A DNA stretch of 64,000 bases from IMG/VR virus record IMGVR_UViG_3300027917_004314. One strand, given 5' to 3'. The notes below the pieces were generated by a model that worked only from the letters and a program-made list of their open reading frames with translations, was not told where the DNA came from and ran no database searches. The translations under genes were made by a program, and so were the position numbers. This DNA is from a virus. Its lineage: Duplodnaviria > Caudoviricetes. This document shows, in pieces, positions 1 through 64,000 of the stretch. The first letter of the stretch is position 1. Every line of letters begins with the position of its first letter.

Positions 1-47
1 ATCTGTGTGAGAGAATACGGAGAGAACTAGCTAACAAAAGGAGATAG

Positions 48-1109
48 ATGAATAGGGATACTGCAGTCAAATCCCTTAACACGCTATTTAAACAATTAAA
101 GATCAAGGCAGAAATTAAACAGTGTAAATTGGAAAGCACATTCCTAACATTTGACATAACCCTAAATCCAGGCGGCACTTTCAGGCAACTCGAGAAATTT
201 GCAACGGAAATCGCCTTATCATTAAAAGCTCTTTCTGAGCCGTTAATTTATCCTATAACAAAAGAAGGAATAATTAGGATGGAAATTATGGTATCCGAGC
301 CGGATACTATACCATTTAATGATATAGTCGATTCCAAAGAGTTCTTAAATTCTAACGCCACATTACCGCTAGGCTTGGGTAGATGCAGAAATGGATCGCC
401 GTTGATAGTAGATCTGGCCAAAATGCCGCACCTACTTATTGGTGGTGCGACTGGCTCCGGAAAATCCATTGCATTACAGGTTATAATTAACAACTTATTG
501 CTTAATAAAAATCATTACATTAACTTCGCACTTATTGATCCCAAGCGTGTGGAATTTTCATATTACAGTAAATTGCCCAATTTGTATGGACCGATAGCTC
601 GTAATGTGAAAGATTCGATGGAGATGTTAGGGAATTTAATAGAAGAAATGGAGAAGAGATTTTCCAAACTGGAGAGGCACAATTGCAGGGACATCACGAC
701 ATACAAAGGCAAGATGCCATTTATCATTATAGTCGTAGATGAGTTGGCTGATCTAATGATGGCCTCAAAAAAGGGCACGCAAGATCTGATATGTCGACTT
801 GCACAGAAGTCACGTGCGTGTGGAATACATCTGGTAGTTGCTACTCAAAGGCCGTCTGTTGATGTGATTACTGGCTTAATCAAAGCCAACTTTCCGGCAA
901 GATTAAGCTGCCAAACGAGTTCGGCGGTTGATAGTAGGATTTTACTGGACAGGTGTGGTGCTGAGCGACTTATTGGCAAGGGCGATGCTATTATTAATTG
1001 CTCTGAGTATAATTTTAGAAGATTTAAGGGGGCTTTTTTGTCCGAACAAGATATAATAGATAATGTACGAGCCAGAAGATCGTGGTGGAGTCGGATATGG
1101 AATTCATGA
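48..1109 (+). CDS. ftsK: FtsK/SpoIIIE DNA translocase, motor (alpha/beta) domains only
   Basis: Walker A GGATGSGKS, IDPKRVE, Walker B VVDELADLM, ATQRPS, LIGKGD; no N-terminal TM region, no obvious gamma domain; AAGGAG RBS. Confidence 0.9.
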   Translation: MNRDTAVKSLNTLFKQLKIKAEIKQCKLESTFLTFDITLNPGGTFRQLEKFATEIALSLKALSEPLIYPITKEGIIRMEIMVSEPDTIPFNDIVDSKEFLNSNATLPLGLGRCRNGSPLIVDLAKMPHLLIGGATGSGKSIALQVIINNLLLNKNHYINFALIDPKRVEFSYYSKLPNLYGPIARNVKDSMEMLGNLIEEMEKRFSKLERHNCRDITTYKGKMPFIIIVVDELADLMMASKKGTQDLICRLAQKSRACGIHLVVATQRPSVDVITGLIKANFPARLSCQTSSAVDSRILLDRCGAERLIGKGDAIINCSEYNFRRFKGAFLSEQDIIDNVRARRSWWSRIWNS

Positions 1110-1741
1110 GTGGAGATCCCAACGAAGCCTGGAAATTTAAGAACGTCGTCATTTCTAAAGTTCCAATAGTTCCACTTATGAAAAAATACGGAATGCAACT
1201 TGAGTGCAGGCAAACTGGCCAGGAGTTTACTCATAGAAGTTACTGTCCATTCCACAGGGGTAAGGGCACCGACGGGAGAGAAAGAACACCATCTATGTTT
1301 ATATCGGATAGAACAAATTCTTTTTTTTGTTTCGGCTGCGGAGCTAGCGGATCTGTGATAGATTTCGTCAGTTTGATAGATGGCACTCCTCCACTAGTAG
1401 CGTTACAAAAATTGGCGAAAGATGTTGGACTGTTAGATAAAGATGGTCAGTGGGATGAACTTCAGCTAAACGCGCTAGAAGAAATTACACCTTCTTTCGA
1501 TCCAATGAAGACCATAGAACCCTACTTATTCGATATAAGTGAGTCCATGAGGAAATATATAAAGCAGTTTGCCAGGGAAGAATATTTTGAAAAGGAATTT
1601 AAATGGATAGAGAGAGTTGGCGAAAAAGCCGACGAATTTATTTCTAATATTGGATATGAAGATTGGGAGTATGCTAAAGAGTTATCTGAGAAGATAATCA
1701 GAAGTATTAATAAAAGAAGCAAGAATAGCGGTGGACAATGA
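1097..1741 (+). CDS. Stand-alone CHC2 zinc-finger protein (DnaG zinc-binding-domain like)
   Basis: CPFH...ERTPSM...FFCFGCGASGSVIDFV; start 1097 (GGAG RBS) or 1106. Confidence 0.8.
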   Translation: MEFMSGDPNEAWKFKNVVISKVPIVPLMKKYGMQLECRQTGQEFTHRSYCPFHRGKGTDGRERTPSMFISDRTNSFFCFGCGASGSVIDFVSLIDGTPPLVALQKLAKDVGLLDKDGQWDELQLNALEEITPSFDPMKTIEPYLFDISESMRKYIKQFAREEYFEKEFKWIERVGEKADEFISNIGYEDWEYAKELSEKIIRSINKRSKNSGGQ

Positions 1742-2937
1742 AAGTAGTCATATTAGGTGATACACATTTTGGAGGTGGATATTCCCTTGGAAAGATAGAC
1801 TCACATAGACAGTTGAACACCAGGCTTATAGACTTTTCAAATACATTTAATTATGTTGTTGATTATATGATTGATAATGGAGTAAGACACTTCATTATAA
1901 CTGGAGATGTATTCGAATATAGGAGGCCGCAAGCCTCTGAATTAAGCCTATTTTCAGAAAAAATATATAGATTGTCTGAGCTTGGTATACATACGCATAT
2001 TGTAATTGGGAATCACGACTTAATACAAGAACAGCGTGCTACTACTATTGACGTGTTGAGACGTCTTAAGTTACCGAAGGTACACGTTTATGCAGACATT
2101 GATAGTGTAGCATGTGATGATGGTGATACATCTGATATCATTAACTTTATATTCTTTCCTTTTAGAACCAAGAGGATGTTGGATTGTAAAACAAATGATG
2201 AGGCAGTTAATAGGCTTAGCGACAGGCTGCGATATGAGATACGTGGCATTTCCAAAGGACCCAAGATATTGGTCGGCCATTTTATGCTTCAAGGTACGAT
2301 GCTAGGTAACACCGTCCTGGAAGGCCATGGAGGAGAAGTAGTGTTGCCACAATCAATGTTTAAAGGCCTTGACGCTGTTGTGATGGGTCACATACATCCA
2401 CACCAAATCGTTAAGAAAAGTGGGCCGCTGATAACATATGTCGGATCAATGGAGCGCAAAGACTTTGGCGATGCAAAAGACCACAAGTATTTTCTGTTAG
2501 TGGAAACCTGTAATGAAGATATAGCTTTTAAATTTGAGAAGTTGCCGGTAAGACCAGTTTACGATATTACAATAGACCAATCTCTCGTCAAAGAGAGTGT
2601 TACCAATGGCTGCATCAGATTTTTAAGAGACCACGCCAAGCGTAACGAAATGCTTGGTGCTATAGTAAGAATCAATATATTTATTAATGAAAAATCTTTG
2701 TATGATCTCGATAAAGATATGATAAGAGCTTTTCTCAAAAAATTAAATGTACATAATTGCGTTAATATTCATACACAGGTTGTTACCAAGAGGCAATTGC
2801 GTAAATCTACAATTACTGAACGTATCGATCCACTTAAATCTTTCATAGAGTATCTAGACTTAGTTGAGGATCGACAAATGCGAGAACAGATGAGACAAGT
2901 GGGAAGTAAAATTATCAAGGAAAGGCGTGTTACATGA
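1738..2937 (+). CDS. sbcD: SbcD/Mre11-like metallophosphoesterase nuclease
   Basis: GDTH, GDVFE, GNHD, GHF, GHIH motifs; overlaps the SbcC gene. Confidence 0.9.
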   Translation: MKVVILGDTHFGGGYSLGKIDSHRQLNTRLIDFSNTFNYVVDYMIDNGVRHFIITGDVFEYRRPQASELSLFSEKIYRLSELGIHTHIVIGNHDLIQEQRATTIDVLRRLKLPKVHVYADIDSVACDDGDTSDIINFIFFPFRTKRMLDCKTNDEAVNRLSDRLRYEIRGISKGPKILVGHFMLQGTMLGNTVLEGHGGEVVLPQSMFKGLDAVVMGHIHPHQIVKKSGPLITYVGSMERKDFGDAKDHKYFLLVETCNEDIAFKFEKLPVRPVYDITIDQSLVKESVTNGCIRFLRDHAKRNEMLGAIVRINIFINEKSLYDLDKDMIRAFLKKLNVHNCVNIHTQVVTKRQLRKSTITERIDPLKSFIEYLDLVEDRQMREQMRQVGSKIIKERRVT

Positions 2938-5165
2938 TTCCACTCAAATTGACTCTAGAAAATTTTATTTCCCACGTTTATTCTGAACTAGATTTTACAC
3001 AATTCAACGTAGCTCTATTAGTAGGAGCGCACAGCGGAAATCCTGACATATCGAATGGTGTGGGTAAATCGGCTATTTTCGATGGTATGAGGTGGTCTCT
3101 TTACGGAAAAAGTCGTTTTAGTACTAAAGATAAAGTTATAAAAAGGGGGAAAGCATCCTGTAAAGTAATGTTTGAATTTGAATCAAATGGCCAACACTAC
3201 AGGATAATACGACAGCTTAATAAAAAATCTGGCATAAGCGATGTCTCTTTCTCTAAAAAGATAAAAGAAGAATGGGATTCGGACGGCCTCAGCTGCGATA
3301 CTGCAACCATGACCAATCGTAAGATTATAGAGGTTATCAATATGAACGATGATACGTTCGTGAATTCTAACTACTTTAGACAAAATGACATTTCTGGATT
3401 TGCTTCCGCTAGCACCTCGAAGAGGAAAGAGATACTTAAAGAAGTGCTACAGATTGGTATTTGGGATGACTTTTTCAAGATCGCTAAGAACGCTGAAAAA
3501 AACTTTTCTTCGCAAAAAGACGCGCTAGAAGAGCGGATCAAATTTATTGGCGACATAGACGCCCAAAAACTAGCAAATAACAATAAGGTTAAAGAGTTAA
3601 AAATTTCTGTATTGAACATTCGCGGCAGAATGGCTGTATTAGAAAGTCAGCTTAGAGAGAAAAAAGAAAAAGTCACCAAGTTAGAGATAGAAATGGCGTC
3701 TATCAATAATATGACCAGTGCGGGCCTGCAAGAGGAGGCTGCTAGAATTGCATCCAAGGTGAAAGAATTAAAGTTGCGCAGAACCAAGCTACATAGCGAA
3801 GTTAAAACAAACAACGAACAATTTGCAAAGATAGAGCTTGACTGTATGCATCTGGACAAAAAGATATTAGAACTGTTATATGACATAGCCTTGGTATCTC
3901 ATAAAGATAACGACAACAATAGAAATAAATTTGTCCAATTGGCTAAAAAAATGCACCTACGGGGGCCTGGTAAATGGGCTACATATCCAACTTCTAAATA
4001 CAGTCAATCATCTCTAAATAATAAGTTAACTCAAATAGATAAACACAAATCTACCATTAGTCAATTAAAACAAAAACTTAAAAACTTAACGTTACTAGAA
4101 CCCGGAAAAGAATGTCCGACATGTTTAATTGAAGTTAAAAATCCCAGAGGCGTGACTGCCAGAAGGAAAGCAAAAGAAAAATTCCTAAAAAATATGATAG
4201 ATGAAGAACAAGTATTTATAGATGCATTGAGTGATTCTATCAAGGAAGAACAGGCCGCCATAGACAAAGCAAACGAGGCACGCATTGAGGTGGAGAGGCT
4301 GGGTTTGGTAATAGCGAAAAGAATGTCTGCCCAATCTGACATCATGAGAAGGAATGAAATGATTCAGATGGAACTTAGCGATATTTCAGCAAAATGGGCT
4401 TCGCTTAAACAAGATAAGCAAACAGTTCTATCGATTGCGGCGACACATAAAGACGATAGTAAGATGGCAATGGATCTAAGTAAAGCCATAGCCGAACGTA
4501 ATAGTACAGCCACTAAAGTAGACGAAATTAGGAAGCAAATGTTAGAGTTGAGCGTGGAACTCGGTCATCTAGAAGGATACGGCGAAGACTTAGAGAGAAG
4601 GCTGTCAGAAAGAAAAGCGTTGACTGACCAAAAAGATAAACTTGTCAACAGCATAGATGTCTACTCGAATGTTGCGAAAGCCTTTAGTCGTGATGGCATT
4701 CAAGCTATTATAATGGAAAACGTTACAGAAGATTTGCGCAAATATACGAATTCCATATTAAAACAGATTTGTAGTGAACAGATGTCTGTGGATTTCGTTA
4801 CGCAGAAACAGACCAGTTCTGGTACTTGGAAAGAGTATTTTGACATTAAAATTTCCATAGGCGGTGACATATTGGATTTTGACGACCTAAGTGGTGGAGA
4901 ACAAGTCAGAATGTCCATTGCACTACGCCTAGCATTGAGCCAATTGTTGATGAGGCGCGTTGGCAGTAATGTTAAATTCCTGCTCCTTGACGAGGTGGAT
5001 CAAGCATTAGATAAACAAGGCATAGAAGCTTTGTCAGAAGCTATTAATACTTTGTCTAAAAGCCTTAAGATATTGGTGATTACACACAATGAATCAATGA
5101 AAGAGAAGTTCGATAACATTATTACTATACAGAAAGGTCCTTCTGGGAGTATTCTGAAACAGTAA
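2934..5165 (+). CDS. sbcC: SbcC/Rad50-like SMC ATPase
   Basis: ENF start, NGVGKS Walker A, coiled coils, CPTC zinc hook, LSGGE signature, LLDEVD Walker B, ITH. Confidence 0.92.
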   Translation: MIPLKLTLENFISHVYSELDFTQFNVALLVGAHSGNPDISNGVGKSAIFDGMRWSLYGKSRFSTKDKVIKRGKASCKVMFEFESNGQHYRIIRQLNKKSGISDVSFSKKIKEEWDSDGLSCDTATMTNRKIIEVINMNDDTFVNSNYFRQNDISGFASASTSKRKEILKEVLQIGIWDDFFKIAKNAEKNFSSQKDALEERIKFIGDIDAQKLANNNKVKELKISVLNIRGRMAVLESQLREKKEKVTKLEIEMASINNMTSAGLQEEAARIASKVKELKLRRTKLHSEVKTNNEQFAKIELDCMHLDKKILELLYDIALVSHKDNDNNRNKFVQLAKKMHLRGPGKWATYPTSKYSQSSLNNKLTQIDKHKSTISQLKQKLKNLTLLEPGKECPTCLIEVKNPRGVTARRKAKEKFLKNMIDEEQVFIDALSDSIKEEQAAIDKANEARIEVERLGLVIAKRMSAQSDIMRRNEMIQMELSDISAKWASLKQDKQTVLSIAATHKDDSKMAMDLSKAIAERNSTATKVDEIRKQMLELSVELGHLEGYGEDLERRLSERKALTDQKDKLVNSIDVYSNVAKAFSRDGIQAIIMENVTEDLRKYTNSILKQICSEQMSVDFVTQKQTSSGTWKEYFDIKISIGGDILDFDDLSGGEQVRMSIALRLALSQLLMRRVGSNVKFLLLDEVDQALDKQGIEALSEAINTLSKSLKILVITHNESMKEKFDNIITIQKGPSGSILKQ

Positions 5166-5200
5166 AACCTATCAATTTTCTATTATTTAAAGGAGTTGGC

Positions 5201-5761
5201 ATGCATATGAATATAGGTTTGATCGGTGCCCCTGGATCAGGAAAAGATGAGGTAGCGAAATTTCTTGTTGAAAAACGTGGGTTTAGAAGACTAGCGTTTG
5301 CAGATCAAATAAAAGCCAGTTATTTCGCTGAAATAGGGATAACCGATGAAGAATTTAAGGCTGCTAGGGGTACTGCTATAGAGACAGTATGGCGAGGTGG
5401 TCTGTGGGATTATAGCAGTGGAATGAAATATGCGCATGGGGATCGCTATTTTATCGATCCGGTACTTATTAAAATGGAAGATTCGGTTGAGCCGGTGGTG
5501 ATTTCGGATATAAGGACCAGTGAAGAATTCAACGCTGTCAAGAACCTTGTTCAAGTGGTGTTAGTAATTAAGGATTTTGAGGAAGATTTTTATCCCATCG
5601 ATGGAATTAAGGAGACTAGCGGAATCGCTTTGCGTCATTTATTAGGGTATCCAGTTATATATAACAGTTATGATAATTTGGATGGTCTTCACAAGGAAAT
5701 CGAAAGACTGTATGATATACTCTCAATCCACGGAGGAATTAATGGATCCGCAAGACTATAA
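5201..5761 (+). CDS. Deoxynucleoside monophosphate kinase (T4 gp1-like)
   Basis: GAPGSGKD P-loop, RLAFADQIK, VISDIRT. Confidence 0.75.
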   Translation: MHMNIGLIGAPGSGKDEVAKFLVEKRGFRRLAFADQIKASYFAEIGITDEEFKAARGTAIETVWRGGLWDYSSGMKYAHGDRYFIDPVLIKMEDSVEPVVISDIRTSEEFNAVKNLVQVVLVIKDFEEDFYPIDGIKETSGIALRHLLGYPVIYNSYDNLDGLHKEIERLYDILSIHGGINGSARL

Positions 5762-5829
5762 CTTACCCGATTGTACTTGGGGCACTCAATAATTTCCTAA
5801 AAACGTTGGGTGCCCTTGGGAGGTGCCCA

Positions 5830-6009
5830 ATGATAGTAAAGAATTTTGCAGCTTCAACGCTACAAAAAGCAGCTAGAAAGGCTCTTGATTTTTGGTACAA
5901 AGAATATTTTGACCGATGCACCCTGATCGAGTTTTTACACAAATGTACCTGGAAAAGAGTAAAAGGTGGTTTTATAGTTGTCTATAAAGGCCCAACAGAG
6001 GAACAATAA
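5830..6009 (+). CDS. Small hypothetical protein
   Basis: ATG 5830 preceded by GGGAGG; tiles between neighbouring genes. Confidence 0.6.
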   Translation: MIVKNFAASTLQKAARKALDFWYKEYFDRCTLIEFLHKCTWKRVKGGFIVVYKGPTEEQ

Positions 6010-6026
6010 GGAGAGCGTTGTCATAA

Positions 6027-6929
6027 ATGGCCGTTATTACAATTACTGCTTCTGAGTCCACCACACAATTGGTGTCTGGTATACCACAAGTGGTGTCATT
6101 ATTAACCAATACTCCAGCCACTGTTTATTTTACGACTGACGGAACAGAGCCTACCATTTTATCGGAGGTATACATCGGCCCTATAGAAATGCCCACTACT
6201 GTGTCCGTGCGTTTAAGGGCCTTAGCTGTCAGCGGCGCAGACACTGGACTTTTGGATGTCACTTATTCTACAGATAGCACAAAGTTGTCTCATAGCAGAA
6301 GAACTGAGGATTTGGGAATAGGAATTGCCGTAGATGCCTACGGTGTAGACTCGGTATTGACTGACGGTTACGGTCCGGACGAAGATAATTACGTCGTTGT
6401 GCCGGTCAGGTCATCCGATGAGGAGTTAGTCGACCTTGAGATCAAGTACTCGCGCAGAGGGTTGCCGCAGATAAGTCCTGGAACAATTGTAACTTTAGGG
6501 CCGATGTCAGAGACTCAGAGAGATAAGTCGTCTGCTGTTGATGAAGAGGCAAGCTCACCAAATGATCAAAACTCGTATTTTAATCCTAAGTCTCTCTATA
6601 TTGTGATGGATGGCAGAGATGGCTATGATGATCAGTCCATATATCCCATAAATCGGCCTTATGGAAGTACTATGGATATTACAAAGTATTTGCAGGGCAA
6701 AACGTTGTACGAGCCACAGCCGTATGTATCTGGCGGTCTTGTGAGAACATTATATGATGCAGACAAAGGCCTGTCTGTGTCATACTATTTCGACCATAAC
6801 GAAACGCGATGGATTAAAAGTATCCAGAACTTTGAACCAAGCGAGGTGCCTGTTGGCATTGGTTCTAGGAGACAACAAGGTCCGCCACTGGTATTTAAGT
6901 GGATTTACAATAAAAGAAGTATGATATGA
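6027..6929 (+). CDS. Hypothetical protein with N-terminal chitobiase/beta-hexosaminidase C-terminal-like (Ig/FN3-like) domain
   Basis: VYFTTDGTEPT...VYIGPI motif typical of that beta-sandwich; AGGAG RBS. Confidence 0.55.
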   Translation: MAVITITASESTTQLVSGIPQVVSLLTNTPATVYFTTDGTEPTILSEVYIGPIEMPTTVSVRLRALAVSGADTGLLDVTYSTDSTKLSHSRRTEDLGIGIAVDAYGVDSVLTDGYGPDEDNYVVVPVRSSDEELVDLEIKYSRRGLPQISPGTIVTLGPMSETQRDKSSAVDEEASSPNDQNSYFNPKSLYIVMDGRDGYDDQSIYPINRPYGSTMDITKYLQGKTLYEPQPYVSGGLVRTLYDADKGLSVSYYFDHNETRWIKSIQNFEPSEVPVGIGSRRQQGPPLVFKWIYNKRSMI

Positions 6930-7714
6930 TGGTAGAACAAGAATTAGAAAAAGAGAAGGATATAGATAGAGATGACTTAATTCTCACTCTTTCTGCGTCT
7001 AGAGTTAAAACTTACCAGCAGTGTCCGAGAAAATACTATTACAACTACATCGAGAAGTTGCCCAGGAAAGACTGGTTGCACTTTGACCTTGGTACGCTTG
7101 TCCATGGCGTGTTAGAATATTTTCATGCAAATTTTAAAACGGACGCCAGAAGAAGTGCTTTAAATCTCAAGAGAACGATGAAAGAGTCTTTCAAAAAATA
7201 TCGCGAGCACATGGAAGAAGAGAAACCATTGGACCATGGCGTTTTAATTGAGGCTAGAGATTTGTTGGCAGACTACTTAAAACGAATGGAATCAGATGGT
7301 ATTGGATCAGAAATCATAGCGCTTGAAGATGATTTTCATATTGAGCTGACAAATGAATTTGGCGTCCAGGGATATGTAGATAGAATAGATCAAGATGGTG
7401 ACGGCGTGTTACATATCAAGGATTACAAAACAAATAGGAATCCGAAATATCTGGAGCCATTTCAGCTTAGAACCTATGGTATTTACTTATTAGATAGATT
7501 TCCAGAAGTAGATAAGTTCAGGGGATCATATATTATGATGAGATTTGGAGGGATGCTCGTTTCCTACGATTTCAATCGTGAAGACGTAGAAAAGACGAAA
7601 AAGCAGCTGATTGAATATGCACAGCGTATTTCTGAGGAAGAACGCTGGATGGCAAAGCCTTCTAGATTATGTGACTGGTGCGATTTCAAAAATCCGTGCC
7701 TCAACACTTGGTGA
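6926..7714 (+). CDS. PD-(D/E)XK nuclease (RecB/AddB/Cas4-like) with 1+3 Cys cluster motif
   Basis: LSASR..TYQQCPRKYY, GYVDRID, IKDYKT, QLRTY, C-terminal CDWCDFKNPC. Confidence 0.85.
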   Translation: MMVEQELEKEKDIDRDDLILTLSASRVKTYQQCPRKYYYNYIEKLPRKDWLHFDLGTLVHGVLEYFHANFKTDARRSALNLKRTMKESFKKYREHMEEEKPLDHGVLIEARDLLADYLKRMESDGIGSEIIALEDDFHIELTNEFGVQGYVDRIDQDGDGVLHIKDYKTNRNPKYLEPFQLRTYGIYLLDRFPEVDKFRGSYIMMRFGGMLVSYDFNREDVEKTKKQLIEYAQRISEEERWMAKPSRLCDWCDFKNPCLNTW

Positions 7715-7717
7715 ATT

Positions 7718-8284
7718 ATGAAAACATTAAATATTCGCAAGGGAAAGCATTTTACTGGGAAGGCAAAAGTCTTTGATAAAGAAATTTATATAGATACTAA
7801 CGACGGCGCCGGCTTTCATGAAGTATTCCAGGAAATGGAAGAACTTATAGAAATGTTATCTAAAGGACATCTTGGTCCTGGTTTCGAGCGCATGTGGGAT
7901 ATAGAAGATATGAAACAAGATGTATCGTTGTCCATGCTGGAAGCAATTGTAAAGTACAATCCAGACAGTGGAAAATTGTCCACTTTCCTGTGGGCCGTAG
8001 GCAGAAATAAAGCTATTGACAACTATCGTAAAGCTGCTATTATTAGGGGGAGAATAAAGTATTTAGACTACATCGAAAAAGCGATGCCATATACCTACGA
8101 CCCCGGTATAAAAATAGAAGTTTTACAACGTTCGGAAAGTTGGGGCGATAAGTGGAAGACCATTATGCTCCGGATTTTCATTAACGGTGATCAAATATCT
8201 GAAGTGGCCAAGGATGAAGGTTTTACACCTTGGGGGCTTACTAGAGCTGTAAGAAGGAAGTTGAAAGAAGCAAGAAAAGTATGA
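7718..8284 (+). CDS. Phage sigma70-family (ECF-like) sigma factor
   Basis: Region-2-like EDMKQDVSLSMLEAIVKYNPDSGKLSTFLWAVGRNKAIDNYRK; region-4-like HTH ISEVAKDEGFTPWGLTRAVRR. Confidence 0.75.
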   Translation: MKTLNIRKGKHFTGKAKVFDKEIYIDTNDGAGFHEVFQEMEELIEMLSKGHLGPGFERMWDIEDMKQDVSLSMLEAIVKYNPDSGKLSTFLWAVGRNKAIDNYRKAAIIRGRIKYLDYIEKAMPYTYDPGIKIEVLQRSESWGDKWKTIMLRIFINGDQISEVAKDEGFTPWGLTRAVRRKLKEARKV

Positions 8285-10332
8285 CAGATGAACAAATCAA
8301 AAATTGGCTAGCTAGACATGGCGAGAAAATTGAGCCAGATTTCGTATTCGAAGAAGAAAAAGCGGAAGCAGCTCAAAGGTCTGTGGTGCATGACGGTAGC
8401 TGGCCAGATCCCAAAAGACCGGGCAATGCCGGCATATTCTCTGGGATTTCTTTTTCTAAAAATGAATTTAATCGCGTTGTGGGCGATCCTGACAATTGGG
8501 AGGCAATTCTAAGTGATGATGACCTGTACAATCAATGGATCCTCCCCAACGCGATTTTATTATTCGCCAAGACTTGGTTTGACAGAATAAAATGGAAACC
8601 ATCTATACACAAATCCGTGCCGTTTCCGTTATTTTCTGACAACGAGCGTAGTACGGCTGTCATGGCTAAACAAGAGTTGGAGCACACTCCGCATGGCAAG
8701 GCTAGGATTGCAAAGATAATGGCCAAGGCATCTTCAGCCCTAGAAGTATATTTGTCGGGCAGGTGGCTTGAAAAAACAAAATATTTAAAGAAACCGGGTG
8801 CATATATAATAGAATCGATAAGAAACGATGTAATACGTGAAATTGGCACTGATATGGGGTACAAGCTAATACCTACGTTAGCATGCCCATATTGCTTGGC
8901 GCCAGGCAAATCAGATTCTTATAAAGTACCGTTAATTAGGCATTCTTTTAAACAATATTCTTGTCCCAAATGCGTAGACGATTCTAATAACCTAGAATTG
9001 GAAATACAAAATGCTGGCAGGAAGCATAGAGGGACACTCGCCGCAGAGAAATTTGAGAAGACAAGACAGTTTAAATATTTTATTGGAGTTACATGTGTTT
9101 GTCCAAACGACAAATGTAGAGGCAAGTTTGTTCCATTAACATGTGTCAATACTAAAATATTTAATCCAGAAAGATACCGCATCAATGGTGCGCTTAAGGG
9201 TCTGTGTATTTCAAGAGATATTCAGTCGTTTAAGAGGCCCCCTAAAATCCTAGAGGATTTTCCATTGGTGTGTCCACATTGTGATACAGAGTTCACTCCG
9301 AGAAGTGCTCTTACAAGTAAATCTGGTTTCAAGAAAAAATCAGGTCATTTAACGGGATTACCTACGATATATATCTGGGTTAAAAAAGAAGCAAATACGC
9401 TAGATGAACCTATGTATGACAACCATTTAACAAGAAAAGATGGGTTGGTGGCAAAATCAGAAGATCTTAATAGTCATATTAATGCCAAACAACGTGTCAG
9501 CCTGTTGATAGGTGAGATAATTATCCGTGCGGCCAGGGTTAATAACAAGTCGTTTGACGGCCTCATGACTTTATATTTTTATAAAGCAGCAATAATATGG
9601 ATGGACAAATACTGGGAAGATGCATCTAGGTATTTCTTTGGATGGTTTGAATACGAAAGAGATCTCAGTGCTAAAGAAATGGCCCGTAATCCTGGAAAGA
9701 CCAAAAAAAAGATGACCAATATTTGTAGAGGTTCAGAGGTCACCATCCATCTATCGTTTTTTCAAGAGTGGCTAAAAGTCATTGAAGAAAATATAGAAAA
9801 GATACGCGAGGTTAACCCAGACATTAAAAAACTTAAGGATCTGAAATGGTTCTGTCGGCCGCCAAAATTTAGTGGTGGGCCAGAGTCAAACTTTATATCT
9901 GATGTCGACGACAAATTAAAAATCGCAAATAAGACAAGTATAAAGCCCGTTAGTTCGTGGGACGGCATGCCCAGACTTGCTAAAGTGCTGGCAATCTATA
10001 AAATGAAAGATGGTGTCGTTAATAGAACAAAAAATTATATATCTGATGTAAGAGGAATTGGATGGCATTCTATAGATCTAGTACCAAATACTTCTCTAAA
10101 GGTAGGAGAAAAAGTAAAAGTGAAGGCGCTAATGATGTCTGGGCATCCGACACATACCCCAATACAAAGAATCATTCGATTGAGATCCATTACTCTTAAA
10201 AATATTATAGATAGAATTTTACGTGAAGAAGCTGCGGGCGACACAGATGTATTGTTTTGGAAATCATGGAAGAACAGAGTGAAAGCAGCTAAAGAAAAAG
10301 TTGGCCATATTGTTAGGAGCTATAATGACTGA
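8281..10332 (+). CDS. Large Zn-ribbon protein of unknown function; paralog of a segment of the 2718-aa polyprotein
   Basis: CPYC, CPKC, CVCPNDKC, CPHC; possible sigma region-2-like helix AYIIESIRNDVIREI. Confidence 0.6.
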   Translation: MTDEQIKNWLARHGEKIEPDFVFEEEKAEAAQRSVVHDGSWPDPKRPGNAGIFSGISFSKNEFNRVVGDPDNWEAILSDDDLYNQWILPNAILLFAKTWFDRIKWKPSIHKSVPFPLFSDNERSTAVMAKQELEHTPHGKARIAKIMAKASSALEVYLSGRWLEKTKYLKKPGAYIIESIRNDVIREIGTDMGYKLIPTLACPYCLAPGKSDSYKVPLIRHSFKQYSCPKCVDDSNNLELEIQNAGRKHRGTLAAEKFEKTRQFKYFIGVTCVCPNDKCRGKFVPLTCVNTKIFNPERYRINGALKGLCISRDIQSFKRPPKILEDFPLVCPHCDTEFTPRSALTSKSGFKKKSGHLTGLPTIYIWVKKEANTLDEPMYDNHLTRKDGLVAKSEDLNSHINAKQRVSLLIGEIIIRAARVNNKSFDGLMTLYFYKAAIIWMDKYWEDASRYFFGWFEYERDLSAKEMARNPGKTKKKMTNICRGSEVTIHLSFFQEWLKVIEENIEKIREVNPDIKKLKDLKWFCRPPKFSGGPESNFISDVDDKLKIANKTSIKPVSSWDGMPRLAKVLAIYKMKDGVVNRTKNYISDVRGIGWHSIDLVPNTSLKVGEKVKVKALMMSGHPTHTPIQRIIRLRSITLKNIIDRILREEAAGDTDVLFWKSWKNRVKAAKEKVGHIVRSYND

Positions 10333-11656
10333 GGAACAAGTACAAAAAACAGAAGAAGAACAGGAAAAATGGCACCATGTTGCCACCGTTGAGGAACTTG
10401 GTGGTCTGAGCAGAAAAGTGCATATTGTTTACGATATAGAAGGCGTTAAAATGGCTACAGATAAAGCCATAGACTTGATAGGAAAAAACACCCAAATAAA
10501 GGGATTTAGACGTGGTAAGGCTCCAAGGCCACTGGTAGAAGTACACTGCAGGGAAGAAATTAAAAAGATGGCGTCCACAATGCTGTCCCAAGAAGGATAT
10601 CTACATGCCTGTTACGAGAATAAATTTTGCGCTATGACAGAACCAAGGGTTGAGAACTCTGAGTTCAGTATAGGTGGTACGTTTTCATGTGATATATTTT
10701 TTGAGATTAGGCCTTCTATTACCCCGACGGGTTATATTGGTCTACAACTTGAGAAGGAGTCTGTCGACAGAGAAGAGATTATTCAACGCAGTTTAGAAAA
10801 TGCCAGACAACAACATGCAAGTGAAGTAGAAGCAAGTAAGGTGGAAATTGGATCAATTGTTACATTGGATTTTAAAGTGCATAGGGACGGGCAAGAACTG
10901 TCCTCTGGTACTGACCACAGGTTTATGATAAGTGCTGGTCAAGAGTTGCCATTTGGCGAGAACCTAGTTGGTAAAGAAGTTGGGGCAAATCTGTCGGAAA
11001 CCATCGTTTTGCCGGAAGGATATAAGAACATGGGCGGGGAATCAGCTACCGTTGATATGACAATTAAAGGCATATTAAAACTAGTTCCTCCATCTGATCA
11101 AGAATTAGTAGAACGAATGGAAGCACCATCGTTTGGAGAGCTAATTGATATACTCGGAAAACATGCCGATCAGGAAATTACTGTTAAAAACCAACAATCA
11201 CTAGAAGAACAAATAATAGATAAGTTGTTAGAATTACATGAGTTTGAAGTGCCGGAGAAATGGGTGGACGACGAAGAGCGGTATATGCGTTCTCAATTAG
11301 GGTTTCAATCTGATATGGACCCGGAGATGAAACAGCATATTAGATCCATGGCAGACAGGAATGTTAGAAGAACGTTTATCTTGGATGCTATATATGATGC
11401 TGAACCAGATCTTAAATTAAAGGATGAAGAATTTGAACAACTGTTGAAACAAGAAGCTCAGGCAAGGAATGTAAGCAAGTTAATCGTAAAGAAAGAGCTT
11501 CAAGAAAAAGGCATGATGGATGCTGTTTACGGCATGTTAAGACACAAGAAAGTTATGGGCTTGATATTAAGTCAGGCCATAATTATTAATAAGGACGGAG
11601 AATTGGAGAAGGCTGCCGAAGACTCGGAGAGTATTCCTGATAATCCATTAGGGTAA
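10325..11656 (+). CDS. tig: Trigger factor
   Basis: TVEELGGLSRKVHI, ribosome-binding GFRRGKAP, FKBP-like central domain (VTLDF...FGENLVG), helical C-domain; AGGAG RBS before ATG 10325. Confidence 0.88.
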   Translation: MTEEQVQKTEEEQEKWHHVATVEELGGLSRKVHIVYDIEGVKMATDKAIDLIGKNTQIKGFRRGKAPRPLVEVHCREEIKKMASTMLSQEGYLHACYENKFCAMTEPRVENSEFSIGGTFSCDIFFEIRPSITPTGYIGLQLEKESVDREEIIQRSLENARQQHASEVEASKVEIGSIVTLDFKVHRDGQELSSGTDHRFMISAGQELPFGENLVGKEVGANLSETIVLPEGYKNMGGESATVDMTIKGILKLVPPSDQELVERMEAPSFGELIDILGKHADQEITVKNQQSLEEQIIDKLLELHEFEVPEKWVDDEERYMRSQLGFQSDMDPEMKQHIRSMADRNVRRTFILDAIYDAEPDLKLKDEEFEQLLKQEAQARNVSKLIVKKELQEKGMMDAVYGMLRHKKVMGLILSQAIIINKDGELEKAAEDSESIPDNPLG

Positions 11657-11666
11657 GAGGTGAAAA

Positions 11667-12044
11667 ATGGCAACAAGAGCTGTACAGGGTTTTGGAATAT
11701 CTGCATTTACAGTGAAACGAGACAAAATAAAAGTAGTGTTAGCGGCCAATAAGGACGATATACGTGCTGGAGATGGTGGCATCCCCGACGTGTTAGAGTC
11801 GCTAGAATTGCATTCCACGGCAGCCGACTCGTCTGCCGTTAGTGTAGCTTTGAGGAACTCCAATGAGGCTGCTACTACCAGCGCGTACGATTTAACGGTT
11901 GTAAGTTTTGTTGTAAAACAAGACAAGATGAAGATTGTTCTAGAAACTAACAGAGAAAACGAAGGAGATGGTGATTTGGTCCGCGCATTGGGTGTTCATT
12001 CTGCCGAGAACCAAGAAGTTGAACTTACCATGCAAAGGCCATAG
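11667..12044 (+). CDS. Hypothetical protein with two tandem ~55-aa repeats
   Basis: VKRDKIKVVLAAN...LESLELHS vs VKQDKMKIVLETN...VRALGVHS; GAGGTG RBS. Confidence 0.65.
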   Translation: MATRAVQGFGISAFTVKRDKIKVVLAANKDDIRAGDGGIPDVLESLELHSTAADSSAVSVALRNSNEAATTSAYDLTVVSFVVKQDKMKIVLETNRENEGDGDLVRALGVHSAENQEVELTMQRP

Positions 12045-12053
12045 ATATAACGT

Positions 12054-12371
12054 ATGGAACAAAAGCTTAAACAACTTGGTATAGTTAAAATCAAACCCAA
12101 GAATTGTTCATGTAGTTACGATGCGTATGTATACCGACTGCCAATAAGGCTTGGGATTGAGATAATAGACTTTCTGAAACCACTAGGAAGTCCCGCACTT
12201 TCATTCGATAAAACCAGTTTGCTTAAAATAGAGAACAACGATTATATTATTACTGGGGTTAAAAGGCTCAGGGAAGTCAGATTTTCTATTAAAAAAACGG
12301 GCAAAGCTGTCCCGTTGCAAACATTTGAAGGAGCACTTATAAGCTATGTAGAAAAACATAAAAGGAAGTGA
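12054..12371 (+). CDS. Hypothetical protein
   Basis: ORF tiles between neighbours. Confidence 0.6.
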   Translation: MEQKLKQLGIVKIKPKNCSCSYDAYVYRLPIRLGIEIIDFLKPLGSPALSFDKTSLLKIENNDYIITGVKRLREVRFSIKKTGKAVPLQTFEGALISYVEKHKRK

Positions 12372-12374
12372 TTG

Positions 12375-15300
12375 ATGTCTAGAGAGTTTGTTAATCTCCA
12401 CGCTCACACCAATTTGGGGTCGATGCTGGATGCTCTGTCGTATGTAGACGATCTATTTAACAGGGCAGATGAACTGGGACAAAAAGCCCTAGCTATTACT
12501 GATCATGGAACTCTTGGTTGCCATTATGATGCATTTCAAGCCTATAAAAGAACCGGGATCAAGTTTATTCCAGGATGCGAAATGTATTTTGTGCGTTCAT
12601 ACGACTATTTGCCTGCAGAGGGCAAGGGTAGTAGAAAAAAGACCGAGAAAAGAAAACATATAGTTCTATTAGCGCAAAATGAAATTGGCTATAAAAACCT
12701 GTTAAAAATAAACTTTGAGGGTTTTAAACAGCATGTAATAGTAATGGGCAGAGTTTTCCCTAGAGTGAGTTGGGAAGAACTTGAGAAGTATTCGGAAGGT
12801 ATTATAGCGACCTCTGCGTGTGGCAGTGGGATACTCGCTGAACACATTTTTAAAGGAGAGCTTGATAAAGCTATAAGTGCAGCTTTGCGTCTGCAAAGAA
12901 TATATAACGACAGATTCTATATAGAAATCCAACCACACAGCTTAAAAGATGATCGGGTGGATCAAATATTTCTTAACAATCAACTTATAAATATTGCACA
13001 GAAACTTGGCATAGAGTTGGTTGTTGGTGTTGATGCCCACTACATAACAAGAGACTCCGAGAAAATTCATGACGTATTATTGGCAATTAACTCCAAGAAG
13101 CCGGTTGATGACCCAACTAGACACAGATATGGTATAGATGAATTTTACGTCAAGTCTGGCGACGAGGTATACGATTTCTTAGAAAAATACCATGGGAAAT
13201 CTGTGGCCACGGCAGCTGTAGAAAACACAGTCAAAATAGCGGCTACATGTGATTTGCCAGACTATATGGAACCGAGCGGTAACCATTTGCCGATATTTAA
13301 TCCGTGTGGTGAGTCAGATTTCAAAGAGTTTTGTGAGTGGGCTGAAACGACAAGAATACCAAAAGACATGGCTCTAGATAAGAAATATATGAGATATAAA
13401 GTTGTCAGCGGTTTCAAGCAAAAATTTGGCCACATGTCAGAGGCAGACCAGAAAATTAGGTGGGATAGAGTCAAGAAAGAACTCAAAATCTTAGAAGGAA
13501 ATAACTTTTCTTCTTATATGCTGGTGACTGCCGATTTCATCCAGTGGGCTAAAGACCATGACATTTTATGTGGTGTGGGCCGTGGGAGCGTGGGCGGATG
13601 TATCGTTGCGTATCTGTTGGGGATTCACGGCGTAGATCCTATAGAATATAATTTACTATTTGAAAGATTTCAAAATGCCTATAAAAAAGATTTACCAGAT
13701 ATAGATACAGACTTCACCTCAGCTGGAAGAGACATGGTCCAGGAGTATGTAAGGAAAAAATATGGGTATGATCATTGTGCACAAGTATCTAATATTAATA
13801 CGTATACTCCTAAAAATGTGATACCTGATCTTGTCAAATCTATGAGAAATGTAATGCCAAATCTCATAGGAAAAGATCAGTATTACGTAAAAGTAGCTGA
13901 AGCTATTAAGGCGGCCATTCCGGAGGCAGACGAAAATAAGAAAAGAGTTAAAACCCTAGAAAGGGCTATGAGTCTGTCGTCAGACTTAAGAGATTTTGCA
14001 GCCAAATGTCCAGAACTCATGGAGTACGCAGATGCTATTATTGGAATGCCAAAAGAGTATTCCACCCATGCGGCTGGAATGGTGGTATCTGACATACCAA
14101 TCGTTGAGTTTGCGCCGCTTAGAATTGATAAAAACGGTGTAGTTGCTGTACAATATGAGAAAAACAGGTGTGAAAGCCTTGGTTTAGTAAAAATGGATTT
14201 CTTAGCTATCTCAACTTTGGATGTAATAGATGAAACACTTAAGAACATTCGTAGGCTAGGTATTACGGATGGCCCCAGACAGATGGAGGATATTCCGTTA
14301 GATGATGAAGAAACCTACAAAATGATCCAAGGTGGCCACACCAAATGCGTGTTTCAACTGGGTAAATCTGGTATGATGGTAGCTCTGTGTAAAAAAATTC
14401 GTCCTAAGAATATACTGGATATCGCGGTAGTTAATGCTTTGGGGCGTCCGTCGTCGACCCATGAAAGGCAGGAATATATAAACCGCAGGTTTGGAAAAAA
14501 GGAGATATCTTATCTACACTCGAGTCTAGAAAATTGTTTGTCGCAGACCTATGGGCTGTGTATAATGGAAGAGCAATTGATGGATGTGGCTAAAGACGTA
14601 GCTGGATGGGATCTAAACAAAGCCGACGGATTGCGTAAGTTGACCAAATGGAAGGGTAAAGACCCAAAGTTTGCATTGCAGCTGGAGGCTGATTTCATCG
14701 AAGGAATGATGAAGAAACATTCTACTAGTCTAGAATTGTCTAAAGAAGTATGGGATAAAATTGTAGAAAAGTTCAGTGGATATGGATTCAACAAAAGTCA
14801 TGCTGTTTTCTATTCAATTAATGGATATATTACCGCCTATTTGAAATGTCACTATCCTGCAGCATTCCTGGCTGCATATTTGAAAGTTAAGACAGCCAGG
14901 GGTGGCATCAATAAAGACGATGAAATTAATATGGCGAAGATGGAGTGCCGGCGTCTTGGCGTAAGGATTGTGCCTCCAGATATCAACAGGAGTAACGCTG
15001 GATATGAAGTTTTAGACGCAGATACTATTGTTATGGGTTTTGCGGCTATCAAAGGAATGGGCGAGAAGGCAATAGCACAGGTTATTAATAACCAGCCCTT
15101 CTCATCTTTTAGAGATTTCCTACACAGAGTGGATGCGCGCGTTGTTAATAAAACCAAATTAGAGGTTATGGCGAAGGCCGGTTGCTTTGATTCTTTTAAG
15201 ATCTCAAGAAGGGATATCCACGACGAAGGCAAAAAAGTCAGGGATAAGATGAATATTTTCATTAGGAAGAAGGTGAAGGATGGATATCAGTCTGACATGG

Positions 15301-15749
15301 CTGTTGAAGAGTTTCCTATTAGAATGCCTGGTCAGGAGTGGTCTCAGCAAGAGAAATTGCGTCACGAGCAAGAAGTTCTAGGTGAGCTTGTGTCCGGCTC
15401 TCTTACTGATTTGTTTCCAGGATTTTTTACAGGATATAACGTGACTCCTATTTCTAGACTTAGAATGCTGCCAGATCGGCAACAAATCGTTGTAGAGGTG
15501 CTTATAAAGGCATTTTTACGTGAATTCAATATTAAGACTGGAAAATACAGAGGATTGCCAATGGCCAAATATTTGGTGGAAGACACCATTGGTACAGAAA
15601 CAGAGCTTACAGTGTGGCCAGATCAATACGCTAATGCCAAAAAAATGCTCAAAGTAGGTCGACCTATCAGGGCAATTTGCCAAGTTAGTGAATTTAATGG
15701 AGTAAAATCACTAATGTTAAGGGAGATAGAAAAAGTGTACGGAATGTAA
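12375..15749 (+). CDS. dnaE: DNA polymerase III alpha subunit (DnaE-type), intein-free
   Basis: PHP (HAHT, AITDHG, DAHY), GRGSVGG, PDIDTDF, STHAAG, KMDFL, YGFNKSHA, C-terminal OB fold. Confidence 0.95.
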   Translation: MSREFVNLHAHTNLGSMLDALSYVDDLFNRADELGQKALAITDHGTLGCHYDAFQAYKRTGIKFIPGCEMYFVRSYDYLPAEGKGSRKKTEKRKHIVLLAQNEIGYKNLLKINFEGFKQHVIVMGRVFPRVSWEELEKYSEGIIATSACGSGILAEHIFKGELDKAISAALRLQRIYNDRFYIEIQPHSLKDDRVDQIFLNNQLINIAQKLGIELVVGVDAHYITRDSEKIHDVLLAINSKKPVDDPTRHRYGIDEFYVKSGDEVYDFLEKYHGKSVATAAVENTVKIAATCDLPDYMEPSGNHLPIFNPCGESDFKEFCEWAETTRIPKDMALDKKYMRYKVVSGFKQKFGHMSEADQKIRWDRVKKELKILEGNNFSSYMLVTADFIQWAKDHDILCGVGRGSVGGCIVAYLLGIHGVDPIEYNLLFERFQNAYKKDLPDIDTDFTSAGRDMVQEYVRKKYGYDHCAQVSNINTYTPKNVIPDLVKSMRNVMPNLIGKDQYYVKVAEAIKAAIPEADENKKRVKTLERAMSLSSDLRDFAAKCPELMEYADAIIGMPKEYSTHAAGMVVSDIPIVEFAPLRIDKNGVVAVQYEKNRCESLGLVKMDFLAISTLDVIDETLKNIRRLGITDGPRQMEDIPLDDEETYKMIQGGHTKCVFQLGKSGMMVALCKKIRPKNILDIAVVNALGRPSSTHERQEYINRRFGKKEISYLHSSLENCLSQTYGLCIMEEQLMDVAKDVAGWDLNKADGLRKLTKWKGKDPKFALQLEADFIEGMMKKHSTSLELSKEVWDKIVEKFSGYGFNKSHAVFYSINGYITAYLKCHYPAAFLAAYLKVKTARGGINKDDEINMAKMECRRLGVRIVPPDINRSNAGYEVLDADTIVMGFAAIKGMGEKAIAQVINNQPFSSFRDFLHRVDARVVNKTKLEVMAKAGCFDSFKISRRDIHDEGKKVRDKMNIFIRKKVKDGYQSDMAVEEFPIRMPGQEWSQQEKLRHEQEVLGELVSGSLTDLFPGFFTGYNVTPISRLRMLPDRQQIVVEVLIKAFLREFNIKTGKYRGLPMAKYLVEDTIGTETELTVWPDQYANAKKMLKVGRPIRAICQVSEFNGVKSLMLREIEKVYGM

Positions 15750-15757
15750 AAAAGTAC

Positions 15758-15786
15758 TTGACAAATCTATCAATATGAATTAAATT
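15758..15786 (+). promoter_or_regulatory. Sigma70-like promoter
   Basis: TTGACA (15758-63), 17-bp spacer, TAAATT (15781-86), upstream of GGAGG RBS and ATG 15812. Confidence 0.6.
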
Positions 15787-15811
15787 AATAGTTACAGGGA
15801 GGTGTTTTTAT

Positions 15812-16441
15812 ATGTTATGTACATCATGCGGATCTGAGGTTTTGCCATCATTTAAGCATGCTATAGCTCGCAACGAATGCCCAGCATGCGGCGGCCTCAT
15901 TATGGGTGAGGAATTCCTCGCCGCTGTGGAAGACGTCGGCAGAACAGTTTTAGAGTCAGCTTCTGTGAGGGAAGAGACGGCTCATAATATTGCCCTGGCA
16001 ATTGTAGCCAAATATAACTTAGATATCGGCAACTTAAACGTTCAACCGTCAGTGCCGGCCCGTCGTGCGCAGCAAGCACAGCCTGCGCCCAAGATTGCTC
16101 CTCCTAGTGCCATGAGGCAAGCAATAGAGAAGGAGTTTGGCGAGGTTGTCTCTCCAGAGGTTCCTCAAGGCATATCCGATGTTGAGCGCGAGAGAATTAT
16201 GGAGGAGGCGGTTAGGAAAAAATACAACATGGTTGATCACGCTACTGTAGACGAACTGCAGGCAGAAGCTGATAGAGTTTTCCCTCCAACTCCATCGTCC
16301 GGTGAAGTTGTCGGATTAGATTCTATTTTTTCAGAAGGAGCATCTAATCCGGTACTGGAAGAAGAAAGATTATATAGACTTGCAAAACAAAAAAGAGCTA
16401 TGGAAGGTGGCGGCGATAGCGCATTTCGCAGGAGCAGCTAA
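15812..16441 (+). CDS. Hypothetical protein with N-terminal Zn ribbon
   Basis: CTSC...CPAC followed by Pro/Ala/Glu-rich region; strong RBS. Confidence 0.7.
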   Translation: MLCTSCGSEVLPSFKHAIARNECPACGGLIMGEEFLAAVEDVGRTVLESASVREETAHNIALAIVAKYNLDIGNLNVQPSVPARRAQQAQPAPKIAPPSAMRQAIEKEFGEVVSPEVPQGISDVERERIMEEAVRKKYNMVDHATVDELQAEADRVFPPTPSSGEVVGLDSIFSEGASNPVLEEERLYRLAKQKRAMEGGGDSAFRRSS

Positions 16442-16737
16442 TGAGCATCCGAGTTGTGGATTTTAAGCAACTGGATATGACCGACGAAGAATTTGCCTAT
16501 TACAATCAACTAGTTGAAGCGTTTTCTGGTGGTAACTATTCAGGTAAAGAACAGTTCCATGACATGTTTGACGTGGATAATGATGGGTGTATTACTATAA
16601 TACGTCCACCAATCGGTAAAGAGGTTGGGTGGGCAATTCTTGTATTCTTGCAGAATTTGATGATTAATCAACGTCTTAGACGATTAGAAAGATGGGTTAG
16701 GAGCTTGAAAGATGAGCAGAGCAGTACTGACATTTAG
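16441..16737 (+). CDS. Hypothetical protein
   Basis: TAATG-coupled to the upstream gene. Confidence 0.65.
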   Translation: MSIRVVDFKQLDMTDEEFAYYNQLVEAFSGGNYSGKEQFHDMFDVDNDGCITIIRPPIGKEVGWAILVFLQNLMINQRLRRLERWVRSLKDEQSSTDI

Positions 16738-17230
16738 GGACTCTCTAAATATAGATAACTTCGATCCCTTGTCTATAGATATAGCGGAATTCACAGCACT
16801 TGCGCAATCTATGCCCAGGGATGCCAATTTAGACATACCGAACGCTGAGAAGTTAGCAGCCAAATATCTAAGGGCTGCGGACAGATGCAGTGAAATATTA
16901 TCTACACTTACGCTGTTAGAAGCCAGGGCAAGGGTACATAGAAATACTACTAAGCAAAGGCTATTTCTTGCTGCCAGAGATGTAGGACATACAACTGTCA
17001 GAGATAGAGAGGCATTTGCAGAAAGTCATCAGGATTTCATCGATGCCGAACATGGCTATAATGAAATATATGTAGTTAAGAAGAATTTTGAGAATAGACA
17101 TGAGTGGTTTCTTAAAGCGCATCAATATATGAAAGAGCGGTTAAGAGGAGAATATAGACATCAGCGTTCTGCTGGTTTCCAGGCAGTTGTTGATGACGAT
17201 GATAAACCATACGGTGAAAAGCAATGGTAA
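16712..17230 (+). CDS. Possible UvsY-like recombination mediator (helical)
   Basis: Helical TVRDREAFAESHQDFIDAEHGY pattern reminiscent of UvsY; near ssb and recA; weak call. Confidence 0.35.
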   Translation: MSRAVLTFRDSLNIDNFDPLSIDIAEFTALAQSMPRDANLDIPNAEKLAAKYLRAADRCSEILSTLTLLEARARVHRNTTKQRLFLAARDVGHTTVRDREAFAESHQDFIDAEHGYNEIYVVKKNFENRHEWFLKAHQYMKERLRGEYRHQRSAGFQAVVDDDDKPYGEKQW

Positions 17231-17517
17231 TGGTAAAAGAGTTTGATATGGACATGCATGTAGGCGGAGGGGCAAAGCCCCCCTTCTACAAAATATTAAT
17301 GGGAAACAACTACGGCAGTGGTTCTGTTTTTATAGTTACCAAGAAAGTTGATCTAGTTAGATCATCGAATAATGGTATGTTAGACGTGACGGGGTTTTGG
17401 ACAACGAATAGTGATGAAGATATAGATAATCTCGACAACAGATCAATATGTTCAATAATAATCCCAATAAGCAATATAGGTTATATCGAAAACTTAATGT
17501 ATAGGCCGCGTATATGA
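17230..17517 (+). CDS. Hypothetical protein
   Basis: TAATG-coupled ORF. Confidence 0.6.
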   Translation: MVKEFDMDMHVGGGAKPPFYKILMGNNYGSGSVFIVTKKVDLVRSSNNGMLDVTGFWTTNSDEDIDNLDNRSICSIIIPISNIGYIENLMYRPRI

Positions 17518-17622
17518 TGTTAACGTTGAAGAAACTTAGGTGTTGTTTCTACGGCAAATTACATCAAAAACTTAACATCCCGACTATGTGCAAGGAGCAC
17601 CAAGGGAAACTAGGAGGATAAT

Positions 17623-18315
17623 ATGGCCGAAGTAAAATATGGACAGCTTGCAAGCTGGGACGACGGAGACGTTTCCGGTCCCAACGATTTTATGAATCTG
17701 GTGGAAGGATCTAACAACGTAAGAGTTGTAACTAATCCTTATCAGTTCGTCGTTCACTGGACTAAGGATGCTAGCGGTTCTAACCGCAAGATCCGCTGCG
17801 CAATTGACAATTGTCCTTTGTGCAGATCCGGAGTAAAATCACAAACTCGTTGGTATATTGGGGTCATTGACCGTGCAAGTGGTCAGCCCAAGATTCTCGA
17901 GATCGGAAGCCAAATTTATAAAGGTATTAGGGATTATATCAGCTCAGACGAATGGGGTGAGATGATCAAACACAGCTGGGGAGAGATCATGGCATATGAT
18001 ATTAATGTCAAGCGTGGGCCGAAAGGAACACAGCCTCTCTATTCAGTTATGGGTAGCCCTAAAATGAAGGATATCACTGATGAGGAATCCGCCATGGTAG
18101 AGGGCTTTCTTGAGAGAGTAGACATCGCGAAGTTCACTCAGCCACCAAAGCCTGAAGAGGTAGCGGAAAAAATGGGTGCTTCTCCCGGTGGCAATGGAGC
18201 TACTCCTGCCGGTCAGCAATATGCTGTCGGCACTCAAACTGTCACCAACACTGAGGCTGGTGTTAAGCCAGCTATCGAAGACGACACCTTCGATTTCGGA
18301 GACGAAGACCTGTAG
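17623..18315 (+). CDS. ssb: Single-stranded DNA-binding protein, T4 gp32-like
   Basis: NVRVV...HW...CAIDNCPLC, KILEIGSQIY, YDINVKR, acidic tail DDTFDFGDEDL; AGGAGG RBS. Confidence 0.75.
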   Translation: MAEVKYGQLASWDDGDVSGPNDFMNLVEGSNNVRVVTNPYQFVVHWTKDASGSNRKIRCAIDNCPLCRSGVKSQTRWYIGVIDRASGQPKILEIGSQIYKGIRDYISSDEWGEMIKHSWGEIMAYDINVKRGPKGTQPLYSVMGSPKMKDITDEESAMVEGFLERVDIAKFTQPPKPEEVAEKMGASPGGNGATPAGQQYAVGTQTVTNTEAGVKPAIEDDTFDFGDEDL

Positions 18316-18325
18316 TCTAAAACAT

Positions 18326-18369
18326 ACCAGCGGGGTTCCAAACTTTACGCGGCCTGGAACCCCGCTGGT
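18326..18369 (+). repeat. Perfect 15-bp inverted repeat (ACCAGCGGGGTTCCA / TGGAACCCCGCTGGT), 14-nt loop
   Basis: Read directly; starts 11 nt after the ssb stop. Confidence 0.9.
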
Positions 18370-18385
18370 TCATTTGCAGGTGACC

Positions 18386-18997
18386 ATGGTTAAAGACACC
18401 AAGATTAAATCCATCGAGTTGGATGGAGGTTTTAAAGTAGCATACATGTCGTCTAGGCCACCGCGTCTGGAGGCCAAAATTATATTTGATCGAGACCACA
18501 TAAGCCAAAAATTAATCTTTACTATAATGGATATTTCTCACACCCACGGATTTGGGTGCTCCAGGCCACGGTTCGGGGGTATCGATGATCCAGACATGGT
18601 ATTTTTAATTGGTACTGTCCTACCATCTTCACGATCCCTGGAGAAGTATCTCACGCGCCTCAACGATTGTCTTATAGAGATGAGAGAATTCGCACAAGAA
18701 TTTATGCGCCAATTGGACTTTAGTAGGCTCGATATCTCAATGTTTAACGATATGGTAGATTTGGAAATATACCCAGAACAATTAGCAGCTCTTAGAGATC
18801 AATTGTATAATGGCTCATGGGAAACATTTTGCGAGGCCATGGAAGAAGAAGGCAGAGATGATATGGCTGATGTGGCATTAAAATGTATGAAGTTTGAAAA
18901 TCAAAACGACAAAGATTTGGGGTTTGTGGGACATAAGCTTGGACACATATTGGACCTGTTAGGTAGCCAAGAGAGTAATGCGGTGGAGATAAACTGA
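18386..18997 (+). CDS. Hypothetical protein
   Basis: The track start at 18176 overlaps ssb and the hairpin; ATG 18386 is more plausible. Confidence 0.65.
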   Translation: MVKDTKIKSIELDGGFKVAYMSSRPPRLEAKIIFDRDHISQKLIFTIMDISHTHGFGCSRPRFGGIDDPDMVFLIGTVLPSSRSLEKYLTRLNDCLIEMREFAQEFMRQLDFSRLDISMFNDMVDLEIYPEQLAALRDQLYNGSWETFCEAMEEEGRDDMADVALKCMKFENQNDKDLGFVGHKLGHILDLLGSQESNAVEIN

Positions 18998-18998
18998 T

Positions 18999-19625
18999 AT
19001 GGCAAAGAAAAAGTCGGTTATAAAAGACAAGTTTGTCAAATTGCCGCGACGTAGATTATATGGAACAGGAAAAATTAGAATATTGGGGTTAGATTGTAGT
19101 TCTACCACGGTCGGCTGGGGCCTTATCACTTTGAATAAAAGCGGCCCGTCACTAGTGGCATATGGACATATAAAACCTTTAAAGGGTAAACATAGTCTTT
19201 TGGAAAAGCTAGATGATGTTCATCGTAGAATAGCAAATCTATGTTCTGATCTTAGCCCCTCCCATATAGCTATCGAAGATATATTATTATATATGAAAGG
19301 GAAGTCCGGTGCTAAAACCATAACTACTTTAGCTGTGTTTAATCGAATAATAGGGCTATCCGCATACCAAAATTCCGAAGCAAAGATTAAATTCTATTCT
19401 GTACAAACCATTCGGAAAATGATTAGAGATGCGTGTGATGGTACGACGGATCGTATATCGAAGAAAGACTTGCCTCATATTATCCGAACATGGTTAGAAC
19501 CAGGGTTCGAGGACGCTGTGAACAGTAAAGGTGCTGTAGAGGGCGAGACTTACGATGAGGGTGATGCAATCGCAGCTGCATGGTGTTGCGGGTTAGATCT
19601 AATGAAACAAGGTATGTCGAAATGA
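18999..19625 (+). CDS. ruvC: RuvC-like Holliday junction resolvase
   Basis: [28 protein letters not shown]. Confidence 0.8.
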
Positions 19626-20650
19626 AAGATCCTTATGAGATTTTGGGTGTCGAGCCTGGTGCGTCGGAAGATGAGATTAAGAAAGCATATAAAAATCTTG
19701 CCCTCAAGTGGCACCCGGATGTACATCCAGACGACAAGGAGGACGCAGAAGAAAAGTTTAAAGAGATTAGTTCAGCATATGAAGTTCTAAAGAACAACAA
19801 TTGGACGAAACCTCCTGAAGGTTTTTCTTTTGATGGATTGAACATAGATTTTAATACTATGTTCAACCAATTTTTTTCTGGTTCCCGATTTACCGATATT
19901 TTTGGTTTGGGGAACTCTACAGGTCCATTTGGAAGGGGCCGCCCTAAACAACCAAAAATGCGCACCGGTAAGATAATGATTTCATTGGAAGAAGCATATA
20001 ACGGTTGTACGAAGAACCTTGATGTGATATGGAAAGAAGCTTGTGAAGAATGCGATGGTATTGGAGTAAAATTGAAGGACGCTTATTGTACGCGTTGTAG
20101 CGGCTATGGACAGATTAGGGTACAGCGCGGGTCAATGTTCCTTGGGACTACCTGTGCAAATTGTAATGGTTTCGGAAAAGAAATCGATTCCGCGTGTTCT
20201 AATTGTAATGGTAATCGTGAAATTAGGAAGTCAAAAAATATAACTCTAAGCATTCCGCCGTTCACGGCGCATGGCACTACAATTACTCCAGAGAGAATGT
20301 TTTCTATCCTTGTACTATACAAGCCGCATTCAGAATATGAATTGTCACGTAATATGGTAGACGTTAGCAGCAATACTACTATCGATATATTTAAGGCAAT
20401 GTTAGGGGGCACAGTCAAAGTTAAAACCCTGTCAGGAGAAAAAAATATAAAAATTTCGCCTACGTGCCAGCCGGGGACCACTCTTAGGATTAGAGGCGCT
20501 GGTATGATTAGTGGTGGCCGCGTGGGTGATCATTACGTGCAAGTTAAAGTGAAGTTGCCAGAAGATCTTACAGTGGAACAAAAGAGCTTGTTGCAAAAGC
20601 TTGATGCCACTACAAAAGGAGGAGAGAAAAATGGCAAAGAAACAGGATAA
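19622..20650 (+). CDS. dnaJ: DnaJ (type I) co-chaperone
   Basis: J domain with HPD, G/F-rich region, four CxxCxGxG-type repeats, C-terminal GDHYVQV. Confidence 0.92.
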
Positions 20651-21782
20651 TTTAGAGTCCATATGGACACAGATGGAAAAGCTTTATGGTGATGACGGCT
20701 TGGCAGAAATAGAGGATATAGAGTCATTGCCATCTGGAAGTTATGCACTAGACGATGTCCTAGGCCTTTGGGGCAATGCAAGGGGCAGGTTGGTACAATA
20801 CGCTGGCAAAAAAAGTAGCGGCAAAACGCTAATGAGTCTGATGGCCGTAAAGGAATGGCAGAAACTAAACCCTAAGAATTGGGCTTATTTCATTGATGCG
20901 GAATGTACATTTGACAAATCGTGGGCGCAGAAACTTGGTGTTGACACCAGTCCAGCTAGACTGCGCATTTTGAAATCGAATAATGGTGCTGAGATTTTTG
21001 AGAAGCTGTGTGGAGTGCCACACAAAGAACCCGGCAAGTCTAAAGTTAAGCCTGGATTACTAGACATCATTAAAGAAAGAGGTGGTGCCGATACAACCGG
21101 ACTTGGCATTATAGTTCTAGACAGCATTGCAGCAGTAGCCCCACCGTTAGAAATGGCCAGTAGGTCTGGAAAGAGCAACATGGCCTTAATGGCTAGGTTC
21201 CTTCCGCCCGAATTGCGCAAGCTTATACCATTGTTAAGTGAAACTGGTGTAATGTTTATAGCGATTAATCAAGTGCGTACTAATCCAGGACAGTTGTATG
21301 GGGATCCAACGCAGACTCCTGGTGGAGCGGCATGGGATCATCATTGCTCTACTATGGTACATTTTACCATGCGAGAGGCAAAGGATGCAAAGATAATTGG
21401 TGACGAGGGCGTACCAATTGGGCATATTGTAATGGCAAGAATAGATAAAAATAAAGCTGCGCCTCCTTTTAGAAAGTGTGAATTCAGAGTAAAATACACC
21501 GAAGGCGTTGTAGATAGACATATAGAGATAGGACAGCTGGCCATACAATATGGTGTAGTAGAGCGCCCAAACAACCGTGTATATCTATATGGCGGGGACA
21601 AATATATAGGAAAAGACAATTTCTTTGATGCAATCAGGGCAAATGGATTATCATCGGAATTGTTTGGTAAAGTTAAAGAAGCTAAAGAATCTGGCGTTTC
21701 AGTTAGAAAAGACAATGTTGAAGCGGCCGAGGAAGAACAATGGGCCGATGTATCACCATCGGACGTCATAGAGGAGGAATAA
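20631..21782 (+). CDS. recA: RecA/UvsX recombinase
   Basis: [48 protein letters not shown]. Confidence 0.93.
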
Positions 21783-22109
21783 ATGCTTATAAATTGTACG
21801 ACAAAAGGATGTCTACAGCAAACTGAAGCAAAACTTAACAGGGACACTGGAGAGGTTATCTGCGATAGTTGTGGCAATCCGATCTCCAACATCACTTCAT
21901 TTACTAAGAAAGCCCTTAACAGTGTAGGACAAGTGCTTCGTAATCAAACCAAGAAAGCATTTCAGGCTCTTTGCAACCAATGTAAAGTTCACAGAGAGCT
22001 TTACATCGAGGGAGACAAGGCGTATTGCAAGACTTGTGGTTCACACGTACCTATTAGCGCCGCGTTTCTGAAAGGCCTAAAGCTTCATTTGAGCCAAGAA
22101 AAGGAATAA
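21783..22109 (+). CDS. Small double Zn-ribbon protein
   Basis: CTTKGC, CDSC, CNQC, CKTC. Confidence 0.65.
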   Translation: MLINCTTKGCLQQTEAKLNRDTGEVICDSCGNPISNITSFTKKALNSVGQVLRNQTKKAFQALCNQCKVHRELYIEGDKAYCKTCGSHVPISAAFLKGLKLHLSQEKE

Positions 22110-22111
22110 AT

Positions 22112-22882
22112 GTGGACAGCAGTGCAAGTAAGATTTTTGCACGGGTAGCAAAATTTTGCCACGGACGCCTCTTGAAAAATGAAGAGGTGATGGCATATCT
22201 GCTCGAAAACAGGCAAATACAAAAAGAGTTCATAGATAAGTTTCAAATAGGGCTGTTTCCTCAAGATTTAAGAGAACTTTTCGAGAAAGAGGATCCCAAG
22301 CAACTAAGAGAATTAGATATAATATATCACGCCTCATATAGCAGATTTAAGACTCAAGACCTTGTTATGCCAATTAGAGATGTCTACGGGAACTATATAG
22401 CCATTGCTGGTAGGACCAGATTACCAGAAAAAGAGCGTGGTGGTATACCTAAATATATGAATTCCATATATAAGAAAAGCCACCACCTTTTTGGCCTAAA
22501 CTTTGCCAAGAGAGATATCTTGAAAAAAGGAATAGTATATGTAGTAGAAGGGTACTTTGATGTTATCGCATCTCATCAGAACGGGATGGGTAATGTGGTG
22601 GCAGTTTGTGGTAAATACCTGTCTACTAGGCATATAGCATTGCTATCTAGATATACAGATCGTATCACGCTGTTATTTGATAATGAGGAAGAAGCGCAAC
22701 AGCGAGCCAAGAATATTGTTGATAAAAAACAATATAACGGCATAATGCTTACCGCCGCTAATCCTTTTCCGAGTGATGTCAAAGATATAGATGATTATTT
22801 CCTGGAGCACTCTGTCGAAGAATTAATGGCAACCTTGAAGTCGGAAGGAGACTATGGTAGTATTAGACCCTTATGGGAATGA
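22112..22882 (+). CDS. dnaG: DNA primase DnaG catalytic core (RNAP/TOPRIM) lacking the Zn finger
   Basis: PKYMNS, LFGLN, VVEGYFDVI, LLFDNEEE; GTG start with AAGGA RBS. Confidence 0.85.
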   Translation: MDSSASKIFARVAKFCHGRLLKNEEVMAYLLENRQIQKEFIDKFQIGLFPQDLRELFEKEDPKQLRELDIIYHASYSRFKTQDLVMPIRDVYGNYIAIAGRTRLPEKERGGIPKYMNSIYKKSHHLFGLNFAKRDILKKGIVYVVEGYFDVIASHQNGMGNVVAVCGKYLSTRHIALLSRYTDRITLLFDNEEEAQQRAKNIVDKKQYNGIMLTAANPFPSDVKDIDDYFLEHSVEELMATLKSEGDYGSIRPLWE

Positions 22883-22904
22883 CAAGTCAACAGAGGTGTC
22901 GTGT

Positions 22905-23348
22905 ATGGCGCGCAGACGCAACAAATCTGATTCTTACCAGTATAAAATCGTCGAGATAGCTGTGGACCCAAATGTTATGAATGATCTTCCATTTATGGAC
23001 AGTTTGGGTTCGCAGCTTAACTTGGCTAAGTATTCTGAGAGGTTCTACGAATTGAGGCAACAATTGTTAAAAGAGGTGTTAAGGATAATCAAGACGGACC
23101 TTACAGAAAGACAATGTGAGGTCGTGACGTTAAGATTACAAGGGCTAACGCAAATACAGATCGCAGAACAGCTTGGAATACACCAAACAACGGTTCATAA
23201 GCTCCTGATGGGCAATATAGACTACGCAAACGGCAAGAAACGCTATGGAGGAGCCATTAAAAAGTTAAAGAAAATCTGTTATAAAGACGAAAAAGTACTG
23301 AAAATACTCGAAGAAATGGATGATATAAGGGCCAAGGATGATGAATAG
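22905..23348 (+). CDS. Sigma70 region-4 / HTH DNA-binding protein
   Basis: LTERQCEVVTLRLQGLTQIQIAEQLGIHQTTVHK; GAGGTG RBS before ATG 22905. Confidence 0.75.
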   Translation: MARRRNKSDSYQYKIVEIAVDPNVMNDLPFMDSLGSQLNLAKYSERFYELRQQLLKEVLRIIKTDLTERQCEVVTLRLQGLTQIQIAEQLGIHQTTVHKLLMGNIDYANGKKRYGGAIKKLKKICYKDEKVLKILEEMDDIRAKDDE

Positions 23349-23652
23349 AAACGAAGTATATACTCTTGTATACAGGGGTAATTTTGGATCCGTGAATTTC
23401 ATGTGTTTTATTGATAGAGAAAAAATGAAAAGAGAAATGTTGAGGCATCTGGGAAAAGGAGACGATTGCTATATAGTCCCTGGAGTGGTTGAACTTGTCG
23501 ATTTCAATGTTAGACATGACGAAGATGGCCATATCCAGAGTGTCCATATGGAGGATGAGCCAGATTATGTTGTGCCGACTAGAGTTGCTACCGTCGTAAT
23601 TGGCAAGGGATTGGCTGACTATCCCGACGAAAATAGGAAATGCTCACAATAG
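23338..23652 (+). CDS. Hypothetical protein
   Basis: Overlapping coupled ORF. Confidence 0.55.
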   Translation: MMNRNEVYTLVYRGNFGSVNFMCFIDREKMKREMLRHLGKGDDCYIVPGVVELVDFNVRHDEDGHIQSVHMEDEPDYVVPTRVATVVIGKGLADYPDENRKCSQ

Positions 23653-23837
23653 AATTAGTATCTGATTCAGAAGTTTTTGAATATGGCCCGGGACAAAGCG
23701 TATTGGTGTACGTAAATGAAAAGCAATTTATACAAGTCATGGTGGCTAAAGTGCTAAACTGCACTTTCTTTTATATCCATATTAACGGTAAAAAGGAAAA
23801 GATTAATAAAGTCAGAATTATATACAAAGCCGTATAG
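23640..23837 (+). CDS. Small hypothetical protein
   Basis: Overlapping coupled ORF before the terminator. Confidence 0.5.
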   Translation: MLTIELVSDSEVFEYGPGQSVLVYVNEKQFIQVMVAKVLNCTFFYIHINGKKEKINKVRIIYKAV

Positions 23838-23862
23838 TTCTCTGAGTATGAGATTATACTGA

Positions 23863-23893
23863 AGCCCAGGATTCCTTTTGGGCTCTTTTTTTT
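23863..23893 (+). terminator. Rho-independent terminator ending the replication module
   Basis: AGCCCA/TGGGCT stem followed by T8. Confidence 0.75.
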
Positions 23894-24021
23894 GTTCCGC
23901 ATATTTTTATATAAATGGGATTAGTGCGTCTATTTTAATAGACGACTCAGTGCGTCATTTTAATAATTTCGGGCACTTGCGTATCTTTTCTCTAACATTT
24001 CACATACTTAAGTAATAAGTT

Positions 24022-24030
24022 TGTTATAAT
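24022..24030 (+). promoter_or_regulatory. Extended -10 promoter (TGTTATAAT)
   Basis: Perfect TGn-TATAAT in the AT-rich gap upstream of the head module. Confidence 0.5.
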
Positions 24031-24183
24031 ATATTTTATATCTGCCATCTTATTATCCCATCTTAGCATCTCTTGTCTACATTTCACTCTCTTGTTTCTA
24101 TCAATACATTGACATTATTGGTGAATGTGTTTTTTAACACTACACTTGTACGCTTAGCAAAGCTAATCTTGGAGGCTATGCAT

Positions 24184-25341
24184 ATGGAGAAATTTACGAT
24201 AGATCTCTCGGAAATCCAAAATATTATAGACGCGAACGATCAGACAAACAGGTTGCCCGTAGAGGGCAATGAACACCGGATGATCAGGGTGGCTTTTGAC
24301 TTTTTTCGTTTAAAAGGTGACGAGGCAGATGACCTATGGCAAGTACAGTCTTCTGACGACGGCGAATTTCTTGTTCGTACCTATTCTTTACCAGACGAAG
24401 AAGAAGACCGAGCCAAAACATCTTCTTGGTCTGTCTTCGCTGATAAAGACTGTGCAAATCTTACGATAGCCTACCAAGGTGTGCCGATTACCAGACTGGC
24501 AGCAGAGGATTATGGAGCAGAAACCCCTGAGGATGGAAAAATTCTTCAGGGTATTCTTTTTAATAGACTATCTACAGACAGCAATTTTGTGCAGAATTTA
24601 ATTGCCAGTTTACCAGAATCAAAAAGAGAGGCTTTTAAAACCATTCTCTCAAAATACTCTGACTATCAAGAATATTTTGAGACCAAGATGGAGGCCGCCG
24701 GAGTTTCTGACCCGTCTGAAATTCCAGAAGAACAAAGGAAAGAGTTTTGGGAAGAAGTGGATGAAGGATGGGAAGCAGAGCAAGAAGCGGACGGCCCATT
24801 GTTAATGGAACAAAAAGTTGAACAATGGAAACAGATGTCTCCCAAAGATAAATCTTTAGTCATCCCTGGCTGGGAAGAAATGACATATAGACAGCTGATG
24901 GGAGAAGTTGGCAAGCTTCCGGTGGTTACGCCGGGGGAAGTGAAGGTCACGCCTACTGCTCGCCAAGAGAAATGGATGCAGGAGCAAGAGCGTAGACGCA
25001 AAGAGATAGCTAGGCAATGGGCTGAAAAGGTTAAGAGGCAGCGTGCTATGAAAGAGATGATGAAGAGCGTTAGAACTACCGATCCTTTGGGCGGATTGGA
25101 AGCCGAACCTTTCAAAGCAGATGATGTAGATCCTGTTCTTGCCGCCATGGAAGAACGAATGCGCAAACAGGCAGAAGAAGAAACTTGTCCGCAGTGCAAG
25201 AAAGACCTAGAAGAGTGTAAATGCGAAAATGTTTTTTGGAACATTTGTCCAGAGTGTGTTGAGCCATGGTGGAAGTGTAAATGTAGATGCGACAAATGTA
25301 GGAAGCCATATAGAGATTGTAGATGCTATAAGATGATGTAA
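24184..25341 (+). CDS. Hypothetical protein with C-terminal Cys-rich triple repeat
   Basis: GGAGG RBS 8 nt before ATG 24184; C-terminus CPQC..ECKC / CPEC..KCKC / CDKC..DCRC. Confidence 0.7.
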   Translation: MEKFTIDLSEIQNIIDANDQTNRLPVEGNEHRMIRVAFDFFRLKGDEADDLWQVQSSDDGEFLVRTYSLPDEEEDRAKTSSWSVFADKDCANLTIAYQGVPITRLAAEDYGAETPEDGKILQGILFNRLSTDSNFVQNLIASLPESKREAFKTILSKYSDYQEYFETKMEAAGVSDPSEIPEEQRKEFWEEVDEGWEAEQEADGPLLMEQKVEQWKQMSPKDKSLVIPGWEEMTYRQLMGEVGKLPVVTPGEVKVTPTARQEKWMQEQERRRKEIARQWAEKVKRQRAMKEMMKSVRTTDPLGGLEAEPFKADDVDPVLAAMEERMRKQAEEETCPQCKKDLEECKCENVFWNICPECVEPWWKCKCRCDKCRKPYRDCRCYKMM

Positions 25342-25363
25342 ATATAATTGGAGGCGATTTATA

Positions 25364-27037
25364 ATGACTAATTTTGGTGCTCTCAAAAGTCAGGCAGAAC
25401 TTTTGCTAGCGAAATTAGAACAGGGGAAACATTATAAAATTGGCGATCTTAATGCAAGACTGCAGCAAGCGGCCGATGAAAATCCGCAGGATGTTGTAAT
25501 AAAATCGGTAGCTAGCGTTATAGAGGACGCCTATAATAAAAATCCTGTGGCTCTGGTGAGCCAGGGGGATATGGAGAAACTTTACAACGAGTTGGTTGGC
25601 CTTAATGCAACGGGCACACGATTTCGGGAGGTTTTAGGAGACCTCCTATTATCTGAGATATCTGAAAGAGATGTCACTAATGCTGGCCATGTGAATAGTC
25701 TGCGTGATCCAGAGACTAAAGCTATTGGATACGATGTAGACGAAGAGGTTAAAACGGGGTTGGATCAACTATTTCAGATTGGATCTGATAGGTATAATCC
25801 TCAACTTGCTGCGGGTGCCAAACAAAAGGTTGAACTTGAGTTGAGATATCTAGGATTTGACAACTCCAGGGTCCGACTTGCTGGTGGAAATTCTCGATTT
25901 CTAATATTTGCTGCAGATTTAGACACAAATCGTGGTGCTATTAGGGTTTATGTACCGGCAGAGTCTTCTGGGACCAAATTCCCAAGTATCTTTGTGGCTG
26001 GGGACAGGTTTAAGGATTTGACCGCCATAGACTTAAAGGCACATTTAGAAAGAGCATCATACCATGATATTCGGCTGCCAAAAGTTTCTTCTATTCTATA
26101 TTCATTGGATCTAGCAATCAAAGCAAATCAACAAGATGTTTCTGAGGAAGATTTTAGTAAAGTTGTGTCGGCTATGCCACAAGAAAACGGGAGCGAAGGG
26201 GTCTCGAGTCCTGGTCTTTTTGCTAATCTGCCTGATCAAAAAGACAATATTAAAGACATTGAAATCCCGGTAACACCAGTTCCAAGGGAATTGAAAGTTG
26301 TTGCCTCCGACCTTGAGGAAAGTGTTATGGAAGCTGCCGTTGGATATCCACAAGCTGCTGTACGACTGGCTAAAAGAATGATTATAGCAGAGCTTATGTC
26401 TATGGGATTTAAGGGATCGCAGATCAGAGTGGCGTCCCCAACCCATGATGGTTTTATTTGCGAAGCTACATTGAACACACCGAAAGGTAAATTCAACATA
26501 GAGGTTCCAATTGAAATGAGCGGAAATGTTCCACTTCTACCTACCGTTTTTGCTAAAAACGATTATGTTGCAAAGTTTAATGCCGCAAACCTACATGCCT
26601 TAGCCATGCAAGAGGCTGGATCTGCCGATGTGTCAGTTAATCGCGACGCTGAACTATATGCCATGTCGCTTTATGAACTTAAAGATGTGGTTGTACGTGC
26701 TGCAGCTAACAAAGAATTTGATATATGTGATGAAGTTATGGAAATCGTATCTCAAAGGTTTGATGCAGATACATATCGTTCTGTCGTAGCAGACTATCAA
26801 GCTGCACTTGCGGGTGTTGAGCAATCGCGAGAGAACCTAAAGCGATCTTTCGATGACAGCGATCAGTTTGTTCGTACGCCTAATTCGTTGTACCCCATCC
26901 ATAAAAAGTTGGGGTTGCCAGCGCATGAGTTAGTGAGGGATGAAAATGGAACGTATCATAAAAAATCCACTTATAAGGCGCAGAAGGAAGCTGAAGGAGG
27001 CTTCTTTAGCACTGCTAAAGTACTAGTAGGTGACTAA
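25364..27037 (+). CDS. Hypothetical head-module protein (557 aa)
   Basis: Long ORF with GGAGG RBS; no motif recognised. Confidence 0.7.
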   Translation: MTNFGALKSQAELLLAKLEQGKHYKIGDLNARLQQAADENPQDVVIKSVASVIEDAYNKNPVALVSQGDMEKLYNELVGLNATGTRFREVLGDLLLSEISERDVTNAGHVNSLRDPETKAIGYDVDEEVKTGLDQLFQIGSDRYNPQLAAGAKQKVELELRYLGFDNSRVRLAGGNSRFLIFAADLDTNRGAIRVYVPAESSGTKFPSIFVAGDRFKDLTAIDLKAHLERASYHDIRLPKVSSILYSLDLAIKANQQDVSEEDFSKVVSAMPQENGSEGVSSPGLFANLPDQKDNIKDIEIPVTPVPRELKVVASDLEESVMEAAVGYPQAAVRLAKRMIIAELMSMGFKGSQIRVASPTHDGFICEATLNTPKGKFNIEVPIEMSGNVPLLPTVFAKNDYVAKFNAANLHALAMQEAGSADVSVNRDAELYAMSLYELKDVVVRAAANKEFDICDEVMEIVSQRFDADTYRSVVADYQAALAGVEQSRENLKRSFDDSDQFVRTPNSLYPIHKKLGLPAHELVRDENGTYHKKSTYKAQKEAEGGFFSTAKVLVGD

Positions 27038-27040
27038 ACA

Positions 27041-27808
27041 ATGTCGTACAAATTAGCGCAATCAGCAGGCGAGGGCACTGTAACTGTAGAGGATATAAGG
27101 AAAACCCCATACTATCAACCAACGCAAACCGAGAGAAATCTAAGTAATGCTCATGCTTACATTCTATCTTTGGTTAGAGCGCTACGACATAGAGATTCAA
27201 GAATTAGGGAACAAGCACTTGTTGGGCTTGAAAAATACATGCAACCGTTCGGAGATTTGGTAAATAGAATAATCCGTGGGGCTTCGTCGGTGGATGAACT
27301 TATTAGTATTGCCGATGATCTAGACAAAATGGGAGAACACCGGCTGGCCGATAAAGTTGATAATATATTGAAAATTAATCAGTTTAAGGAAGCTGAATCT
27401 AATGTATTACGCTTGACAAAGATCGCTAACTATATGGACAGTATTGGGTTATATAAAGCGGCTGATAATATTGATGAAGCTCTAGAGTATGGATTTTTTC
27501 CAAGAGAAAGAGTTTCTGGAGAGGAATCAAAGGAACCTGAGCCAGTGCAGCCTCCGCGCGAAGGGTCTTTATCTACTAGATATTGCCCTGACCACATAGG
27601 AGTGCAAGCAGCTCGCATTTCCGAACGCGCATATCAGTGTCCAATTGATGGAAAGGTTTACAACTACGAATTAGGTTATGAAAATTATCAAGGACAAAAA
27701 GTCCCGGGCGGAAGTGTAGCGGCACAAACTCCAACTAGCAGCGATTATGGCGGCATTCCTATGAGGATATATGATAGCCGTCAGTCAATTCTGAATAAAG
27801 TAAATTAA
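27041..27808 (+). CDS. Hypothetical protein with two copies of the helical LxxxAxxLDxxG motif and a C-terminal Cys/His site
   Basis: ISIADDLDKMGEHRLADKVD, TKIANYMDSIGLYKAADNID, CPDH...CPID. Confidence 0.7.
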   Translation: MSYKLAQSAGEGTVTVEDIRKTPYYQPTQTERNLSNAHAYILSLVRALRHRDSRIREQALVGLEKYMQPFGDLVNRIIRGASSVDELISIADDLDKMGEHRLADKVDNILKINQFKEAESNVLRLTKIANYMDSIGLYKAADNIDEALEYGFFPRERVSGEESKEPEPVQPPREGSLSTRYCPDHIGVQAARISERAYQCPIDGKVYNYELGYENYQGQKVPGGSVAAQTPTSSDYGGIPMRIYDSRQSILNKVN

Positions 27809-27825
27809 TAATAAAAAGGTGTTTC

Positions 27826-27880
27826 CGCCCGATAGATCCTCGCAAATCAAAATACGAGCATCTATACGGGCGTTTTCTTT
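27826..27880 (+). terminator. Long interrupted hairpin plus T-rich tail
   Basis: CGCCCG/CGGGCG, ATAGAT/ATCTAT, CTCG/CGAG (16 bp), then TTTTCTTT. Confidence 0.65.
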
Positions 27881-27891
27881 GAAGGTGTTTA

Positions 27892-28644
27892 ATGTCATTT
27901 AGAAAAATACTCTCTCATCCAAATAGGACAATGATAATACGGATGTTGACCCAAGGTCAGGGAGTTAGGGCAGTCGCAAAGGCGGTTAAAGAATTACATC
28001 CAAGTGATAGGAAGTTGCACGTGTCAGTGCCAACTCTACAAAAATTTAGGAAAGAGAAGCTGAATTTGGATGGAAAAGCTTTGGAAGCAGTAAAACAAGC
28101 TGCTAAAGAAAAAAAAGAGATGAAAGAAGCCAAAAAAGAGGATACCGAGCTTAGAAGGATTCCCATTTATAAGGAGAAGTTGCAAGAGGCGATAGATCTA
28201 CATGTTGATATCCCACAGCAGTTGCGTGAACTTCTGGTTCTAGTAAAGGCGCGTGTTGAGGATCTTTTTGATAAATCGTCCAAGGGCGAGCTGTCCGTAA
28301 ATGAAGAAGCCAATCTTCATAAATATTTTGCTAGCTGGACAGCTACTATTCAACAGTGGGCGAAATACGTAGATAAGATTGCCGAAAGTTCTATAGACGC
28401 GAATATTAACATTACCGTAATTGAGGACCAAGTGTCGGTTATTAGAGAAACAGTGCGCGAAGTTTTAGAAGAGACAGACCCAGATTTAGCCCTAAAATTC
28501 TACGACAGGCTAAGTTCTAAGATGTCAGATCTTACGTACAAGAGAAAAAGAGAAAGTGTTAAAACGATACACACCGAAACCAAGGCGGCTTTAGAGGCGC
28601 ACATTGAGGAGGCAGAAATAGAAGATGCCAATAAATTACGCTGA
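27892..28644 (+). CDS. Hypothetical protein with N-terminal HTH and coiled coil; candidate terminase small subunit
   Basis: HPNRTMIIRMLTQGQGVRAVAKAV...SVPTLQKFR; same module as terL; function weakly inferred. Confidence 0.4.
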   Translation: MSFRKILSHPNRTMIIRMLTQGQGVRAVAKAVKELHPSDRKLHVSVPTLQKFRKEKLNLDGKALEAVKQAAKEKKEMKEAKKEDTELRRIPIYKEKLQEAIDLHVDIPQQLRELLVLVKARVEDLFDKSSKGELSVNEEANLHKYFASWTATIQQWAKYVDKIAESSIDANINITVIEDQVSVIRETVREVLEETDPDLALKFYDRLSSKMSDLTYKRKRESVKTIHTETKAALEAHIEEAEIEDANKLR

Positions 28645-30169
28645 CGATCTCTTAATAAATATGTCCGATGCTGGTATGACTTCTGATTTGCAACAGCTTG
28701 TATATGACGATGCTAGGGCAATGTCGGATGTCGGTGTGGAAAATGACAGGGAAAGAAACCTGTTTTTTTACTTAGACCATTTCTGCGATGATTTGTGCAA
28801 TGAATTCGGATACTCGACTTTTGATGCCAAAGATAGGAACAATATTATTTCCTTGTCTTTCAGATTTTTAAAAGGTAAGGATGATATAGACTTAACTAAA
28901 ATACGTGAAGCAGTATATACGGCGCTAAAGAAAATATTTACAAAAAAGGCCTATCCTAATATAATGGGTGTTCATGAGTCTAACGCAAAACCAAGAAGGG
29001 ATGTGAACAAATGGGTAAAGGCTCTTGGGGAGATATATACAGCCATGAGAGAAGGTAAAACCAGAGAGTCTGCTAGTCAAAAAGTAATGGAGGGATGGAG
29101 CCCAATGGAAAAATTGGATTTTGGTGCATGGGCCAGGTATTATGAATCAAAAGATCATGAGAAATATGGCATTAAGAGAACTGCTGCTCCAGTTGAAATT
29201 CCTACTCTAGAACAAGAAATTCCTCAAGAAACGCCTGAGCAGGTGATCACACCAAAAAAAGGAAAGACTCCAGAAGAGATGAAAGCTGCTCTAATTAGCA
29301 GACTAAATGCCGCTGAGAAACTTTTATATCGGTTTGTTAATGTGTGGCCCAACGATGTGTATAATAGGCTACATCAGGGCTTATCGGATCTAAAACGAGA
29401 AATAATGATACTTAGAAGTGCATCGATGATGCAAGATTGTATCATCAGAACTGCTGGTATGTGGGAGTTAAACGGATTTATAGAAGGCGCCGACATTCTA
29501 AAAAAAGTTGCTCAGCCACCAGAGGACCTGACTTCTCAGATTGAGAGGGCCTTGAGTGGTCGAGAATACGAAGGAAAGCCGGCTGTTCCGGAAGCACCGT
29601 TGCCGCCAGGTGGTGACATGGACTTTGGGGCTGGAGAACCAATGCCGCCGCCCGCAGAGTTGGAAGGTCTAGAAGGGATGGAAGTACCAGTTGGTGCTGG
29701 CGAAGAGCTGCCACCACCAGAAAAGCCACCGGAGTCGCCAAAAGAAAAACTAGAAGAAGAGGAAAAACCTACATTAGACGAAGAGGAAAATCCCTTTGCT
29801 GGTAAAACTGTGCAAGATGTTTTAGAAGTTCTTGAGCCGTTAGCCAAGCAGTTAAGAGAGAGGCAGTTTGTTAGGGCTCTAGCGAAGGCTGATATGATAC
29901 TCGATTCACTGAATATTGCTTCGCATTTCCCAGAATTGGGAGAGGCTACGGCCAAAGCCCTGGAGTTAAATATATATGTAGGTACTAGAATAAACAAGAT
30001 AGTAGAAAAGCTAAAAGGTGGTCTTAGAGAGGGAGAGAAGGAAGAAAAAGAAAAAATGCCGCCAGCTGTAGAGATGGAAGAGTTGGAAACTCCAAAGAAA
30101 AAAGTGGAGGAAGAGGCATTTGAAGTAACTGAAGAAGCCGCGCCAGCGTCTACGCCAAGAGGTAGATAA
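28625..30169 (+). CDS. Hypothetical head-module protein with Pro/Glu-rich linker
   Basis: Long ORF; IIRTAGMWELNGFIEGADILKKVAQ motif variant. Confidence 0.7.
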   Translation: MPINYADDLLINMSDAGMTSDLQQLVYDDARAMSDVGVENDRERNLFFYLDHFCDDLCNEFGYSTFDAKDRNNIISLSFRFLKGKDDIDLTKIREAVYTALKKIFTKKAYPNIMGVHESNAKPRRDVNKWVKALGEIYTAMREGKTRESASQKVMEGWSPMEKLDFGAWARYYESKDHEKYGIKRTAAPVEIPTLEQEIPQETPEQVITPKKGKTPEEMKAALISRLNAAEKLLYRFVNVWPNDVYNRLHQGLSDLKREIMILRSASMMQDCIIRTAGMWELNGFIEGADILKKVAQPPEDLTSQIERALSGREYEGKPAVPEAPLPPGGDMDFGAGEPMPPPAELEGLEGMEVPVGAGEELPPPEKPPESPKEKLEEEEKPTLDEEENPFAGKTVQDVLEVLEPLAKQLRERQFVRALAKADMILDSLNIASHFPELGEATAKALELNIYVGTRINKIVEKLKGGLREGEKEEKEKMPPAVEMEELETPKKKVEEEAFEVTEEAAPASTPRGR

Positions 30170-30937
30170 ATGAAGCTGTCTGAGTTGCTGCGAGAAATTG
30201 GCAGGTTAGCAAAGGAAAACGAAATATCCGAACCATATGTGGTCGGCGGTCTTCCAAGAGATAAGATGTTTGGAATTCCTAGCAATGTAAGGGATGTAGA
30301 TATTACTACTGGTGATAACGGATCATTCGCTCTAGCAATGGCGTCCAGCAGGGAGTGGCCAGACGCAAGGTTTAGGTCATATAATGATGGACATTCGTCT
30401 ATAGATTTTAAAAATATAAGACTGGATTTTTCAAATAATTTCGAACTTCCAGGAATAGAAAAGACTTTGGAAGATAAAGGTATCAAGAATCCGTCTGATA
30501 TGCACAAAGAACTATATAGTAGAGACTTTACAATCAATACTTTGCTGCAACCAATGGATTTAGATAAAGAGCCTGTAGACTATACCGGTCTGGCCAAAAA
30601 AGATATAGAGAACAGAGTTCTAAGAACTCCTGTAGATCCAGAATTAACGATTGGATACGATGCGCGCAGGATACTTAGGGCAGTTAAACTTTCTGTGCAA
30701 TTTGGTTTAGCAATAGAATCTGAGCTTTCACAAGCTATAATAAAATACAGGGGTAGCATTAAAGAACTTCCAATGTCTTATGTGAAAAGGCAGGTTAACC
30801 AAATGCTTAATTTGGATGCCAAGAAGGCATTGGATATACTTGCTGAGCATAAATTATTACCAGTTATTCCGTTAAGCAGACTGATGACGTTAGAGTTGGC
30901 TAAGAATCGTATGGTACAACATCTGCTCGAACACTAG
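30170..30937 (+). CDS. Class II tRNA nucleotidyltransferase / poly(A) polymerase-family protein (short, no HD domain)
   Basis: YVVGGLPRD, DVDIT, SRDFTINTL, YDARRILRAVK. Confidence 0.85.
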   Translation: MKLSELLREIGRLAKENEISEPYVVGGLPRDKMFGIPSNVRDVDITTGDNGSFALAMASSREWPDARFRSYNDGHSSIDFKNIRLDFSNNFELPGIEKTLEDKGIKNPSDMHKELYSRDFTINTLLQPMDLDKEPVDYTGLAKKDIENRVLRTPVDPELTIGYDARRILRAVKLSVQFGLAIESELSQAIIKYRGSIKELPMSYVKRQVNQMLNLDAKKALDILAEHKLLPVIPLSRLMTLELAKNRMVQHLLEH

Positions 30938-30947
30938 GAGATGCGTA

Positions 30948-32147
30948 ATGTCTAATTCTTTCGCTAGAATGTTAAAAATTGCCGAGATGTTATACGATGT
31001 TGGAGATTCTGAAGGTTTTGAGCGGTTGTGCGTTCAATTGAACGCATATTTTAAAAAGTGCGCTCATTTTGAACCCTTGAATGATGGCATCACTCCGAAT
31101 CCGTGGAGGCATAATATGGACTATGCCGAGTGGGAAAATTCGCCGTATTATGGAAGCATGACAGAATTTATGGAGAAATTTCCTGGTGGCATTCCAGATT
31201 GGATTAAGTGGCGTCGTGAAACGCAAAAACAAAGAAATCTTATGTGGAGTAAAATATCTGCTAGGCGAGATAACACTAGAATAAAGATAGCAGCCGATAA
31301 AATTGCGCTTGTATTAAAAGCATGGTCTAAAAGGTTAAAAGACATTGCAAGGGCAGGAGCTGTAGCATATATAAATGAGATGGAGACCAGTGCAAAAAAG
31401 TGGTCCATACAGGTTAATAAATGGCGTTATATTAAAAACGATTTAGAACCATTCTTAAAAATTTTAGATAGATATATAGATGAAGAAATAGAATCTAATA
31501 ATTTGAGCGCAGTGGTTATCAGTTTGTATAAGTTTAGGAATACTCCAAAGTATAAACGGTATTCGGATTTATTCTTTAACATGATAAGTCAGATAACAGA
31601 CAGCGCTTCTGAAAGATTTTTTAATTATTTGAACGACATGGAAACAAAGTTTATGCAAGTAGCTGAAGATGAGCCGCTATGGCCAGATCCTAAATTGTTT
31701 CCAGATGATCCTGAAGGCATGTTTGAACCCACACCATTTGAACCAACTGAGGAGGAAATTGAAGAATCGCAAAAACCTACAGTTGAAGAGGAGCGGGCAC
31801 AAGCCAGGCAACTTATTGAGAAGGTATTAGAGCTGGTTACTAAAGAGGAAGCCGAAATGCTTCTCAAAGAGAGCGCTCCCAAAAAGATAGTCGAAGCTAA
31901 GTTTGTGCCTGTGGGGCCGGATGACACAAAAAAGTTTCCTAAAGAACCACACTTGTGGTCTGACGAGGGCCTCAAAAAATTTAAATCAGTAACAGATTTT
32001 CTTAAAAAATATCGTAAACGGGACCAGAAGGCGGATGATCTTGGATCTGCGGCCTTGAAAGCGATTCAAGATTTTATAGATTACTGGAAACTATTACAAA
32101 AAGGCAAAGAGAGAAGGACTAAAGCTAAAAAAAGGAAAGGCAAATGA
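30948..32147 (+). CDS. Hypothetical protein
   Basis: AGGAG RBS; N-terminal helical motif variant; basic C-terminal tail. Confidence 0.65.
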   Translation: MSNSFARMLKIAEMLYDVGDSEGFERLCVQLNAYFKKCAHFEPLNDGITPNPWRHNMDYAEWENSPYYGSMTEFMEKFPGGIPDWIKWRRETQKQRNLMWSKISARRDNTRIKIAADKIALVLKAWSKRLKDIARAGAVAYINEMETSAKKWSIQVNKWRYIKNDLEPFLKILDRYIDEEIESNNLSAVVISLYKFRNTPKYKRYSDLFFNMISQITDSASERFFNYLNDMETKFMQVAEDEPLWPDPKLFPDDPEGMFEPTPFEPTEEEIEESQKPTVEEERAQARQLIEKVLELVTKEEAEMLLKESAPKKIVEAKFVPVGPDDTKKFPKEPHLWSDEGLKKFKSVTDFLKKYRKRDQKADDLGSAALKAIQDFIDYWKLLQKGKERRTKAKKRKGK

Positions 32148-32156
32148 CGAGGACAC

Positions 32157-32801
32157 ATGGAACATAAGTGTGCATTCATTAGACGAGACGTAGATGGGAT
32201 TAGACAATGCCCATTCGGGCTGCCTATTACACAAGCATGTGCGCATGCCGGTGACTCTGTGTCTTATATGTGCCCTTTAGAAACAATGCCGAAGGAAAAG
32301 AGGGTGCTTGTAGAAAAGGCTAACAAAAGAGTATATGTTCACTACAAGACCGATTCCAGATGCTTGTATGCGTCTCACATTATAAAAAACAAAAATACAG
32401 TGAATTGTAATTTTGGTGATACCGGTGCCGGCATGCAAGTTCCTACTTTTAGTGGGAGTCCATTATATCCACAAACATTTAGTGGGATTGGCCTTGATGG
32501 ATTATACGCTTTTCCGCTTGGCTTCTACGCTGATAATAATGAGAGCCGGAATCTATTTCAAGGACTCTTTTCTCTTGTGGGTGGTAATACATACGATATT
32601 ATTAAGGAAGCTTTTACGACAGATGATTTATTAAAATCTATCGCGAATAAACTTGAAAATAAAGAGCCACTTACTACTGAAGAGCAGTTATATTTAACGC
32701 AGTATGTTTCTAGATGTAGACAAGATTATGAGCAGCGCAGGACTGATTCTGCAAAAGCATATGAATTAGCAGAAAAATGGAATCCAAGGAAGAGACTTTA
32801 A
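32157..32801 (+). CDS. Cys-rich hypothetical protein
   Basis: KCAF, CPFGLPITQAC, CPL, RCLYASH, CNFGD. Confidence 0.65.
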   Translation: MEHKCAFIRRDVDGIRQCPFGLPITQACAHAGDSVSYMCPLETMPKEKRVLVEKANKRVYVHYKTDSRCLYASHIIKNKNTVNCNFGDTGAGMQVPTFSGSPLYPQTFSGIGLDGLYAFPLGFYADNNESRNLFQGLFSLVGGNTYDIIKEAFTTDDLLKSIANKLENKEPLTTEEQLYLTQYVSRCRQDYEQRRTDSAKAYELAEKWNPRKRL

Positions 32802-32822
32802 ATATGGAGGCGCAGGAATAAC

Positions 32823-33236
32823 ATGGAGTTTGGGAGTGCTGCGATTACCGCTTTATTTGTAGGATTAATATGGACTCTTATTAAAGTCGTGGAGTTTTTT
32901 GTTAGTGGCAAAAAACGAGGTATGACGCCAGAACAAGAGGAAATTTTGCGTCAAATAAATAGACATGTCAACAATTTGCATGAAATGCATTCTGTTTTTG
33001 ATGACAACCATGTTCCAAAGTGGTATGTCCCGGGAGAGTTGTTGACATTAATCAGAGAAACGCGTAGCACATTGGATGATTTGTCGCGCGAGTTAGATGA
33101 TTCTATGGACAAAATCGCTTCGGGCCAAGCATCATCTGTGCAGAAAATATCAGATTTGATAAACTCTCAAAAGCTTATGACCGAAAGACTTGGTGACTTA
33201 GTTACACTATGGTCAAAGCTTGGAAACTCAAAATGA
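32823..33236 (+). CDS. Single-TM membrane protein (possible holin-like)
   Basis: N-terminal hydrophobic AAITALFVGLIWTLIKVVEFFV followed by soluble coiled region. Confidence 0.45.
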   Translation: MEFGSAAITALFVGLIWTLIKVVEFFVSGKKRGMTPEQEEILRQINRHVNNLHEMHSVFDDNHVPKWYVPGELLTLIRETRSTLDDLSRELDDSMDKIASGQASSVQKISDLINSQKLMTERLGDLVTLWSKLGNSK

Positions 33237-33475
33237 CGGAGGATAAAGCGGTGACTTCGAACGCTAAAACCGGAATGATCTTGGAATCATATGAAATATC
33301 TATCGAGGCAGAAGAACGTCCGGCAGTCGTAAATATAATATATTTTGAAGAAGCTTTAGATACAGAGATCGCTAAGCTGCTGGAGATGCAAGCCATGGTA
33401 ATTAATAAAATAAAAAAAATATTGAATGGTAAGAACGGGGAAATCCGTACAACGGAGGACGTAAACAATGAGTAA
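33233..33475 (+). CDS. Small hypothetical protein
   Basis: ATGA overlap with the upstream gene. Confidence 0.55.
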   Translation: MTEDKAVTSNAKTGMILESYEISIEAEERPAVVNIIYFEEALDTEIAKLLEMQAMVINKIKKILNGKNGEIRTTEDVNNE

Positions 33476-34259
33476 AGAAGAGGGACTTTTCACCGTTGCA
33501 GAAGATGAGAAACTTGAGAAAGAAATTATTTCTGTCGCAGAAGAAGAGCTAAAGGTAGAGGGCGACGTGCCCCATACTGAACCGACGTATAGAGTTCAAA
33601 CACCTCATCAAGAGAGTCCGGCATCTGACAAACCGAAAAGCTATCGGGAAACCAAAGATGTGAAACAATTTATGGATTTTTTGAAATCTGAGATGGCCAG
33701 GATTCCTGCGTTTGAGGCAGCTAGAGGAAATCAGTCTTTAATGGAAAGGAGCCTTGGCCAATGGAAATCACTAGATGGCCACTGCTCACAGGCCTTGAGG
33801 GGCGATTATGATGGCACCATTGATGTCGAAACTCTTGACAAAGCTAGACAGTTCATAGAGTCTACCATTGATGCTTTAGAAGATGCTCTACATGCTATGA
33901 CAGAAATGAAAAGATCTCGTAAAAAGCAACGCAGGCGTCGCGGCGAAGCCGATCATGATATGACCAAAGAGGCTACTGCACCACATTTTAGTGGTTTCCA
34001 GATGGTCATTACGCCGTTTCAGAGAGCTATTGTTGGTTCTTTAATAAATGGCAAGGTTTCTGGCGGCAGAAACATGGAGGAGCTGTACGAGGAAGCCACC
34101 AAGAAATATAAGCTAAATGATCGCGAGCAGCTCGAAATACTTGCCATTTTGGCCGACTTTGGCTATCCTATTTTCAAGGATAGGCTAAGGGTGGGAGATA
34201 GTGAAGATCCTTCTCGTGCCGAAGGATTCGGTGAATGGCAGAGTCAATATCAAGCTTAA
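33468..34259 (+). CDS. Hypothetical protein
   Basis: GGAGG RBS, 263 aa. Confidence 0.65.
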   Translation: MSKEEGLFTVAEDEKLEKEIISVAEEELKVEGDVPHTEPTYRVQTPHQESPASDKPKSYRETKDVKQFMDFLKSEMARIPAFEAARGNQSLMERSLGQWKSLDGHCSQALRGDYDGTIDVETLDKARQFIESTIDALEDALHAMTEMKRSRKKQRRRRGEADHDMTKEATAPHFSGFQMVITPFQRAIVGSLINGKVSGGRNMEELYEEATKKYKLNDREQLEILAILADFGYPIFKDRLRVGDSEDPSRAEGFGEWQSQYQA

Positions 34260-34286
34260 ATTTTTTTGAAAACGGAGATACACGAA

Positions 34287-36863
34287 ATGCCTTCAAAATA
34301 TGATCGTGAGTATGCTCGTGATATTCCACTACCAGACTGGCTAAAGGAATTTGCCGATAGCAACTTAGATAAAAGTGGCACCACCATCGAGGATATTAAA
34401 AACCTTTTCCACACGAAGAATGAACTAGACTCTGTAGAGGCTAGGGTAGAAGAACTTCGAGAAAGGGTCGGATTAGACGCCATAGAAAAAACAGCTGCAA
34501 AACAAAAAGAACTAATTCCTGGAGGGTTTGCAGAAGGCCAGCCTGATGAGAAATATGATAAAGAGCAGCTTGGTAAAGGTATAGGCGTCGAAATGGAGCA
34601 CACGCCGGATTGGGAAGTTGCAAAAGAGATAACAAAAGATCATCTAGAAGAGTCCGAAGATTTTAAAGATGGTGAGGGTGGAAAATATTACGACAAGCTC
34701 GATAAGGCAGAAGAAGAGATTAAGAAAGAAGTTGATAAAAAGAAGGCTTTGCGTATACAGCGGCTGATTACTTTGGCGGATTATTTAGACGAAGAGGGAT
34801 GTGTTAATGGTGCTAAATATATAGACACCTTAATACGTAAGCTTGCCGACATGGAGCGTCTGCCAATCATGGCTGATCCCATATTATGGTCGGACGAACA
34901 ATTATTAGAAGTTGTTAATACTCCTGGTCTTAGTGAAATGGCAGCCAAGAAGCAGGTACCACCAAGCACTGCAGAAGGAAAGGAAAAAAGTTTACTGCAA
35001 GCAGTCGTGGATGAGATTAATAAAAGAAATATTGCTCAGGGCTTAAAACCGCCGAATGTAGAAGCATGGAGAGAACGAGGATATTGGCTGCTTTATGGTC
35101 TAAATGGACAGTTATTGGGTATTTATAATAATGATAGTAAGGCTCAGATGGCCAAATCTAAATTAGCTGATATGTTTGCTGCGGGACAAAGTTTTAATAT
35201 GATAGGCGGTGAATATATGCCCTATCTTATACAGTATATCGCAGAAAAGGCTCTTAGTGCTGTTGCACCTGAAGGGGATGATGATAAGCGAGAGGCTTTT
35301 TTCTTTTCTGCGGAAGCTGCAGATATCCATGATGATGCCGCAGAGAAAGCACGTGAACTTTTAACTGATCCAGGACTCGCGCGCAAAAGAAAGGAGCATG
35401 CTGAAAAGCAAATACAAATTGTAAAAACGCCTTGGCATTTTGAGGAATATATAGACCCCAAAGCGATTCCAGAAGGTCAGATACCTACTGATGAAAATGC
35501 AGACGCTGCTTTCGAGAGTACTAAAAAGTTTAATTTGGACCCCCAAAATAATGAGCTGCCAATAGTAAGACCAAATATACATGACACTCAAAGACCAGGG
35601 AGAAAAGAGTTTGTTAAAGATTATGAACGTGAAATTGTTCAGAAATATCGCAGAAAAGAGAAGGGTCTTCCTACAAGCAAAGAGGAAAGTACGGATGATG
35701 GTTTCGAGTTGTCTTGTCGTCATGGATTTAGGCTATCCAAAAGGGCAATTAAATGGTATGCTCCAAAAGAAACAAGTCCTGTGGTTGGGCCATGGCAGAG
35801 TTATAAGTTGCCGCCAGGTGCTGGCACAACGCTTGAACCTATTTCTGAAGAAGAAATGTGGAGAAGGGAACAGGCTAAAAAGCCTCAAGTGGTAGAACCA
35901 GAGCCAAGAGAAACGAAAGAGCCTGAGGCAGAACCAGAGGAAGAGCCGGAAAGCACCATGTCATCGTGGTATTTAATGGCAGCATTTGGACAAGGACTTG
36001 GTTGGTTTAAGGAGAAACAGCATGCAGAAGATGCCAAGTGGGCGGTTGTTAACCAGTTTTCTGATCTCGATATAGATAAGTCGGGCAAAAGCGTATTGTT
36101 CAATTGTTTTAAGGATTATCTACAAAATCTGTGGAATCGCCAAATAACAAACTCCCACGTAAAAACGGAGTTAATAAATTTTGTTAACAGCACTACCAAC
36201 CAGGTATACATTGATGAAAGGGATTTAGCAGGACAAAAAGCGGTACAAATTTATGAAATTGTGGAGCACGCATTTGCACCACGTGGTGGGATATATGGAG
36301 AAGATGAACACCCAACTGGAGATTATATCGATTTAGCCGTGATTGCACTTAAAGGATTAGGCAGCCAATACGAACGAACACATCCTCTTTATCAAGTGCC
36401 AGCGGATGCTGAAGATGCTATAAGCGCAAGTGCTGAAAATGGCGAGAGAGTTATACAGGAAGTAATTAGGTGGGCTGAAAGAAGAGCCGGTCATTCTGCG
36501 ACCGCGCCATCTTATACTGATGATAATGTAATAAAAGCATTCTATTTGTCAAAACGTGCAAAAGAGAAGAGCATTTTCGAGCAATTCCCGAAGCTAGAAA
36601 CCTTTGTCCGAAATGTTTGTCGTTCTCGCGGCGGCTATGTAGAACTTCCGGCCATACAAACAATGATTAGAAATGAAAGACCAGAGAACATAGATGTACA
36701 TAATAAGGAACTAGTTGAGTTTATCAAAAAGTGTCTAAAAGAAAATAAACAAGAAGTTCAAGACGATAACACACACGATGGCGAGTTTGTATCTGAAATA
36801 AGGATGTATGATGATGATGGAAACAGAACTGTCTTTTACGAGCCACCTAGCGATATTATATAG
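34287..36863 (+). CDS. Multidomain head-module protein with a DUF5661-like module
   Basis: KGIGVEMEHT...AKEITKDHLEE...YYDKL resembles DUF5661 (from memory); helical motif; two FxLSKRA linkers. Confidence 0.6.
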   Translation: MPSKYDREYARDIPLPDWLKEFADSNLDKSGTTIEDIKNLFHTKNELDSVEARVEELRERVGLDAIEKTAAKQKELIPGGFAEGQPDEKYDKEQLGKGIGVEMEHTPDWEVAKEITKDHLEESEDFKDGEGGKYYDKLDKAEEEIKKEVDKKKALRIQRLITLADYLDEEGCVNGAKYIDTLIRKLADMERLPIMADPILWSDEQLLEVVNTPGLSEMAAKKQVPPSTAEGKEKSLLQAVVDEINKRNIAQGLKPPNVEAWRERGYWLLYGLNGQLLGIYNNDSKAQMAKSKLADMFAAGQSFNMIGGEYMPYLIQYIAEKALSAVAPEGDDDKREAFFFSAEAADIHDDAAEKARELLTDPGLARKRKEHAEKQIQIVKTPWHFEEYIDPKAIPEGQIPTDENADAAFESTKKFNLDPQNNELPIVRPNIHDTQRPGRKEFVKDYEREIVQKYRRKEKGLPTSKEESTDDGFELSCRHGFRLSKRAIKWYAPKETSPVVGPWQSYKLPPGAGTTLEPISEEEMWRREQAKKPQVVEPEPRETKEPEAEPEEEPESTMSSWYLMAAFGQGLGWFKEKQHAEDAKWAVVNQFSDLDIDKSGKSVLFNCFKDYLQNLWNRQITNSHVKTELINFVNSTTNQVYIDERDLAGQKAVQIYEIVEHAFAPRGGIYGEDEHPTGDYIDLAVIALKGLGSQYERTHPLYQVPADAEDAISASAENGERVIQEVIRWAERRAGHSATAPSYTDDNVIKAFYLSKRAKEKSIFEQFPKLETFVRNVCRSRGGYVELPAIQTMIRNERPENIDVHNKELVEFIKKCLKENKQEVQDDNTHDGEFVSEIRMYDDDGNRTVFYEPPSDII

Positions 36864-36865
36864 TC

Positions 36866-38719
36866 ATGGCATTTAAACAAAAAAGAAACGCTTTAGACGA
36901 CTGGAAACCAGAAAATAGTTTTGATTCTCTTAAGAGAGAATTTATGAAGGTCGATCCAGTTACTTTTGCAGAGACTTTCCTCACTCTTGATGGAAAGCCT
37001 TTTCGTATTACGGGCAACGGATGGAAATTCATAGCGGATATATATAGACATATCTCTGTGGTTTCAATGTCGAATGAAGGTAAGCCGGTCGTAATAGTGA
37101 AAGGCAGACAGGTCGGCGCGACAACCATGGCGTCTGCCATGGAATTGCACATGGTGGCAAGCGGAACATACGGAAGAAACGGACAACCTCCTGTTAGGGT
37201 AATGCATGCGTTTCCACAGTTGGAAATGATGCACGGCTTTGCCAAAGATAAGCTGGAAAAAATGATTTTAGAATCAATACAAATTCCAGATTTTGATGAC
37301 AAACATAGTCCAGGCAAAATGAAACCCTTCATTAATGCTCAGAAGGATTCGGCTAGAGACGCCACTGATGCACTGCGATATAAACAATTCAAGTATGGAA
37401 ATACTTTGTGGTGCGAATCAATAGGTAACGAGGGGACGAGAGTTATAGGTAGAACTTTTGACGTTTGTTTCTTCGACGAAGTCCAAGATATGAGCGAGGT
37501 GGCAATAGCCAAGACAATCAAGTGCCTTACTCGCGCTCAACACGGACCACAGCCTGGTGGGGTGCAAGTATTTTTTGGTACCCCAAGACAAAAGGGAACT
37601 TTATTCCATAGAATGTGGGAAGACTCAGATCAGCGCAGATATTATTTAAAATGTGCTGATTGCAAAAATTATTTCCTATTGTATACTCCTGGCTCTGACA
37701 AATGGGAAGAAGAAATTTGGTTATATGAAAATATAGTAAAATGTCCCAGCTGCGGCCATGAACAAGATAAAGTTATGGCGATTGAACATGGCAAATGGCT
37801 CCCTACGCCGGGCAAAGAAGATTCTAACTACATAGGTTTTCATTTTAATCAGCTATTTATTCCAGAATTTACTAAAGAAGTGATAGTAAAGGAAAAGCCT
37901 GAGCATAACACTAGAAACTCAGAAATGATTTTCAACAATGAAGTGCTCGGGGAGTTTCATTCTGGTGCCGGCCTTCCCATCACATTTGAAGAAATTTATC
38001 GGATGTGTAAAGATCAAGACCGTTCAGTACCAAAATTCATACCGAAGGGGGAAAGGCTTTCATACCTCGGTATGGACTGGGGAGGTAAACCAGACATAGA
38101 CAACGTTAAGAGAGGTCAATCTTTTTCTTGTGGCGTTGTGTTGACCGTAGACCATGACGAGAGATATCTCGTAGAATTCGGAGAAAAACTGAAACGATTG
38201 GATCGTGAAAGTAAGATGAGTTTTGTTGATGAAATGTTTCGCATATACGGCGTTAAGAACGCTATGGGCGATATTGGCTTTGCAGAAGACATTACTAACG
38301 ACCTCAAAATGAAGTATGGCGAGAAATATAAAAGTGTTAGGAGTTCCGGGATGGTTTCTGGTGGTGTAAAATATAATAGAGATGAATTAGAAATAGTGGT
38401 AGACAAAGATAAAATTATTGGAGAAGTCTTTGAATTGCTGAGGAGAGGCAGAATTAGATTTCCTTGGGCAAGTTATGAAAAAATTGCGTGGCTGATTAGA
38501 CATTGTTGCTCTATGGAAAGCAAAATCGTCACTAGACAGGGTCAGCCGCATCAGACATATATGAAGGGCAAAGAACAAAACGACGGACTTATGGCACTGA
38601 TTTACGCTTATTTGGCTTACAAATTTGATAAAACTCGTGGTTTTAAAGTAAATCCGAACGTGCCCAGCAGCACTATATTTCCAAAACCAGTTCTTGCATA
38701 TATACCAAAAAATATATAG
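36866..38719 (+). CDS. terL: Terminase large subunit (GpA-like with Zn fingers)
   Basis: KGRQVGATT, FFDEVQD, GTP, CADC/CPSC, NEVLGE, LGMDWG nuclease motif. Confidence 0.9.
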   Translation: MAFKQKRNALDDWKPENSFDSLKREFMKVDPVTFAETFLTLDGKPFRITGNGWKFIADIYRHISVVSMSNEGKPVVIVKGRQVGATTMASAMELHMVASGTYGRNGQPPVRVMHAFPQLEMMHGFAKDKLEKMILESIQIPDFDDKHSPGKMKPFINAQKDSARDATDALRYKQFKYGNTLWCESIGNEGTRVIGRTFDVCFFDEVQDMSEVAIAKTIKCLTRAQHGPQPGGVQVFFGTPRQKGTLFHRMWEDSDQRRYYLKCADCKNYFLLYTPGSDKWEEEIWLYENIVKCPSCGHEQDKVMAIEHGKWLPTPGKEDSNYIGFHFNQLFIPEFTKEVIVKEKPEHNTRNSEMIFNNEVLGEFHSGAGLPITFEEIYRMCKDQDRSVPKFIPKGERLSYLGMDWGGKPDIDNVKRGQSFSCGVVLTVDHDERYLVEFGEKLKRLDRESKMSFVDEMFRIYGVKNAMGDIGFAEDITNDLKMKYGEKYKSVRSSGMVSGGVKYNRDELEIVVDKDKIIGEVFELLRRGRIRFPWASYEKIAWLIRHCCSMESKIVTRQGQPHQTYMKGKEQNDGLMALIYAYLAYKFDKTRGFKVNPNVPSSTIFPKPVLAYIPKNI

Positions 38720-38728
38720 AGGTGACTA

Positions 38729-40750
38729 ATGGTAAATAGAAGGAATGATCGAAAACCCGCTAAGATTAGGGTGACGCCAAGAAGGGCTGCTGACGTTACG
38801 GAGTATAGAAAGGCCGAACTTTCAACAGATGTAGACAATGGGATTATATCAGAAGGTACGAGTTATGCCGGTAGTCGACTTAACAGGAGTAATCCTACAG
38901 TTGAGAATGCGCCGCTTGACAGTGATAGGCTAAATCGTGGTGCATGGCTTTCGTCTGGAGACAAGACGATTACCGAAACAAGGAAGAAAGTTAGTTTGAT
39001 TAATGGCGGTGCATCAAAAACTGCCGTTGGTGCTGTTGCACATAGTGATACATATTTGAAAACAGCTGCAGCAGAAGCAGCCAGAGAGTTACAAAAAACC
39101 GCTGCCTCTGTTGGATCTGTAGGTGGAACGGCAGGCACCTCTGCGGGGAGCACTGTAGAGAGACTTGCCCCAGAAGTTTATAGTCCGCTATTCACTATGG
39201 CAAATCTTAATTTGCCTCGTGATAGGATAACTATCAATGCCTGGTGCAGAAATTTTTTCTTATTGCATCCAATAGTAAGAAACGCAATTACATTACATGC
39301 AACATATCCTATCAGCAAATTAAATATAAAATGCCAGGATAAAAGGGTACTTCAATTTCACGAAGACATGATAGAGGAAATGGATTTGATGGGCGCGCTT
39401 GGAGATATTTCTCTCGAGTACTGGAAATTGGGCGAATGTTTCCCATACGCCGAGCTAGATGAAGAAAGAGGAAAATGGTCCAAGATCGTAGTTCAGAACC
39501 CGGACTATGTTCATGTGAAGAAAACTGTACTATCAGGTGATCCCATTATATCGCTAAAGCCTGATGCTGTACTCCAGCGTCTTGTAATGAGCAATAATCC
39601 TGCAGACATGCGACTTAGAAGACAGATTCCGGAGAAAATTATCTATCACGTTAGAGCGCGCCAAGATATACCGCTTGATAACTTTAATGTCTCTCATCTA
39701 AAGTTGCTTTCTAGTCCATACGATGTGAGAGGTACAAGCATTATAGTTAGTGCATTTAAAGACCTCATGCTCTATGACAAAATTCGTGAATCCAAATTTG
39801 CACAAGCGGACTCAATGATTAATCCTATTACACTCATTAAAGTGGGTGGCAACGAAGATGGCGACTATAGAGCAACGCAAGAGGATTTAGAGTTCTTCCG
39901 TGAAATTTTTGAAGAAGCCGAGTATGATAAGAATTTCAAGCTTATTACGCATGCCGGCGTAAAAGTAGAGCGTGTTGGTTATACTGGACAAGTATTAGAA
40001 ATTTCTGGAGATATGGAACTTATTATCAAAAACATTTATACTGGTTTGATGGTTCCTCCGGCAGTCGTTGACACTGAAAGTGCTGTTTACGCATCTGCTT
40101 CTATCGGCTTGGAAGTGTTAAGGCAAAGGTATTTCAATTTTAGAAATATGATGGCCAAGTGGCTTGTAAATAAGATTTTTGCTCCTATTAGTGAAATTCA
40201 AGGTTTTTACGAGTATAAAAACAAAGAGAAAAGATTAATAGTTCCAGAAGTAGAGTGGAATCATATGAATCTCTATGATCTACAAGACTATATTTCAAAT
40301 ATTACTGGCATGGTAAGCTCGAAACAGGCCTCTGTTCAAACTTTGTACCGCAGCATGGGGCTTAACTATGAGGATGAGAAAATAAAGATGCGACAAGAAT
40401 CCATTGACGAAGCCATACGCAGAAGGGAAGAGATGGCTCTTGGAACTATGACACTTACTGAATTGCGTTCGCTGGATCCAGAAAAGCCAATTATGGAAGC
40501 CATTGATTCTAGGGAACGAGAAGCTGAGCCTGCTGTTCCACCAGAAGCTGGTATGCCGGCGGGCGTTATGCCGCCGGGAGCCGAGATGGGAGCTGGTCCG
40601 TTGGGAGGTCTGCCAGAACTTGCTCCTCCGCCAGGAGGAGCGTTGGAAACGCCCCCAGGTGCGGGAGCCCCTCCAGGTGCTGGAGTTACACCGCCACTAG
40701 GGCCTGGAACCCCTGGCGGAGCAGGTGGGCCAGGCGGGCTAGGTGTATAG
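38729..40750 (+). CDS. Portal protein
   Basis: Directly follows terL; HPIVRNAITLHATYP, GECFP, PYDVRGTSII, clip/stem-like region; Pro/Gly-rich tail. Confidence 0.75.
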   Translation: MVNRRNDRKPAKIRVTPRRAADVTEYRKAELSTDVDNGIISEGTSYAGSRLNRSNPTVENAPLDSDRLNRGAWLSSGDKTITETRKKVSLINGGASKTAVGAVAHSDTYLKTAAAEAARELQKTAASVGSVGGTAGTSAGSTVERLAPEVYSPLFTMANLNLPRDRITINAWCRNFFLLHPIVRNAITLHATYPISKLNIKCQDKRVLQFHEDMIEEMDLMGALGDISLEYWKLGECFPYAELDEERGKWSKIVVQNPDYVHVKKTVLSGDPIISLKPDAVLQRLVMSNNPADMRLRRQIPEKIIYHVRARQDIPLDNFNVSHLKLLSSPYDVRGTSIIVSAFKDLMLYDKIRESKFAQADSMINPITLIKVGGNEDGDYRATQEDLEFFREIFEEAEYDKNFKLITHAGVKVERVGYTGQVLEISGDMELIIKNIYTGLMVPPAVVDTESAVYASASIGLEVLRQRYFNFRNMMAKWLVNKIFAPISEIQGFYEYKNKEKRLIVPEVEWNHMNLYDLQDYISNITGMVSSKQASVQTLYRSMGLNYEDEKIKMRQESIDEAIRRREEMALGTMTLTELRSLDPEKPIMEAIDSREREAEPAVPPEAGMPAGVMPPGAEMGAGPLGGLPELAPPPGGALETPPGAGAPPGAGVTPPLGPGTPGGAGGPGGLGV

Positions 40751-40800
40751 ATGGTAGCAATTTTGAATATTATGAGGAAAAGGGATATTAAGGGTGAAAT

Positions 40801-41070
40801 ATGAAAAAGGAAGATGTAAATTTCAAAAAAGATTGTCAGAAATATCATGACTCAGTGTGTACGCTACTGAAACAAGGAAAAGTAAAAGAATCTAATGAGT
40901 TAATTGATAAAATAAGCAATTATCTTCGCCAATGGGAAGATTTTCAAAGGTCAGTATATATAAAAGTTAATGCTCTTAAATCTCTATATGCTGCTGTTGT
41001 TTTTGAACAAAGAAAAGCCGTTGAGAAAATTATAAAAGCTGGAGGCGACAGGAATAATGACCAAGAGTAA
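40801..41070 (+). CDS. Small hypothetical protein
   Basis: ORF after the portal gene. Confidence 0.55.
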   Translation: MKKEDVNFKKDCQKYHDSVCTLLKQGKVKESNELIDKISNYLRQWEDFQRSVYIKVNALKSLYAAVVFEQRKAVEKIIKAGGDRNNDQE

Positions 41071-42853
41071 AAATCCAGATGTACCTTCTGTAAAAGAGGC
41101 TGTTATGCTAGCAGACCTATTTGACAGTGTCGGGGAATATGAGACTGCCGCATTGTTGGATGAGTTTGTCAAACACGCCATGTCTGATGATATCATGAAA
41201 CAAGCGGGGTTTTGGTCTAACATTTTGAAACGCCTCAAGGGTAGATCTAAGAGAATTTTCTTCTCGGTGTATAGAGAACTTCATGATAAAGCAAAAGATG
41301 CACAAGAAGAACTTGATGCCGAAGTCAAAAGAATCAATGAGGATTTTAAGAGTGTTAAAAAACATCTTAAATTATATGAGTTAGTGGATTGGCGTTATGA
41401 AGCGCAAAAACTGGGCCTGGCAAACGTAGAGGAGATCATGTCTGGCTACGACCAAGCCTACGCTAAACTAATAGGGTTCTTTGACGTTCATAAAAAACCT
41501 GATGAAGAAATTTCCGAGGAAGAAAAACCAGAAGAAAAATTATCACCTATTGAAAAGTTACCTGGAAAACCTACAGGAAGACGCATACCTGGTGCAGAGG
41601 AGGGGTGGGTTAGGTTGGATCCACGTACTGCATCAATTCAGAAGAATGAGGAGACGGGTGACTTAAGAATCGATTTTGACAAGTTTCAAGACTATTTAGG
41701 AATCCATTTGGGTATGCCAGCGAAAAATAAAGTTAGATTTGTAGAACATCGCGGCAAATTGGGCAGACTTGAAGATTTAAAAGAGTTTATGGGAACTGAT
41801 ATCTGGAACATTATAAAAACTGATGATAAGTGGGTGTATTTATCTAAGACAGAACCAATCGTACCAGAGGAAGTGGCTATCGAGCCTGAAGAAGAAGAGG
41901 AAGTTGAAAGCCCATTTGATATAGTACCAACACTAGAACCGGAAAAAGAAGTGCCGGAAAAAAAGGTCACAAAAGAAAAACCGAGCCCGCCGCCGTCACC
42001 GCCGAAACCAGAAGAAGTTGCAGAAGAACGAATTGTCGAAGAAGAAGAAGAAGAGGTTCCTGAAGTGTCTGCATCATCTAAGATGGAACGGTTTATCGAA
42101 AAATATTATGATAGCAACATAACTGTAGATGGATTGTGGAAAGATATATATGGTATGATGCGCGAGGGCGTTTCGATTGATGAGGCGATAGAATCTGTCG
42201 AGGACATTTATGATTGGTATTCAGGCTTATCAGACTTGGATCGTGCCAGCATAGCGTTTGTGGCAAATAAATTGGTAAACAAGGGCGTCAGATTGTCTGA
42301 TGCACTTAGAAGACTAAAAATTAGTAAAGAGAAGGCTGAGACTTCCGAAGAGCCGGTTACAGAAGAAGAACTGGCGCCTACGAAGCCAGAAATTCCTGCC
42401 AAGCCGCCCGGTAAATCTTTTATGGAATGGTACAACTCTTTGGCACCTGAAGACCAACAGAAGGTAACCGAAGAGATTAATAGGCTGGTTGATGAAGGTC
42501 TGACTACAGAGCAAGCAAAAGAAAAGGTCCAGTCGATGGTGGCCATGCCAACCACGGAGCCAACTGCCGTGAGACCTAAAGTATGGGTAGAAAGGCCTGG
42601 CATGAGATGGCACAGTGCAGCAGCAAAGAGGGGCATGATAGGCTATGTACGAATACTTGAATCAAATGTCAAAGAGACCGACAGAATAGAGACCGACCCA
42701 GAAGTTATAGAATTTTTAAATTATCAGTCGCAGGGCAAACGTGTGGCAGCGTTGCCAGCCAACTGGCGAGAAATATTGACAGGATATCGCCAACAGCAAT
42801 CCCCAAGAACAGCACGAATGAGAAGAATAATGGAATTGCATACAACTTCATGA
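41057..42853 (+). CDS. Acidic hypothetical head-module protein
   Basis: N-terminal helical motif VMLADLFDSVGEYETAALLDEF; Glu/Pro-rich linkers; GGAGG RBS. Confidence 0.7.
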   Translation: MTKSKNPDVPSVKEAVMLADLFDSVGEYETAALLDEFVKHAMSDDIMKQAGFWSNILKRLKGRSKRIFFSVYRELHDKAKDAQEELDAEVKRINEDFKSVKKHLKLYELVDWRYEAQKLGLANVEEIMSGYDQAYAKLIGFFDVHKKPDEEISEEEKPEEKLSPIEKLPGKPTGRRIPGAEEGWVRLDPRTASIQKNEETGDLRIDFDKFQDYLGIHLGMPAKNKVRFVEHRGKLGRLEDLKEFMGTDIWNIIKTDDKWVYLSKTEPIVPEEVAIEPEEEEEVESPFDIVPTLEPEKEVPEKKVTKEKPSPPPSPPKPEEVAEERIVEEEEEEVPEVSASSKMERFIEKYYDSNITVDGLWKDIYGMMREGVSIDEAIESVEDIYDWYSGLSDLDRASIAFVANKLVNKGVRLSDALRRLKISKEKAETSEEPVTEEELAPTKPEIPAKPPGKSFMEWYNSLAPEDQQKVTEEINRLVDEGLTTEQAKEKVQSMVAMPTTEPTAVRPKVWVERPGMRWHSAAAKRGMIGYVRILESNVKETDRIETDPEVIEFLNYQSQGKRVAALPANWREILTGYRQQQSPRTARMRRIMELHTTS

Positions 42854-42860
42854 GGGCTAT

Positions 42861-45800
42861 ATGGCTACAGTAGAGTATAAGTGTTCGTGGTGCAAAAATC
42901 CCATATCTGTAGAGGAAGACGAGAATGCCAACACTGACATTAAAGCCAGTGGTGTGTGCAGAGAGTGTGAGCTAAAACAATTAAAGGAGACAACCATTCC
43001 CATGACTAAGAGAAAGGTTTTTAGGTTTAGGGAAAGCGGCGTAAACGAATTGGCAGAAAAACTTGAAAATCGTTTGTCGACAATGATCGCTCGCGTTAGA
43101 GAGTTGGAATCAGAAAATGTAGCAGACGATTCGCTAGCGCCAGTGGCTTTAATGCGTTTGACTGAAATTAAAGATCCAGATGAACTTTTGAAAACATATG
43201 ATAGAGATGATATTATTATAGAGGAAAAGCTAGACGGATGGAAGGTTCAGGCCATCAAAAAGGACGGCGAGGTAAAGATATATAGTCGTAGAGGAGAAGA
43301 AAAGACAGAAAACTTTCCTGATATAATAAGTGCGCTTGGCAACCTGCCTGATGGCACGCTGGTAGAAGGCGAACTTGTATATTGGCACAACGGAAAACAA
43401 GATGTAGGAAAGGTTACATCGTTGGCTGGGAGTAAACCTGAAACATCGCTAGAAAAAGCTAAAGAGTTGCCCGGCACAATAAAAATACATTTGTATGACG
43501 TTCTATGGCATAAAGGAAAGAATGTTTCCAAAGAGTCTTTTTCTAAAAGAAGACAAACCTTGCAATCATGTGTTAAAACAAGCGATAGGGCACAACTAAC
43601 GAAACAATATCCATTTTCGGATTGGCAAAAGGCAATGAACGCTGCTGTTAAGAGTGGCGGTGAAGGAATAGTATTGAAAATCAAAGAAAAGGGCTATCAG
43701 TACAAACCAAAGGGACAGCAGGAACCAAAACCTAAAAATGTTATGTATAAATACAAGGGTGGTGTTGGGAAAAGCGAATCTGATGACTACGTTGTATATG
43801 ATTATGAAATAACAGAAAAGGGGAAACTTAAAGCCTTTTTTGGCCAGTATTATGGTGGCAAACTATACCATATTAGTGAGATTAGCAACTTTTCCAAGGA
43901 AAATGAAGAGACTATTAAAAATAAATTGAAAAAGGGTAATTTTGTAATTGAAATAGGATTTCAAGAGCGGCAGCCGGGAGGGCTTAGGCACCAAAAATTT
44001 GAGAGATTTAGAGATGATAAAAAGCCAAAAGACGCAACTATGCATGAATTTCATGTTGAAAACATAGATGAATTCAAAATGGCAGAAAAGAAAGCGTCAT
44101 TTTTATTGTCAAAAAGGGCAACTTATGCAGACGAATGGCTTAAAATTCTAGAGCAAGCTGTCATGCAACTATATCCCTCCGGCCTGCCACAAATTTCTGG
44201 TGTTGATTTTCCTGCCATATATTACTTGGTATCGAGGCTTGAATCAAACGATAGGAACGATGTAATTGGTGATGCTGGTAATTCATTTGGTAGAACTCAA
44301 GTACATGGCCCATATTTTATGAGATATCTTGCACAGGATCCCAGGATCAAGCATCTCACGGGTTTGTCTTCACAAGATTTAAAACAGATGGCTGACACGT
44401 GGATGCATACTAAAAGAAATCTCAGTGGTTTGTGGCAACAGGTACCAGTTGACCAAGACACGGCCAGGGCCTATATGGCCGATAAAAAGTTGGTGATCCA
44501 TAGAAAAGAAGGCACAACAATAAGGCGAAGTCCAACCAGTGGGCCGGGCATTATTAAGTTGCGTGGCGACAAATTTGTTGGATATATAATTAATTTGGAT
44601 AAGTTAAGACACATGGGACTTACGATTACCGACGGTGTGTTAAGCAAACTTCATCAAATTTGTAACACTTTCATAACTTGGGGCGTAGCTAATAGTGCTA
44701 TAGCTAAGCTATTTATTGCTCAGAAGAATCCTGTGGCACATGCAAAATTCCATAGGTCTTTTAACAGTAGAAATATAGGCAGAGACCCAGTTTTGCAATC
44801 CGTTATAGATAGTATTTCGCAAAAAGATTTTGCAAACAAGGTTAAGATAGTGACGTCTGATGTAGCCCGTTATGGATATGATACTACAGCGCCAGGAGCA
44901 TTTAATATATATCAGCTTATTTTTATAGCAAACGCTAGTGGTGCGGGTAGGGTAAGAGACTTTTTGCGCAATAGAAGGGCATTTGCTGCCGGTAACCTCC
45001 ATTACATCCAGAGTAGCAGATTTAAACGAGCCATGAGGTGGATTCAAAGAGACCCGAAAATGCCCGCCAATGTACAATACATTGCGCGACTCTTATTGAC
45101 TGATTTACCTCCGCAGGGTGGTATGGCCGGATTTGTTTCGCGAAAGTTCTCAAATATAGATTTTCCTCTAAGCAAAAAGGTCTATGCCAGCGAAGCAGAG
45201 GAAGAGTTTGAAAAAGAAGAAACCACTGATCCGGCAAAGCCATGGTTTATAATAGAACTAGAGGATGAATTTTTTACAAAGTTGCGCCAGCTAATAGGCG
45301 AAGATGCCACGGTGCTAATTATAGTAAGAAAAAAATTATCTGAACGTGTTGGCAAAGAATTAGAGGAATATGAGCTTATCCCGCTTTATAGGCAAGACAT
45401 TATAAAATACATTACGGAAAATGTAGAAGATATTAAGTCTAAATTGTTGAATCCAGATTACAATCCGTTTGTCGAATATCTGTTAAGAAATTGGGATATT
45501 AAGCTTATAGCTCCTAAGTCTGTCGCAATGCCTACGGAACTAGGGCCAACCGATAGAGACGATGAATTTTTTGAAGAAGAGACCAAACCAGAAGCAGTCC
45601 CGTGGCGGCCAAAATTGGGGAACCAATTGATTTCAAAGAGGGCTGATTATGTAAAACCGGGCACTTTATATTTCCCTGGACAATACGCTGATGCAATTAG
45701 ATCTGGCAAACGCAGGATGACCATAAGGCCAAATGATGTGCCTGTCCAAATTGACGAGGTAATAAGATGTATTACTTACTCTGGTGGAGTTATTTGTGAC

Positions 45801-48800
45801 GTCAAAATAGTTGCCAAAAATGTAATGAGTATTAATCGCATAGGTAAAGCTTATGGCAGTCGTATGGCTAAATCATTGGCACAAAAATTTGGTCCTAAGA
45901 AAAGATTTATAGTTATTAAGTTTGAGCCTGTAGATAACCTTAATGCTGCAGATGACGATGACGACAATAATGAAGAGAAAATGTCTGAAGTACTAATAGA
46001 CAAGGATAAAAAACTTACAAGAGGCCAAATTAAAACGCACTATTCGAAACCAGCGATTCGTAAAAAAATAATGTCGCGCATCAAAGACAACCCTGTGATA
46101 GTATATATCGGTACTGGTACCAACGAAAAGATCTTGAAACGCAATCATGATGGTAAGGAAATTATAATAACAAATGATGACCCGCAAAAAGACGAAGACT
46201 CTAACAATTATTTCTATTGGGTTAAAAGGAGAGTGTTGTCGTTTCACCAAGTGTTTGGCACTAAAACCAATTTGGGCTTCGTTGATTTAGACATACATGG
46301 AGACTTTCCTCTATCTAAAGCTAAAAAATATGCGAACGAAATCAGCAAGGCCATTAAAAATAAGTATAATGTGGGTACTACCATTTTTCAAAGCGGTGGT
46401 AGTGGTTTACATGTAGAGTTTAAACTCAGCAGCGAAATGTCTATAGACAAGCTTCGCGGCGAGCTTAAGAAAATGTTGGATGCCATTAACGAAGATTGGG
46501 GTGATGTGACAACTGGTGTTGTAAAAGGTAGTGGGATGAGATCTGATGTGTCTACCCTACATAATAAGGGTAGCATTAGAGTGCCGGGTTCTTTTGGTGA
46601 AAGTCACGGAAACGTGAAAAAATCAGTAGGTTCTGAACAAGATACTGCTGAGAACAATTATAACAATGGCGGCTTCGGACAATTATATACGCAAGAAATA
46701 ACCGAGCCGTTTCCAGATCCGCTAAAAGAGGTAGCCCCAATGCAGGGTGAGGGGCCAGTTGATAGTTATATAGGATATAACACCGTAGAGGACGGAAAAT
46801 TTGCCTCAGCTAAGAAAAAAGTACTTATGTTGGTGGCACCAAAAGAATTCTATGAGCCTGAGTATTTTATCCCTCGCAGAATTTTTGCGGAAAAATATGG
46901 TTTTGATGTGTCAGTAGTTTCTAGTGGCCATAGCGCTGTTGGTGCTCAAGGAACTGAAATTGCAGTAGTTCCAATATCTGAAATAGATGTGGCCGACTTT
47001 GATTCTTTCTTTGTGGTTGGCGGCAAAGGGATGGTGGAGTTTTCCAAAGACAAAGATGCACAAAAATTGCTGAAAACTTTTGTTCGTAAGAAAAAACCTG
47101 TAGCCATGATTTGCCATGGTCCACTTCTTGCTGTTGAAACTGGTATTATAAAGGGCAGACAAGTTACTGGGTGGCCAGATATTGTGGGCAAAGTACGCAG
47201 AGCTAAGGGTACCTGGACTGGGATGCCGGTAGAAAGAGACGGGCTGCTGTTTACTGCAATTGGCCCAGAAGACGCAGAAAACTTATCTATAGTCTTATCA
47301 GAATTTCTCAAAGGAGAAAAAACACTCGTTCCTGTGAAAGAGAAATTTCTTGATTGGAAAGAGGCCTCGCAGGTAATAAATAGTATTTGGAAATTTGCTG
47401 CTGGCCTAAGTGACGAAGAAGAGCTGGCCAGATTGATGAGAGAACAGCAAGAGGAAATAGAAGAAGAGGAAGAAGGGGAAGAAGAGAAAGAGGTCATGAT
47501 TCCTGAGGATAAGGAAGCGCTCATAGAAATGCAGCATCGAGAGGAGTTGCTCAGGAGACAACAGCAAATAGAAAGATCACGCGCTGAAAGGGAACGTCGT
47601 GAAGAACAGGAAATGGAAAGGCGTCGAGAATTGCCCGAAGAATATGAGGAAGAGGAACCCGAGCTAGAAAAACCCAGAGCAGTAAAGTTTAAGGATATCG
47701 TACAAATTGAGAAAGAAGAGGAAGAACCGCTGGCCGAAGAAGAGGGCCTGGAACCATCGGAAGAATTTAGCCGAATGTTATCCTCTGTAAAAGAAGAATT
47801 GTCTAGTATACTAGAAGATATTGGGGATTTTGGTGAAGACCCCAATATGGCAGAACCAGAAGAAGATGAAGAAGAAGATTACGAGTCAACAATGGAGAAG
47901 GCGCCAGAAACTATTTTTGGAATTAAACTAAAAAGTCCAACCGACAAATCTGGCCAAGTACTTGACCGATGGTTTGAGAAAAACGAAATTGTCATGCCAG
48001 AAATGTCCGAGGGGGCCAGGAAGCTATTTACAATAAAAAACATGAAAGATGGTGCTTCTTTAACGAAACTGTTTAGCGATCCTTTGGCATGGGATATCCT
48101 GCACGAAGAACCCCACCTGTTGCAAAATTGGATTTTGCCAGCTCTGATCGTGGGTATAGGACAAAGATGGTTCAACAACAATGGTAGTAGACCACAACTT
48201 GGTACTAAAAAATTTAAAAATGTTGGTAGAACGCCTTTTGGCATGTTTGATGAAGATGACCTAGCCCTTCTCAAAAAAGGTGCAACAATAGAGGAGCTGC
48301 CCAGTGCCAGGAAGTATATACGCATGATAAATCAGTTGGTGACCAAATATGCTAACTATTATTTCTCGTATGGGTATAGGAGAAGTAAAAGAAATCCACA
48401 AGGTGCTTTACCTATAGGTGGTTATATATATAAGGCCTTAGGAAGGGCTATGACTAAAGAAATTGCTGAAGTTAAAGGTTTCAAGGAAATAAGGTTTCCT
48501 GTTTGTGCTGTGTGTAAGGCAAAACAAAAGAACGAGAAAATGATTCTTCGAAGCATGGTTAAAGTCGCTGACAAACCAGCCAGATGGGAGTGTGAGACTT
48601 GCAAAAGAGAGCATGAAGCAAATAGTTTCTTAATTGATGAATTAGAACAAAGACTTAGGACAATAGAAGACAGTGCCGGTGGGCTAAAAACTAGAATAGA
48701 ACAAGATAAGGTTGCTGTAAAAGATTTGGAAGACGAAGAGGCAATCGAACGACTTACCAATAAAATTGAAGATCGGACCCAAAGGTTAACCTCGTTTATT

Positions 48801-51017
48801 ATAGAGTCTGATTCAATCAAGAAAAAACGTGACGAGTTAAATAATACGCAGAAAATATTAAGCGGACAATTAGCAGTTCCATATTGGCATACTTGGTGCC
48901 CGAACACAACTTGTCCCGGCCGCAAAGTGCCTCTCACTTCAATAAATTGGGACGCAGATGTGTGGAAAAGTGATGCCGAGGGTGCTTTAGCGGCTAGGTT
49001 ATATGAAAGATATGGTATTAAAAGACCTGGCATGATGGAGGCCGTTGATGAGCCAACTGCGAAGCCAATAAAAAGAAAAATCTCTTCGCAGCACATTCCG
49101 CCAGAATGGCTACTAGATGTAGAGTTTATATGTCCACATGATGGTATTAAATTTACGCTAAGGGATAGTAAATATAAGGGGCACAGAAATCTAGGCGGGT
49201 TTTTGTGGGAGCCATATCGAAGGTTGGAGTGGGCTACTATGCATGAAGCTGCCCCCAAAGAAGTAGAAGTGGCGATTGCTATGGCCGGCGCCGAAGAGAA
49301 AATGGATGCTGAGTTGTCAAAAGTACTTTTCACACATTTGTCCTTAATTGGCAGAACAGTTTTCTCGCGTGAAAAAAGGAAAAAAGATCAACAATTTGTA
49401 GAGTGGTTAACAGGTCAGCTCAAGTTACATAAGTACAACCTGGAAAAAGTTAAGCAAATTCCTATCTATAGCTCCAAGCAGAGAGAGAAAGTGTTGTATG
49501 ATATAATAAAAGATTCTTCTAATCTAGATCCTTTGTCTTTCGTGGCTTGGCTTACGGAGACTGCCATAGCTGGCAAGTTTGTTCAAGATAGAGAGAAAGA
49601 TATTGGCCAGGAAAACTTTGTACTAAAGACAACGAGAAATCAGCGTAGAGACGAGATATATATACCTATTTTACAAAATTGGGTTGACAAAATGCTTTCT
49701 GAAGAAAACGGATTTGAGAATTATAGAATAGAGGACATGTTAACCAACCATCTTGAAGATGGACTCTACGGTGATGGACCAGGAACTTTCTTTGTTGCAA
49801 AGATTGAAGATGGTGTGTTGCCACATAGGGCAACCAAGAAGCACGAAGGAGTGTTTGGCTTTAGATGCAATCTTATGCTTTCTGTGAAGTTTCCTGCAAA
49901 ACCAAAATATAGTGTGCCAATACATAAAGGCATTGAGGGATTTGAAGAAGAATATTTAGATGAGTTAGAACAAAAAGAAAGAATACGAGCAAGTAGGACT
50001 GCAGAGTCAGGTTTGTATCCTCGTATGCTGAGAGTTATTGGCGTGTGGCAGCTGTCACCAGGACAAGTTGAATCTGTTCTTAAACAAGCCAATGGCGAGG
50101 CGATGCTGAAAGGCGAAGCATGCATAGCGAAGGGTCCAGGTGGTACCGGCCTGCATACGTTTGCTTTAAACAACCAAGATAAAAATATAGTCGGCGATAT
50201 GGTTGGGCACGATTTTTATGTTGCTACACTAGATAAAGACGAGACATCTTTGTCTGTAGGAGATTATGTTCTGGTACAAGCTTTACTTATGCCAGGAGAT
50301 TACTGGTGGGCGCCAATTGCTATGGTCCAAAATCTAAGAAAAGAGAGCGACACAGCTAGAAATATCTTTGGTAGACTTGGTGCTCTAATATCTGACGAAG
50401 TGTCACCAGAAGAAGATAGAAGACTGCTGCAAGAATTTGTGCAGGATGTTAAGGAATATGGTGATGACCCGAAAGAAATGGAAATGATCGTTGGAGATTT
50501 AATTGATAGGTTTGAGGCAGCAAGAAAAAAGAAAAGGTCGTCGTTTATTCTTAGCGTTAGAGAAGCAAAAGATCCTCTATCAAAATATAAACAAAAACGA
50601 GAGTTTGATGAGACTCCTGAACCCGAAGGCGAAGTCTCTAAAGAGAATAAACATCGATTTGTGATTCAAAGACACGTAGCTGAAAAAGTTGGTGAACATT
50701 GGGATCTACGACTAGAAAACAATGAAGGTGCCTTATCGTCTTGGTCTATACCAAAACATAAGTTTCCTAAAGATAAAGAGAAACTGTTGGCCGTCAAAAC
50801 GGAAGACCATCCAATATCTTATATGAAATTTAAAGGAGAGATTCCGGAGGGCTACGGTGCTGGTAAAGTAGAAATTCATGATAGCGGCACATTTGAGGAA
50901 GTAGAATGGAACGACTCGAAAATAGTTTTTAAGCTTAAAGGAGAAAAAGAGAAAGGGACATATAAGTTATTTAGAACCGATGGGAAAAATTGGATGATCA
51001 TGGAACATTACGGATAG
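42861..51017 (+). CDS. 2718-aa polyprotein: Zn finger, ATP-dependent DNA ligase, lysozyme/SLT-like domain, ASCH, AEP (LigD-Pol-like) polymerase, DJ-1/PfpI, paralog of ORF 8281, LigD 3'-phosphoesterase
   Basis: EEKLDG/VEGELV/YDVL/EGIVLK/RFRDDK; ESND..GDAGNSFGRTQV; IRSGKRRMTIR; FVDLD/SGGSGLHV/IRVPGS; FYEPE/AMICHGP; REFDETPEP/FVIQRH..HWDLRLE/EDHPISY. Confidence 0.88.
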   Translation: MATVEYKCSWCKNPISVEEDENANTDIKASGVCRECELKQLKETTIPMTKRKVFRFRESGVNELAEKLENRLSTMIARVRELESENVADDSLAPVALMRLTEIKDPDELLKTYDRDDIIIEEKLDGWKVQAIKKDGEVKIYSRRGEEKTENFPDIISALGNLPDGTLVEGELVYWHNGKQDVGKVTSLAGSKPETSLEKAKELPGTIKIHLYDVLWHKGKNVSKESFSKRRQTLQSCVKTSDRAQLTKQYPFSDWQKAMNAAVKSGGEGIVLKIKEKGYQYKPKGQQEPKPKNVMYKYKGGVGKSESDDYVVYDYEITEKGKLKAFFGQYYGGKLYHISEISNFSKENEETIKNKLKKGNFVIEIGFQERQPGGLRHQKFERFRDDKKPKDATMHEFHVENIDEFKMAEKKASFLLSKRATYADEWLKILEQAVMQLYPSGLPQISGVDFPAIYYLVSRLESNDRNDVIGDAGNSFGRTQVHGPYFMRYLAQDPRIKHLTGLSSQDLKQMADTWMHTKRNLSGLWQQVPVDQDTARAYMADKKLVIHRKEGTTIRRSPTSGPGIIKLRGDKFVGYIINLDKLRHMGLTITDGVLSKLHQICNTFITWGVANSAIAKLFIAQKNPVAHAKFHRSFNSRNIGRDPVLQSVIDSISQKDFANKVKIVTSDVARYGYDTTAPGAFNIYQLIFIANASGAGRVRDFLRNRRAFAAGNLHYIQSSRFKRAMRWIQRDPKMPANVQYIARLLLTDLPPQGGMAGFVSRKFSNIDFPLSKKVYASEAEEEFEKEETTDPAKPWFIIELEDEFFTKLRQLIGEDATVLIIVRKKLSERVGKELEEYELIPLYRQDIIKYITENVEDIKSKLLNPDYNPFVEYLLRNWDIKLIAPKSVAMPTELGPTDRDDEFFEEETKPEAVPWRPKLGNQLISKRADYVKPGTLYFPGQYADAIRSGKRRMTIRPNDVPVQIDEVIRCITYSGGVICDVKIVAKNVMSINRIGKAYGSRMAKSLAQKFGPKKRFIVIKFEPVDNLNAADDDDDNNEEKMSEVLIDKDKKLTRGQIKTHYSKPAIRKKIMSRIKDNPVIVYIGTGTNEKILKRNHDGKEIIITNDDPQKDEDSNNYFYWVKRRVLSFHQVFGTKTNLGFVDLDIHGDFPLSKAKKYANEISKAIKNKYNVGTTIFQSGGSGLHVEFKLSSEMSIDKLRGELKKMLDAINEDWGDVTTGVVKGSGMRSDVSTLHNKGSIRVPGSFGESHGNVKKSVGSEQDTAENNYNNGGFGQLYTQEITEPFPDPLKEVAPMQGEGPVDSYIGYNTVEDGKFASAKKKVLMLVAPKEFYEPEYFIPRRIFAEKYGFDVSVVSSGHSAVGAQGTEIAVVPISEIDVADFDSFFVVGGKGMVEFSKDKDAQKLLKTFVRKKKPVAMICHGPLLAVETGIIKGRQVTGWPDIVGKVRRAKGTWTGMPVERDGLLFTAIGPEDAENLSIVLSEFLKGEKTLVPVKEKFLDWKEASQVINSIWKFAAGLSDEEELARLMREQQEEIEEEEEGEEEKEVMIPEDKEALIEMQHREELLRRQQQIERSRAERERREEQEMERRRELPEEYEEEEPELEKPRAVKFKDIVQIEKEEEEPLAEEEGLEPSEEFSRMLSSVKEELSSILEDIGDFGEDPNMAEPEEDEEEDYESTMEKAPETIFGIKLKSPTDKSGQVLDRWFEKNEIVMPEMSEGARKLFTIKNMKDGASLTKLFSDPLAWDILHEEPHLLQNWILPALIVGIGQRWFNNNGSRPQLGTKKFKNVGRTPFGMFDEDDLALLKKGATIEELPSARKYIRMINQLVTKYANYYFSYGYRRSKRNPQGALPIGGYIYKALGRAMTKEIAEVKGFKEIRFPVCAVCKAKQKNEKMILRSMVKVADKPARWECETCKREHEANSFLIDELEQRLRTIEDSAGGLKTRIEQDKVAVKDLEDEEAIERLTNKIEDRTQRLTSFIIESDSIKKKRDELNNTQKILSGQLAVPYWHTWCPNTTCPGRKVPLTSINWDADVWKSDAEGALAARLYERYGIKRPGMMEAVDEPTAKPIKRKISSQHIPPEWLLDVEFICPHDGIKFTLRDSKYKGHRNLGGFLWEPYRRLEWATMHEAAPKEVEVAIAMAGAEEKMDAELSKVLFTHLSLIGRTVFSREKRKKDQQFVEWLTGQLKLHKYNLEKVKQIPIYSSKQREKVLYDIIKDSSNLDPLSFVAWLTETAIAGKFVQDREKDIGQENFVLKTTRNQRRDEIYIPILQNWVDKMLSEENGFENYRIEDMLTNHLEDGLYGDGPGTFFVAKIEDGVLPHRATKKHEGVFGFRCNLMLSVKFPAKPKYSVPIHKGIEGFEEEYLDELEQKERIRASRTAESGLYPRMLRVIGVWQLSPGQVESVLKQANGEAMLKGEACIAKGPGGTGLHTFALNNQDKNIVGDMVGHDFYVATLDKDETSLSVGDYVLVQALLMPGDYWWAPIAMVQNLRKESDTARNIFGRLGALISDEVSPEEDRRLLQEFVQDVKEYGDDPKEMEMIVGDLIDRFEAARKKKRSSFILSVREAKDPLSKYKQKREFDETPEPEGEVSKENKHRFVIQRHVAEKVGEHWDLRLENNEGALSSWSIPKHKFPKDKEKLLAVKTEDHPISYMKFKGEIPEGYGAGKVEIHDSGTFEEVEWNDSKIVFKLKGEKEKGTYKLFRTDGKNWMIMEHYG

Positions 51018-51099
51018 CGGATGAATAGAAAAATCCAGGTCTTCCTACTAATAAAGAAATATCAAATTGCATACTTAGCGATATTGGAGACTTCGAATT

Positions 51100-51399
51100 A
51101 TGGGTGTCGCAGAATTTATTGAGAACAAATTTATTGGCAAAATCCTCTGCATTTTCTTAGGTGAACATGCAGAAACCATCACATATGATCAGGCGTGGGC
51201 TGCAAATAAGGAATTTTTCAAAGGAATTGTACTCGACGTTACCGAAGGTGTTTTAACTCTCGATGTCCAAAACATAGGTGCGATTTATATAAATTGTGAA
51301 CAAATACAATCTTTTTGGGAAGAACCCTTTGATTACCACAGGGCAGTGCACACATCTATAACACGCAGATTAGTTGGAGCTAGGCGCAAGGACATATAA
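51100..51399 (+). CDS. Hypothetical protein (small beta-rich)
   Basis: GGAG RBS; downstream of a CCTACTAATA motif. Confidence 0.65.
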   Translation: MGVAEFIENKFIGKILCIFLGEHAETITYDQAWAANKEFFKGIVLDVTEGVLTLDVQNIGAIYINCEQIQSFWEEPFDYHRAVHTSITRRLVGARRKDI

Positions 51400-51410
51400 C
51401 GGGAGCAAAT

Positions 51411-52064
51411 ATGAATGATAGTATCACCAAAATAGCCAAAATTGTTAAAAGAAAAGGCAAATGGTGTGTAATTGGGCATAAAAAAACAAAGGGGAAATAT
51501 CGCAATTTTGGTTGTTATGACTCAAAGGAAGAGGCAAAAAAGCGACTTGGGCAGATTTATTTGTTTAAATTAAAAAAAGCCGAGTTGTTGAAAACTCTAA
51601 TTCAGGTCTCCGACCAATTAGATAAGCGCGGCATCATCCATATTGCCGATGCACTTACCGGCTGTATTGAATCTATTGCTTCCGAAGATTCAGAAAACCA
51701 GTCTGTTATTAAGCTCGGCAAAATTATTTGTCTTTTAAAAAAGAAAGGGGAAAATGAACTAGCAGAAGCCGTTGATAATTTACTACCAGACGTCTTAAAG
51801 CTCGAATGTGTTGACTGTGATATAGAAATTCCCAAGTCCAGGAAAAGGATCTCTGCTCTAAGAGCTTACAACATAGTACAAACGCTTCATAGAAAATATG
51901 TTGAAGGTATGATAGACGAAAATTGTTTTGAGTATTCCAAAATGGAAGAACTAAGAGCCATGCTTAAAGAAGGGTTTTCATTTCCTGCGCCGCCATCATA
52001 TAATGCATTGCCAGAAGATGTCGACAATTGGTGGGATCATTTTTTAAAACGAGGTGACAAATAA
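51411..52064 (+). CDS. Hypothetical protein with an N-terminal W..G.Y...A module and two helical motif copies
   Basis: KWCVIG...NFGCYDSKEEAKKRL; LIQVSDQLDKRG; LLKKKGENELAEAVD. Confidence 0.7.
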   Translation: MNDSITKIAKIVKRKGKWCVIGHKKTKGKYRNFGCYDSKEEAKKRLGQIYLFKLKKAELLKTLIQVSDQLDKRGIIHIADALTGCIESIASEDSENQSVIKLGKIICLLKKKGENELAEAVDNLLPDVLKLECVDCDIEIPKSRKRISALRAYNIVQTLHRKYVEGMIDENCFEYSKMEELRAMLKEGFSFPAPPSYNALPEDVDNWWDHFLKRGDK

Positions 52065-52328
52065 ATGGTAATTAACAAACTCTCCGATAAGGCAAAAGTG
52101 GCGCTGCTTGGAAAACTAGATGCCATTATAGAAAATGATCCTCAAATCGAGGCCGATGATTCTATGGTTCTGTTGGCAGAGTTGGCGGATAGATTAGACG
52201 CCGAAGGTTTTTGTGAAGCAGCTAACGAGATAGATGCACTTATCGAACAAAAGAATAAAAAACTTAAAAGACCTGGGCGAATGAAAGCTAAAGAAATAAG
52301 ACAAAAATTCGCCAAGAATAAAAAGTAA
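52065..52328 (+). CDS. Small protein consisting largely of the helical motif
   Basis: LAELADRLDAEGFCEAANEIDALIE. Confidence 0.7.
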   Translation: MVINKLSDKAKVALLGKLDAIIENDPQIEADDSMVLLAELADRLDAEGFCEAANEIDALIEQKNKKLKRPGRMKAKEIRQKFAKNKK

Positions 52329-52685
52329 ATGGGAAACAATTTTAGGTTATCCAACAGAATAGAAAAAACAGTGCAGACGCCAGCTCAGCGTACAGCTGAG
52401 TCATTGTTCAAAATTATTCAATTTATGTTTTATAGAGTGCCCGATAAGAATAAAGCGAAATTTCTGTCAAGAGTTAGAGGAAAAATAGTTAAATTAAATC
52501 CGGGTGCTTTGGGAACAAAACCGTTGCCGCCAACAGCAGCAATAGGTCAGGCAATCGGGCTGGCTAAAAATCTATTATATGGCCTTAACCCTAATTTTAT
52601 TCAAGAAGTTTTATCGGAGTTGGTAAAACTGTTATCTACAACTCCGCAACCAATAAAGCCTCTACCGCCGAGTGCTGGGGCATAA
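52329..52685 (+). CDS. Hypothetical protein
   Basis: Abutting ORF. Confidence 0.6.
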   Translation: MGNNFRLSNRIEKTVQTPAQRTAESLFKIIQFMFYRVPDKNKAKFLSRVRGKIVKLNPGALGTKPLPPTAAIGQAIGLAKNLLYGLNPNFIQEVLSELVKLLSTTPQPIKPLPPSAGA

Positions 52686-52689
52686 ATAT

Positions 52690-54681
52690 ATGTTTTATAT
52701 CAGTAAAAGAGCTGCCTGGATGCGAAGCATATGGATTAATCCAGACGATGGTTCCACGATACAAGTAGATGGCAAGACCCATGACGATGTGTTTTTTGAA
52801 CATATCGATCAGTTTGGAGATGCTGTACCTGAAGACATCAAAGAAATAATTAAGAGAAGGGAAGAAAAACCAGAGCACTCAGAAAAAGCTTACGAGATTT
52901 TGGATGGTCTAAAAGAGAGTTGGCCCAGAATTACAATATTTGGCAGTGAAGTTGGCCTAGACATGCCAGATAAATCTAATCTATTGTTGCACTTTGCACA
53001 ACAAACACTTATGAAAAGTGGGCTTAGATATGGATCCATGACAATCAACTTTGGTGTCGGCGGCTTTATCGAAGATGTTTCGTATGATGATTTTATACGA
53101 GCTGACAGGTGGTCTGATATTTTAAAGCCATATAGGTCGTTTATCACTGCGTTTGCATTGTCAAAGCGTGCCCAGGAACCGATAATTCCTACTCCGCATA
53201 TTGTGATCGAACCATACGAGCCTGCAATCGCAAAGGCACTTACTAGAATACCAAACCATTTAAAAATGAACGTCACAAAAGTAGTAGTTCACAGTGGTGG
53301 CGGTTCTGGTCATATGGGGCATGTCGAAATGGGCCCTGGGAAAGATCCAAGAGAGATACATATCTTTAAAGATAGGATCCGAGAAAAGGTGCGTCAAATG
53401 TTCGGTACTATACAACCTACAGCACAGCAGCTAGAACAAGCAACAGAACGCGCCTTGATTGAAACCATCATACACGAAACGGGACATATAGGACCGACAA
53501 GAACCCAAGAACAGATTTTACAAGGTCCGTTCTTTGGAGAACCAGAGGCCGAAGCACTCGTCAGACAGCAGCTGCCGACAATTGCATCGTTTGAAGATGC
53601 ATTGGTGAAGGCATCCCTTGATTTGGAAGAGATTAGAGAGAAGCTATTACCAAATGCTCCTATTGGAGAGCCTAACTTGCACTTTGTGGCTCAATCCATG
53701 AACCAAAAAAAATATTATCTTGTCAAGAGTGGAGTCCGTCTACTCACAGGTGGCGATATAAAACCCGCCGCAATCGAAATTAAAGAGGCAGAACAATTTA
53801 ATAATATCGCTTCTCGAAACATCAAAGTTTCTAAAATTATTGGAGTTATTGCGGCAGAAGTAGGAGTTCATCCATATAACGATTTGAATTTTGTGGTTGC
53901 TTTGGCAAAATGGCAAGATTGCAACGGTTTAGAGCCTACTGGCAAATTAGATGCTGGTACTTTATCCAAGCTTGGTAAAAATCATAGTCACTTAGAGACC
54001 CCTAAAAATTTTGGTGTTGTGGTTCCTCAACACCTGTATCGTGGCGCAATAATTGAGAATATGAAACAACTAGAAGCGTTGCGTGATAGGTTTGGTGTAC
54101 AAAGGGTTGTTTCCCTGCACAACCACCCTGATATAACTAGGATGTGTCACATCGCTGGTTTAGAACATGTTGTAGCACCTTTAGAAACAGGATCGCCAAG
54201 TGACTTTGGTAGAAAAATTCTTGGAAAATCCATTTCTAGCTTTTTAAAAGAAAAACCAACATATATTCATTGTTTTTATGGTCAAGACCGCACAGGAGGC
54301 GTTGTAGCGCGCTTCAGGACGGAAACTGGATGGCCATGTGAAGCAGCCTATGCAGAAGCAAAAGCTTATGGTTTTAAAGACATGTTTGCCGATCTTATCG
54401 ATTGGTTTTCTGAGCCATGCGGCAAGCCACCAGTTGATACCGATAAGATAAGGAAATTATTGAAGAATAAATCTCCTTATAAGAATCCAGAAACTTCACA
54501 ACCTCTAGAACAGTCGTTATTGGAACCCCACCTAAATCCAGTTCCTAATGATATGCCATTTGGCAATCCATATCAAGATGCTAGTGAACATGTCTATGTT
54601 ACGTGGGCTGATACTATTAACAGCGTGGCGCCAACAGGGATTTTAAGCATTCCTGTGCCATCAGGGAGTACGGGCATATGA
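52690..54681 (+). CDS. Multidomain protein: zincin-like HExxH domain, peptidoglycan-binding domain, protein tyrosine/dual-specificity phosphatase
   Basis: IIHETGH; WQDCNGLEPTGKLDAGTLSKL; NFGVV..HLYRGA and IHCFYGQDRTG P-loop. Confidence 0.8.
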   Translation: MFYISKRAAWMRSIWINPDDGSTIQVDGKTHDDVFFEHIDQFGDAVPEDIKEIIKRREEKPEHSEKAYEILDGLKESWPRITIFGSEVGLDMPDKSNLLLHFAQQTLMKSGLRYGSMTINFGVGGFIEDVSYDDFIRADRWSDILKPYRSFITAFALSKRAQEPIIPTPHIVIEPYEPAIAKALTRIPNHLKMNVTKVVVHSGGGSGHMGHVEMGPGKDPREIHIFKDRIREKVRQMFGTIQPTAQQLEQATERALIETIIHETGHIGPTRTQEQILQGPFFGEPEAEALVRQQLPTIASFEDALVKASLDLEEIREKLLPNAPIGEPNLHFVAQSMNQKKYYLVKSGVRLLTGGDIKPAAIEIKEAEQFNNIASRNIKVSKIIGVIAAEVGVHPYNDLNFVVALAKWQDCNGLEPTGKLDAGTLSKLGKNHSHLETPKNFGVVVPQHLYRGAIIENMKQLEALRDRFGVQRVVSLHNHPDITRMCHIAGLEHVVAPLETGSPSDFGRKILGKSISSFLKEKPTYIHCFYGQDRTGGVVARFRTETGWPCEAAYAEAKAYGFKDMFADLIDWFSEPCGKPPVDTDKIRKLLKNKSPYKNPETSQPLEQSLLEPHLNPVPNDMPFGNPYQDASEHVYVTWADTINSVAPTGILSIPVPSGSTGI

Positions 54682-54953
54682 TCGACGAAGAAACCATTAC
54701 TATAGTTGCAAATCTCAGAAATACACTAAATAGACGCGGATTTACACGGTCCGCTGCAGAAATTAATGAAATTTTATATCAACTTATAGAAGATCGATAT
54801 GCACTGGAACCTGAGGAGGAAGAGGAAGATGAGGCTAGTGACGCCTTTGTAGCATCAAATATCGTTGGATTACGAGGAGATGTGCAGCCCGAACAACCTT
54901 GGGGTGGTTGGGGCGTTAACCCATTTTTTCACGATCCGGGAGAGCCCAACTAG
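54678..54953 (+). CDS. Small protein with helical motif
   Basis: VANLRNTLNRRGFTRSAAEINEIL; ATGA overlap. Confidence 0.65.
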   Translation: MIDEETITIVANLRNTLNRRGFTRSAAEINEILYQLIEDRYALEPEEEEEDEASDAFVASNIVGLRGDVQPEQPWGGWGVNPFFHDPGEPN

Positions 54954-55039
54954 CAATCTATAGCACAAAACTATTTGAAATCTATTAATAAAATTTCATA
55001 ATTTTGCGGCAATTACGCTTATGTTTAACGCGAGGACAT

Positions 55040-55663
55040 ATGGTTCAAAAGCTAGCAAATTTACCACAACGATCATCTGAAATATCTCCAGAGGAGAAAG
55101 ACGCAGCCAAAAAGGTCCTTCAGGCCTTTAAGAAATTTTTGCGTCTGCTTTGGGCTGCCAAGCAGCACGATGATCGTTTAATTAATGTTTTTGAAAAAAA
55201 TGAAAACGCCGATTCAGCGGCACTTTTCGAAATAAGACACCTTCTTCGAAGATATCAAAAAGATGGCAAAGATAGGTATACAAAACTAATTGTAATGTTT
55301 GCTGGACAGAAAGATGAAAATATGGAACTGATAGAGAAGGGGATAATTCACCTTCTGCAACCGCTAGAAAAAGATACAACGACTAGGCAAATCAAAACGG
55401 CGTTGCAAGACGCAATGCAGCAATTGGCTGAGTTTGTAGAAGAATTTCTCGAATTGTTTGAGGATTTTAACAACAAAGATCAAATTAAAAATATAATTAA
55501 TGTTGCAAAGAAATCTGAGAAAATTATTCAAAGCATAGAAAACACAATAGAAAAACAGATGAGGCCGCATTTCGAGAAGAACATATTGGGTCCGAGAAAA
55601 ATTAGTAGTATACGCAGCCGAATTCGTAGAAGGGCTCGACTTATTACTATGCTGGAGGCATAA
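55040..55663 (+). CDS. Helical hypothetical protein
   Basis: GAGGA RBS before ATG 55040. Confidence 0.65.
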   Translation: MVQKLANLPQRSSEISPEEKDAAKKVLQAFKKFLRLLWAAKQHDDRLINVFEKNENADSAALFEIRHLLRRYQKDGKDRYTKLIVMFAGQKDENMELIEKGIIHLLQPLEKDTTTRQIKTALQDAMQQLAEFVEEFLELFEDFNNKDQIKNIINVAKKSEKIIQSIENTIEKQMRPHFEKNILGPRKISSIRSRIRRRARLITMLEA

Positions 55664-55801
55664 ATGATTATTAAGCACTCTGATGCCAAAATTGATTCTG
55701 TCTATACCGACAAGGAGACGGCACAGGAAGATATCAAAAAGAAGGCCAATATAGAAAAATCTGAGGAAAAAGAGACTAATACTGACGACGAGAGGGATTA
55801 A
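55664..55801 (+). CDS. 45-aa ORF missed by the track (MIIKHSDAKIDSVYTD...)
   Basis: GGAGG RBS; starts right after the previous stop and its TAA abuts ATG 55802. Confidence 0.55.
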   Translation: MIIKHSDAKIDSVYTDKETAQEDIKKKANIEKSEEKETNTDDERD

Positions 55802-58800
55802 ATGGCCATATTTAAAACTGCTCAGTTGGAAGTTAGACAGGTACATAATACAGATTTAATGGCATCCTCCAAGCCCATGGAGGCTCTACTCCTTGGCTCT
55901 GAGGCAGCGAAAGCTGACGAACAAATAAAACAACGTTTTGTTAAATTCGCCCAACATTTGAAAAGAGTTGCGCCAAAGGCCAAGGATTTCCTGTACTTTA
56001 GTTGTATTATGATGCATGCAGCAGAGGCTGCACTAATTGATCAGAACACCGGCTTGCCGGTAAAGAATGGTGAAGACGAAGTTACGTCCGAATGGAAAAT
56101 AGATAACAAGGGATCCTGGAAATGGGCCTGTTCTGATCCGAACATTAAGCCTTATAAAAACAACAACGGCGATATTTTTCCAGAAGTAGAGCTTAAAAAA
56201 GCTTATAGAAAATGGATTGGTCGCCCCCTTTGCAAAGATCATCAAAGCGGTTCCGTTGATGGTATTCGTGGTATCATCGTAGATACTTATTATGATGACA
56301 AACGCAAAAGAGTTATTGCCCTATGCGCTCTGGATAAAATTAATTATCCAGATCTTGCTAGAAAAGTTTCTACAGGTTATGCTACAAATGTTTCTATGGG
56401 CACAGCAGTTGGCATATCTATCTGTTTTGAGTGTGGCAATATCGCAAGGGTAGAGGCCGATTATTGTCCATGCGTCAAAACTAAGAAAACTTATGGTGAA
56501 ATTAATATTGACCTCTCGCCCATTGAGTTGAGCCTGGTAGTCACGGGCGCAGATCCTCAAGCCAAATTGAGGAATGTAATCGCCAGTCTTGAAAAATATT
56601 CTAATGAAAAGGGTGAAAGAATTAAGGAACTTAAAAGAGCTGGTTGTGTTACACCAGATGAACTGACGAGGTTGGAGAATGAGATAGTTGATTTAAGGAA
56701 TACTGTGAGAGCAGCAACCAACCTCATGTTTTATAAAGCCGCAGCTGTTGGGCCTGGTGCTGAAAACATAGAACAGGCGAGGAATTTAGGAGAAGTTCTA
56801 AAACATCTGACCAGTCCAGAAGCAAGAAAAAAAGTCGAAAACATTATTACTTCTCTATTAGAAGAGGTCCCTGCAGAAGAGCCAGTTGAGGTGGAACCAG
56901 CAAGTGCTACTCCAAGCACCAAAGATATGGGAGATACTGAAAAAGGGTACACCGGATCCAACTCTGATACTGGACCGCCAGAGTGGTCACCAGAGAGAAC
57001 TGATATTATGAGAATGACCAGTGATAAAACTGCTGATTTAGGAATACAAATAAACGCTATTAATAAGAAGCTGGACGCCATGGAACTTGCACTTCGTGAC
57101 ATGGCAACGGGCGTCCAGGAAGTCACAACACATAAGGAGGAGCAATCAATGTCTGACAAAGAGCTTCGTCAAAGGGCAGCTGCCCGTCGTGCAATGTTTC
57201 AAAAATCTGCCTATCATCAGGGTGGGGGGGATTTGAATGATCCAGCTAATCTTCCATATCCCGTTGATCCATTGAATGATCAACTCAAGACGAAAGGAGA
57301 CAAGCAGATGGAGGGTCAGGGTATGGAGCCTGGAAATGATGGTCTGCACCCAGGTTATGACAGCTTTGGCCAATCCGAAGAGTCCCTAAAGAAAATGCTT
57401 TCTAGGGCTGAATTAGAAGAGAGAAAGATGCGCAGACACGCATTCATGAAGCAGGCTGAGGAGCCAGCGCAAGAGCTGGAGACCAAGAAAACGCCTAGCG
57501 GTGCCACCGTTGCAAAAACCCCGGACGGAAAGGTTATTATGCTTAACAATGATGGCACATACAATGAAGTGGACGATACCCAGATCCAACAGGCTAGAGA
57601 CCTAGTCAAAATGGTTGGTAGGGGCACTCCATCACCCACCAAGAAAGAAGCCTATTGGCAAGGTGGTGGCGGTGTTAATGAGCCACAAACTTATCCGGTT
57701 GACCCCATGAATGATAAGTTGAAAACTGATGGCGATAAGCAAATGGAAGGACAGGGTATGGAGCCAGGTAACGACGGCCTGCACCCAGGTTACCAGAGCT
57801 ATGGTAATGAAGAAGCTCTAAAAAAGAAGCTTCTCCGCGCTCAGCTTCGCGCTAAGTTTATTGTAGCCTACAAAAATGAAGATAAGACTGTCATTGACAA
57901 GAAAAATTCTCGTTGGGAAATCTATGCTGGCCCAGATAAGATTCTTGAGGCGACTGGCGCAGAGATCTACGAGGATGAGCTAGAACAGAATTGGGAATTG
58001 CTGGCGAGCAAAGAGTGGGGTCGCAAGGCAATCGCAGCTATTCGAGAGAAAGGTTTCGAACGTGTAGCATGGTTGTTGAAGGGAGAAAGTCTTGAAAAGA
58101 CTGCTCAGCCACCAATGCCTCCACCCACAGCAGGTGGCGAAAAGCCAATGCCGCCTCCTCCAGCAGTCGAAGGGCTACCAGAAGCTGCTCCTGAGGAAGA
58201 GGCGAAGGATCCTGTTCAATCAGCTCTAGATACGCTATCTGAGAGTTTGGAGAGCGCAGAGAAGGCTATGGGCGATCTTAAGGATGCCCTTGAGGAAGTA
58301 ACTGGCAAATCAGAAGGTGCTGAGCTTCCAGATGTTGGTGGCGCCGAGGCCGACGATGCAGAGCAACTTGCAATGGCAGAAGTCGCATCTCAGATCAAGG
58401 AAGTATATTCTGGCCTAGATGAAAGCGCAGATGAGCTGGCTATGCTAGCTGAGTCGCTTGAATCACGTTTCAAGGCTGGAAAGGGTTCAGAGGATGCGGT
58501 AACCGCCGAACTTCTTCGTCTTGCGCCTGAGGCAGTAAACGAGAGTGCTGAACTTCGCAGAGAAGCATCCCTTGTTATTGATGCCGCCAAGAAGAAAGAA
58601 AAGAAGGAAGAGGAAGAAGATGAAAAAGAGGAGAAAGAAGATGACAAGAAAGATAAGAAGGGCAAGGGCAAACTGCCGCCTGCTCTTGAAAAAGCTATAG
58701 AGAAGAAGAAAGAAAAGAAGGAAAAGAAAGAAGACAAGAAAGAAGATAAGGAAGAGAAAGAAGATGAGGAAGAGAAAGGGGAGAAAAAAGAAAAGAACAA

Positions 58801-59959
58801 CAATGGTAAAAAGAGCAAAGCAGAAGTTTTGTTAGAGAATCTGTTGAAGGCTCGTGCCGCAAAGCGTCGTGAGTTAGTCCGTGAGGCTGATGAAGAGGTG
58901 GCAGAGTCGTATGCTGCTGAAGGCATGACTAAAGCTGATGTTGAGAAGATTGTTAAAGACCTCCTAGATGAAATGGGCGTTACCTCGGAATTTATGAAAG
59001 AAGAAATGGAGGAACCAGAGCATGCTCCTGAGGAAGAGGCTCTTGTAGTAGAGGAGCCAGCCGGTGAGCTTGAAACTTTGATGGAAGGATCTCCAGAAGC
59101 GTCAGATGGCCTAGAACTCGAGCTTTCTCAGATGCTAGATGATTTGAATGCCCTAGAAGATCAGGCTGTAGAACAGGAGGCTGATAGTGTTCCTGTCCCA
59201 GTTGGTGATTTAACTGTCGATGCTGAAGCTCGTAAAGCATGGCGTGAGAGAGTAGCTGCTGAGGTTGGCGCCAAGTATCAACTTTCTCTTGATCAGGCTG
59301 TAACAGTTGATTCCGATATGCCAGCTAAGTTCCATCCACAAGGTGGCCACGATCTTGAAAGGTTGGACATTTCCCCATCCGATCAGGGAGCATATTTTGA
59401 GACTATCGTCGAGCAGCATGATAAAATCATGAAGGAAGTTCAGAATCTTCCAAAAGTTAGAGAAGCCATGGAGCATCTGGGCGGGCTGCTTAAGAATGGT
59501 ACGCTGACCATTGATGATCTAGACGATGTTAAGAAGTTGAAGGCACTTGCGGTGGATCCTGAAGCTGCCAAGTATTGGAAAACCTACTTTGGTGAGGGAG
59601 ACGCCGAAAGCAAGAAATTTGGAAACGAACTCACTCAAGAATATACAAAGAAGAAGTCTGAGGCAAATCTAGACGAACAGCGCGTGAAACTGAGCAGAGC
59701 ATATGACATCGCTCTTGATATGCAAGAAAAGGGCATGATAGCTGACGATCGCGCAACCTTGGAAAAGCAAGTTAATGAGATTATGAGCTTTGATAACAAG
59801 AGCTTTGAATCTTTCAAACGTGCACTTTCCCGTGTAGCTAAGCCAGCACAGGTAAAAACAGCAGCTCCGGCACTTAATGTTGGGGTTAGCTCTGAAGATT
59901 TGGGCGAAGGAGTGACTTCTCCAGAGAACCTGGCAGATCAGCTTAGGAAAATGTGGTAA
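55802..59959 (+). CDS. Prohead protease fused to scaffold/core protein
   Basis: NNNGDIF, candidate catalytic His (PLCKDH) and Ser (NVSMGT), CFEC..CPC insert, IELSLVVTGADPQA; then a long acidic/basic coiled region. Confidence 0.75.
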   Translation: MAIFKTAQLEVRQVHNTDLMASSKPMEALLLGSEAAKADEQIKQRFVKFAQHLKRVAPKAKDFLYFSCIMMHAAEAALIDQNTGLPVKNGEDEVTSEWKIDNKGSWKWACSDPNIKPYKNNNGDIFPEVELKKAYRKWIGRPLCKDHQSGSVDGIRGIIVDTYYDDKRKRVIALCALDKINYPDLARKVSTGYATNVSMGTAVGISICFECGNIARVEADYCPCVKTKKTYGEINIDLSPIELSLVVTGADPQAKLRNVIASLEKYSNEKGERIKELKRAGCVTPDELTRLENEIVDLRNTVRAATNLMFYKAAAVGPGAENIEQARNLGEVLKHLTSPEARKKVENIITSLLEEVPAEEPVEVEPASATPSTKDMGDTEKGYTGSNSDTGPPEWSPERTDIMRMTSDKTADLGIQINAINKKLDAMELALRDMATGVQEVTTHKEEQSMSDKELRQRAAARRAMFQKSAYHQGGGDLNDPANLPYPVDPLNDQLKTKGDKQMEGQGMEPGNDGLHPGYDSFGQSEESLKKMLSRAELEERKMRRHAFMKQAEEPAQELETKKTPSGATVAKTPDGKVIMLNNDGTYNEVDDTQIQQARDLVKMVGRGTPSPTKKEAYWQGGGGVNEPQTYPVDPMNDKLKTDGDKQMEGQGMEPGNDGLHPGYQSYGNEEALKKKLLRAQLRAKFIVAYKNEDKTVIDKKNSRWEIYAGPDKILEATGAEIYEDELEQNWELLASKEWGRKAIAAIREKGFERVAWLLKGESLEKTAQPPMPPPTAGGEKPMPPPPAVEGLPEAAPEEEAKDPVQSALDTLSESLESAEKAMGDLKDALEEVTGKSEGAELPDVGGAEADDAEQLAMAEVASQIKEVYSGLDESADELAMLAESLESRFKAGKGSEDAVTAELLRLAPEAVNESAELRREASLVIDAAKKKEKKEEEEDEKEEKEDDKKDKKGKGKLPPALEKAIEKKKEKKEKKEDKKEDKEEKEDEEEKGEKKEKNNNGKKSKAEVLLENLLKARAAKRRELVREADEEVAESYAAEGMTKADVEKIVKDLLDEMGVTSEFMKEEMEEPEHAPEEEALVVEEPAGELETLMEGSPEASDGLELELSQMLDDLNALEDQAVEQEADSVPVPVGDLTVDAEARKAWRERVAAEVGAKYQLSLDQAVTVDSDMPAKFHPQGGHDLERLDISPSDQGAYFETIVEQHDKIMKEVQNLPKVREAMEHLGGLLKNGTLTIDDLDDVKKLKALAVDPEAAKYWKTYFGEGDAESKKFGNELTQEYTKKKSEANLDEQRVKLSRAYDIALDMQEKGMIADDRATLEKQVNEIMSFDNKSFESFKRALSRVAKPAQVKTAAPALNVGVSSEDLGEGVTSPENLADQLRKMW
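57200..57843 (+). repeat. Internal ~67-aa direct repeat in the scaffold (57200-57410 and 57641-57843)
   Basis: AY[HW]QGGG..N[DE]P..YPVDP[LM]ND.LKT.GDKQMEGQGMEPGNDGLHPGY..[FY]G..E.LKK.L.RA. Confidence 0.9.
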
Positions 59960-59974
59960 AAGCAATTACTTAAG

Positions 59975-60002
59975 GGGTCTCGGGGAATCTTCCCCGAGGC
60001 CC
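59975..60002 (+). terminator. GC-rich 12-bp hairpin after the protease/scaffold gene (terminator or processing/stability element)
   Basis: GGGTCTCGGGGA-ATCT-TCCCCGAGGCCC; no classic U-tract. Confidence 0.5.
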
Positions 60003-60027
60003 ATTCCTTATTCTCAAGGATTTGAAA

Positions 60028-60204
60028 ATGAAACTTACTAAAAAGGAAAGGGTACAGGAGATACTATCTCTGAAACAATTTGGGCTTCTGCCTGAGGAAA
60101 TTGAGGCATATTTTGAATTCTTTGATGAAGTTGATGAGAAAAAGGCAAAACGTGTTTTTGTTTTGAACAGTAAATCTAAGGACGCGGGAGAGAAACGAGA
60201 TTGA
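60028..60204 (+). CDS. Small hypothetical protein
   Basis: AAGGA RBS before ATG 60028. Confidence 0.5.
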   Translation: MKLTKKERVQEILSLKQFGLLPEEIEAYFEFFDEVDEKKAKRVFVLNSKSKDAGEKRD

Positions 60205-60229
60205 AAACTATCTATTGGAGGTTTACAAA

Positions 60230-61048
60230 ATGACAAGCCTAAAGCGACAAGACGCTGATGAAATTATAGACGCAATGGCTAGGGCTCTTGGGGGTGATAT
60301 GTTCAAAGCGGCTTCGGTAGAGAAAGAAGCCCAAGGAATGAGCATAGAGCTATTGATGGCCCTTATGCATGAAGAATATAGGAAAGGCAAAGCGCAATAT
60401 GATTCTATGGATGAAGCGCAGGCAAGCAAGGCGGTATCTACCAAAGTGTGGAACGAGAATTTGGAAGATATTCAGGCACAAGAAAATAAAGAGCCTGGCT
60501 TTTTAGAGAGGGCTGCTGATCTGAGAGACAGCTATATGGTTCCAAAAAGAGCTGCCGATGATGGTGCTGCTGAACAACCTTGCGACGATTGCGACGAACA
60601 AATGGCACAAGACCAGCCAGAACGAGAAGCTCAGACTTCTCTAGCTATTGACTTTGCAATGGGTCATCTAGTGAAGATAGCTGATGCTCTTGATAACAAG
60701 GGTTTTGCCGGTGTGGCCAGCATTGTAGATGAAACAATCGAGAAATTAGCAAAAAAAAAAGTAAAAAAAAAGTATAAAACTTGGGAAGGAAAAGACGAGA
60801 AGTCGCCCAAAGGAGCAGAATATAAGGCTCCCAAGGAGTGGTTTGACAAAATGAAGGCAGATGTCAAAAAGAAGAATCCTGACTACTCTGCCAAAAGAAT
60901 TAGAGAGATTGTCGGAGATATTTGGGACAATGAGCTTAGCGAAAAGAAACGCAAATCTATCCTTAAAAAGTATGAAAAGGGTGGCAAGGAAAAGAAAGCT
61001 GAAGATGAAAGACCCGCTAAGCTTGCTAAATCCAAAGATCAAGACTAA
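60230..61048 (+). CDS. Hypothetical head-module protein with helical motif and basic C-domain
   Basis: GGAGG RBS; LVKIADALDNKGFAGVASIVDETIEKLA. Confidence 0.7.
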   Translation: MTSLKRQDADEIIDAMARALGGDMFKAASVEKEAQGMSIELLMALMHEEYRKGKAQYDSMDEAQASKAVSTKVWNENLEDIQAQENKEPGFLERAADLRDSYMVPKRAADDGAAEQPCDDCDEQMAQDQPEREAQTSLAIDFAMGHLVKIADALDNKGFAGVASIVDETIEKLAKKKVKKKYKTWEGKDEKSPKGAEYKAPKEWFDKMKADVKKKNPDYSAKRIREIVGDIWDNELSEKKRKSILKKYEKGGKEKKAEDERPAKLAKSKDQD

Positions 61049-61069
61049 TAACATAAAAGGGAGAACCGT

Positions 61070-61765
61070 ATGCTTCGAATTATACAAGCCGGAAATGCAC
61101 TCCCCTTCAGTTATCCAGTTGATAGTTCAAGTTCATTTCAACCCGGTCAGATAGCACAACTTAAGTTGGTAGGTCAAGACATTGTTGCCGGATTATCAGA
61201 TGGAACTGCTCCATTGGGAATTATCGACGATATCCGTACGACCGCATTTACTCAAACAGTAGTGGATGAGATTGTTGTTATACCTGGTGTTGATATCACT
61301 ACTGATGGGTATAACAATTTTTATAATGGAGCAGATTCTAAGCAAGAACTTAATAATGCTGGATTGATACAATCTAGTTTTGTTGCCGATTATGAAGGTT
61401 TAGTTCTTAATCCAACTAATGGTATTTTGACCCTTCCGGCTAACAGCTTGCTGAACTATGACAGTGATGGTGATAACTTAGAAGATAGTGTTAGAACTAT
61501 CGTTAACTATGTATATCAAGTACCTTCGCTGCCTGGCGATGATACAACAATTGGTAGTAATAGAATAACTGTTTGGTTTCAAAGAGGGATTTTTGCTACA
61601 GATCAGTTCGATTCGCTACAGCGATATCCATTAAATGCAACATTATTTGTAAGTTCAGAAGGAAAGTTAACTACAAGTCAGGCGACGGCGGACCATCCTG
61701 GTGTAGCTATAGTTACCGGTCCTCCAAGTGCAATAGAAGGTACGTTAGAATTTATGTGGTTATAA
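61070..61765 (+). CDS. Probable virion structural protein (head decoration/cement-like)
   Basis: Beta-rich, downstream of the scaffold; FQPGQIAQL...APLGIIDD and GIFATDQF...PGVAIVTGPP; function inferred from position. Confidence 0.5.
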   Translation: MLRIIQAGNALPFSYPVDSSSSFQPGQIAQLKLVGQDIVAGLSDGTAPLGIIDDIRTTAFTQTVVDEIVVIPGVDITTDGYNNFYNGADSKQELNNAGLIQSSFVADYEGLVLNPTNGILTLPANSLLNYDSDGDNLEDSVRTIVNYVYQVPSLPGDDTTIGSNRITVWFQRGIFATDQFDSLQRYPLNATLFVSSEGKLTTSQATADHPGVAIVTGPPSAIEGTLEFMWL

Positions 61766-61775
61766 TGGAGGCGTA

Positions 61776-62141
61776 ATGACTTTTTCAAAAGAGGATAAGG
61801 CTGCGTGGCTCAATAGCGAGGTTATGCAAGAGCTTGAAAAACTTGGTGAGAGCGTCCTTAATGGGCCACCTCCCGAGGCTTTCGAGCCGCTAGAGAATGT
61901 TGCAGCTGCTGAAACATGGGAAGACGAAGACTTGGAAGAAAAAATAACTGAAGCCGTTAAAGAATTTGAGCAGCCTGTAGTTCCAATTGAGAAAGAGTTT
62001 GTTGTTGCGTATAACAAGCGTCTTCTTGCAAACATAGAAAAGATTGCGTATCATCTATCAGACAAAAAAAACATTACGGCTGCATATAGAGTAGAACAAT
62101 CATTAAGACAACTTAAAGCTTTGTTGCGGGAGGAAAATTAA
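61776..62141 (+). CDS. Hypothetical protein with helical motif variant
   Basis: GGAGG RBS; IEKIAYHLSDKKNITAAYRVEQSL. Confidence 0.65.
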   Translation: MTFSKEDKAAWLNSEVMQELEKLGESVLNGPPPEAFEPLENVAAAETWEDEDLEEKITEAVKEFEQPVVPIEKEFVVAYNKRLLANIEKIAYHLSDKKNITAAYRVEQSLRQLKALLREEN

Positions 62142-64000
62142 ATGCGCAATTTAAATATAGGCGGATCTTGGGAGGAAGAGTTCTATAAGATAGCATCTGA
62201 GAAAGGATGGATCGTAAAAGAAGCTGTTGAGCCCGAGCCCGCAACAGCACAAGAAGAAGGTTTGGAGTTCGAGCCGACTGTGGTTAGTGTGCCTAGGGCT
62301 GGGAAAACTATTTGGGATTTGCAGCAGATTCTTCAAGTAACGGTACCTACCATGCCGCTTAGCAAAGAGGGGGGGCCGGATGGTAAGTGGGGTCCTATGA
62401 CAGCCAGAGCATGGAATGCGCTGGCTAGTCAAGTTAACGCCAAGAAGGGAGATTTGGTGTTGACGGATGTCAACCCAGATGGTAGCGAACTTCCGATTTT
62501 AGACCAAATGAGGTGGGTTATAGCAGGGATGCCAAGTGGCACTTCCGAAGATATAGTTAAGGAGCTTCAAGGTGCCGGTGCTGCTGCAAAGGTGGACGAT
62601 GATATGAAAACTACAGCCTTTATAGTTCAAGAACTGATTTCTTTAGCTGGCGACCTAGAAGAAATGGGAGAAGTCGAGGCCGCTGTAGCTGTCGATAAAC
62701 AAATATCCATTTATAAGGAAGCGCTGGATAAGTTGTATGATGTAACTGGTGAAACAGGAGAACAGCTTGTCGAGCAGGCTCATCCGGGCGGCGGCCCTAC
62801 TATTGTCCCGGCAAAGGAAGAGGGCGGCAAAGTCGAGACTATTGTAGAAGAACAGAAGAAAAGTATCGACAAGGCAACTAAGAAGCCTACTGGTAAATAT
62901 GCCCAACTGATGCTTAATCTAATTGCTACCGCCAATAGCCTTGAGGATGAGGGTAGGACAGAAGAAGCCCAAATGGTGGATCAAACATTACGAGAACTGT
63001 TAGAGACACCCCCTTTCGCGGGTAGGGGTACAGCTTCCGAGACGGCTGGCTCCGAGGATTCGAAAGTCTCGGGCTTAGAGAAAACAGCGTTTATACAAGA
63101 GGGCATTCCTAGCGATATTAAAGACTTTCTCGGTCACCTTCGAGAGGATAAAGGAAATGTTGATAGGTTATATTGGCCTGCAATGGATGGGGTTATAAAC
63201 AAGCTTTCTCCACACATTGCCATATTTGAAAGAGTCGAAAAGTTAGATTTTACTAAAGAAGCAAATGTTAAGAAAGCTCAAAGAGCGGCTGTATTGTTGT
63301 ATAAAACTTTATTGCAGGCGCTTGGACCGGTATATACCATTGCAGAAAATAACAGATTATTAAGTAGAGGTATGATTCTTAAAAAGAGATTTTATGATAT
63401 TTTTACCTCTTTGAAGGAATTGCTTAGCGGTGCCTCATATGCAGCTAAAGAATTTGGTCCGAAAAAAGCTCCAAAACCGGCTCCGGCTGTCGCCAAGAAG
63501 CCTGAGTCTCAAATCCTTAGAAATTATAGGTCTGCTTTGCGAAGAGTGCTTAAAGTAATGGAAAACCCTGATTATAAGCTTCTGAATATTCTTGGTAAGG
63601 GTGATAGAAAAGCTGGCAGGCGCAAAGCTTTTGAAATTGAGAATATAATAAAAACAGAACTAAAGAAACACTACGATAAAATCCAGGCTGGAGACAGACT
63701 CGATGCGCTTTATAACAAAACTATAAAGCCCCTACAGACCCATGGAATTATTATTGCCTCGGCAAAGGAAGAGCTTGTAAAGGAAGCTGATCTTGGAATT
63801 TCTATTGCACCCAAGGAAAAGCCATCAAAGAAAAGGCCCGCGAAAGGTAAAGCCGTAGAGATAGATCCATTGGTGAAGACGTTTCAACAGGCAGCGATGG
63901 CGCTACATGGGCCAAATGCAGTCGGACCAAAGAAAGATGATGGTAAGTGGGGGCCTAGCACGAAAGGTGCCTATGAAAAGGTGATGGCTGAACTTCGTAA
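62142..64000 (+). CDS. Partial ORF (open at the window end, absent from the track) with two peptidoglycan-binding-like motifs and two helical motif copies
   Basis: Translated by hand: MRNLNIGGSW...; DGKWGPMTARAW and DGKWGPSTKGAY; no stop to 64000; GGAGG RBS. Confidence 0.75.
   Translation, partial: MRNLNIGGSWEEEFYKIASEKGWIVKEAVEPEPATAQEEGLEFEPTVVSVPRAGKTIWDLQQILQVTVPTMPLSKEGGPDGKWGPMTARAWNALASQVNAKKGDLVLTDVNPDGSELPILDQMRWVIAGMPSGTSEDIVKELQGAGAAAKVDDDMKTTAFIVQELISLAGDLEEMGEVEAAVAVDKQISIYKEALDKLYDVTGETGEQLVEQAHPGGGPTIVPAKEEGGKVETIVEEQKKSIDKATKKPTGKYAQLMLNLIATANSLEDEGRTEEAQMVDQTLRELLETPPFAGRGTASETAGSEDSKVSGLEKTAFIQEGIPSDIKDFLGHLREDKGNVDRLYWPAMDGVINKLSPHIAIFERVEKLDFTKEANVKKAQRAAVLLYKTLLQALGPVYTIAENNRLLSRGMILKKRFYDIFTSLKELLSGASYAAKEFGPKKAPKPAPAVAKKPESQILRNYRSALRRVLKVMENPDYKLLNILGKGDRKAGRRKAFEIENIIKTELKKHYDKIQAGDRLDALYNKTIKPLQTHGIIIASAKEELVKEADLGISIAPKEKPSKKRPAKGKAVEIDPLVKTFQQAAMALHGPNAVGPKKDDGKWGPSTKGAYEKVMAELR

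What the first reader, a model, noticed from the sequence alone, without database searches (positions are those of the whole stretch)
27299..62999. A 24-aa amphipathic motif (L-x-x-[ILA]-A-x-x-L-D-x-x-G-x4-A-x-x-[IVL]-D) repeated about 14 times in 11 head-module ORFs
Seen in sequence at approximately 27299, 27413, 29441, 30969, 34764, 41099, 51597, 51704, 52171, 54705, 60668, 62034, 62634 and 62919 (e.g. LVKIADALDNKGFAGVASIVDETI, LAELADRLDAEGFCEAANEIDALI, LITLADYLDEEGCVNGAKYIDTLI); several copies are degenerate. The host proteins are otherwise unrelated, and the motif was not seen in 1-23.9 kb. Inference: a portable helix-turn-helix docking or capsid-targeting tag that recruits cargo into the prohead core, functionally like the T4 capsid-targeting sequence.
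Basis: partly seen in the sequence, partly recalled or inferred. Interest (0 to 1): 0.75.

Follow-up and report, generated by a model that had tools for sequence, protein, structure and literature searches.

The report
Portable two-helix tag, megaphage head proteins
An uncultured giant phage related to Bacillus phage G puts the same 28-34-residue acidic two-helix module on at least nine otherwise unrelated proteins encoded among its head-assembly genes; it is real, matches no library family searched, and is most likely a docking handle for the assembling head, though no partner was found.

Summary
A profile finds 9 strong copies in 7 ORFs of the window, plus 2 more copies in 2 ORFs elsewhere in the 161-kb record. 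These score 28.8-37.4 bits; the next best hit is 3.4 bits, and shuffled proteomes reach 6.0 at most.

Four of the five "degenerate" copies are conserved hairpin-like stretches in orthologues, but they are only suggestive. The signature is L-x-x-L-A-[DN]-x-L-D-x-x-G-x-x-x-E-A-[DN]-x-[VI]-D-x-phi-[IL]. AlphaFold2 models it as a free-standing helix-turn-helix (pLDDT about 90).

A search of 1.84 billion representatives gives 2,249 clusters, all unnamed in the sample I checked. No Pfam or PDB family fits, and the four phage records scanned (Bacillus phage G and three others) lack it.

In six related records the copies lie almost only in the roughly 45 kb upstream of the major capsid gene. In a complete 442-kb genome, 11 of 12 copies are there. 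Two paralogous genes before the capsid gene carry a -1 frameshift site just after the hairpin, so their short products end with it, as the P22 scaffolding protein ends with its coat-binding helix-turn-helix.

Best reading (0.5): a portable docking module that brings proteins into the prohead. The partner is unknown, and the capsid protein shows no co-variation. Earlier notes of this scan describe a similar tag on other genomes.

The parts
27293..27376 (+). hairpin copy 1 of the 255-aa ORF (27041-27808)
   Evidence: 34.0 bits; the C-terminal Zn-ribbon-like part of the host protein is shared with P0081/P0029
27407..27490 (+). hairpin copy 2 of the 255-aa ORF
   Evidence: 37.4 bits
34758..34841 (+). 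hairpin in the 865-aa ORF (34266-36863), directly upstream of the large terminase gene
   Evidence: 32.5 bits; terminase 36866-38719 matches phrog_675, E 1.3e-57
41093..41176 (+). N-terminal hairpin (aa 13-39) of the 598-aa ORF (41057-42853), just after the portal gene
   Evidence: 30.0 bits; kept at the same place in orthologues L003, L008, L010, L011, where it is among the best-conserved stretches (97th percentile); portal 38729-40750 matches phrog_16240
51591..51674 (+). hairpin in the 217-aa ORF (51411-52064); a second, degenerate copy lies at about 51741-51800
   Evidence: 33.2 bits; the degenerate copy scores 3.4 bits but is conserved in orthologues and aligns in register
52167..52250 (+). 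hairpin in the 87-aa ORF (52065-52328)
   Evidence: 33.4 bits
60662..60745 (+). hairpin in the 277-aa ORF (60215-61048), just after the 1385-aa protein that carries the head-maturation protease domain (55802-59959)
   Evidence: 35.2 bits; protease domain matches phrog_18299 and phage G gp19
62628..62711 (+). hairpin 1 of the 916-aa ORF (62142 to 64892, running past the window end)
   Evidence: 30.2 bits; AlphaFold2 helix-turn-helix with pLDDT about 90; invariant L, A, L, G, D columns in 19 orthologues
62913..62996 (+). hairpin 2 of the 916-aa ORF
   Evidence: 28.8 bits; pLDDT 88-96
63011..63017 (+). slippery heptamer C CCT TTC right after hairpin 2; the -1 frame stops two codons later, giving a product of about 294 aa that ends with the hairpin
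   Evidence: read directly; the same heptamer and the same -1 stop follow the hairpin of the 464-aa paralogue (L019:2046-3437); P-F is invariant in 19 orthologues
29441..29524 (+). possible diverged hairpin in the 514-aa ORF (28625-30169)
   Evidence: below threshold; conserved in six orthologues; hhalign P 5e-5, probability 68%
30963..31040 (+). possible diverged hairpin (first helix and turn only) at the N-terminus of the 399-aa ORF (30948-32147)
   Evidence: hhalign P 9.5e-5, 16 columns
62028..62120 (+). possible diverged hairpin in the 121-aa ORF (61776-62141)
   Evidence: hhalign P 1.2e-4, probability 55%

Best explanation
The motif is a small, independently folding, acidic alpha-helical hairpin. 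Helix 1 reads L-x-x-L-A-[DN]-x-L-D, the turn is x-x-G, and helix 2 reads x-x-x-E-A-[DN]-x-[VI]-D-x-phi-[IL]. It serves as a portable protein-protein docking module of the head-assembly machinery in one clade of uncultured phage-G-like megaphages.

Its likely original home is the gene in the scaffold position, just upstream of the decoration and major capsid genes. There, two hairpins flank a highly conserved linker, and a -1 frameshift makes a short product that ends with the hairpin. Copies of the same hairpin on other head-module proteins would then let those proteins bind the same site as this scaffold-like protein and be built into the prohead. These hosts include proteins with zinc-ribbon-like, peptidoglycan-binding-like or hydrophobic segments.

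Shown here: the module, its fold class, its spread, its conservation, its confinement to the head gene block, and the frameshift placement.

Inferred: that it binds one common partner, that the partner belongs to the prohead, and that tagged proteins end up inside it. The two small residues A10 and A22 probably form the helix-helix contact. The near-invariant Asp/Asn at positions 11, 14, 23 and 26, and the extra hydrophobic stripe on helix 1, probably form the binding face.
For: - Separation from noise: bimodal scores, 11 copies at 28.8-37.4 bits against 3.4 bits or less for everything else and 6.0 or less in shuffles. Leave-one-out recovers all nine seed copies.
- Ancient copies under protein-level selection: 33% aa and 44% nt identity between copies. 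Across 263 copies, eight positions are 90-98% conserved.
- Fold: both copies of the 916-aa family are helix-turn-helix with pLDDT about 90, flanked by stretches under 50. They match only generic single hairpins, for example the UvrB C-terminal hairpin at rmsd 0.5 A over 38 residues.
- Portability: 1-3 copies per protein at N-terminal (85), C-terminal (32) and internal (175) positions in the best 150 hits. Host proteins are unrelated apart from one paralogue pair.
- Placement: 10 of 11 copies lie in genome 59-99.4 kb of the 161-kb record. In the 301-kb and 340-kb relatives, 9 of 10 and 8 of 9 copies fall within about 47 kb around the portal. In a complete 442-kb genome, 11 of 12 lie in 42 kb just upstream of the capsid gene. 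Across 25 capsid-gene loci there are 19 copies upstream and 1 downstream. None lies in the tail or baseplate block.
- Scaffold position: in the compact relative L031, a protein with three hairpins sits between the protease and capsid genes.
- Frameshift: C CCT TTC lies directly after the hairpin in both paralogues, with -1 stops two codons on, so the short forms end with the hairpin. The P22 scaffolding protein likewise binds coat protein through a helix-turn-helix domain (abstract of bioRxiv 10.1101/2022.12.13.520362 and title of PMC12005531, listed; its C-terminal position is from my own knowledge).
- Ancestry: a sister clade whose capsid protein is 75-77% identical keeps a degenerate hairpin in the orthologue of this gene, but has none on other proteins. 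This fits an origin in the scaffold-position gene followed by spread.
- Indirect support: in phage G, the short form (gp22) of a joined-CDS gene at the equivalent position was detected in the particle proteome (PMC12484599).
Against: - No partner was identified.
- The capsid protein does not co-vary with presence of the signature. It shows only 19 scattered, mostly conservative clade-specific positions.
- The hairpin is acidic (mean net charge -2.5), whereas the P22 helix-turn-helix is basic (my own knowledge).
- One conserved copy sits in a 79-aa ORF among nucleic-acid enzyme genes, about 55 kb from the portal gene.
- One three-copy protein from another lineage (P0004) lies among MoxR/CobT, ligase and superoxide-dismutase genes, not recognisable head genes.
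- The four phage records whose whole genomes were scanned (phage G, Tunturi_5, LR745208, Rctr197k) lack the motif, and a BLAST of a three-copy protein found nothing in the 50,697-record phage collection. No virion proteome therefore bears on it.
- The 2718-aa polyprotein and the 1385-aa protease protein in the same block have no copy.
Confidence: 0.5

Rival explanations
1. The hairpins bind one another. They would be homo- or heterotypic association modules, perhaps bridged by divalent cations through the Asp/Asn cluster, that knit several head-module proteins into one scaffold or core network. No separate receptor would be needed.
For: - All paralogous copies keep the same eight positions, as expected if every copy must fit every other.
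- Many proteins carry 2-3 copies spaced about 80-180 residues apart, which would allow cross-linking.
- Helix 1 has more hydrophobic positions than hairpin closure needs.
- The capsid protein does not co-vary with the signature.
Against: - Net charge of -2.5 per hairpin disfavours self-association without counter-ions.
- In the AlphaFold2 models of a two-hairpin module and of a tandem mini-protein, no solved structure matched both hairpins together with low rmsd. This suggests they are not packed on each other (rmsd 9-13 A for matches spanning both).
Confidence: 0.2
2. The hairpin is a recognition or propeptide element for the prohead protease. It would dock substrates to the protease, or mark the piece that is cut off, rather than determine entry into the prohead.
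For: - Many copies are at the extreme N-terminus (85 of 143 proteins), like the propeptides of T4 and SPN3US head proteins (PMC5694885).
- In the 598-aa family the N-terminal hairpin is followed by a conserved D-[IL]-[IM]-K-Q-A-G-[FL] stretch.
- The 277-aa hairpin protein is encoded right after the protease-domain protein.
Against: - No cleavage site is known for this protease.
- Many copies are internal or C-terminal.
- The candidate boundary motif F-x-L-S-K-R-A occurs in only one hairpin protein and far from the hairpin.
Confidence: 0.1
3. The hairpin is a general interaction handle with no link to the capsid. It could be a tag read by a phage chaperone or remodelling machine; a VWA/MoxR-type system could bind an exposed Asp through its metal site. 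The head-block clustering would then be a by-product of gene history.
For: - The 79-aa hairpin ORF lies two genes after a VWA-domain protein in this genome.
- P0004, with three copies, lies three genes after a CobT_C protein and near an AAA_5 ATPase.
- The near-invariant residues are Asp rather than Glu.
Against: - The VWA neighbour is absent next to the orthologous small ORF in G001 and G002.
- AAA_5 genes in those genomes lie far away, and none is in the 161-kb record.
- Clustering next to portal, protease and capsid genes is strong and repeated in seven records.
Confidence: 0.08
4. There is no shared function. The hairpin would be a favourable TPR-like structural brick that duplicated by chance within neighbouring genes.
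For: - The spacing of key residues (L7, A8, L11, G15, Y17, A20 in TPR numbering) matches the tetratricopeptide consensus (my own comparison).
- The top, non-significant Foldseek rows for the tandem model are TPR proteins.
- Designed TPR proteins appear among weak PDB sequence hits.
Against: - Eight positions are 90-98% conserved over 263 copies, including four surface Asp/Asn.
- The hairpin is retained in orthologues while its surroundings diverge.
- There are 2,249 protein clusters.
- The hairpins are solitary and flanked by disorder rather than stacked.
- No Pfam TPR family is hit.
Confidence: 0.07

Closest known systems
[quoted passage not shown]
   Same: Both are short helix-turn-helix units. 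In the two frameshift-made short products the hairpin sits at the C-terminal end of a protein encoded just before the capsid gene. The P22 domain is portable: fused to foreign cargo it loads it into procapsids (PMC9962691 title and abstract; details from my own knowledge).
   Different: No sequence similarity (one search found no such PDB chain). This hairpin is acidic, the P22 domain basic (my own knowledge). Here the module is naturally present on nine or more different proteins per genome and at any position in them. Binding to the capsid protein is not shown, and the capsid protein does not co-vary with it.
Capsid targeting sequence (CTS) of phage T4 internal proteins IPI-III and Alt
   Same: Both are a shared short element on unrelated proteins of the head module, proposed to bring them into the prohead core (PMC5694885).
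   Different: The T4 CTS is a 10-20-residue N-terminal propeptide removed by the gp21 protease. This is a folded 28-34-residue hairpin that is often internal or C-terminal and present in 1-3 copies. Cleavage is unknown and the sequences are unrelated.
Long N-terminal propeptides of giant-phage head proteins (SPN3US, phiKZ, 201phi2-1)
   Same: They occur in giant phages, on several inner-head or ejection proteins, and are inferred to target proteins into the prohead (PMC5694885).
   Different: No common sequence motif was reported among those propeptides in the passages read. They are over 100 residues long and are removed. Here one sharply conserved mini-domain is reused.
UVR domain (UvrB C-terminal hairpin that binds UvrC)
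   Same: The best local structural match: rmsd 0.5 A over 38 residues (2nmv_B). It is also a free-standing alpha-hairpin used for protein-protein contact (function from my own knowledge).
   Different: No sequence relation and no Pfam hit. The biology is different.
Tetratricopeptide repeat (TPR)
   Same: The spacing of small and large residues in the two helices is the same. The weak sequence and Foldseek hits are mostly TPR proteins.
   Different: The hairpins are solitary and not stacked into a superhelix. No TPR Pfam family is hit. The conserved Asp/Asn signature is foreign to TPRs.

Membership tests
T4-type capsid targeting sequence | 10-20-residue peptide at the extreme N-terminus | tested here: not met
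   The module is 28-34 residues. Of 292 copies, 85 are N-terminal, 175 internal and 32 C-terminal. In this genome only the 598-aa and 79-aa proteins carry it near the N-terminus.
T4-type capsid targeting sequence | removed by the prohead protease after assembly | not testable with these tools
   No proteome of a motif-bearing phage exists in the collections searched.
T4-type capsid targeting sequence | sufficient to load proteins into the prohead | not testable with these tools
   This needs an experiment. Only the placement in the head gene block is shown.
P22-type scaffolding coat-binding domain | helix-turn-helix fold | tested here: met
   AlphaFold2 gives two helices joined by a three-residue turn, pLDDT about 90.
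P22-type scaffolding coat-binding domain | C-terminal end of a protein encoded next to the capsid gene | tested here: met
   This holds for the -1 frameshift short forms of the 916-aa and 464-aa proteins, but not for the other seven host proteins.
P22-type scaffolding coat-binding domain | basic face that binds an acidic residue of the coat N-arm | tested here: not met
   Mean net charge is -2.5, with conserved Asp/Asn at four positions.
P22-type scaffolding coat-binding domain | binds the major capsid protein | tested here: inconclusive
   There is no co-variation of the capsid protein with the signature between sister clades. This is indirect evidence only.
Tetratricopeptide repeat | match to a TPR profile | tested here: not met
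   No TPR family at E 0.01 or better in 10 window proteins, nor at 0.001 in 81 relatives.
Tetratricopeptide repeat | three or more hairpins stacked into a superhelix | tested here: inconclusive
   There are 1-3 copies separated by long disordered linkers. Matches spanning two hairpins have rmsd 9-13 A.
UVR domain (PF02151) | match to the Pfam profile | tested here: not met
   No hit. The only likeness is structural, to 2nmv_B.

The most novel reading that the evidence does not exclude
The hairpin and its unknown receptor form a cohesin-dockerin-like address system inside a virus capsid. One folded tag, copied onto any protein, would load it into the megaphage prohead. The -1 frameshift in the scaffold-position genes would set the ratio of bare adaptor to adaptor-plus-cargo. 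Sister clades would have swapped to different tags while keeping a capsid protein that is 75% identical.
Probability: 0.3. Interest if true: 0.75.

Novelty: new variant of a known kind. Interest (0 to 1): 0.6.

Why it matters
No scaffold protein or loading signal has been confirmed for any giant phage (stated for the phiKZ/SPN3US group in PMC5694885).

A sharply defined, folded, portable tag on a dozen head-module proteins gives a concrete handle on three questions:
- It predicts which unannotated proteins of these uncultured phages are built into the head.
- It marks the probable scaffold gene.
- It offers a simple test: fuse the tag to a reporter.

If it is a loading tag, it would also be a natural tool for packing foreign proteins into very large capsids, as the P22 and T4 tags are used now.

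The family is large (2,249 clusters at 50% identity) and matches no Pfam family.

Tried and rejected
- **Complex prediction.** The major capsid protein (alignment A5) was folded with the hairpin (alignment A1). Result: no verdict, score 0.00, controls not run. This is no evidence either way.
- **Libraries.** Pfam and PHROGs on the host proteins gave only sub-threshold or unnamed hits. PDB by profile gave nothing at E below 0.05, only a designed protein cage, RESC6 and designed TPR proteins. The ESM Atlas returned only unnamed viral clusters at scores of 0.83 or less.
- **Phage collection.** Megablast of 20 kb of the window and tblastn of a three-copy protein found nothing. Profile scans of phage G, Tunturi_5, LR745208 and Rctr197k found nothing. 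The search tool warns that an empty answer proves little, but my own unfiltered scan of 40 kb of the phage G head region also gave at most 7.2 bits.
- **Capsid N-terminal extension as receptor.** The first 48 residues, which find no counterpart in the phage G capsid protein, were considered. They are present in both the hairpin-bearing and the hairpin-poor clade, and there are no clustered differences.
- **MoxR/VWA link.** Not conserved in synteny.
- **Basic helical tag R-V-A-x-R-F.** This tag, described by earlier notes for other megaphages, was considered as a possible partner. It does not occur in this 161-kb record.
- **Hairpin-hairpin packing within one chain.** AlphaFold2 models gave no support.
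- **Earlier notes by sequence.** The look-up found nothing, so I could not confirm that the two-helix tags described there are the same family.

Full report
**Where the window lies.** The window is bases 32001-96000 of a 161-kb virus record. All real genes are on the + strand. The block holding the motif also holds:
- the large terminase, 36866-38719
- the portal, 38729-40750
- a 2718-aa multi-enzyme protein with ligase, DJ-1/PfpI and LigD phosphoesterase domains
- a 1385-aa protein whose N-terminal part is a head-maturation protease

Just past the window end lie two more motif-related genes, a decoration-like protein, and the major capsid protein at genome 100368-101399 (phrog_2522, E 1.4e-76). 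The capsid protein is 54% identical to that of Bacillus phage G, the nearest cultured phage.

The robust count is therefore 9 copies in 7 ORFs in the window and 11 in 9 ORFs in the record. Of the five "degenerate" copies, four are conserved in orthologues with the same spacing and align in register to the profile at P about 1e-4. I cut those segments in register myself, so this is only suggestive. The fifth has no support. The copies are old: 33% amino-acid and 44% nucleotide identity between them. The host proteins are unrelated outside the motif, except that the 916-aa and 464-aa proteins are paralogues.

**What the module looks like.** Across 263 distinct copies the signature is:

phi-x-x-L(91%)-phi-x-L-A(92%)-[DN](93%)-x-L(93%)-D(94%)-x-x-G(96%)-x-x-[KE]-E-A(98%)-[DN]-x-[VI]-D(90%)-x-phi-[IL]

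It consists of two 12-residue pseudo-halves, each of the form A-[DN]-x-phi-D. Mean net charge is -2.5.

AlphaFold2, run on an alignment of 19 orthologues of the 916-aa family, models both copies as two helices joined by a three-residue turn. pLDDT is about 90, and the flanks fall below 50. Structure searches match each hairpin only to generic alpha-hairpins. The closest is the UvrB C-terminal hairpin, rmsd 0.5 A over 38 residues. Matches spanning both hairpins have rmsd 8-13 A.

A natural tandem mini-protein folds as four helices with pLDDT 73. Its top Foldseek rows are non-significant TPR proteins at rmsd about 10 A. The residue spacing does follow the TPR consensus (my own comparison). Even so, the hairpins are solitary beads on disordered strings, no TPR profile is hit, and the Asp/Asn signature is foreign to TPRs.

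**How widespread it is.** A profile search of 1.84 billion representative proteins gives 2,249 clusters at E 0.001 or better and 79 at 1e-10 or better. These proteins are 35-1266 aa long and carry 1-3 copies. The 20 I looked up come from metagenomes or MAG bins and carry no informative name. Pfam finds almost nothing in 81 of the longer ones.

The four scanned relatives (phage G, Tunturi_5, LR745208, Rctr197k) lack it, and BLAST with a three-copy protein finds nothing among 50,697 phage records.

**Where the copies lie.**
- In the 161-kb record, 10 of 11 copies lie between 59 and 99.4 kb. None is in the 60 kb of virion and tail genes that follow, nor in window 1-24 kb.
- Whole-record scans of five relatives give the same picture: 9 of 10 and 8 of 9 copies fall within about 47 kb around the portal in the 301-kb and 340-kb records.
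- A complete 442-kb genome has 11 of 12 copies in 42 kb directly upstream of the capsid gene.
- Around 25 capsid genes with 10 kb on each side there are 19 copies upstream and 1 downstream.
- The single recurrent outlier is a conserved 74-79-aa ORF, about 52-60 kb upstream of the portal where portal coordinates are known (own record, G001, G002, G004), lying next to an RNase HII gene; G009 has a 74-aa counterpart outside its head block.
- In one other lineage, a three-copy protein lies among MoxR/CobT, ligase and superoxide-dismutase genes. The head-block rule therefore holds for this clade but may not be universal.

**The scaffold-position gene.** In the 916-aa family the N-terminus is freely variable. 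The segment that follows is highly conserved: hairpin 1, then K-L-Y-D-I-T-G-E-T-G-E-Q-L-I...A-H-P-G-G-G-P-T...E-G-G-K-V-E-T-I-V-E-E-Q-K-K...P-T-G-K, then hairpin 2, then P-F.

The P-F is encoded by C CCT TTC. In the -1 frame a stop follows two codons later. The 464-aa paralogue has the same heptamer and the same -1 stop right after its hairpin. Earlier notes of this scan (e1-5390266, e1-5390267) reported these as conserved frameshift sites. I checked the sequence facts myself, but not the conservation of the RNA structure.

The short products would thus end with the hairpin. This parallels the P22 scaffolding protein, whose helix-turn-helix domain binds coat protein (papers listed). In phage G, the gene at the equivalent position is annotated as a joined CDS, and its short form gp22 was detected in purified particles (PMC12484599). 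However, phage G has no hairpin and no detectable sequence similarity there, so this is weak support.

**A natural comparison.** A sister clade with a 75-77% identical capsid protein includes a complete 481-kb genome. It has no signature copies. The orthologue of the 916-aa gene keeps a degenerate hairpin (L-K-L-C-A-G-L-R-T-Q-G-L-A-K-E-A-S-E-I-E), and the 464-aa orthologue keeps only the first helix.

This fits an origin of the hairpin in the scaffold-position gene, with later spread onto other head-module proteins in one clade. The capsid proteins of the two clades differ at only 19 scattered, mostly conservative positions. The capsid protein therefore shows no sign of co-evolving with the signature. 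That lowers, but does not exclude, the idea that it is the receptor.

**Reading.** The evidence supports a portable protein-protein docking hairpin of the head-assembly module. I put about 0.75 on that general statement and 0.5 on the specific claim that it recruits its hosts into the prohead through a shared site. The main rival is that the hairpins bind each other. Other rivals are a protease-docking or propeptide role, a chaperone tag, or no shared function.

Comparison with the T4 capsid-targeting sequence is by analogy only. The module fails the defining features of that tag and of TPR and UVR families. It shares fold and placement, but not charge, with the P22 coat-binding domain.

**Earlier notes of this scan.** Several follow-up notes on other genomes describe a 28-35-residue two-helix tag on unrelated head-region proteins of phage-G-like megaphages (e1-5378386, e1-5369575, e1-5362322, e1-5379144). 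They are probably the same family, but their sequences are not shown and a sequence look-up found nothing. They are not independent evidence.

Noticed in passing
L023:1659-6111 (relative G001): The major capsid gene of the 301-kb relative matches in four separate pieces spread over 4.5 kb (query residues 1-74, 75-97, 97-166, 167-343). It looks interrupted by three insertions, possibly introns or homing elements.
   Followed up: no
L017:18309-21128 (genome coordinates 18309-21128): The phage gyrase B gene carries an intein splicing domain (Pfam Intein_splicing, E 1.9e-7) after the GyrB domains.
   Followed up: no
window 62142-64000: The 916-aa hairpin protein has two D-G-K-W-G-P-x-T stretches resembling the PG_binding_1 core. 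Three relatives hit PG_binding_1, and the phage G gene at the equivalent position is annotated as an endolysin.
   Followed up: partly
L019:889-3437 (genome 96889-99440): The 385-aa protein and the long form of the 464-aa hairpin protein contain long hydrophobic, membrane-like segments and are basic (pI 9.0-9.7), like ejection or pore-forming proteins.
   Followed up: no
window 27041-27808 and proteins P0081, P0029, P0064, P0046, P0131: Small hairpin proteins often end in cysteine-rich, zinc-ribbon-like domains, for example R-Y-C-P-x-H...C-P-x-D-G. One (P0131) has a DnaJ-type C-x-x-C-x-G-x-G pair.
   Followed up: no
window 60215-61048 and P0108, P0060: The 277-aa family shares a conserved basic C-terminal domain (W-F-D-K-M...N-P-x-Y-S...I-G-D-I-W) behind one or two hairpins.
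   Followed up: no
window 35727-53172: The heptapeptide [FY]-x-[LI]-S-K-R-A occurs five times in three large proteins (865 aa, 2718 aa, 669 aa) and nowhere else in the record. Only the 865-aa protein also has a hairpin.
   Followed up: partly
window 61070-61765 and L019:3618-4268: Two very acidic proteins (pI 4.1, few Lys/Arg), of 231 aa and 217 aa, are among the best-conserved head-block proteins: 46% and 45% identity even in the hairpin-poor sister clade. The 217-aa one sits where phage G has its decoration protein.
   Followed up: partly
L017:13981-15942: In this genome only, a VWA-domain protein lies two genes upstream of the 79-aa hairpin ORF. An Eco29kI-like endonuclease and an RNase HII follow.
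   Followed up: partly
window 52672-54681: The 669-aa head-block protein has weak, sub-threshold matches to dual-specificity/tyrosine phosphatase families at residues 443-569.
   Followed up: no

What the first reader, a model, noticed from the sequence alone, without database searches (positions are those of the whole stretch)
35727..53172. Recurrent F-x-[LI]-S-K-R-A motif at domain boundaries of three multidomain proteins: candidate maturation cleavage signal
Seen in sequence: FRLSKRA (35727), FYLSKRA (36540), FLLSKRA (44100, right after the ligase), FPLSKKV (45162), QLISKRA (45624, right before ASCH), FILSVREA (50544, right before PE), FYISKRA (52693, at the N-terminus) and FALSKRA (53152, before the HExxH domain). 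All are in head-module proteins, mostly in inter-domain linkers; none was noticed in the replication module. Established: T4 gp21 and phiKZ gp175 cleave many internal head proteins at short sequence motifs. Inference: the protease at 55802 cuts these polyproteins into separate enzymes inside the prohead.
Basis: partly seen in the sequence, partly recalled or inferred. Interest (0 to 1): 0.82.

Follow-up and report, generated by a model that had tools for sequence, protein, structure and literature searches.

The report
Cargo tag motif in megaphage head proteins
A seven-residue signal (Phe-x-Leu/Ile-Ser-Lys-Arg-Ala) starts almost every enzyme module of the proteins that a roughly 400-460 kb uncultured phage apparently packs into its head; it is most likely an address-and-cut tag, but no cutting has been shown.

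Summary
All eight listed sites are in frame at the stated coordinates. F-x-[LI]-S-K-R-A occurs 5 times in the 161-kb record against 0.005 expected, and only in three head-module proteins. Its codons differ between copies, so selection acts on the protein.

The motif is conserved across relatives with 30-56% G+C. It lies at homology breakpoints between unrelated modules: ligase, ASCH, LigD-PE, zincin-PTPase, TopoIB and 2H. It also lies at the extreme N-terminus of stand-alone modules (MFYLSKRA, MLSKRA) and of a single-domain 118-aa protein. AlphaFold puts it in a low-confidence linker.

Residues 1-265 of the 1385-aa protein have an assemblin/T4-gp21 fold and are fused to a scaffold. That scaffold carries a related conserved L-S-R-A site, but MCP and portal have no motif. 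A zincin module directly downstream of one motif is a second candidate.

Cleavage itself could not be tested, and a complex prediction gave no verdict.

Best reading (about 0.5): a portable cargo tag, recognised and cut by the head protease. Polyproteins would have arisen by fusion of tagged genes. This is a new variant of the T4/phiKZ and polyvalent-protein theme. First-stage notes of this scan report the same LSKRA motif on other genomes.

The parts
35727..35747 (+). Motif copy FRLSKRA (aa 488-494 of the 865-aa protein), preceded in tandem by FELSCR at 35703-35720
   Evidence: PSSM score 24.0. It lies at the end of the inserted module aa 190-483, which is homologous to the C-terminal module of the G002 1772-aa protein.
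36540..36560 (+). Motif copy FYLSKRA (aa 759-765 of the 865-aa protein), directly before the conserved C-terminal module (aa 758-862)
   Evidence: PSSM score 28.5. The homologous junction carries FHISKRA in L016 and FKLSKRA in L008.
34266..36863 (+). 865-aa carrier protein upstream of the large terminase. It has a conserved N-module and C-module with two inserted modules between them.
42861..51017 (+). 2718-aa polyvalent cargo protein. Domains: ATP-dependent DNA ligase (aa 103-286), ASCH (937-1024), a weak LigD PrimPol match (1119-1215), DJ-1/PfpI (1319-1476, with ICHGP intact) and LigD phosphoesterase (2603-2705).
44100..44120 (+). Motif copy FLLSKRA (aa 414-420) after the ligase module
   Evidence: PSSM score 26.5. 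The same junction has F[KQ]LSKRA or FKISKRA in G001, L002, L010 and L013.
45162..45182 (+). Variant copy FPLSKKV (aa 768-774) at a homology breakpoint (aa 758)
   Evidence: The aligned position is canonical in L002, L010 and L003 and decayed in G001, L013 and G002.
45624..45644 (+). Motif copy QLISKRA (aa 922-928), directly before the ASCH module and at a homology breakpoint (aa 923)
   Evidence: PSSM score 21.6. L003 has MLSKRA here and other relatives have L[VQ]K[CW]A.
50544..50567 (+). Decayed copy FILSVREA (aa 2562-2569) before the LigD-PE module
   Evidence: The G001 homologue has a canonical FKLSKRA at aa 2562.
52341..52361 (+). N-terminal variant FRLSNRI (aa 5-11) of the single-domain 118-aa protein (52329-52685)
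   Evidence: M-x-x-F-x-L-S-x-R is kept in 12 of 14 full-length homologues.
52690..52713 (+). N-terminal copy MFYISKRA at the probable true start of the zincin-PTPase cargo protein
   Evidence: PSSM score 27.8
53152..53172 (+). Motif copy FALSKRA, 11 residues before the zincin (HExxH) module
   Evidence: These are model residues 19-25, with pLDDT 50-60 overall and under 50 at K-R-A.
52690..54681 (+). Cargo protein: N-module of unknown function, then a minimal zincin module (HETGH at 53473-53487), then a DSP/PTP-like phosphatase
   Evidence: 3e11 zincin, Z 9.3
55802..56596 (+). Head-maturation protease domain (aa 1-265) with an assemblin/T4-gp21 fold. Invariant His147 is at 56240 and Ser198 at 56393. 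An invariant Cys cluster is inserted.
56597..59959 (+). Scaffold part of the 1385-aa protease-scaffold fusion. It contains two tandem repeats, each ending in a conserved K-K-x-L-[SL]-R-A (LSRA at 57398-57409, LLRA at 57830-57841).

Best explanation
F-x-[LI]-S-K-R-A (core [LI]-S-x-R) is a portable short linear tag. It marks the N-terminal edge of each enzyme module that this megaphage loads into its head.

Inferred mechanism: the tag lies in a flexible linker and is recognised by the assemblin/gp21-type maturation protease, which is fused to the scaffold and therefore sits inside the prohead. Recognition would help recruit the cargo. Cleavage within the tag would then free the modules from each other and from their short leaders before or during DNA packaging. 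The scissile bond is unknown. The two candidates are R|A, which would unify the cargo tag with the scaffold's L-S-R-A, and [LI]|S, by analogy with the hydrophobic-x-P1|Ser rule of assemblins, gp21 and gp245.

Polyproteins such as the 2718-aa ligase/ASCH/PrimPol/DJ-1/PE protein would have arisen by fusion of genes that each carried the N-terminal tag. That explains why the tag sits at exactly the module junctions, and why some internal copies are decaying.

Shown: the motif, its restriction to cargo proteins, its conservation, its junction and N-terminal placement, its linker context, and the protease fold. Inferred: binding, cleavage, the enzyme responsible and the bond cut.
For: 1. Enrichment and exclusivity.
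- G000: 5 observed against 0.005 expected, all in three head-module proteins.
- G001 (301 kb, 30% GC): 5 canonical copies, all in two head-module proteins.
- G002 (340 kb, 56% GC): six hits of a variant P-x0-1-[LI]-S-[KR]-R-[AS], five in the head module and one about 7 kb upstream of the terminase gene.

2. Protein-level selection: synonymous codon families differ between copies.

3. Junction placement.
- BLAST homology breakpoints coincide with the sites at G000 aa 758/771 and 923/925. L004 aa 349 leads straight into the ASCH module.
- w34266 aa 190-483 equals a module of G002 that begins at its motif. w52672 aa 165-668 equals a G002 protein that starts MIPLSKRA.

4. In most of the 31 homologues of the zincin-PTPase protein the motif precedes the zincin module by about 100-110 aa from HExxH. 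It also separates TopoIB, 2H, ParB-like and other modules.

5. N-terminal copies occur in stand-alone proteins (MFYLSKRA, MFHISKRS, MIKLSKRD, MLSKRA) and in a single-domain 118-aa family. This parallels the 10-residue capsid-targeting sequence of the T4 internal proteins, which is established knowledge.

6. AlphaFold2 places the motif in a low-pLDDT linker, outside the fold.

7. Protease: PHROG head maturation protease hit at E 1e-9. The top fold hits are T4 gp21 5jbl (prob 0.97) and PRV/EBV/HSV assemblins. His147 and Ser198 are invariant in 43 sequences. It is fused to a scaffold in most listed homologues of a family with 202 representative clusters at E 1e-30 or better.

8. The scaffolds carry conserved related sites. 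L-[SL]-R-A occurs 108 times against 6.2 in shuffles. In more distant clades [LI]-x-K-R-A occurs 51 times against 6.5, at a fixed position.

9. Precedent: gp245 of SPN3US cuts at A-X-E with Ser preferred at P1' (PMC10052503). Polyvalent phage proteins are predicted to be processed by embedded or assemblin-like peptidases (PMC5512222).
Against: - No direct evidence of cleavage exists. There are no proteomic data and no cultured member of the clade.
- The exact motif is absent from MCP, portal and the protease-scaffold. Portal N-termini do not score above background with the cargo PSSM.
- The scaffold's L-S-R-A is one residue shorter than the cargo tag, so the link rests on resemblance only.
- Clades with a protease 48-58% identical (L058, L061) have [LI]-x-K-R-A in the scaffold but no LSKRA on their small separate cargo genes.
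- Characterised gp21/gp175/gp245-type proteases cut after Glu, not next to basic residues.
- The conserved N-terminal copies show that separating domains is not the only role, and could mean the motif is purely a docking element.
- Several junctions have lost the motif without losing the fusion (P0011, 12, 14; G000 aa 190 of the 865-aa protein), so cutting at each junction is not essential.
- The complex prediction gave no verdict.
Confidence: 0.5

Rival explanations
1. The motif is a cleavage site, but the enzyme is the cargo-borne minimal zincin (HExxH) module. It would act in cis or in trans, inside the head or after ejection into the host, as proposed in general for the MPTase domains of polyvalent proteins.
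For: - A zincin module follows the motif directly in most of the 31 homologues, about 100-110 aa before HExxH.
- The fold is supported: 3e11 zincin at Z 9.3, rmsd 2.5 over 91 residues; YbeY 8.9; Wss1 7.2; almost all rows are zincins. H126, E127 and H130 are invariant.
- Zincins commonly prefer a hydrophobic P1' residue, which would fit F-x|[LI] (established knowledge).
- The zincin is present in all three whole records that carry the motif. None was detected in the partial locus L058, which lacks the motif.
- PMC5512222 predicts exactly this role.
Against: - AlphaFold2 does not dock the adjacent motif into the cleft. It leaves it disordered.
- Some zincin modules have no motif upstream (P0011, 12, 14, 21, 25).
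- The motif also tags proteins with no zincin, so the action would have to be in trans.
- The co-occurrence argument rests on very few genomes, and those without the motif also lack polyproteins.
- YbeY-like minimal zincins are not all peptidases.
Confidence: 0.15
2. The motif is a docking or capsid-targeting element only. It would bind the scaffold, the inner capsid surface, the protease or the DNA. It is not cut, and the giant proteins stay intact in the virion.
For: - The motif is conserved at the extreme N-terminus of stand-alone and single-domain proteins, where no separation is needed.
- The basic S-K-R core could mimic the basic capsid-binding elements of scaffolds. The scaffold has a similar conserved L-S-R-A.
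- MCP and portal lack it.
- N4 vRNAP-type polyvalent proteins are packaged uncut (PMC5512222).
Against: - One copy per protein would suffice for targeting, yet up to 4-5 copies sit precisely at the junctions between unrelated enzymes.
- Tandem duplicated copies occur.
- A 7-residue footprint in a disordered linker fits a protease site equally well.
- T4 targeting sequences are both docking signals and cleavage sites, so docking does not exclude cutting.
Confidence: 0.2
3. The motif is a post-translational modification site or another regulatory site, for example phosphorylation of the invariant Ser next to basic residues, with the packaged PTP-like phosphatase as its eraser. Alternatively it creates an N-degron or a recognition signal for a host protease that limits the lifetime of the ejected enzymes.
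For: - Ser and Arg are invariant.
- A DSP/PTP-like phosphatase is always encoded in the same module.
- Cleavage before Leu or Phe would expose a bacterial N-end-rule residue (established knowledge).
Against: - No kinase or modifying enzyme was identified.
- No ClpP and no Prp is present in the records.
- Junction placement is not explained by a modification site.
Confidence: 0.1
4. The repeat is a DNA- or RNA-level element (promoter, recombination site, cassette junction), or simply chance.
For: The sites coincide with the breakpoints of module shuffling.
Against: - Mean nucleotide identity over the core is 64%, and different codon families are used.
- The peptide is conserved between genomes of 30%, 40% and 56% GC.
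- All copies are in one reading frame within long ORFs.
- 0 of 2000 shuffles reach even two copies.
Confidence: 0.01

Closest known systems
T4 prohead protease gp21 with its [LI]-x-E rule and the capsid-targeting sequence of internal proteins IPI-III and Alt
   Same: An assemblin-fold protease is encoded in the head module (5jbl is the best fold match). A short shared signal sits at the N-terminus of packaged non-structural proteins. Only a handful of residues would be removed.
   Different: The motif is basic (S-K-R-A) with no Glu. It is also internal, at the junctions of multi-enzyme polyproteins. It is not found in MCP or portal. The protease is fused to a roughly 1100-residue scaffold. Cleavage is unproven.
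phiKZ gp175 and SPN3US gp245 (S/A/G-x-E and A-X-E) processing of ejection and inner-body proteins
   Same: A giant phage in which many head-internal proteins are marked by one short motif. N-terminal propeptides are the rule. Ser is preferred at P1' (PMC10052503), which would fit an [LI]|S cut.
   Different: The sequence rule is different. In SPN3US and phiKZ the MCP, the portal and the protease itself carry the motif and are cut. Here only the cargo carries it. There is no sequence similarity beyond the fold.
Polyvalent proteins of phages and conjugative elements (Iyer, Burroughs, Anand, de Souza, Aravind 2017, PMC5512222)
   Same: Multi-domain proteins in a virion module that combine nucleic-acid enzymes (ligase, PrimPol, TopoIB, 2H, ParB-like), a phosphatase and a zincin-like MPTase. 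Processing by embedded zincin or assemblin-like peptidases is predicted.
   Different: None of the passages of that paper retrieved for 'cleavage' or 'processing' defines a cleavage or junction motif. Here an explicit conserved 7-residue junction and N-terminal signal is defined. The assemblin-like peptidase is on a separate scaffold fusion, not at the C-terminus of the polyvalent protein.
Bacillus (Lysinibacillus) phage G, the nearest cultured relative
   Same: gp19 is 35% identical to the protease domain (E 6e-27). The head-module gene order is similar. Several small head-module proteins start with a shared basic motif: LSRIKKI, LTRLKKI, SRLKKV, LKRLIKK, ISRLKKT.
   Different: The motif is different (x-R-L-K-K-x). 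The protease is not fused to the scaffold. No giant polyproteins lie between portal and protease. No processing motif is reported in the two phage G papers I could read.
Firmicute L27/Prp cleavage signal used by Staphylococcus phage 80alpha (..LNLQFF|ASKKG)
   Same: A superficial resemblance: F-F-A-S-K-K-G against F-x-L-S-K-R-A, recalled from memory.
   Different: No Prp (PF04327) is present in the record. The conserved upstream LNLQ is absent. The SKK of L27 is conserved for ribosomal reasons. I rejected this as a family assignment.

Membership tests
Prohead-protease cleavage-motif systems (T4 gp21 / phiKZ gp175 / SPN3US gp245 type) | An assemblin/gp21-fold Ser-His protease is encoded in the head module | tested here: met
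   PHROG 18299 at E 1e-9. Foldseek top hits are 5jbl (prob 0.97) and herpesvirus proteases, though E is only about 1e-2. H147 and S198 are invariant in 43 homologues.
Prohead-protease cleavage-motif systems (T4 gp21 / phiKZ gp175 / SPN3US gp245 type) | One short motif recurs in several head proteins far above chance | tested here: met
   5 observed against 0.005 expected. The motif is confined to head-module proteins in three whole records.
Prohead-protease cleavage-motif systems (T4 gp21 / phiKZ gp175 / SPN3US gp245 type) | The same motif is present in core substrates (MCP, scaffold, portal, the protease itself) | tested here: not met
   There is no LSKRA in MCP, portal or the protease-scaffold. 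Only a related L-[SL]-R-A is conserved in the scaffolds.
Prohead-protease cleavage-motif systems (T4 gp21 / phiKZ gp175 / SPN3US gp245 type) | Cleavage occurs C-terminal to Glu at P1 | tested here: not met
   No Glu is conserved in or near the motif.
Prohead-protease cleavage-motif systems (T4 gp21 / phiKZ gp175 / SPN3US gp245 type) | Cleavage is observed at the motif in virions | not testable with these tools
   No cultured member and no proteomic data. The complex prediction gave no verdict.
Polyvalent proteins (PMC5512222) | A single polypeptide combines two or more unrelated effector or enzymatic domains and is encoded by a phage next to virion genes | tested here: met
   Ligase + ASCH + PrimPol (weak) + DJ-1/PfpI + LigD-PE in the 2718-aa protein. 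Zincin + PTPase in the 663-aa protein. Both lie between portal and protease.
Polyvalent proteins (PMC5512222) | A zincin-like MPTase is present as a hub domain | tested here: met
   Invariant HExxH. VIA Z 9.3 to the 3e11 zincin-like metalloprotease, and the match list is dominated by zincins. There is no Pfam hit.
Polyvalent proteins (PMC5512222) | The protein is packaged in the virion and delivered to the host | not testable with these tools
   Inferred from gene position only.
T4-type capsid targeting sequence | A short shared sequence at the extreme N-terminus of non-structural head proteins | tested here: met
   MFY[LI]SKRA, MLSKRA, MIPLSKRA and M-x-x-F-x-L-S-x-R are found in many homologues.
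T4-type capsid targeting sequence | Necessary and sufficient for packaging of a passenger protein | not testable with these tools
   Needs reporter fusions in a cultivable system.
L27/Prp-type processing (phage 80alpha) | A Prp cysteine protease (PF04327) is available, and an LNLQFF|A signal is present | tested here: not met
   PF04327 is absent from the record. The upstream signal is absent.

The most novel reading that the evidence does not exclude
The seven residues form a self-contained, transferable load-and-release code. Any protein that begins with F-x-L-S-K-R-A would be captured by the scaffold-tethered protease domain during prohead assembly and freed by cleavage. Megaphages of this clade could then recruit new enzymes into the virion simply by placing or fusing genes behind the tag. 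This would explain the rapid shuffling of ligase, TopoIB, 2H, ParB, ASCH, PE and phosphatase modules between relatives. It would also be a basic-residue specificity not previously described for an assemblin-fold protease.
Probability: 0.3. Interest if true: 0.8.

Novelty: new variant of a known kind. Interest (0 to 1): 0.62.

Why it matters
Megaphages of 400-500 kb are almost all uncultured, and what they carry into the cell is unknown. This tag offers a sequence-only way to list the packaged cargo of a large clade. The protease-scaffold family has at least 202 representative clusters (50% identity) at E 1e-30 or better. The cargo here is a complete end-joining and repair kit (ligase, PrimPol, phosphoesterase) together with TopoIB, 2H and phosphatase modules.

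The tag turns the general prediction that polyvalent proteins are processed into a precise hypothesis that can be tested with a recombinant protease and a reporter peptide. If confirmed, it would define a new specificity for assemblin-fold proteases. It would also provide a compact tag for loading foreign proteins into large capsids.

Tried and rejected
- Complex prediction of the protease domain (aa 36-270, 43-row alignment) with a 35-residue peptide around FALSKRA scored 0.20, below the 0.32 mark. That is no verdict, and it is not evidence either way.
- Prp/L27 idea: PF04327 is absent. Rejected.
- ClpP as an alternative head protease, as in phage G virions: PF00574 is absent from G000, G001 and G002.
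- Solved-structure sequence search with the 1385-aa protein: no hit.
- Pfam on the zincin module, the protease domain and the N-modules: nothing significant.
- Portal N-termini (M-x-x-[KR]-R-G and T-P-[KR]-R-A-A) looked motif-like by eye. They do not score above the background of other N-termini with the cargo PSSM, so I do not use them as evidence.
- A profile search with the zincin alignment found only members of the same clade. Zincin and motif therefore could not be separated phylogenetically.
- More distant protease-scaffold clades (L058, L059, L061) carry no LSKRA on their cargo, so the tag is specific to a clade.
- The phage G capsid paper (J Mol Biol 2020) could not be read. The two accessible phage G papers report no processing motif.
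- The DJ-1/PfpI domain (ICHGP intact) was considered as a third possible peptidase. Nothing links it to the motif.

Full report
**Context.** The window is bases 32001-96000 of a 161,010-bp IMG/VR virus record. Nearly all genes are on the + strand. CheckV-type completeness is 40%. The window's own zincin-PTPase protein also occurs on a 460,921-bp contig. Relatives of 301 and 340 kb are rated 75% and 84% complete. The element is therefore a megaphage of roughly 400-460 kb.

The head module reads as follows:
- 865-aa protein, 34266-36863
- large terminase, 36866-38719
- portal, 38729-40750
- 598-aa protein
- 2718-aa multi-enzyme protein, 42861-51017
- several small proteins
- zincin-PTPase protein, 52690-54681
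- 1385-aa protease-scaffold, 55802-59959
- MCP, outside the window at genome 100368-101399

**Observation.** F.[LI]SKRA occurs 5 times in 52,345 residues of ORFs against 0.0049 expected. No shuffle out of 2000 gave two copies. I built a position matrix from 26 non-redundant sites. It gives six hits at 21.6 or more, all in three head-module proteins. The best score elsewhere in the genome is about 9. The copies use different codon families for Ser, Arg and Ala, and are only 64% identical at the DNA level. This is a peptide signal, not a DNA repeat.

Two further copies turned up:
- FELSCR, in tandem with FRLSKRA.
- FRLSNRI, at the N-terminus of the 118-aa protein.

The weak copies FPLSKKV and FILSVREA align with canonical copies in relatives.

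**Conservation.** Sixteen related loci have portals 47-76% identical. I fetched two whole related records.
- G001 (30% GC) has five canonical copies. All are in the homologues of the giant protein and of the zincin-PTPase protein, and there are none in the other roughly 97,000 residues.
- G002 (56% GC) has six hits of a variant with Pro instead of Phe (P-[LI]-S-[KR]-R-[AS]). Five are in the head module and one lies about 7 kb upstream of the terminase gene. Four sit within the first ten residues of their proteins.
- Thirty-one homologues of the zincin-PTPase protein from metagenomes carry the motif about 100-110 residues before HExxH. It also lies between every additional module: TopoIB, 2H phosphoesterase, a ParB-like module and others.

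First-stage notes of this scan report the same LSKRA punctuation in polyproteins of other genomes. I did not check those records. They agree with the TopoIB/2H/LSKRA proteins I saw (P0011-P0014).

**Anatomy.** Three features define the element.

1. It sits at homology breakpoints.
   - In comparisons of the giant proteins, alignments stop at G000 residue 758 and resume at 915-923, next to the sites at 771 and 925.
   - In L004 the motif at residue 349 leads directly into the ASCH module.
   - Residues 190-483 of the 865-aa protein are a module that, in G002, forms the C-terminus of another protein and begins at its motif.
   - Residues 165-668 of the zincin-PTPase protein equal a G002 protein that starts MIPLSKRA.

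2. Stand-alone modules carry it at the extreme N-terminus. Examples are MFYLSKRA, MFHISKRS, MIKLSKRD and even MLSKRA. A single-domain 118-aa family keeps M-x-x-F-x-L-S-x-R in 12 of 14 full-length members. The signal is therefore not only a separator of domains.

3. It is outside the folds.
   - In an AlphaFold2 model of the zincin module (mean pLDDT 89) the motif residues have pLDDT 50-60, and under 50 at K-R-A. They are not docked in the cleft.
   - Some homologues lack the motif in front of the same fold.
   - Internal copies are gained and lost between relatives.

**Candidate enzymes.**
- *Prohead protease.* The N-terminal 265 residues of the 1385-aa protein hit the PHROG "head maturation protease". 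An AlphaFold2 model (pLDDT 79) finds T4 gp21 and the herpesvirus assemblins as its best matches. Probabilities are high but E-values are weak. His147 and Ser198 are invariant. The rest of the protein is a charged, repetitive scaffold. An exhaustive search found 1578 homologues, most of those listed being fusions of 1100-1500 residues. The closest cultured one is phage G gp19.
- *Zincin module.* The module downstream of FALSKRA is a minimal zincin (Z 9.3 to 3e11, with a list dominated by zincins; invariant HExxH).
- *DJ-1/PfpI domain.* It has an intact Cys-His elbow and is a remote third candidate.

**Which reading?** Several facts fit a processing signal of the kind known from T4 and phiKZ/SPN3US and predicted for polyvalent proteins:
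- junction placement between unrelated enzymes;
- the 7-residue footprint in a linker;
- tandem copies;
- the precedent itself.

The N-terminal copies fit a T4-like targeting sequence that is also cut. They suggest how the polyproteins arose, namely by fusion of genes that each began with the tag.

In favour of the prohead protease, its own scaffold has conserved look-alike sites: L-[SL]-R-A (108 against 6.2 expected) and, in more distant clades, [LI]-x-K-R-A at a fixed position (51 against 6.5).

Several points count against it:
- The exact motif is missing from MCP, portal and protease-scaffold.
- Portal N-termini do not score above background.
- Distant clades have the scaffold site but no tagged cargo.
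- Known proteases of this fold cut after Glu.

The complex prediction was uninformative. I therefore put about 0.5 on tag-and-cut by the prohead protease, 0.15 on the zincin, 0.2 on docking without cleavage, and about 0.1 on other roles.

**Scissile bond.** This is unknown.
- R|A would unify L-S-K-R-A with the scaffold's L-S-R-A.
- [LI]|S would match the hydrophobic-x-P1|Ser pattern of assemblins, gp21 and gp245.

Both are inferences.

**Novelty.** The concept is known (T4 CTS and gp21, phiKZ and SPN3US, polyvalent proteins). The following are new details:
- this basic motif;
- its use at both N-termini and junctions;
- its restriction to cargo;
- its clade-wide conservation in phage-G-related megaphages.

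I class it as a new variant of a known kind. No paper I could search describes it. The phage G capsid paper could not be read.

Noticed in passing
window 34770-34845, 41100-41180, 52065-52328, 54678-54953: A second recurrent element. A helical hairpin of the type L-A-D-x-L-D-x-x-G-x-x-x-x-A-x-x-I-D-x-L-I appears in the 865-aa protein (aa 170-193), at the N-terminus of the 598-aa protein and in two small proteins of 87 and 91 aa. It gives a weak DUF5661 hit (E 7e-4). It may be a docking module of head proteins.
   Followed up: no
L007 1000-4152, L008 3007-6036, L010 6098-10384, L011 8138-12346, L014 8372-12628: Portal genes of several relatives are 1009-1428 aa against 673 aa here, so they carry large insertions, possibly inteins. 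Several protease-scaffold homologues also have an insertion of about 360 aa inside the protease domain (two-stretch matches, e.g. P0042, P0062, P0080). One relative's terminase carries Intein_splicing and LAGLIDADG Pfam hits.
   Followed up: no
window 57000-57900 (aa 400-700 of the 1385-aa protein): The scaffold contains two tandem repeats of about 140 aa (A-Y-x-Q-G-G-G ... D-K-Q-M-E-G ... G-L-H-P-G-Y ... K-K-x-L-[SL]-R-A). This unit is conserved across the listed members of the protease-scaffold family.
   Followed up: partly
window 56420-56470 (aa 208-222 of the protease domain): An invariant Cys cluster (C208, C211, C222) is inserted directly after the catalytic Ser motif of the protease. 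This suggests a zinc ribbon, which to my recollection T4 gp21 and the assemblins lack.
   Followed up: no
window 42861-43120: The giant protein starts with a C-x2-C ... C-x2-C zinc-ribbon leader of about 85 aa in G000, G001 and L013. Relatives without it (L003, G002) start with the tag instead (MFELSIRMA, MAWPSLSRRA).
   Followed up: partly
L057 (Bacillus phage G, JN638751.1) 4754-18253: Small head-module proteins of phage G share an N-terminal basic motif x-R-L-K-K-x: gp5 LSRIKKI, gp9 LTRLKKI, gp10 SRLKKV, gp17 LKRLIKK, gp20 ISRLKKT. This may be an analogous tag in the only cultured megaphage.
   Followed up: partly
window 46815-47288: The DJ-1/PfpI domain inside the giant cargo protein keeps the nucleophile elbow ICHGP, so it is probably catalytically competent as a peptidase, deglycase or glyoxalase.
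   Followed up: no
G000:C1:1-4278 (outside the window, minus strand): The record starts with a 1425-aa open frame on the minus strand that runs off the contig end, in a genome whose genes are otherwise almost all on the plus strand. IMG/VR labels the record 'provirus'.
   Followed up: no
window 46300-46330 (aa 1149-1157 of the giant protein): F-P-L-S-K-A-K-K lies inside the weak PrimPol match. Relatives have F-A-L-S-K-R-[HY] at the aligned place (L002 and L010, aa 1285). It is either a decayed tag inside what is really a junction, or a look-alike internal to the domain.
   Followed up: no

Follow-up and report, generated by a model that had tools for sequence, protein, structure and literature searches.

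A 2718-residue head-module protein of a huge-phage lineage combines DNA ligase, predicted NHEJ-type polymerase and LigD-type phosphoesterase modules separated by a candidate junction motif

The window, a 64,000-nucleotide stretch of DNA from a caudoviricete virus (IMG/VR record IMGVR_UViG_3300027917_004314), contains an open reading frame for a 2718-aa protein (P0001; referred to here as the giant), which has a GAGGG Shine-Dalgarno sequence 5 nt before its start and no internal stop. The features of the locus are collected in Table 1. The gene order TerL, portal, an 89-aa ORF, a 598-aa ORF, the giant, the protease ORF and, farther away, MCP is kept in 10 of 10 related IMG/VR loci, so that the placement between portal and prohead protease proposed in an earlier, sequence-only reading of this DNA holds across these huge-phage contigs. 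The family belongs to a lineage of huge phages of about 0.3–0.47 Mb, in which orthologues of the giant are either fused or split over two to three adjacent genes. Among the GenBank phages searched, no relative was found beyond isolated ligase and DJ-1 domain matches, and none of the relatives is cultured. The genomic comparison covered a 161-kb record (G000) and four related records (G001–G004), which are 25–84% complete. Ku (PF02735) is absent from all five, in agreement with the earlier failure to recognise a Ku gene, and no other recognised end-bridging factor was found with the giant.

Table 1. Features of the giant and its surroundings (positions in the window; aa, residues of the encoded protein).
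Feature	Position	Strand	Basis
Stand-alone 683-aa core paralogue, outside the head module	8281..10332	+	Three colinear BLAST segments
865-aa head-module protein, two junction motifs (aa 491, 762)	34266..36863	+	Weak DUF5661 match
Large terminase, GpA-type ATPase	36866..38719	+	
Portal protein	38729..40750	+	phrog_16240, E 2.8e-58
Giant, whole 2718-aa ORF (P0001)	42861..51017	+	At least 31 full-length or split homologues; identical copy in independent assembly
CxxC...CxxC stretch at N-terminus, possible Zn ribbon	42861..42995	+	Sequence; in about 10 of 31 homologues
ATP-dependent DNA ligase, NTase + OB (aa 95–405)	43143..44075	+	Pfam; motifs; PDB relatives
Junction motif 1, SFLLSKRATY (aa 412–421)	44094..44123	+	Linker pLDDT <50
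Possible lysozyme/SLT-like module (aa 444–760), tentative	44190..45140	+	Conserved motifs; ESM features; structural match
Junction motif 2, degenerate, FPLSKKV (aa 766–777)	45156..45191	+	
Helical module (aa 794–884)	45240..45512	+	Secondary structure of model
Junction motif 3, QLISKRADY (aa 920–929)	45618..45647	+	
ASCH domain (aa 932–1026)	45654..45938	+	Pfam, 20.5 bits; structural matches
Predicted AEP primase-polymerase, NHEJ/LigD type (aa 1036–1260)	45966..46640	+	Weak Pfam; structure model; motifs
DJ-1/PfpI domain, ICHGP Cys-His elbow (aa 1315–1490)	46803..47330	+	Pfam; PDB; elbow conservation
Acidic Glu-rich low-complexity stretch (aa 1500–1689)	47358..47927	+	Sequence
Family-defining orphan core, 870 residues (aa 1690–2559)	47928..50537	+	Invariant columns; AF2 model
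Junction motif 4, variant, SSFILSVREAK (aa 2560–2570)	50538..50570	+	
LigD-type 3'-phosphoesterase (aa 2572–2718)	50574..51017	+	Pfam; PDB; conserved residues
669-aa head-module protein, junction motifs at aa 11 and 164	52672..54681	+	Weak PTP/DSP-phosphatase-like region
1385-aa ORF, prohead-protease domain aa 120–229	55802..59959	+	phrog_18299, E 1e-9

The sequence-only reading had assigned a ligase, an AEP polymerase and a phosphoesterase (PE) to this single ORF, and Pfam, structural and homologue comparisons bear that assignment out, together with the positions of the motifs on which it was based (K123 in EEKLDG; VDLD, SGGSGLHV and IRVPGS; FVIQRH, HWDLRLE and EDHPISY). The ligase module (LIG) is matched by Pfam DNA_ligase_A_M over aa 103–286 (E 2.4e-28), and it has ligase motifs I (K123), III, IIIa, IV, V and VI, all of which are conserved in 23 homologues. 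Its nearest solved relatives are Lig1 and archaeal ligases (2hiv, E 1e-16, versus E 1e-3 for the LigD LIG domain 1vs0), and the module is closer to these enzymes than to the LigD LIG domain and is not of the LigD subtype. The phosphoesterase module is matched by Pfam LigD_N over aa 2603–2705 (E 1.7e-25), and its closest PDB entries are 3p43 (E 3e-32) and the PE domain of Pae LigD (2lj6/3n9b). Its catalytic set (R/D/E, QxH, HxDxR and EDHPxxY) is complete and conserved, and it is the enzyme module kept in nearly all family members. In one homologue (P0008) an intein is inserted in the PE module, which suggests that this module matters.

The AEP module gave only a weak Pfam LigD_Prim-Pol match over aa 1119–1215 (16.7 bits, under the cut-off), and a search with its profile against PDB sequences returned nothing significant, so its identity was settled by structure prediction. 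In the AF2 model of aa 405–1265 (pLDDT 77), the AEP region best matches the polymerase domain of Mtb LigD (2iru; Z 17.2, 211 residues aligned, rmsd 3.2), followed by Pae LigD (2fao, Z 16.9), an archaeal NHEJ polymerase (5dmu, Z 16.3) and Prim-PolC (Z 15.3), with PriS (Z 11.4) below the LigD and NHEJ polymerases; the Foldseek E value is 1.5e-6. The residues D1142-x-D1144, SGGxGxH1184 and R1227-x-D1229 are invariant in the homologue alignment. The model identifies the module as a predicted NHEJ-clade polymerase, closest to LigD polymerase domains. Degeneracy of the catalytic sites had been raised as a concern; the motifs checked in LIG, AEP and PE are conserved across the homologues carrying each module, and the near-invariance of these catalytic residues in sequences that are about 40–50% identical overall indicates selection on catalysis.

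The earlier description of unrelated domains between the repair modules is also correct. An ASCH domain (model match to the YqfB ac4C amidohydrolase 9kyf, Z 11.4, TM by target 0.73) precedes the polymerase, and a DJ-1/PfpI domain follows it (Pfam match at aa 1319–1476, E 4.7e-30; PDB relatives AtDJ-1D, PfpI, YhbO and PH1704), with its elbow conserved in the homologues. Acidic stretches like that of the giant are also found in the 1385-aa protease ORF and in the 598-aa ORF. Between LIG and the helical module, aa 444–760 may form a lysozyme/SLT-like module, as suggested by the invariant residues E461-S462, in which the Glu ends helix 46–58 of the model, and G-x-T-Q-V, by ESM features (0.92 to SLT clusters) and by a single structural match, to the GH46 chitosanase 4olt (Z 6.9). 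This assignment is tentative because every HMM test failed: PF01464 (SLT) has no match in G000 at E ≤ 10 nor in 24 homologous segments, and the profile of aa 405–770 found nothing significant among PDB sequences. A search for stand-alone homologues of the module likewise found none.

The orphan core is the only module found in every family member. It is modelled confidently (pLDDT 85, pTM 0.82) as an 870-residue fold with two Cys clusters (C1882/C1885/C1911/C1914 and H2010/C2013/C2018/C2091) and a coiled-coil hairpin, and its family is small, with no more than 104 representatives in a search of 1.84 billion proteins. The core has no Pfam or PHROGs match, and no fold match was detected in Foldseek PDB, BFVD, AFDB clusters or the ESM Atlas, the last searched both by shape and by features, with an 876-residue model that may have missed single-domain matches; a wide VIA-align search returned generic coiled-coil hairpins only. 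The 683-aa paralogue encoded outside the head module has no Pfam or PHROG match and no junction motif, and the existence of this untagged stand-alone form argues that the core is not simply a capsid part.

In the sequence, most modules of the giant are separated by a newly noticed candidate junction motif, F-x-(L/I)-S-K-R-A, with the fuller consensus (A/S)-S-F-x-(L/I)-S-K-R-A, whose copies fall in linkers with pLDDT <50 in the AF2 model. Across 31 homologues there are 63 copies of SKRA, which cluster at module boundaries, and the junction motif has 148 occurrences in 55 giants versus none in 36 stand-alone core paralogues, the latter from other assemblies. In the genome of the giant SKRA is observed 6 times versus 0.85 expected, and all six copies lie within three head-module proteins; in relatives, 34 copies are on the coding strand versus 2 on the opposite strand, often at ORF residues 4–24, as with the T4-type capsid-targeting leader. 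The tag is confined to head-module enzyme proteins, often at ORF N-termini, and one sister protein (P0136) carries eight copies, placed between mapped Pfam domains. The label "polyprotein", applied to the giant in the sequence-only reading, gains real support from this conserved motif between modules. Because the portal, the protease ORF and MCP all lack the motif, it does not serve as a general maturation site, and it might act in docking or as a linker instead of being cleaved. A complex prediction with aa 1–300 of the protease ORF and the junction peptide aa 398–440 scored 0.00, which is evidence neither way. DJ-1/PfpI was rejected as a general junction protease, as at least eight homologues without DJ-1 still keep SKRA junctions. 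Nothing relevant on the LSKRA motif or on virion-packaged LigD-like enzymes was found in the literature. The motif offers a directly testable handle and might serve as a rule for recognising head cargo in huge phages that have not been cultured.

Sister giants swap their payloads, with topoisomerase IB (Topoisom_I), a PolyA_pol/CCA-adding enzyme with HD, a 2H/Acb1-like phosphoesterase and ART-PolyVal (28.7 bits, just under the 31.2 cut-off) among them. Topoisomerase IB, the CCA-adding enzyme and the 2H phosphoesterase stand in place of LIG and POL, which indicates that the constant theme is general nucleic-acid end processing or counter-defence and not NHEJ specifically.

We consider it somewhat probable, a little better than an even chance, that the giant is a capsid-loaded polyvalent cargo polyprotein of this huge-phage lineage, carrying a Ku-independent set of enzymes for healing and sealing DNA ends that is expelled with the DNA. 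Virion-packaged cargo fits the synteny, the swappable-payload architecture, the head-restricted motif and precedents in the literature, from which we infer packaging, cleavage and ejection. Independent enzyme modules, strung together by disordered linkers carrying the conserved tag, would be made as a polyprotein alongside the head proteins and then loaded into the prohead, where the tags would probably be cut or docked, the likeliest agent being the prohead protease, whose gene lies 5 kb downstream. Once the cargo has been expelled with the DNA into the cell, end healing would consist of cleaning of 3' ends by the phosphoesterase, filling in or extension by the LigD-type AEP polymerase and sealing by the two-domain ATP-dependent ligase, so that the payload may seal the incoming genome, close it into a circle or rejoin it ahead of phage gene expression; the possible lysozyme-like module may aid passage through the wall. 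Genome circularisation and the resealing of nuclease cuts are both plausible tasks for these modules. In a bolder version, which we regard as possible but rather doubtful, the orphan Zn-ribbon core and the F-x-(L/I)-S-K-R-A junctions would form an undescribed capsid cargo platform, in which the dibasic tag marks the sites where modules are cleaved from one another, or docked, in the prohead and swappable payloads are injected; the payload here would be a virion-delivered Ku-independent end-joining kit, with the core possibly serving as an end-binding or bridging factor.

The giant may instead be a late, non-packaged DNA-maturation enzyme that repairs nicks and gaps of concatemers just before or during packaging, or a general phage ligase, with its place in the head module serving co-expression only. 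We consider this unlikely, though it is the alternative that survives best. Its LIG module is the sole match to PF01068 or to an NAD-dependent ligase in four of the five records (G000, G001, G003 and G004), so that it could serve replication or packaging instead, and the gene adjoins those for terminase and portal; however, another ligase may exist elsewhere, given the incompleteness of the records, and a maturation enzyme leaves unexplained why the tag recurs only in other head-module enzymes, as well as the swappable ART-PolyVal, 2H/Acb1-like and CCA-adding payloads and the possible lysozyme-like module. An improbable variant of the cargo proposal is that the packaged kit serves counter-defence chiefly by healing RNA, or nucleic-acid ends of any kind (tRNAs cleaved by anticodon nucleases, for instance), and not by joining DNA double-strand breaks. 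The near-universal retention of PE, its pairing in sisters with a CCA-adding/poly(A) polymerase plus HD and with a 2H (LigT/Acb1-like) phosphoesterase, the resemblance of the ASCH module to the RNA-acting YqfB and ZmASCH, and weak PF09414 RNA-ligase cross-matches all point in this direction, but the ligase has an OB domain and motif VI and scores 99.7 bits as a DNA ligase versus 23.8 bits as an RNA ligase, the AEP model is closest to NHEJ DNA-repair polymerases, and sisters also bear topoisomerase IB, a DNA enzyme.

Less probable again is a mainly structural ejection or inner-head protein, of ejectosome or inner-body type, in which the core and the acidic stretch are essential and the enzymes are dispensable passengers. 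Such a protein would account for the core being universal, for the acidic low-complexity stretches common to other head-module ORFs and for the possible lysozyme-like module, but not for near-invariant catalytic residues in LIG, AEP and PE at the overall identity given above, nor for the untagged core paralogue outside the head module. The concern that separate genes had been mis-assembled or run together, for which the separate adjacent ORFs encoding the same modules in two distant relatives speak, is of negligible probability and mis-assembly is excluded, as an identical 2718-aa product is present on an independent Logan contig, other assemblies contain full-length homologues (80% and 68% identical) that share its length and module order, and the frame is uninterrupted.

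If the modules of the proposed capsid cargo are present in the particle, this would be, to our knowledge, the first virus to bring ready-made DNA break-repair enzymes (a ligase, a gap-filling polymerase and an end cleaner) into a bacterium, with which it could withstand cleavage by restriction or CRISPR systems, or close its huge genome, ahead of any gene expression. Literature searches found no description of such a head-module repair polyprotein. Bacterial LigD has the order POL-PE-LIG and acts with Ku in NHEJ. The giant resembles it in having a LigD-family PE, a predicted AEP closest to LigD polymerases (Z about 17) and a six-motif ATP-dependent ligase. In contrast to the compact LigD, the giant spreads its three repair modules over 2718 aa and intersperses them with at least five others, its ligase is nearer to Lig1 and archaeal enzymes, the phage records yielded no Ku, and its gene lies in a phage head module. 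The "complete LigD-type toolkit" of the sequence-only reading therefore stands as far as the presence of LIG, AEP-POL and PE is concerned, but not as regards the type of the ligase, the arrangement of the modules or their constancy, as the payloads of sisters differ.

Head-loaded enzymes that travel into the cell with the DNA, protecting it or making the host ready, include the internal proteins and Alt of T4, whose capsid-targeting leader is removed by the prohead protease gp21, and the anti-restriction Dar head proteins of P1 (DarB). As in T4, a short N-terminal tag is common to the candidate cargo, but the tag of the giant is also internal, repeated and flanks each module, and its payload consists of repair enzymes, whereas those of T4 and P1 are a nuclease inhibitor, an ADP-ribosyltransferase and a methylase-helicase. 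The N4 virion RNA polymerase and T7 gp16, which bears a wall-cutting SLT domain, are very large capsid-stored proteins expelled to act first in the cell; the giant differs in having no RNA polymerase, and its lysozyme-like call is tentative. Mycobacteriophages Omega and Corndog combine Ku with host LigD and, like PhiKMV gp17, are precedents for a phage rejoining or circularising its own DNA by ligation or NHEJ, but these enzymes are either made once the phage has entered or supplied by the host, and they are not head-module polyproteins. The gp17 ligase of PhiKMV rescues phage DNA from Cas12a and EcoRI cuts (bioRxiv 10.64898/2026.09.21.753257), and giant phages, as described for SPN3US, pack many ejection proteins processed by the prohead protease (PMC10052503).

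Polyvalent proteins, which occur in phages and conjugative elements, have variable domain sets and, as predicted by Iyer, Burroughs, Anand, de Souza and Aravind (2017, PMC5512222), would accompany the DNA into the cell. A search of the text of that paper found no LigD-type phosphoesterase, DJ-1/PfpI, ASCH, LigD or DNA ligase module, topoisomerase in the reference list only, and no mention of a repeated SKRA junction motif or of the orphan core. The giant further differs from this class in having no MuF or metallopeptidase anchor, and no other known capsid-incorporation domain was found in it. It resembles the class as a multi-enzyme polypeptide of at least six recognisable modules in a virion gene neighbourhood, with highly variable domain sets among its orthologues and with ART-PolyVal-like and 2H modules in its sisters, and PrimPol modules are found in the polyvalent class too (PMC5512222).

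The ORF at 42861-51017 on the plus strand is one uninterrupted frame of 2718 codons, and a ribosome-binding site, GAGGG, precedes its start by 5 nt. In its giant product, Pfam located an ATP-dependent DNA ligase (LIG, aa 103-286), a DJ-1/PfpI domain (aa 1319-1476), and a LigD 3'-phosphoesterase (PE, aa 2603-2705), each with an E value below 1e-25, together with weak ASCH and LigD_Prim-Pol matches. The LIG module contains motifs I (K123), III, IIIa, IV, and V and the OB-domain motif VI, all six being kept in the 23 homologues with a LIG module, and its sequence is closer to Lig1 and archaeal ligases than to the LIG of LigD. The PE module retains the complete catalytic set, and LigD PE structures from archaea and Pseudomonas match it with E values of 3e-32 to 2e-18. 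Residues 405-1265 were modelled with AlphaFold2 (pLDDT 77). The primase-polymerase (AEP) model is nearest to the LigD polymerase domains of M. tuberculosis and P. aeruginosa, to an archaeal NHEJ polymerase, and to Prim-PolC (Z 15.3-17.2), with replicative PriS (Z 11.4) clearly below these LigD/NHEJ-type matches, and the AEP motifs DxD, SGGxGxH, and RxD are invariant among homologues with the module. The ASCH region matches YqfB structurally (Z 11.4). The sequence-only reading, which placed LIG, AEP, and PE in one ORF, is thus borne out by Pfam, motif conservation, and the AlphaFold2 model, with extra domains added. A further region, aa 444-760, is tentatively compared with a lysozyme-like fold: it has an invariant Glu-Ser at a helix end followed by G-x-T-Q-V, it scores 0.92 against SLT clusters by ESM features, the comparison with GH46 chitosanase gives a Z of only 6.9, and the lysozyme-like reading failed all HMM tests.

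The modules are set apart by a conserved junction motif, (A/S)-S-F-x-(L/I)-S-K-R-A-(D/E)-(Y/F), which is a new observation. It is positioned between LIG and the next module, before ASCH, after AEP, and on both sides of PE, and the giant's junctions sit in linkers with pLDDT <50 in the AlphaFold2 model. The 31 homologues contain 63 SKRA copies, of which 44 are preceded by Phe at -3 and 57 by Leu or Ile at -1. A single sister giant can have as many as nine motif copies, and all eight in the sister giant P0136 lie between mapped Pfam domains; 148 copies were counted in 55 giants compared with 0 in 36 stand-alone paralogues of the orphan core module. SKRA was observed 6 times in the 161-kb record against 0.85 expected, always in three head-module proteins: the giant, the 865-aa ORF upstream of TerL, and the 669-aa ORF, which bears the same F-x-(L/I)-SKRA tags and whose homologues in relatives have variable N-terminal modules before the tag. 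Relatives have 34 copies of the motif on the coding strand and two on the other, frequently falling within residues 4-24 of the ORF. Such a distribution would look like that of a putative polyprotein cleavage or docking tag, and the T4 capsid-targeting leader is a parallel that the giant's tag recalls. A predicted complex of the protease domain with the junction peptide returned no verdict. Separately, the tetrapeptides most in excess in the proteome of the 161-kb record contain D-G-Y (e.g. DGYL, 19 seen and 0.71 expected).

Head-module genes and the stand-alone core paralogue in the window
Feature	Coordinates	Strand	Remarks
Stand-alone core paralogue, 683 aa	8281-10332	+	between sigma-factor gene (7718-8284) and trigger-factor-like gene
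865-aa head-module protein	34266-36863	+	F-x-(L/I)-SKRA tags; weak DUF5661 match
TerL	starts 36866		first in the conserved gene order
Portal	38729-40750	+	follows TerL; gene uninterrupted in the window
669-aa protein	52672-54681	+	weak PTP/DSP-phosphatase-like region; after small ORFs
1385-aa ORF	55802-59959		prohead-protease domain; after 669-aa ORF

The portal gene is followed by an 89-aa ORF, a 598-aa ORF, the giant, and several small ORFs, with the major capsid protein ~17 kb downstream, beyond the window, after further ORFs; this head-module gene order is the same in 10/10 related IMG/VR loci. Two distant relatives have the giant as two or three adjacent genes, and therefore the modules can function as separate polypeptides. 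We lean slightly toward reading the giant as a predicted cargo polyprotein that would be loaded into the head, its modules delimited by the tags, and whose payload in the present phage would be a Ku-independent set for healing and sealing DNA ends at entry. No Ku was found in the 161-kb record or in four related records (two of these 75% and 84% complete), and the giant's LIG is the sole ATP-dependent or NAD-dependent ligase match in 4/5 records. A late, non-packaged DNA-maturation enzyme or general ligase is an unlikely reading, though the foremost of the alternatives. In the portal homologues of most relatives (loci L007, L009-L013, L015, and L016) the tblastn match stops at residue 237 or 355 and restarts ~1.1 kb on, which suggests insertion of an intron or intein/homing element. 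Glu-rich acidic low-complexity stretches are common to the giant (47358-47927), the protease-bearing ORF (aa 915-1107), and the post-portal 598-aa ORF (41057-42853, aa 272-513). A 277-aa head-module ORF (60215-61048, plus strand) with a weak HMG-box-like match (E 0.003) may encode a DNA-binding internal protein. The phage also encodes an SbcC-like ATPase (2934-5165), a Cas4-like PD-(D/E)XK nuclease (6926-7714), a trigger-factor-like chaperone (10301-11656), and a DnaE-type polymerase III alpha subunit (12372-15749).

In giants with a C-terminal PE at 52-75% identity, LIG and AEP are replaced or joined by other modules, namely topoisomerase IB, a PolyA_pol/CCA-adding head with HD, a 2H (LigT/Acb1-like) phosphoesterase, and an ART-PolyVal-like domain, and the homologous giant P0008, from another metagenome, has a LAGLIDADG intein (aa 2688-3053) within its 3'-phosphoesterase module. 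A kit mainly for RNA or for general end repair is rather improbable. The core (aa 1690-2560), the module found in every family member, combines a coiled-coil hairpin with two Cys clusters that are invariant; searches of PDB, BFVD, AFDB clusters, and the ESM Atlas with its confident model (pLDDT 85, pTM 0.82) brought up nothing significant. A profile search among 1.84 billion representative proteins returned only 104 members, which are giants or stand-alone proteins of ~600-690 aa. Metagenomes contain ~36 stand-alone forms. The stand-alone paralogue of this phage has no Pfam or PHROG match and no junction motif. That the giant is mainly a structural ejection protein has little probability. An artefact can be dismissed, since an identical product is encoded on an independent Logan contig and other assemblies have homologues of full length that are 80% and 68% identical. 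The window spans positions 32001-96000 of the 161-kb IMG/VR record (class 'provirus', completeness estimate 40%), and the protein was found again on a 460,921-bp contig. About 30 further, more distant giants of 1.5-3.4 kaa lie on contigs reaching 340 kb, and GenBank phages yielded no relative; the ORF comes from an uncultured lineage of huge phages.

Variable modules, a virion neighbourhood, and these domain types are shared with the 'polyvalent proteins' predicted to enter with DNA (Iyer et al. 2017, PMC5512222), the text of which, when searched, mentions no LigD-type phosphoesterase, LigD, DJ-1, ASCH, DNA ligase module, or junction motif. Giant phages pack many ejection proteins that are processed by a prohead protease (PMC10052503), and a phage ligase reportedly saves phage DNA that Cas12a or EcoRI has cut (bioRxiv 10.64898/2026.09.21.753257). 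From its sequence the giant is not a LigD: all three LigD module types are present, but the architecture and the ligase subtype differ, and no Ku partner is encoded.
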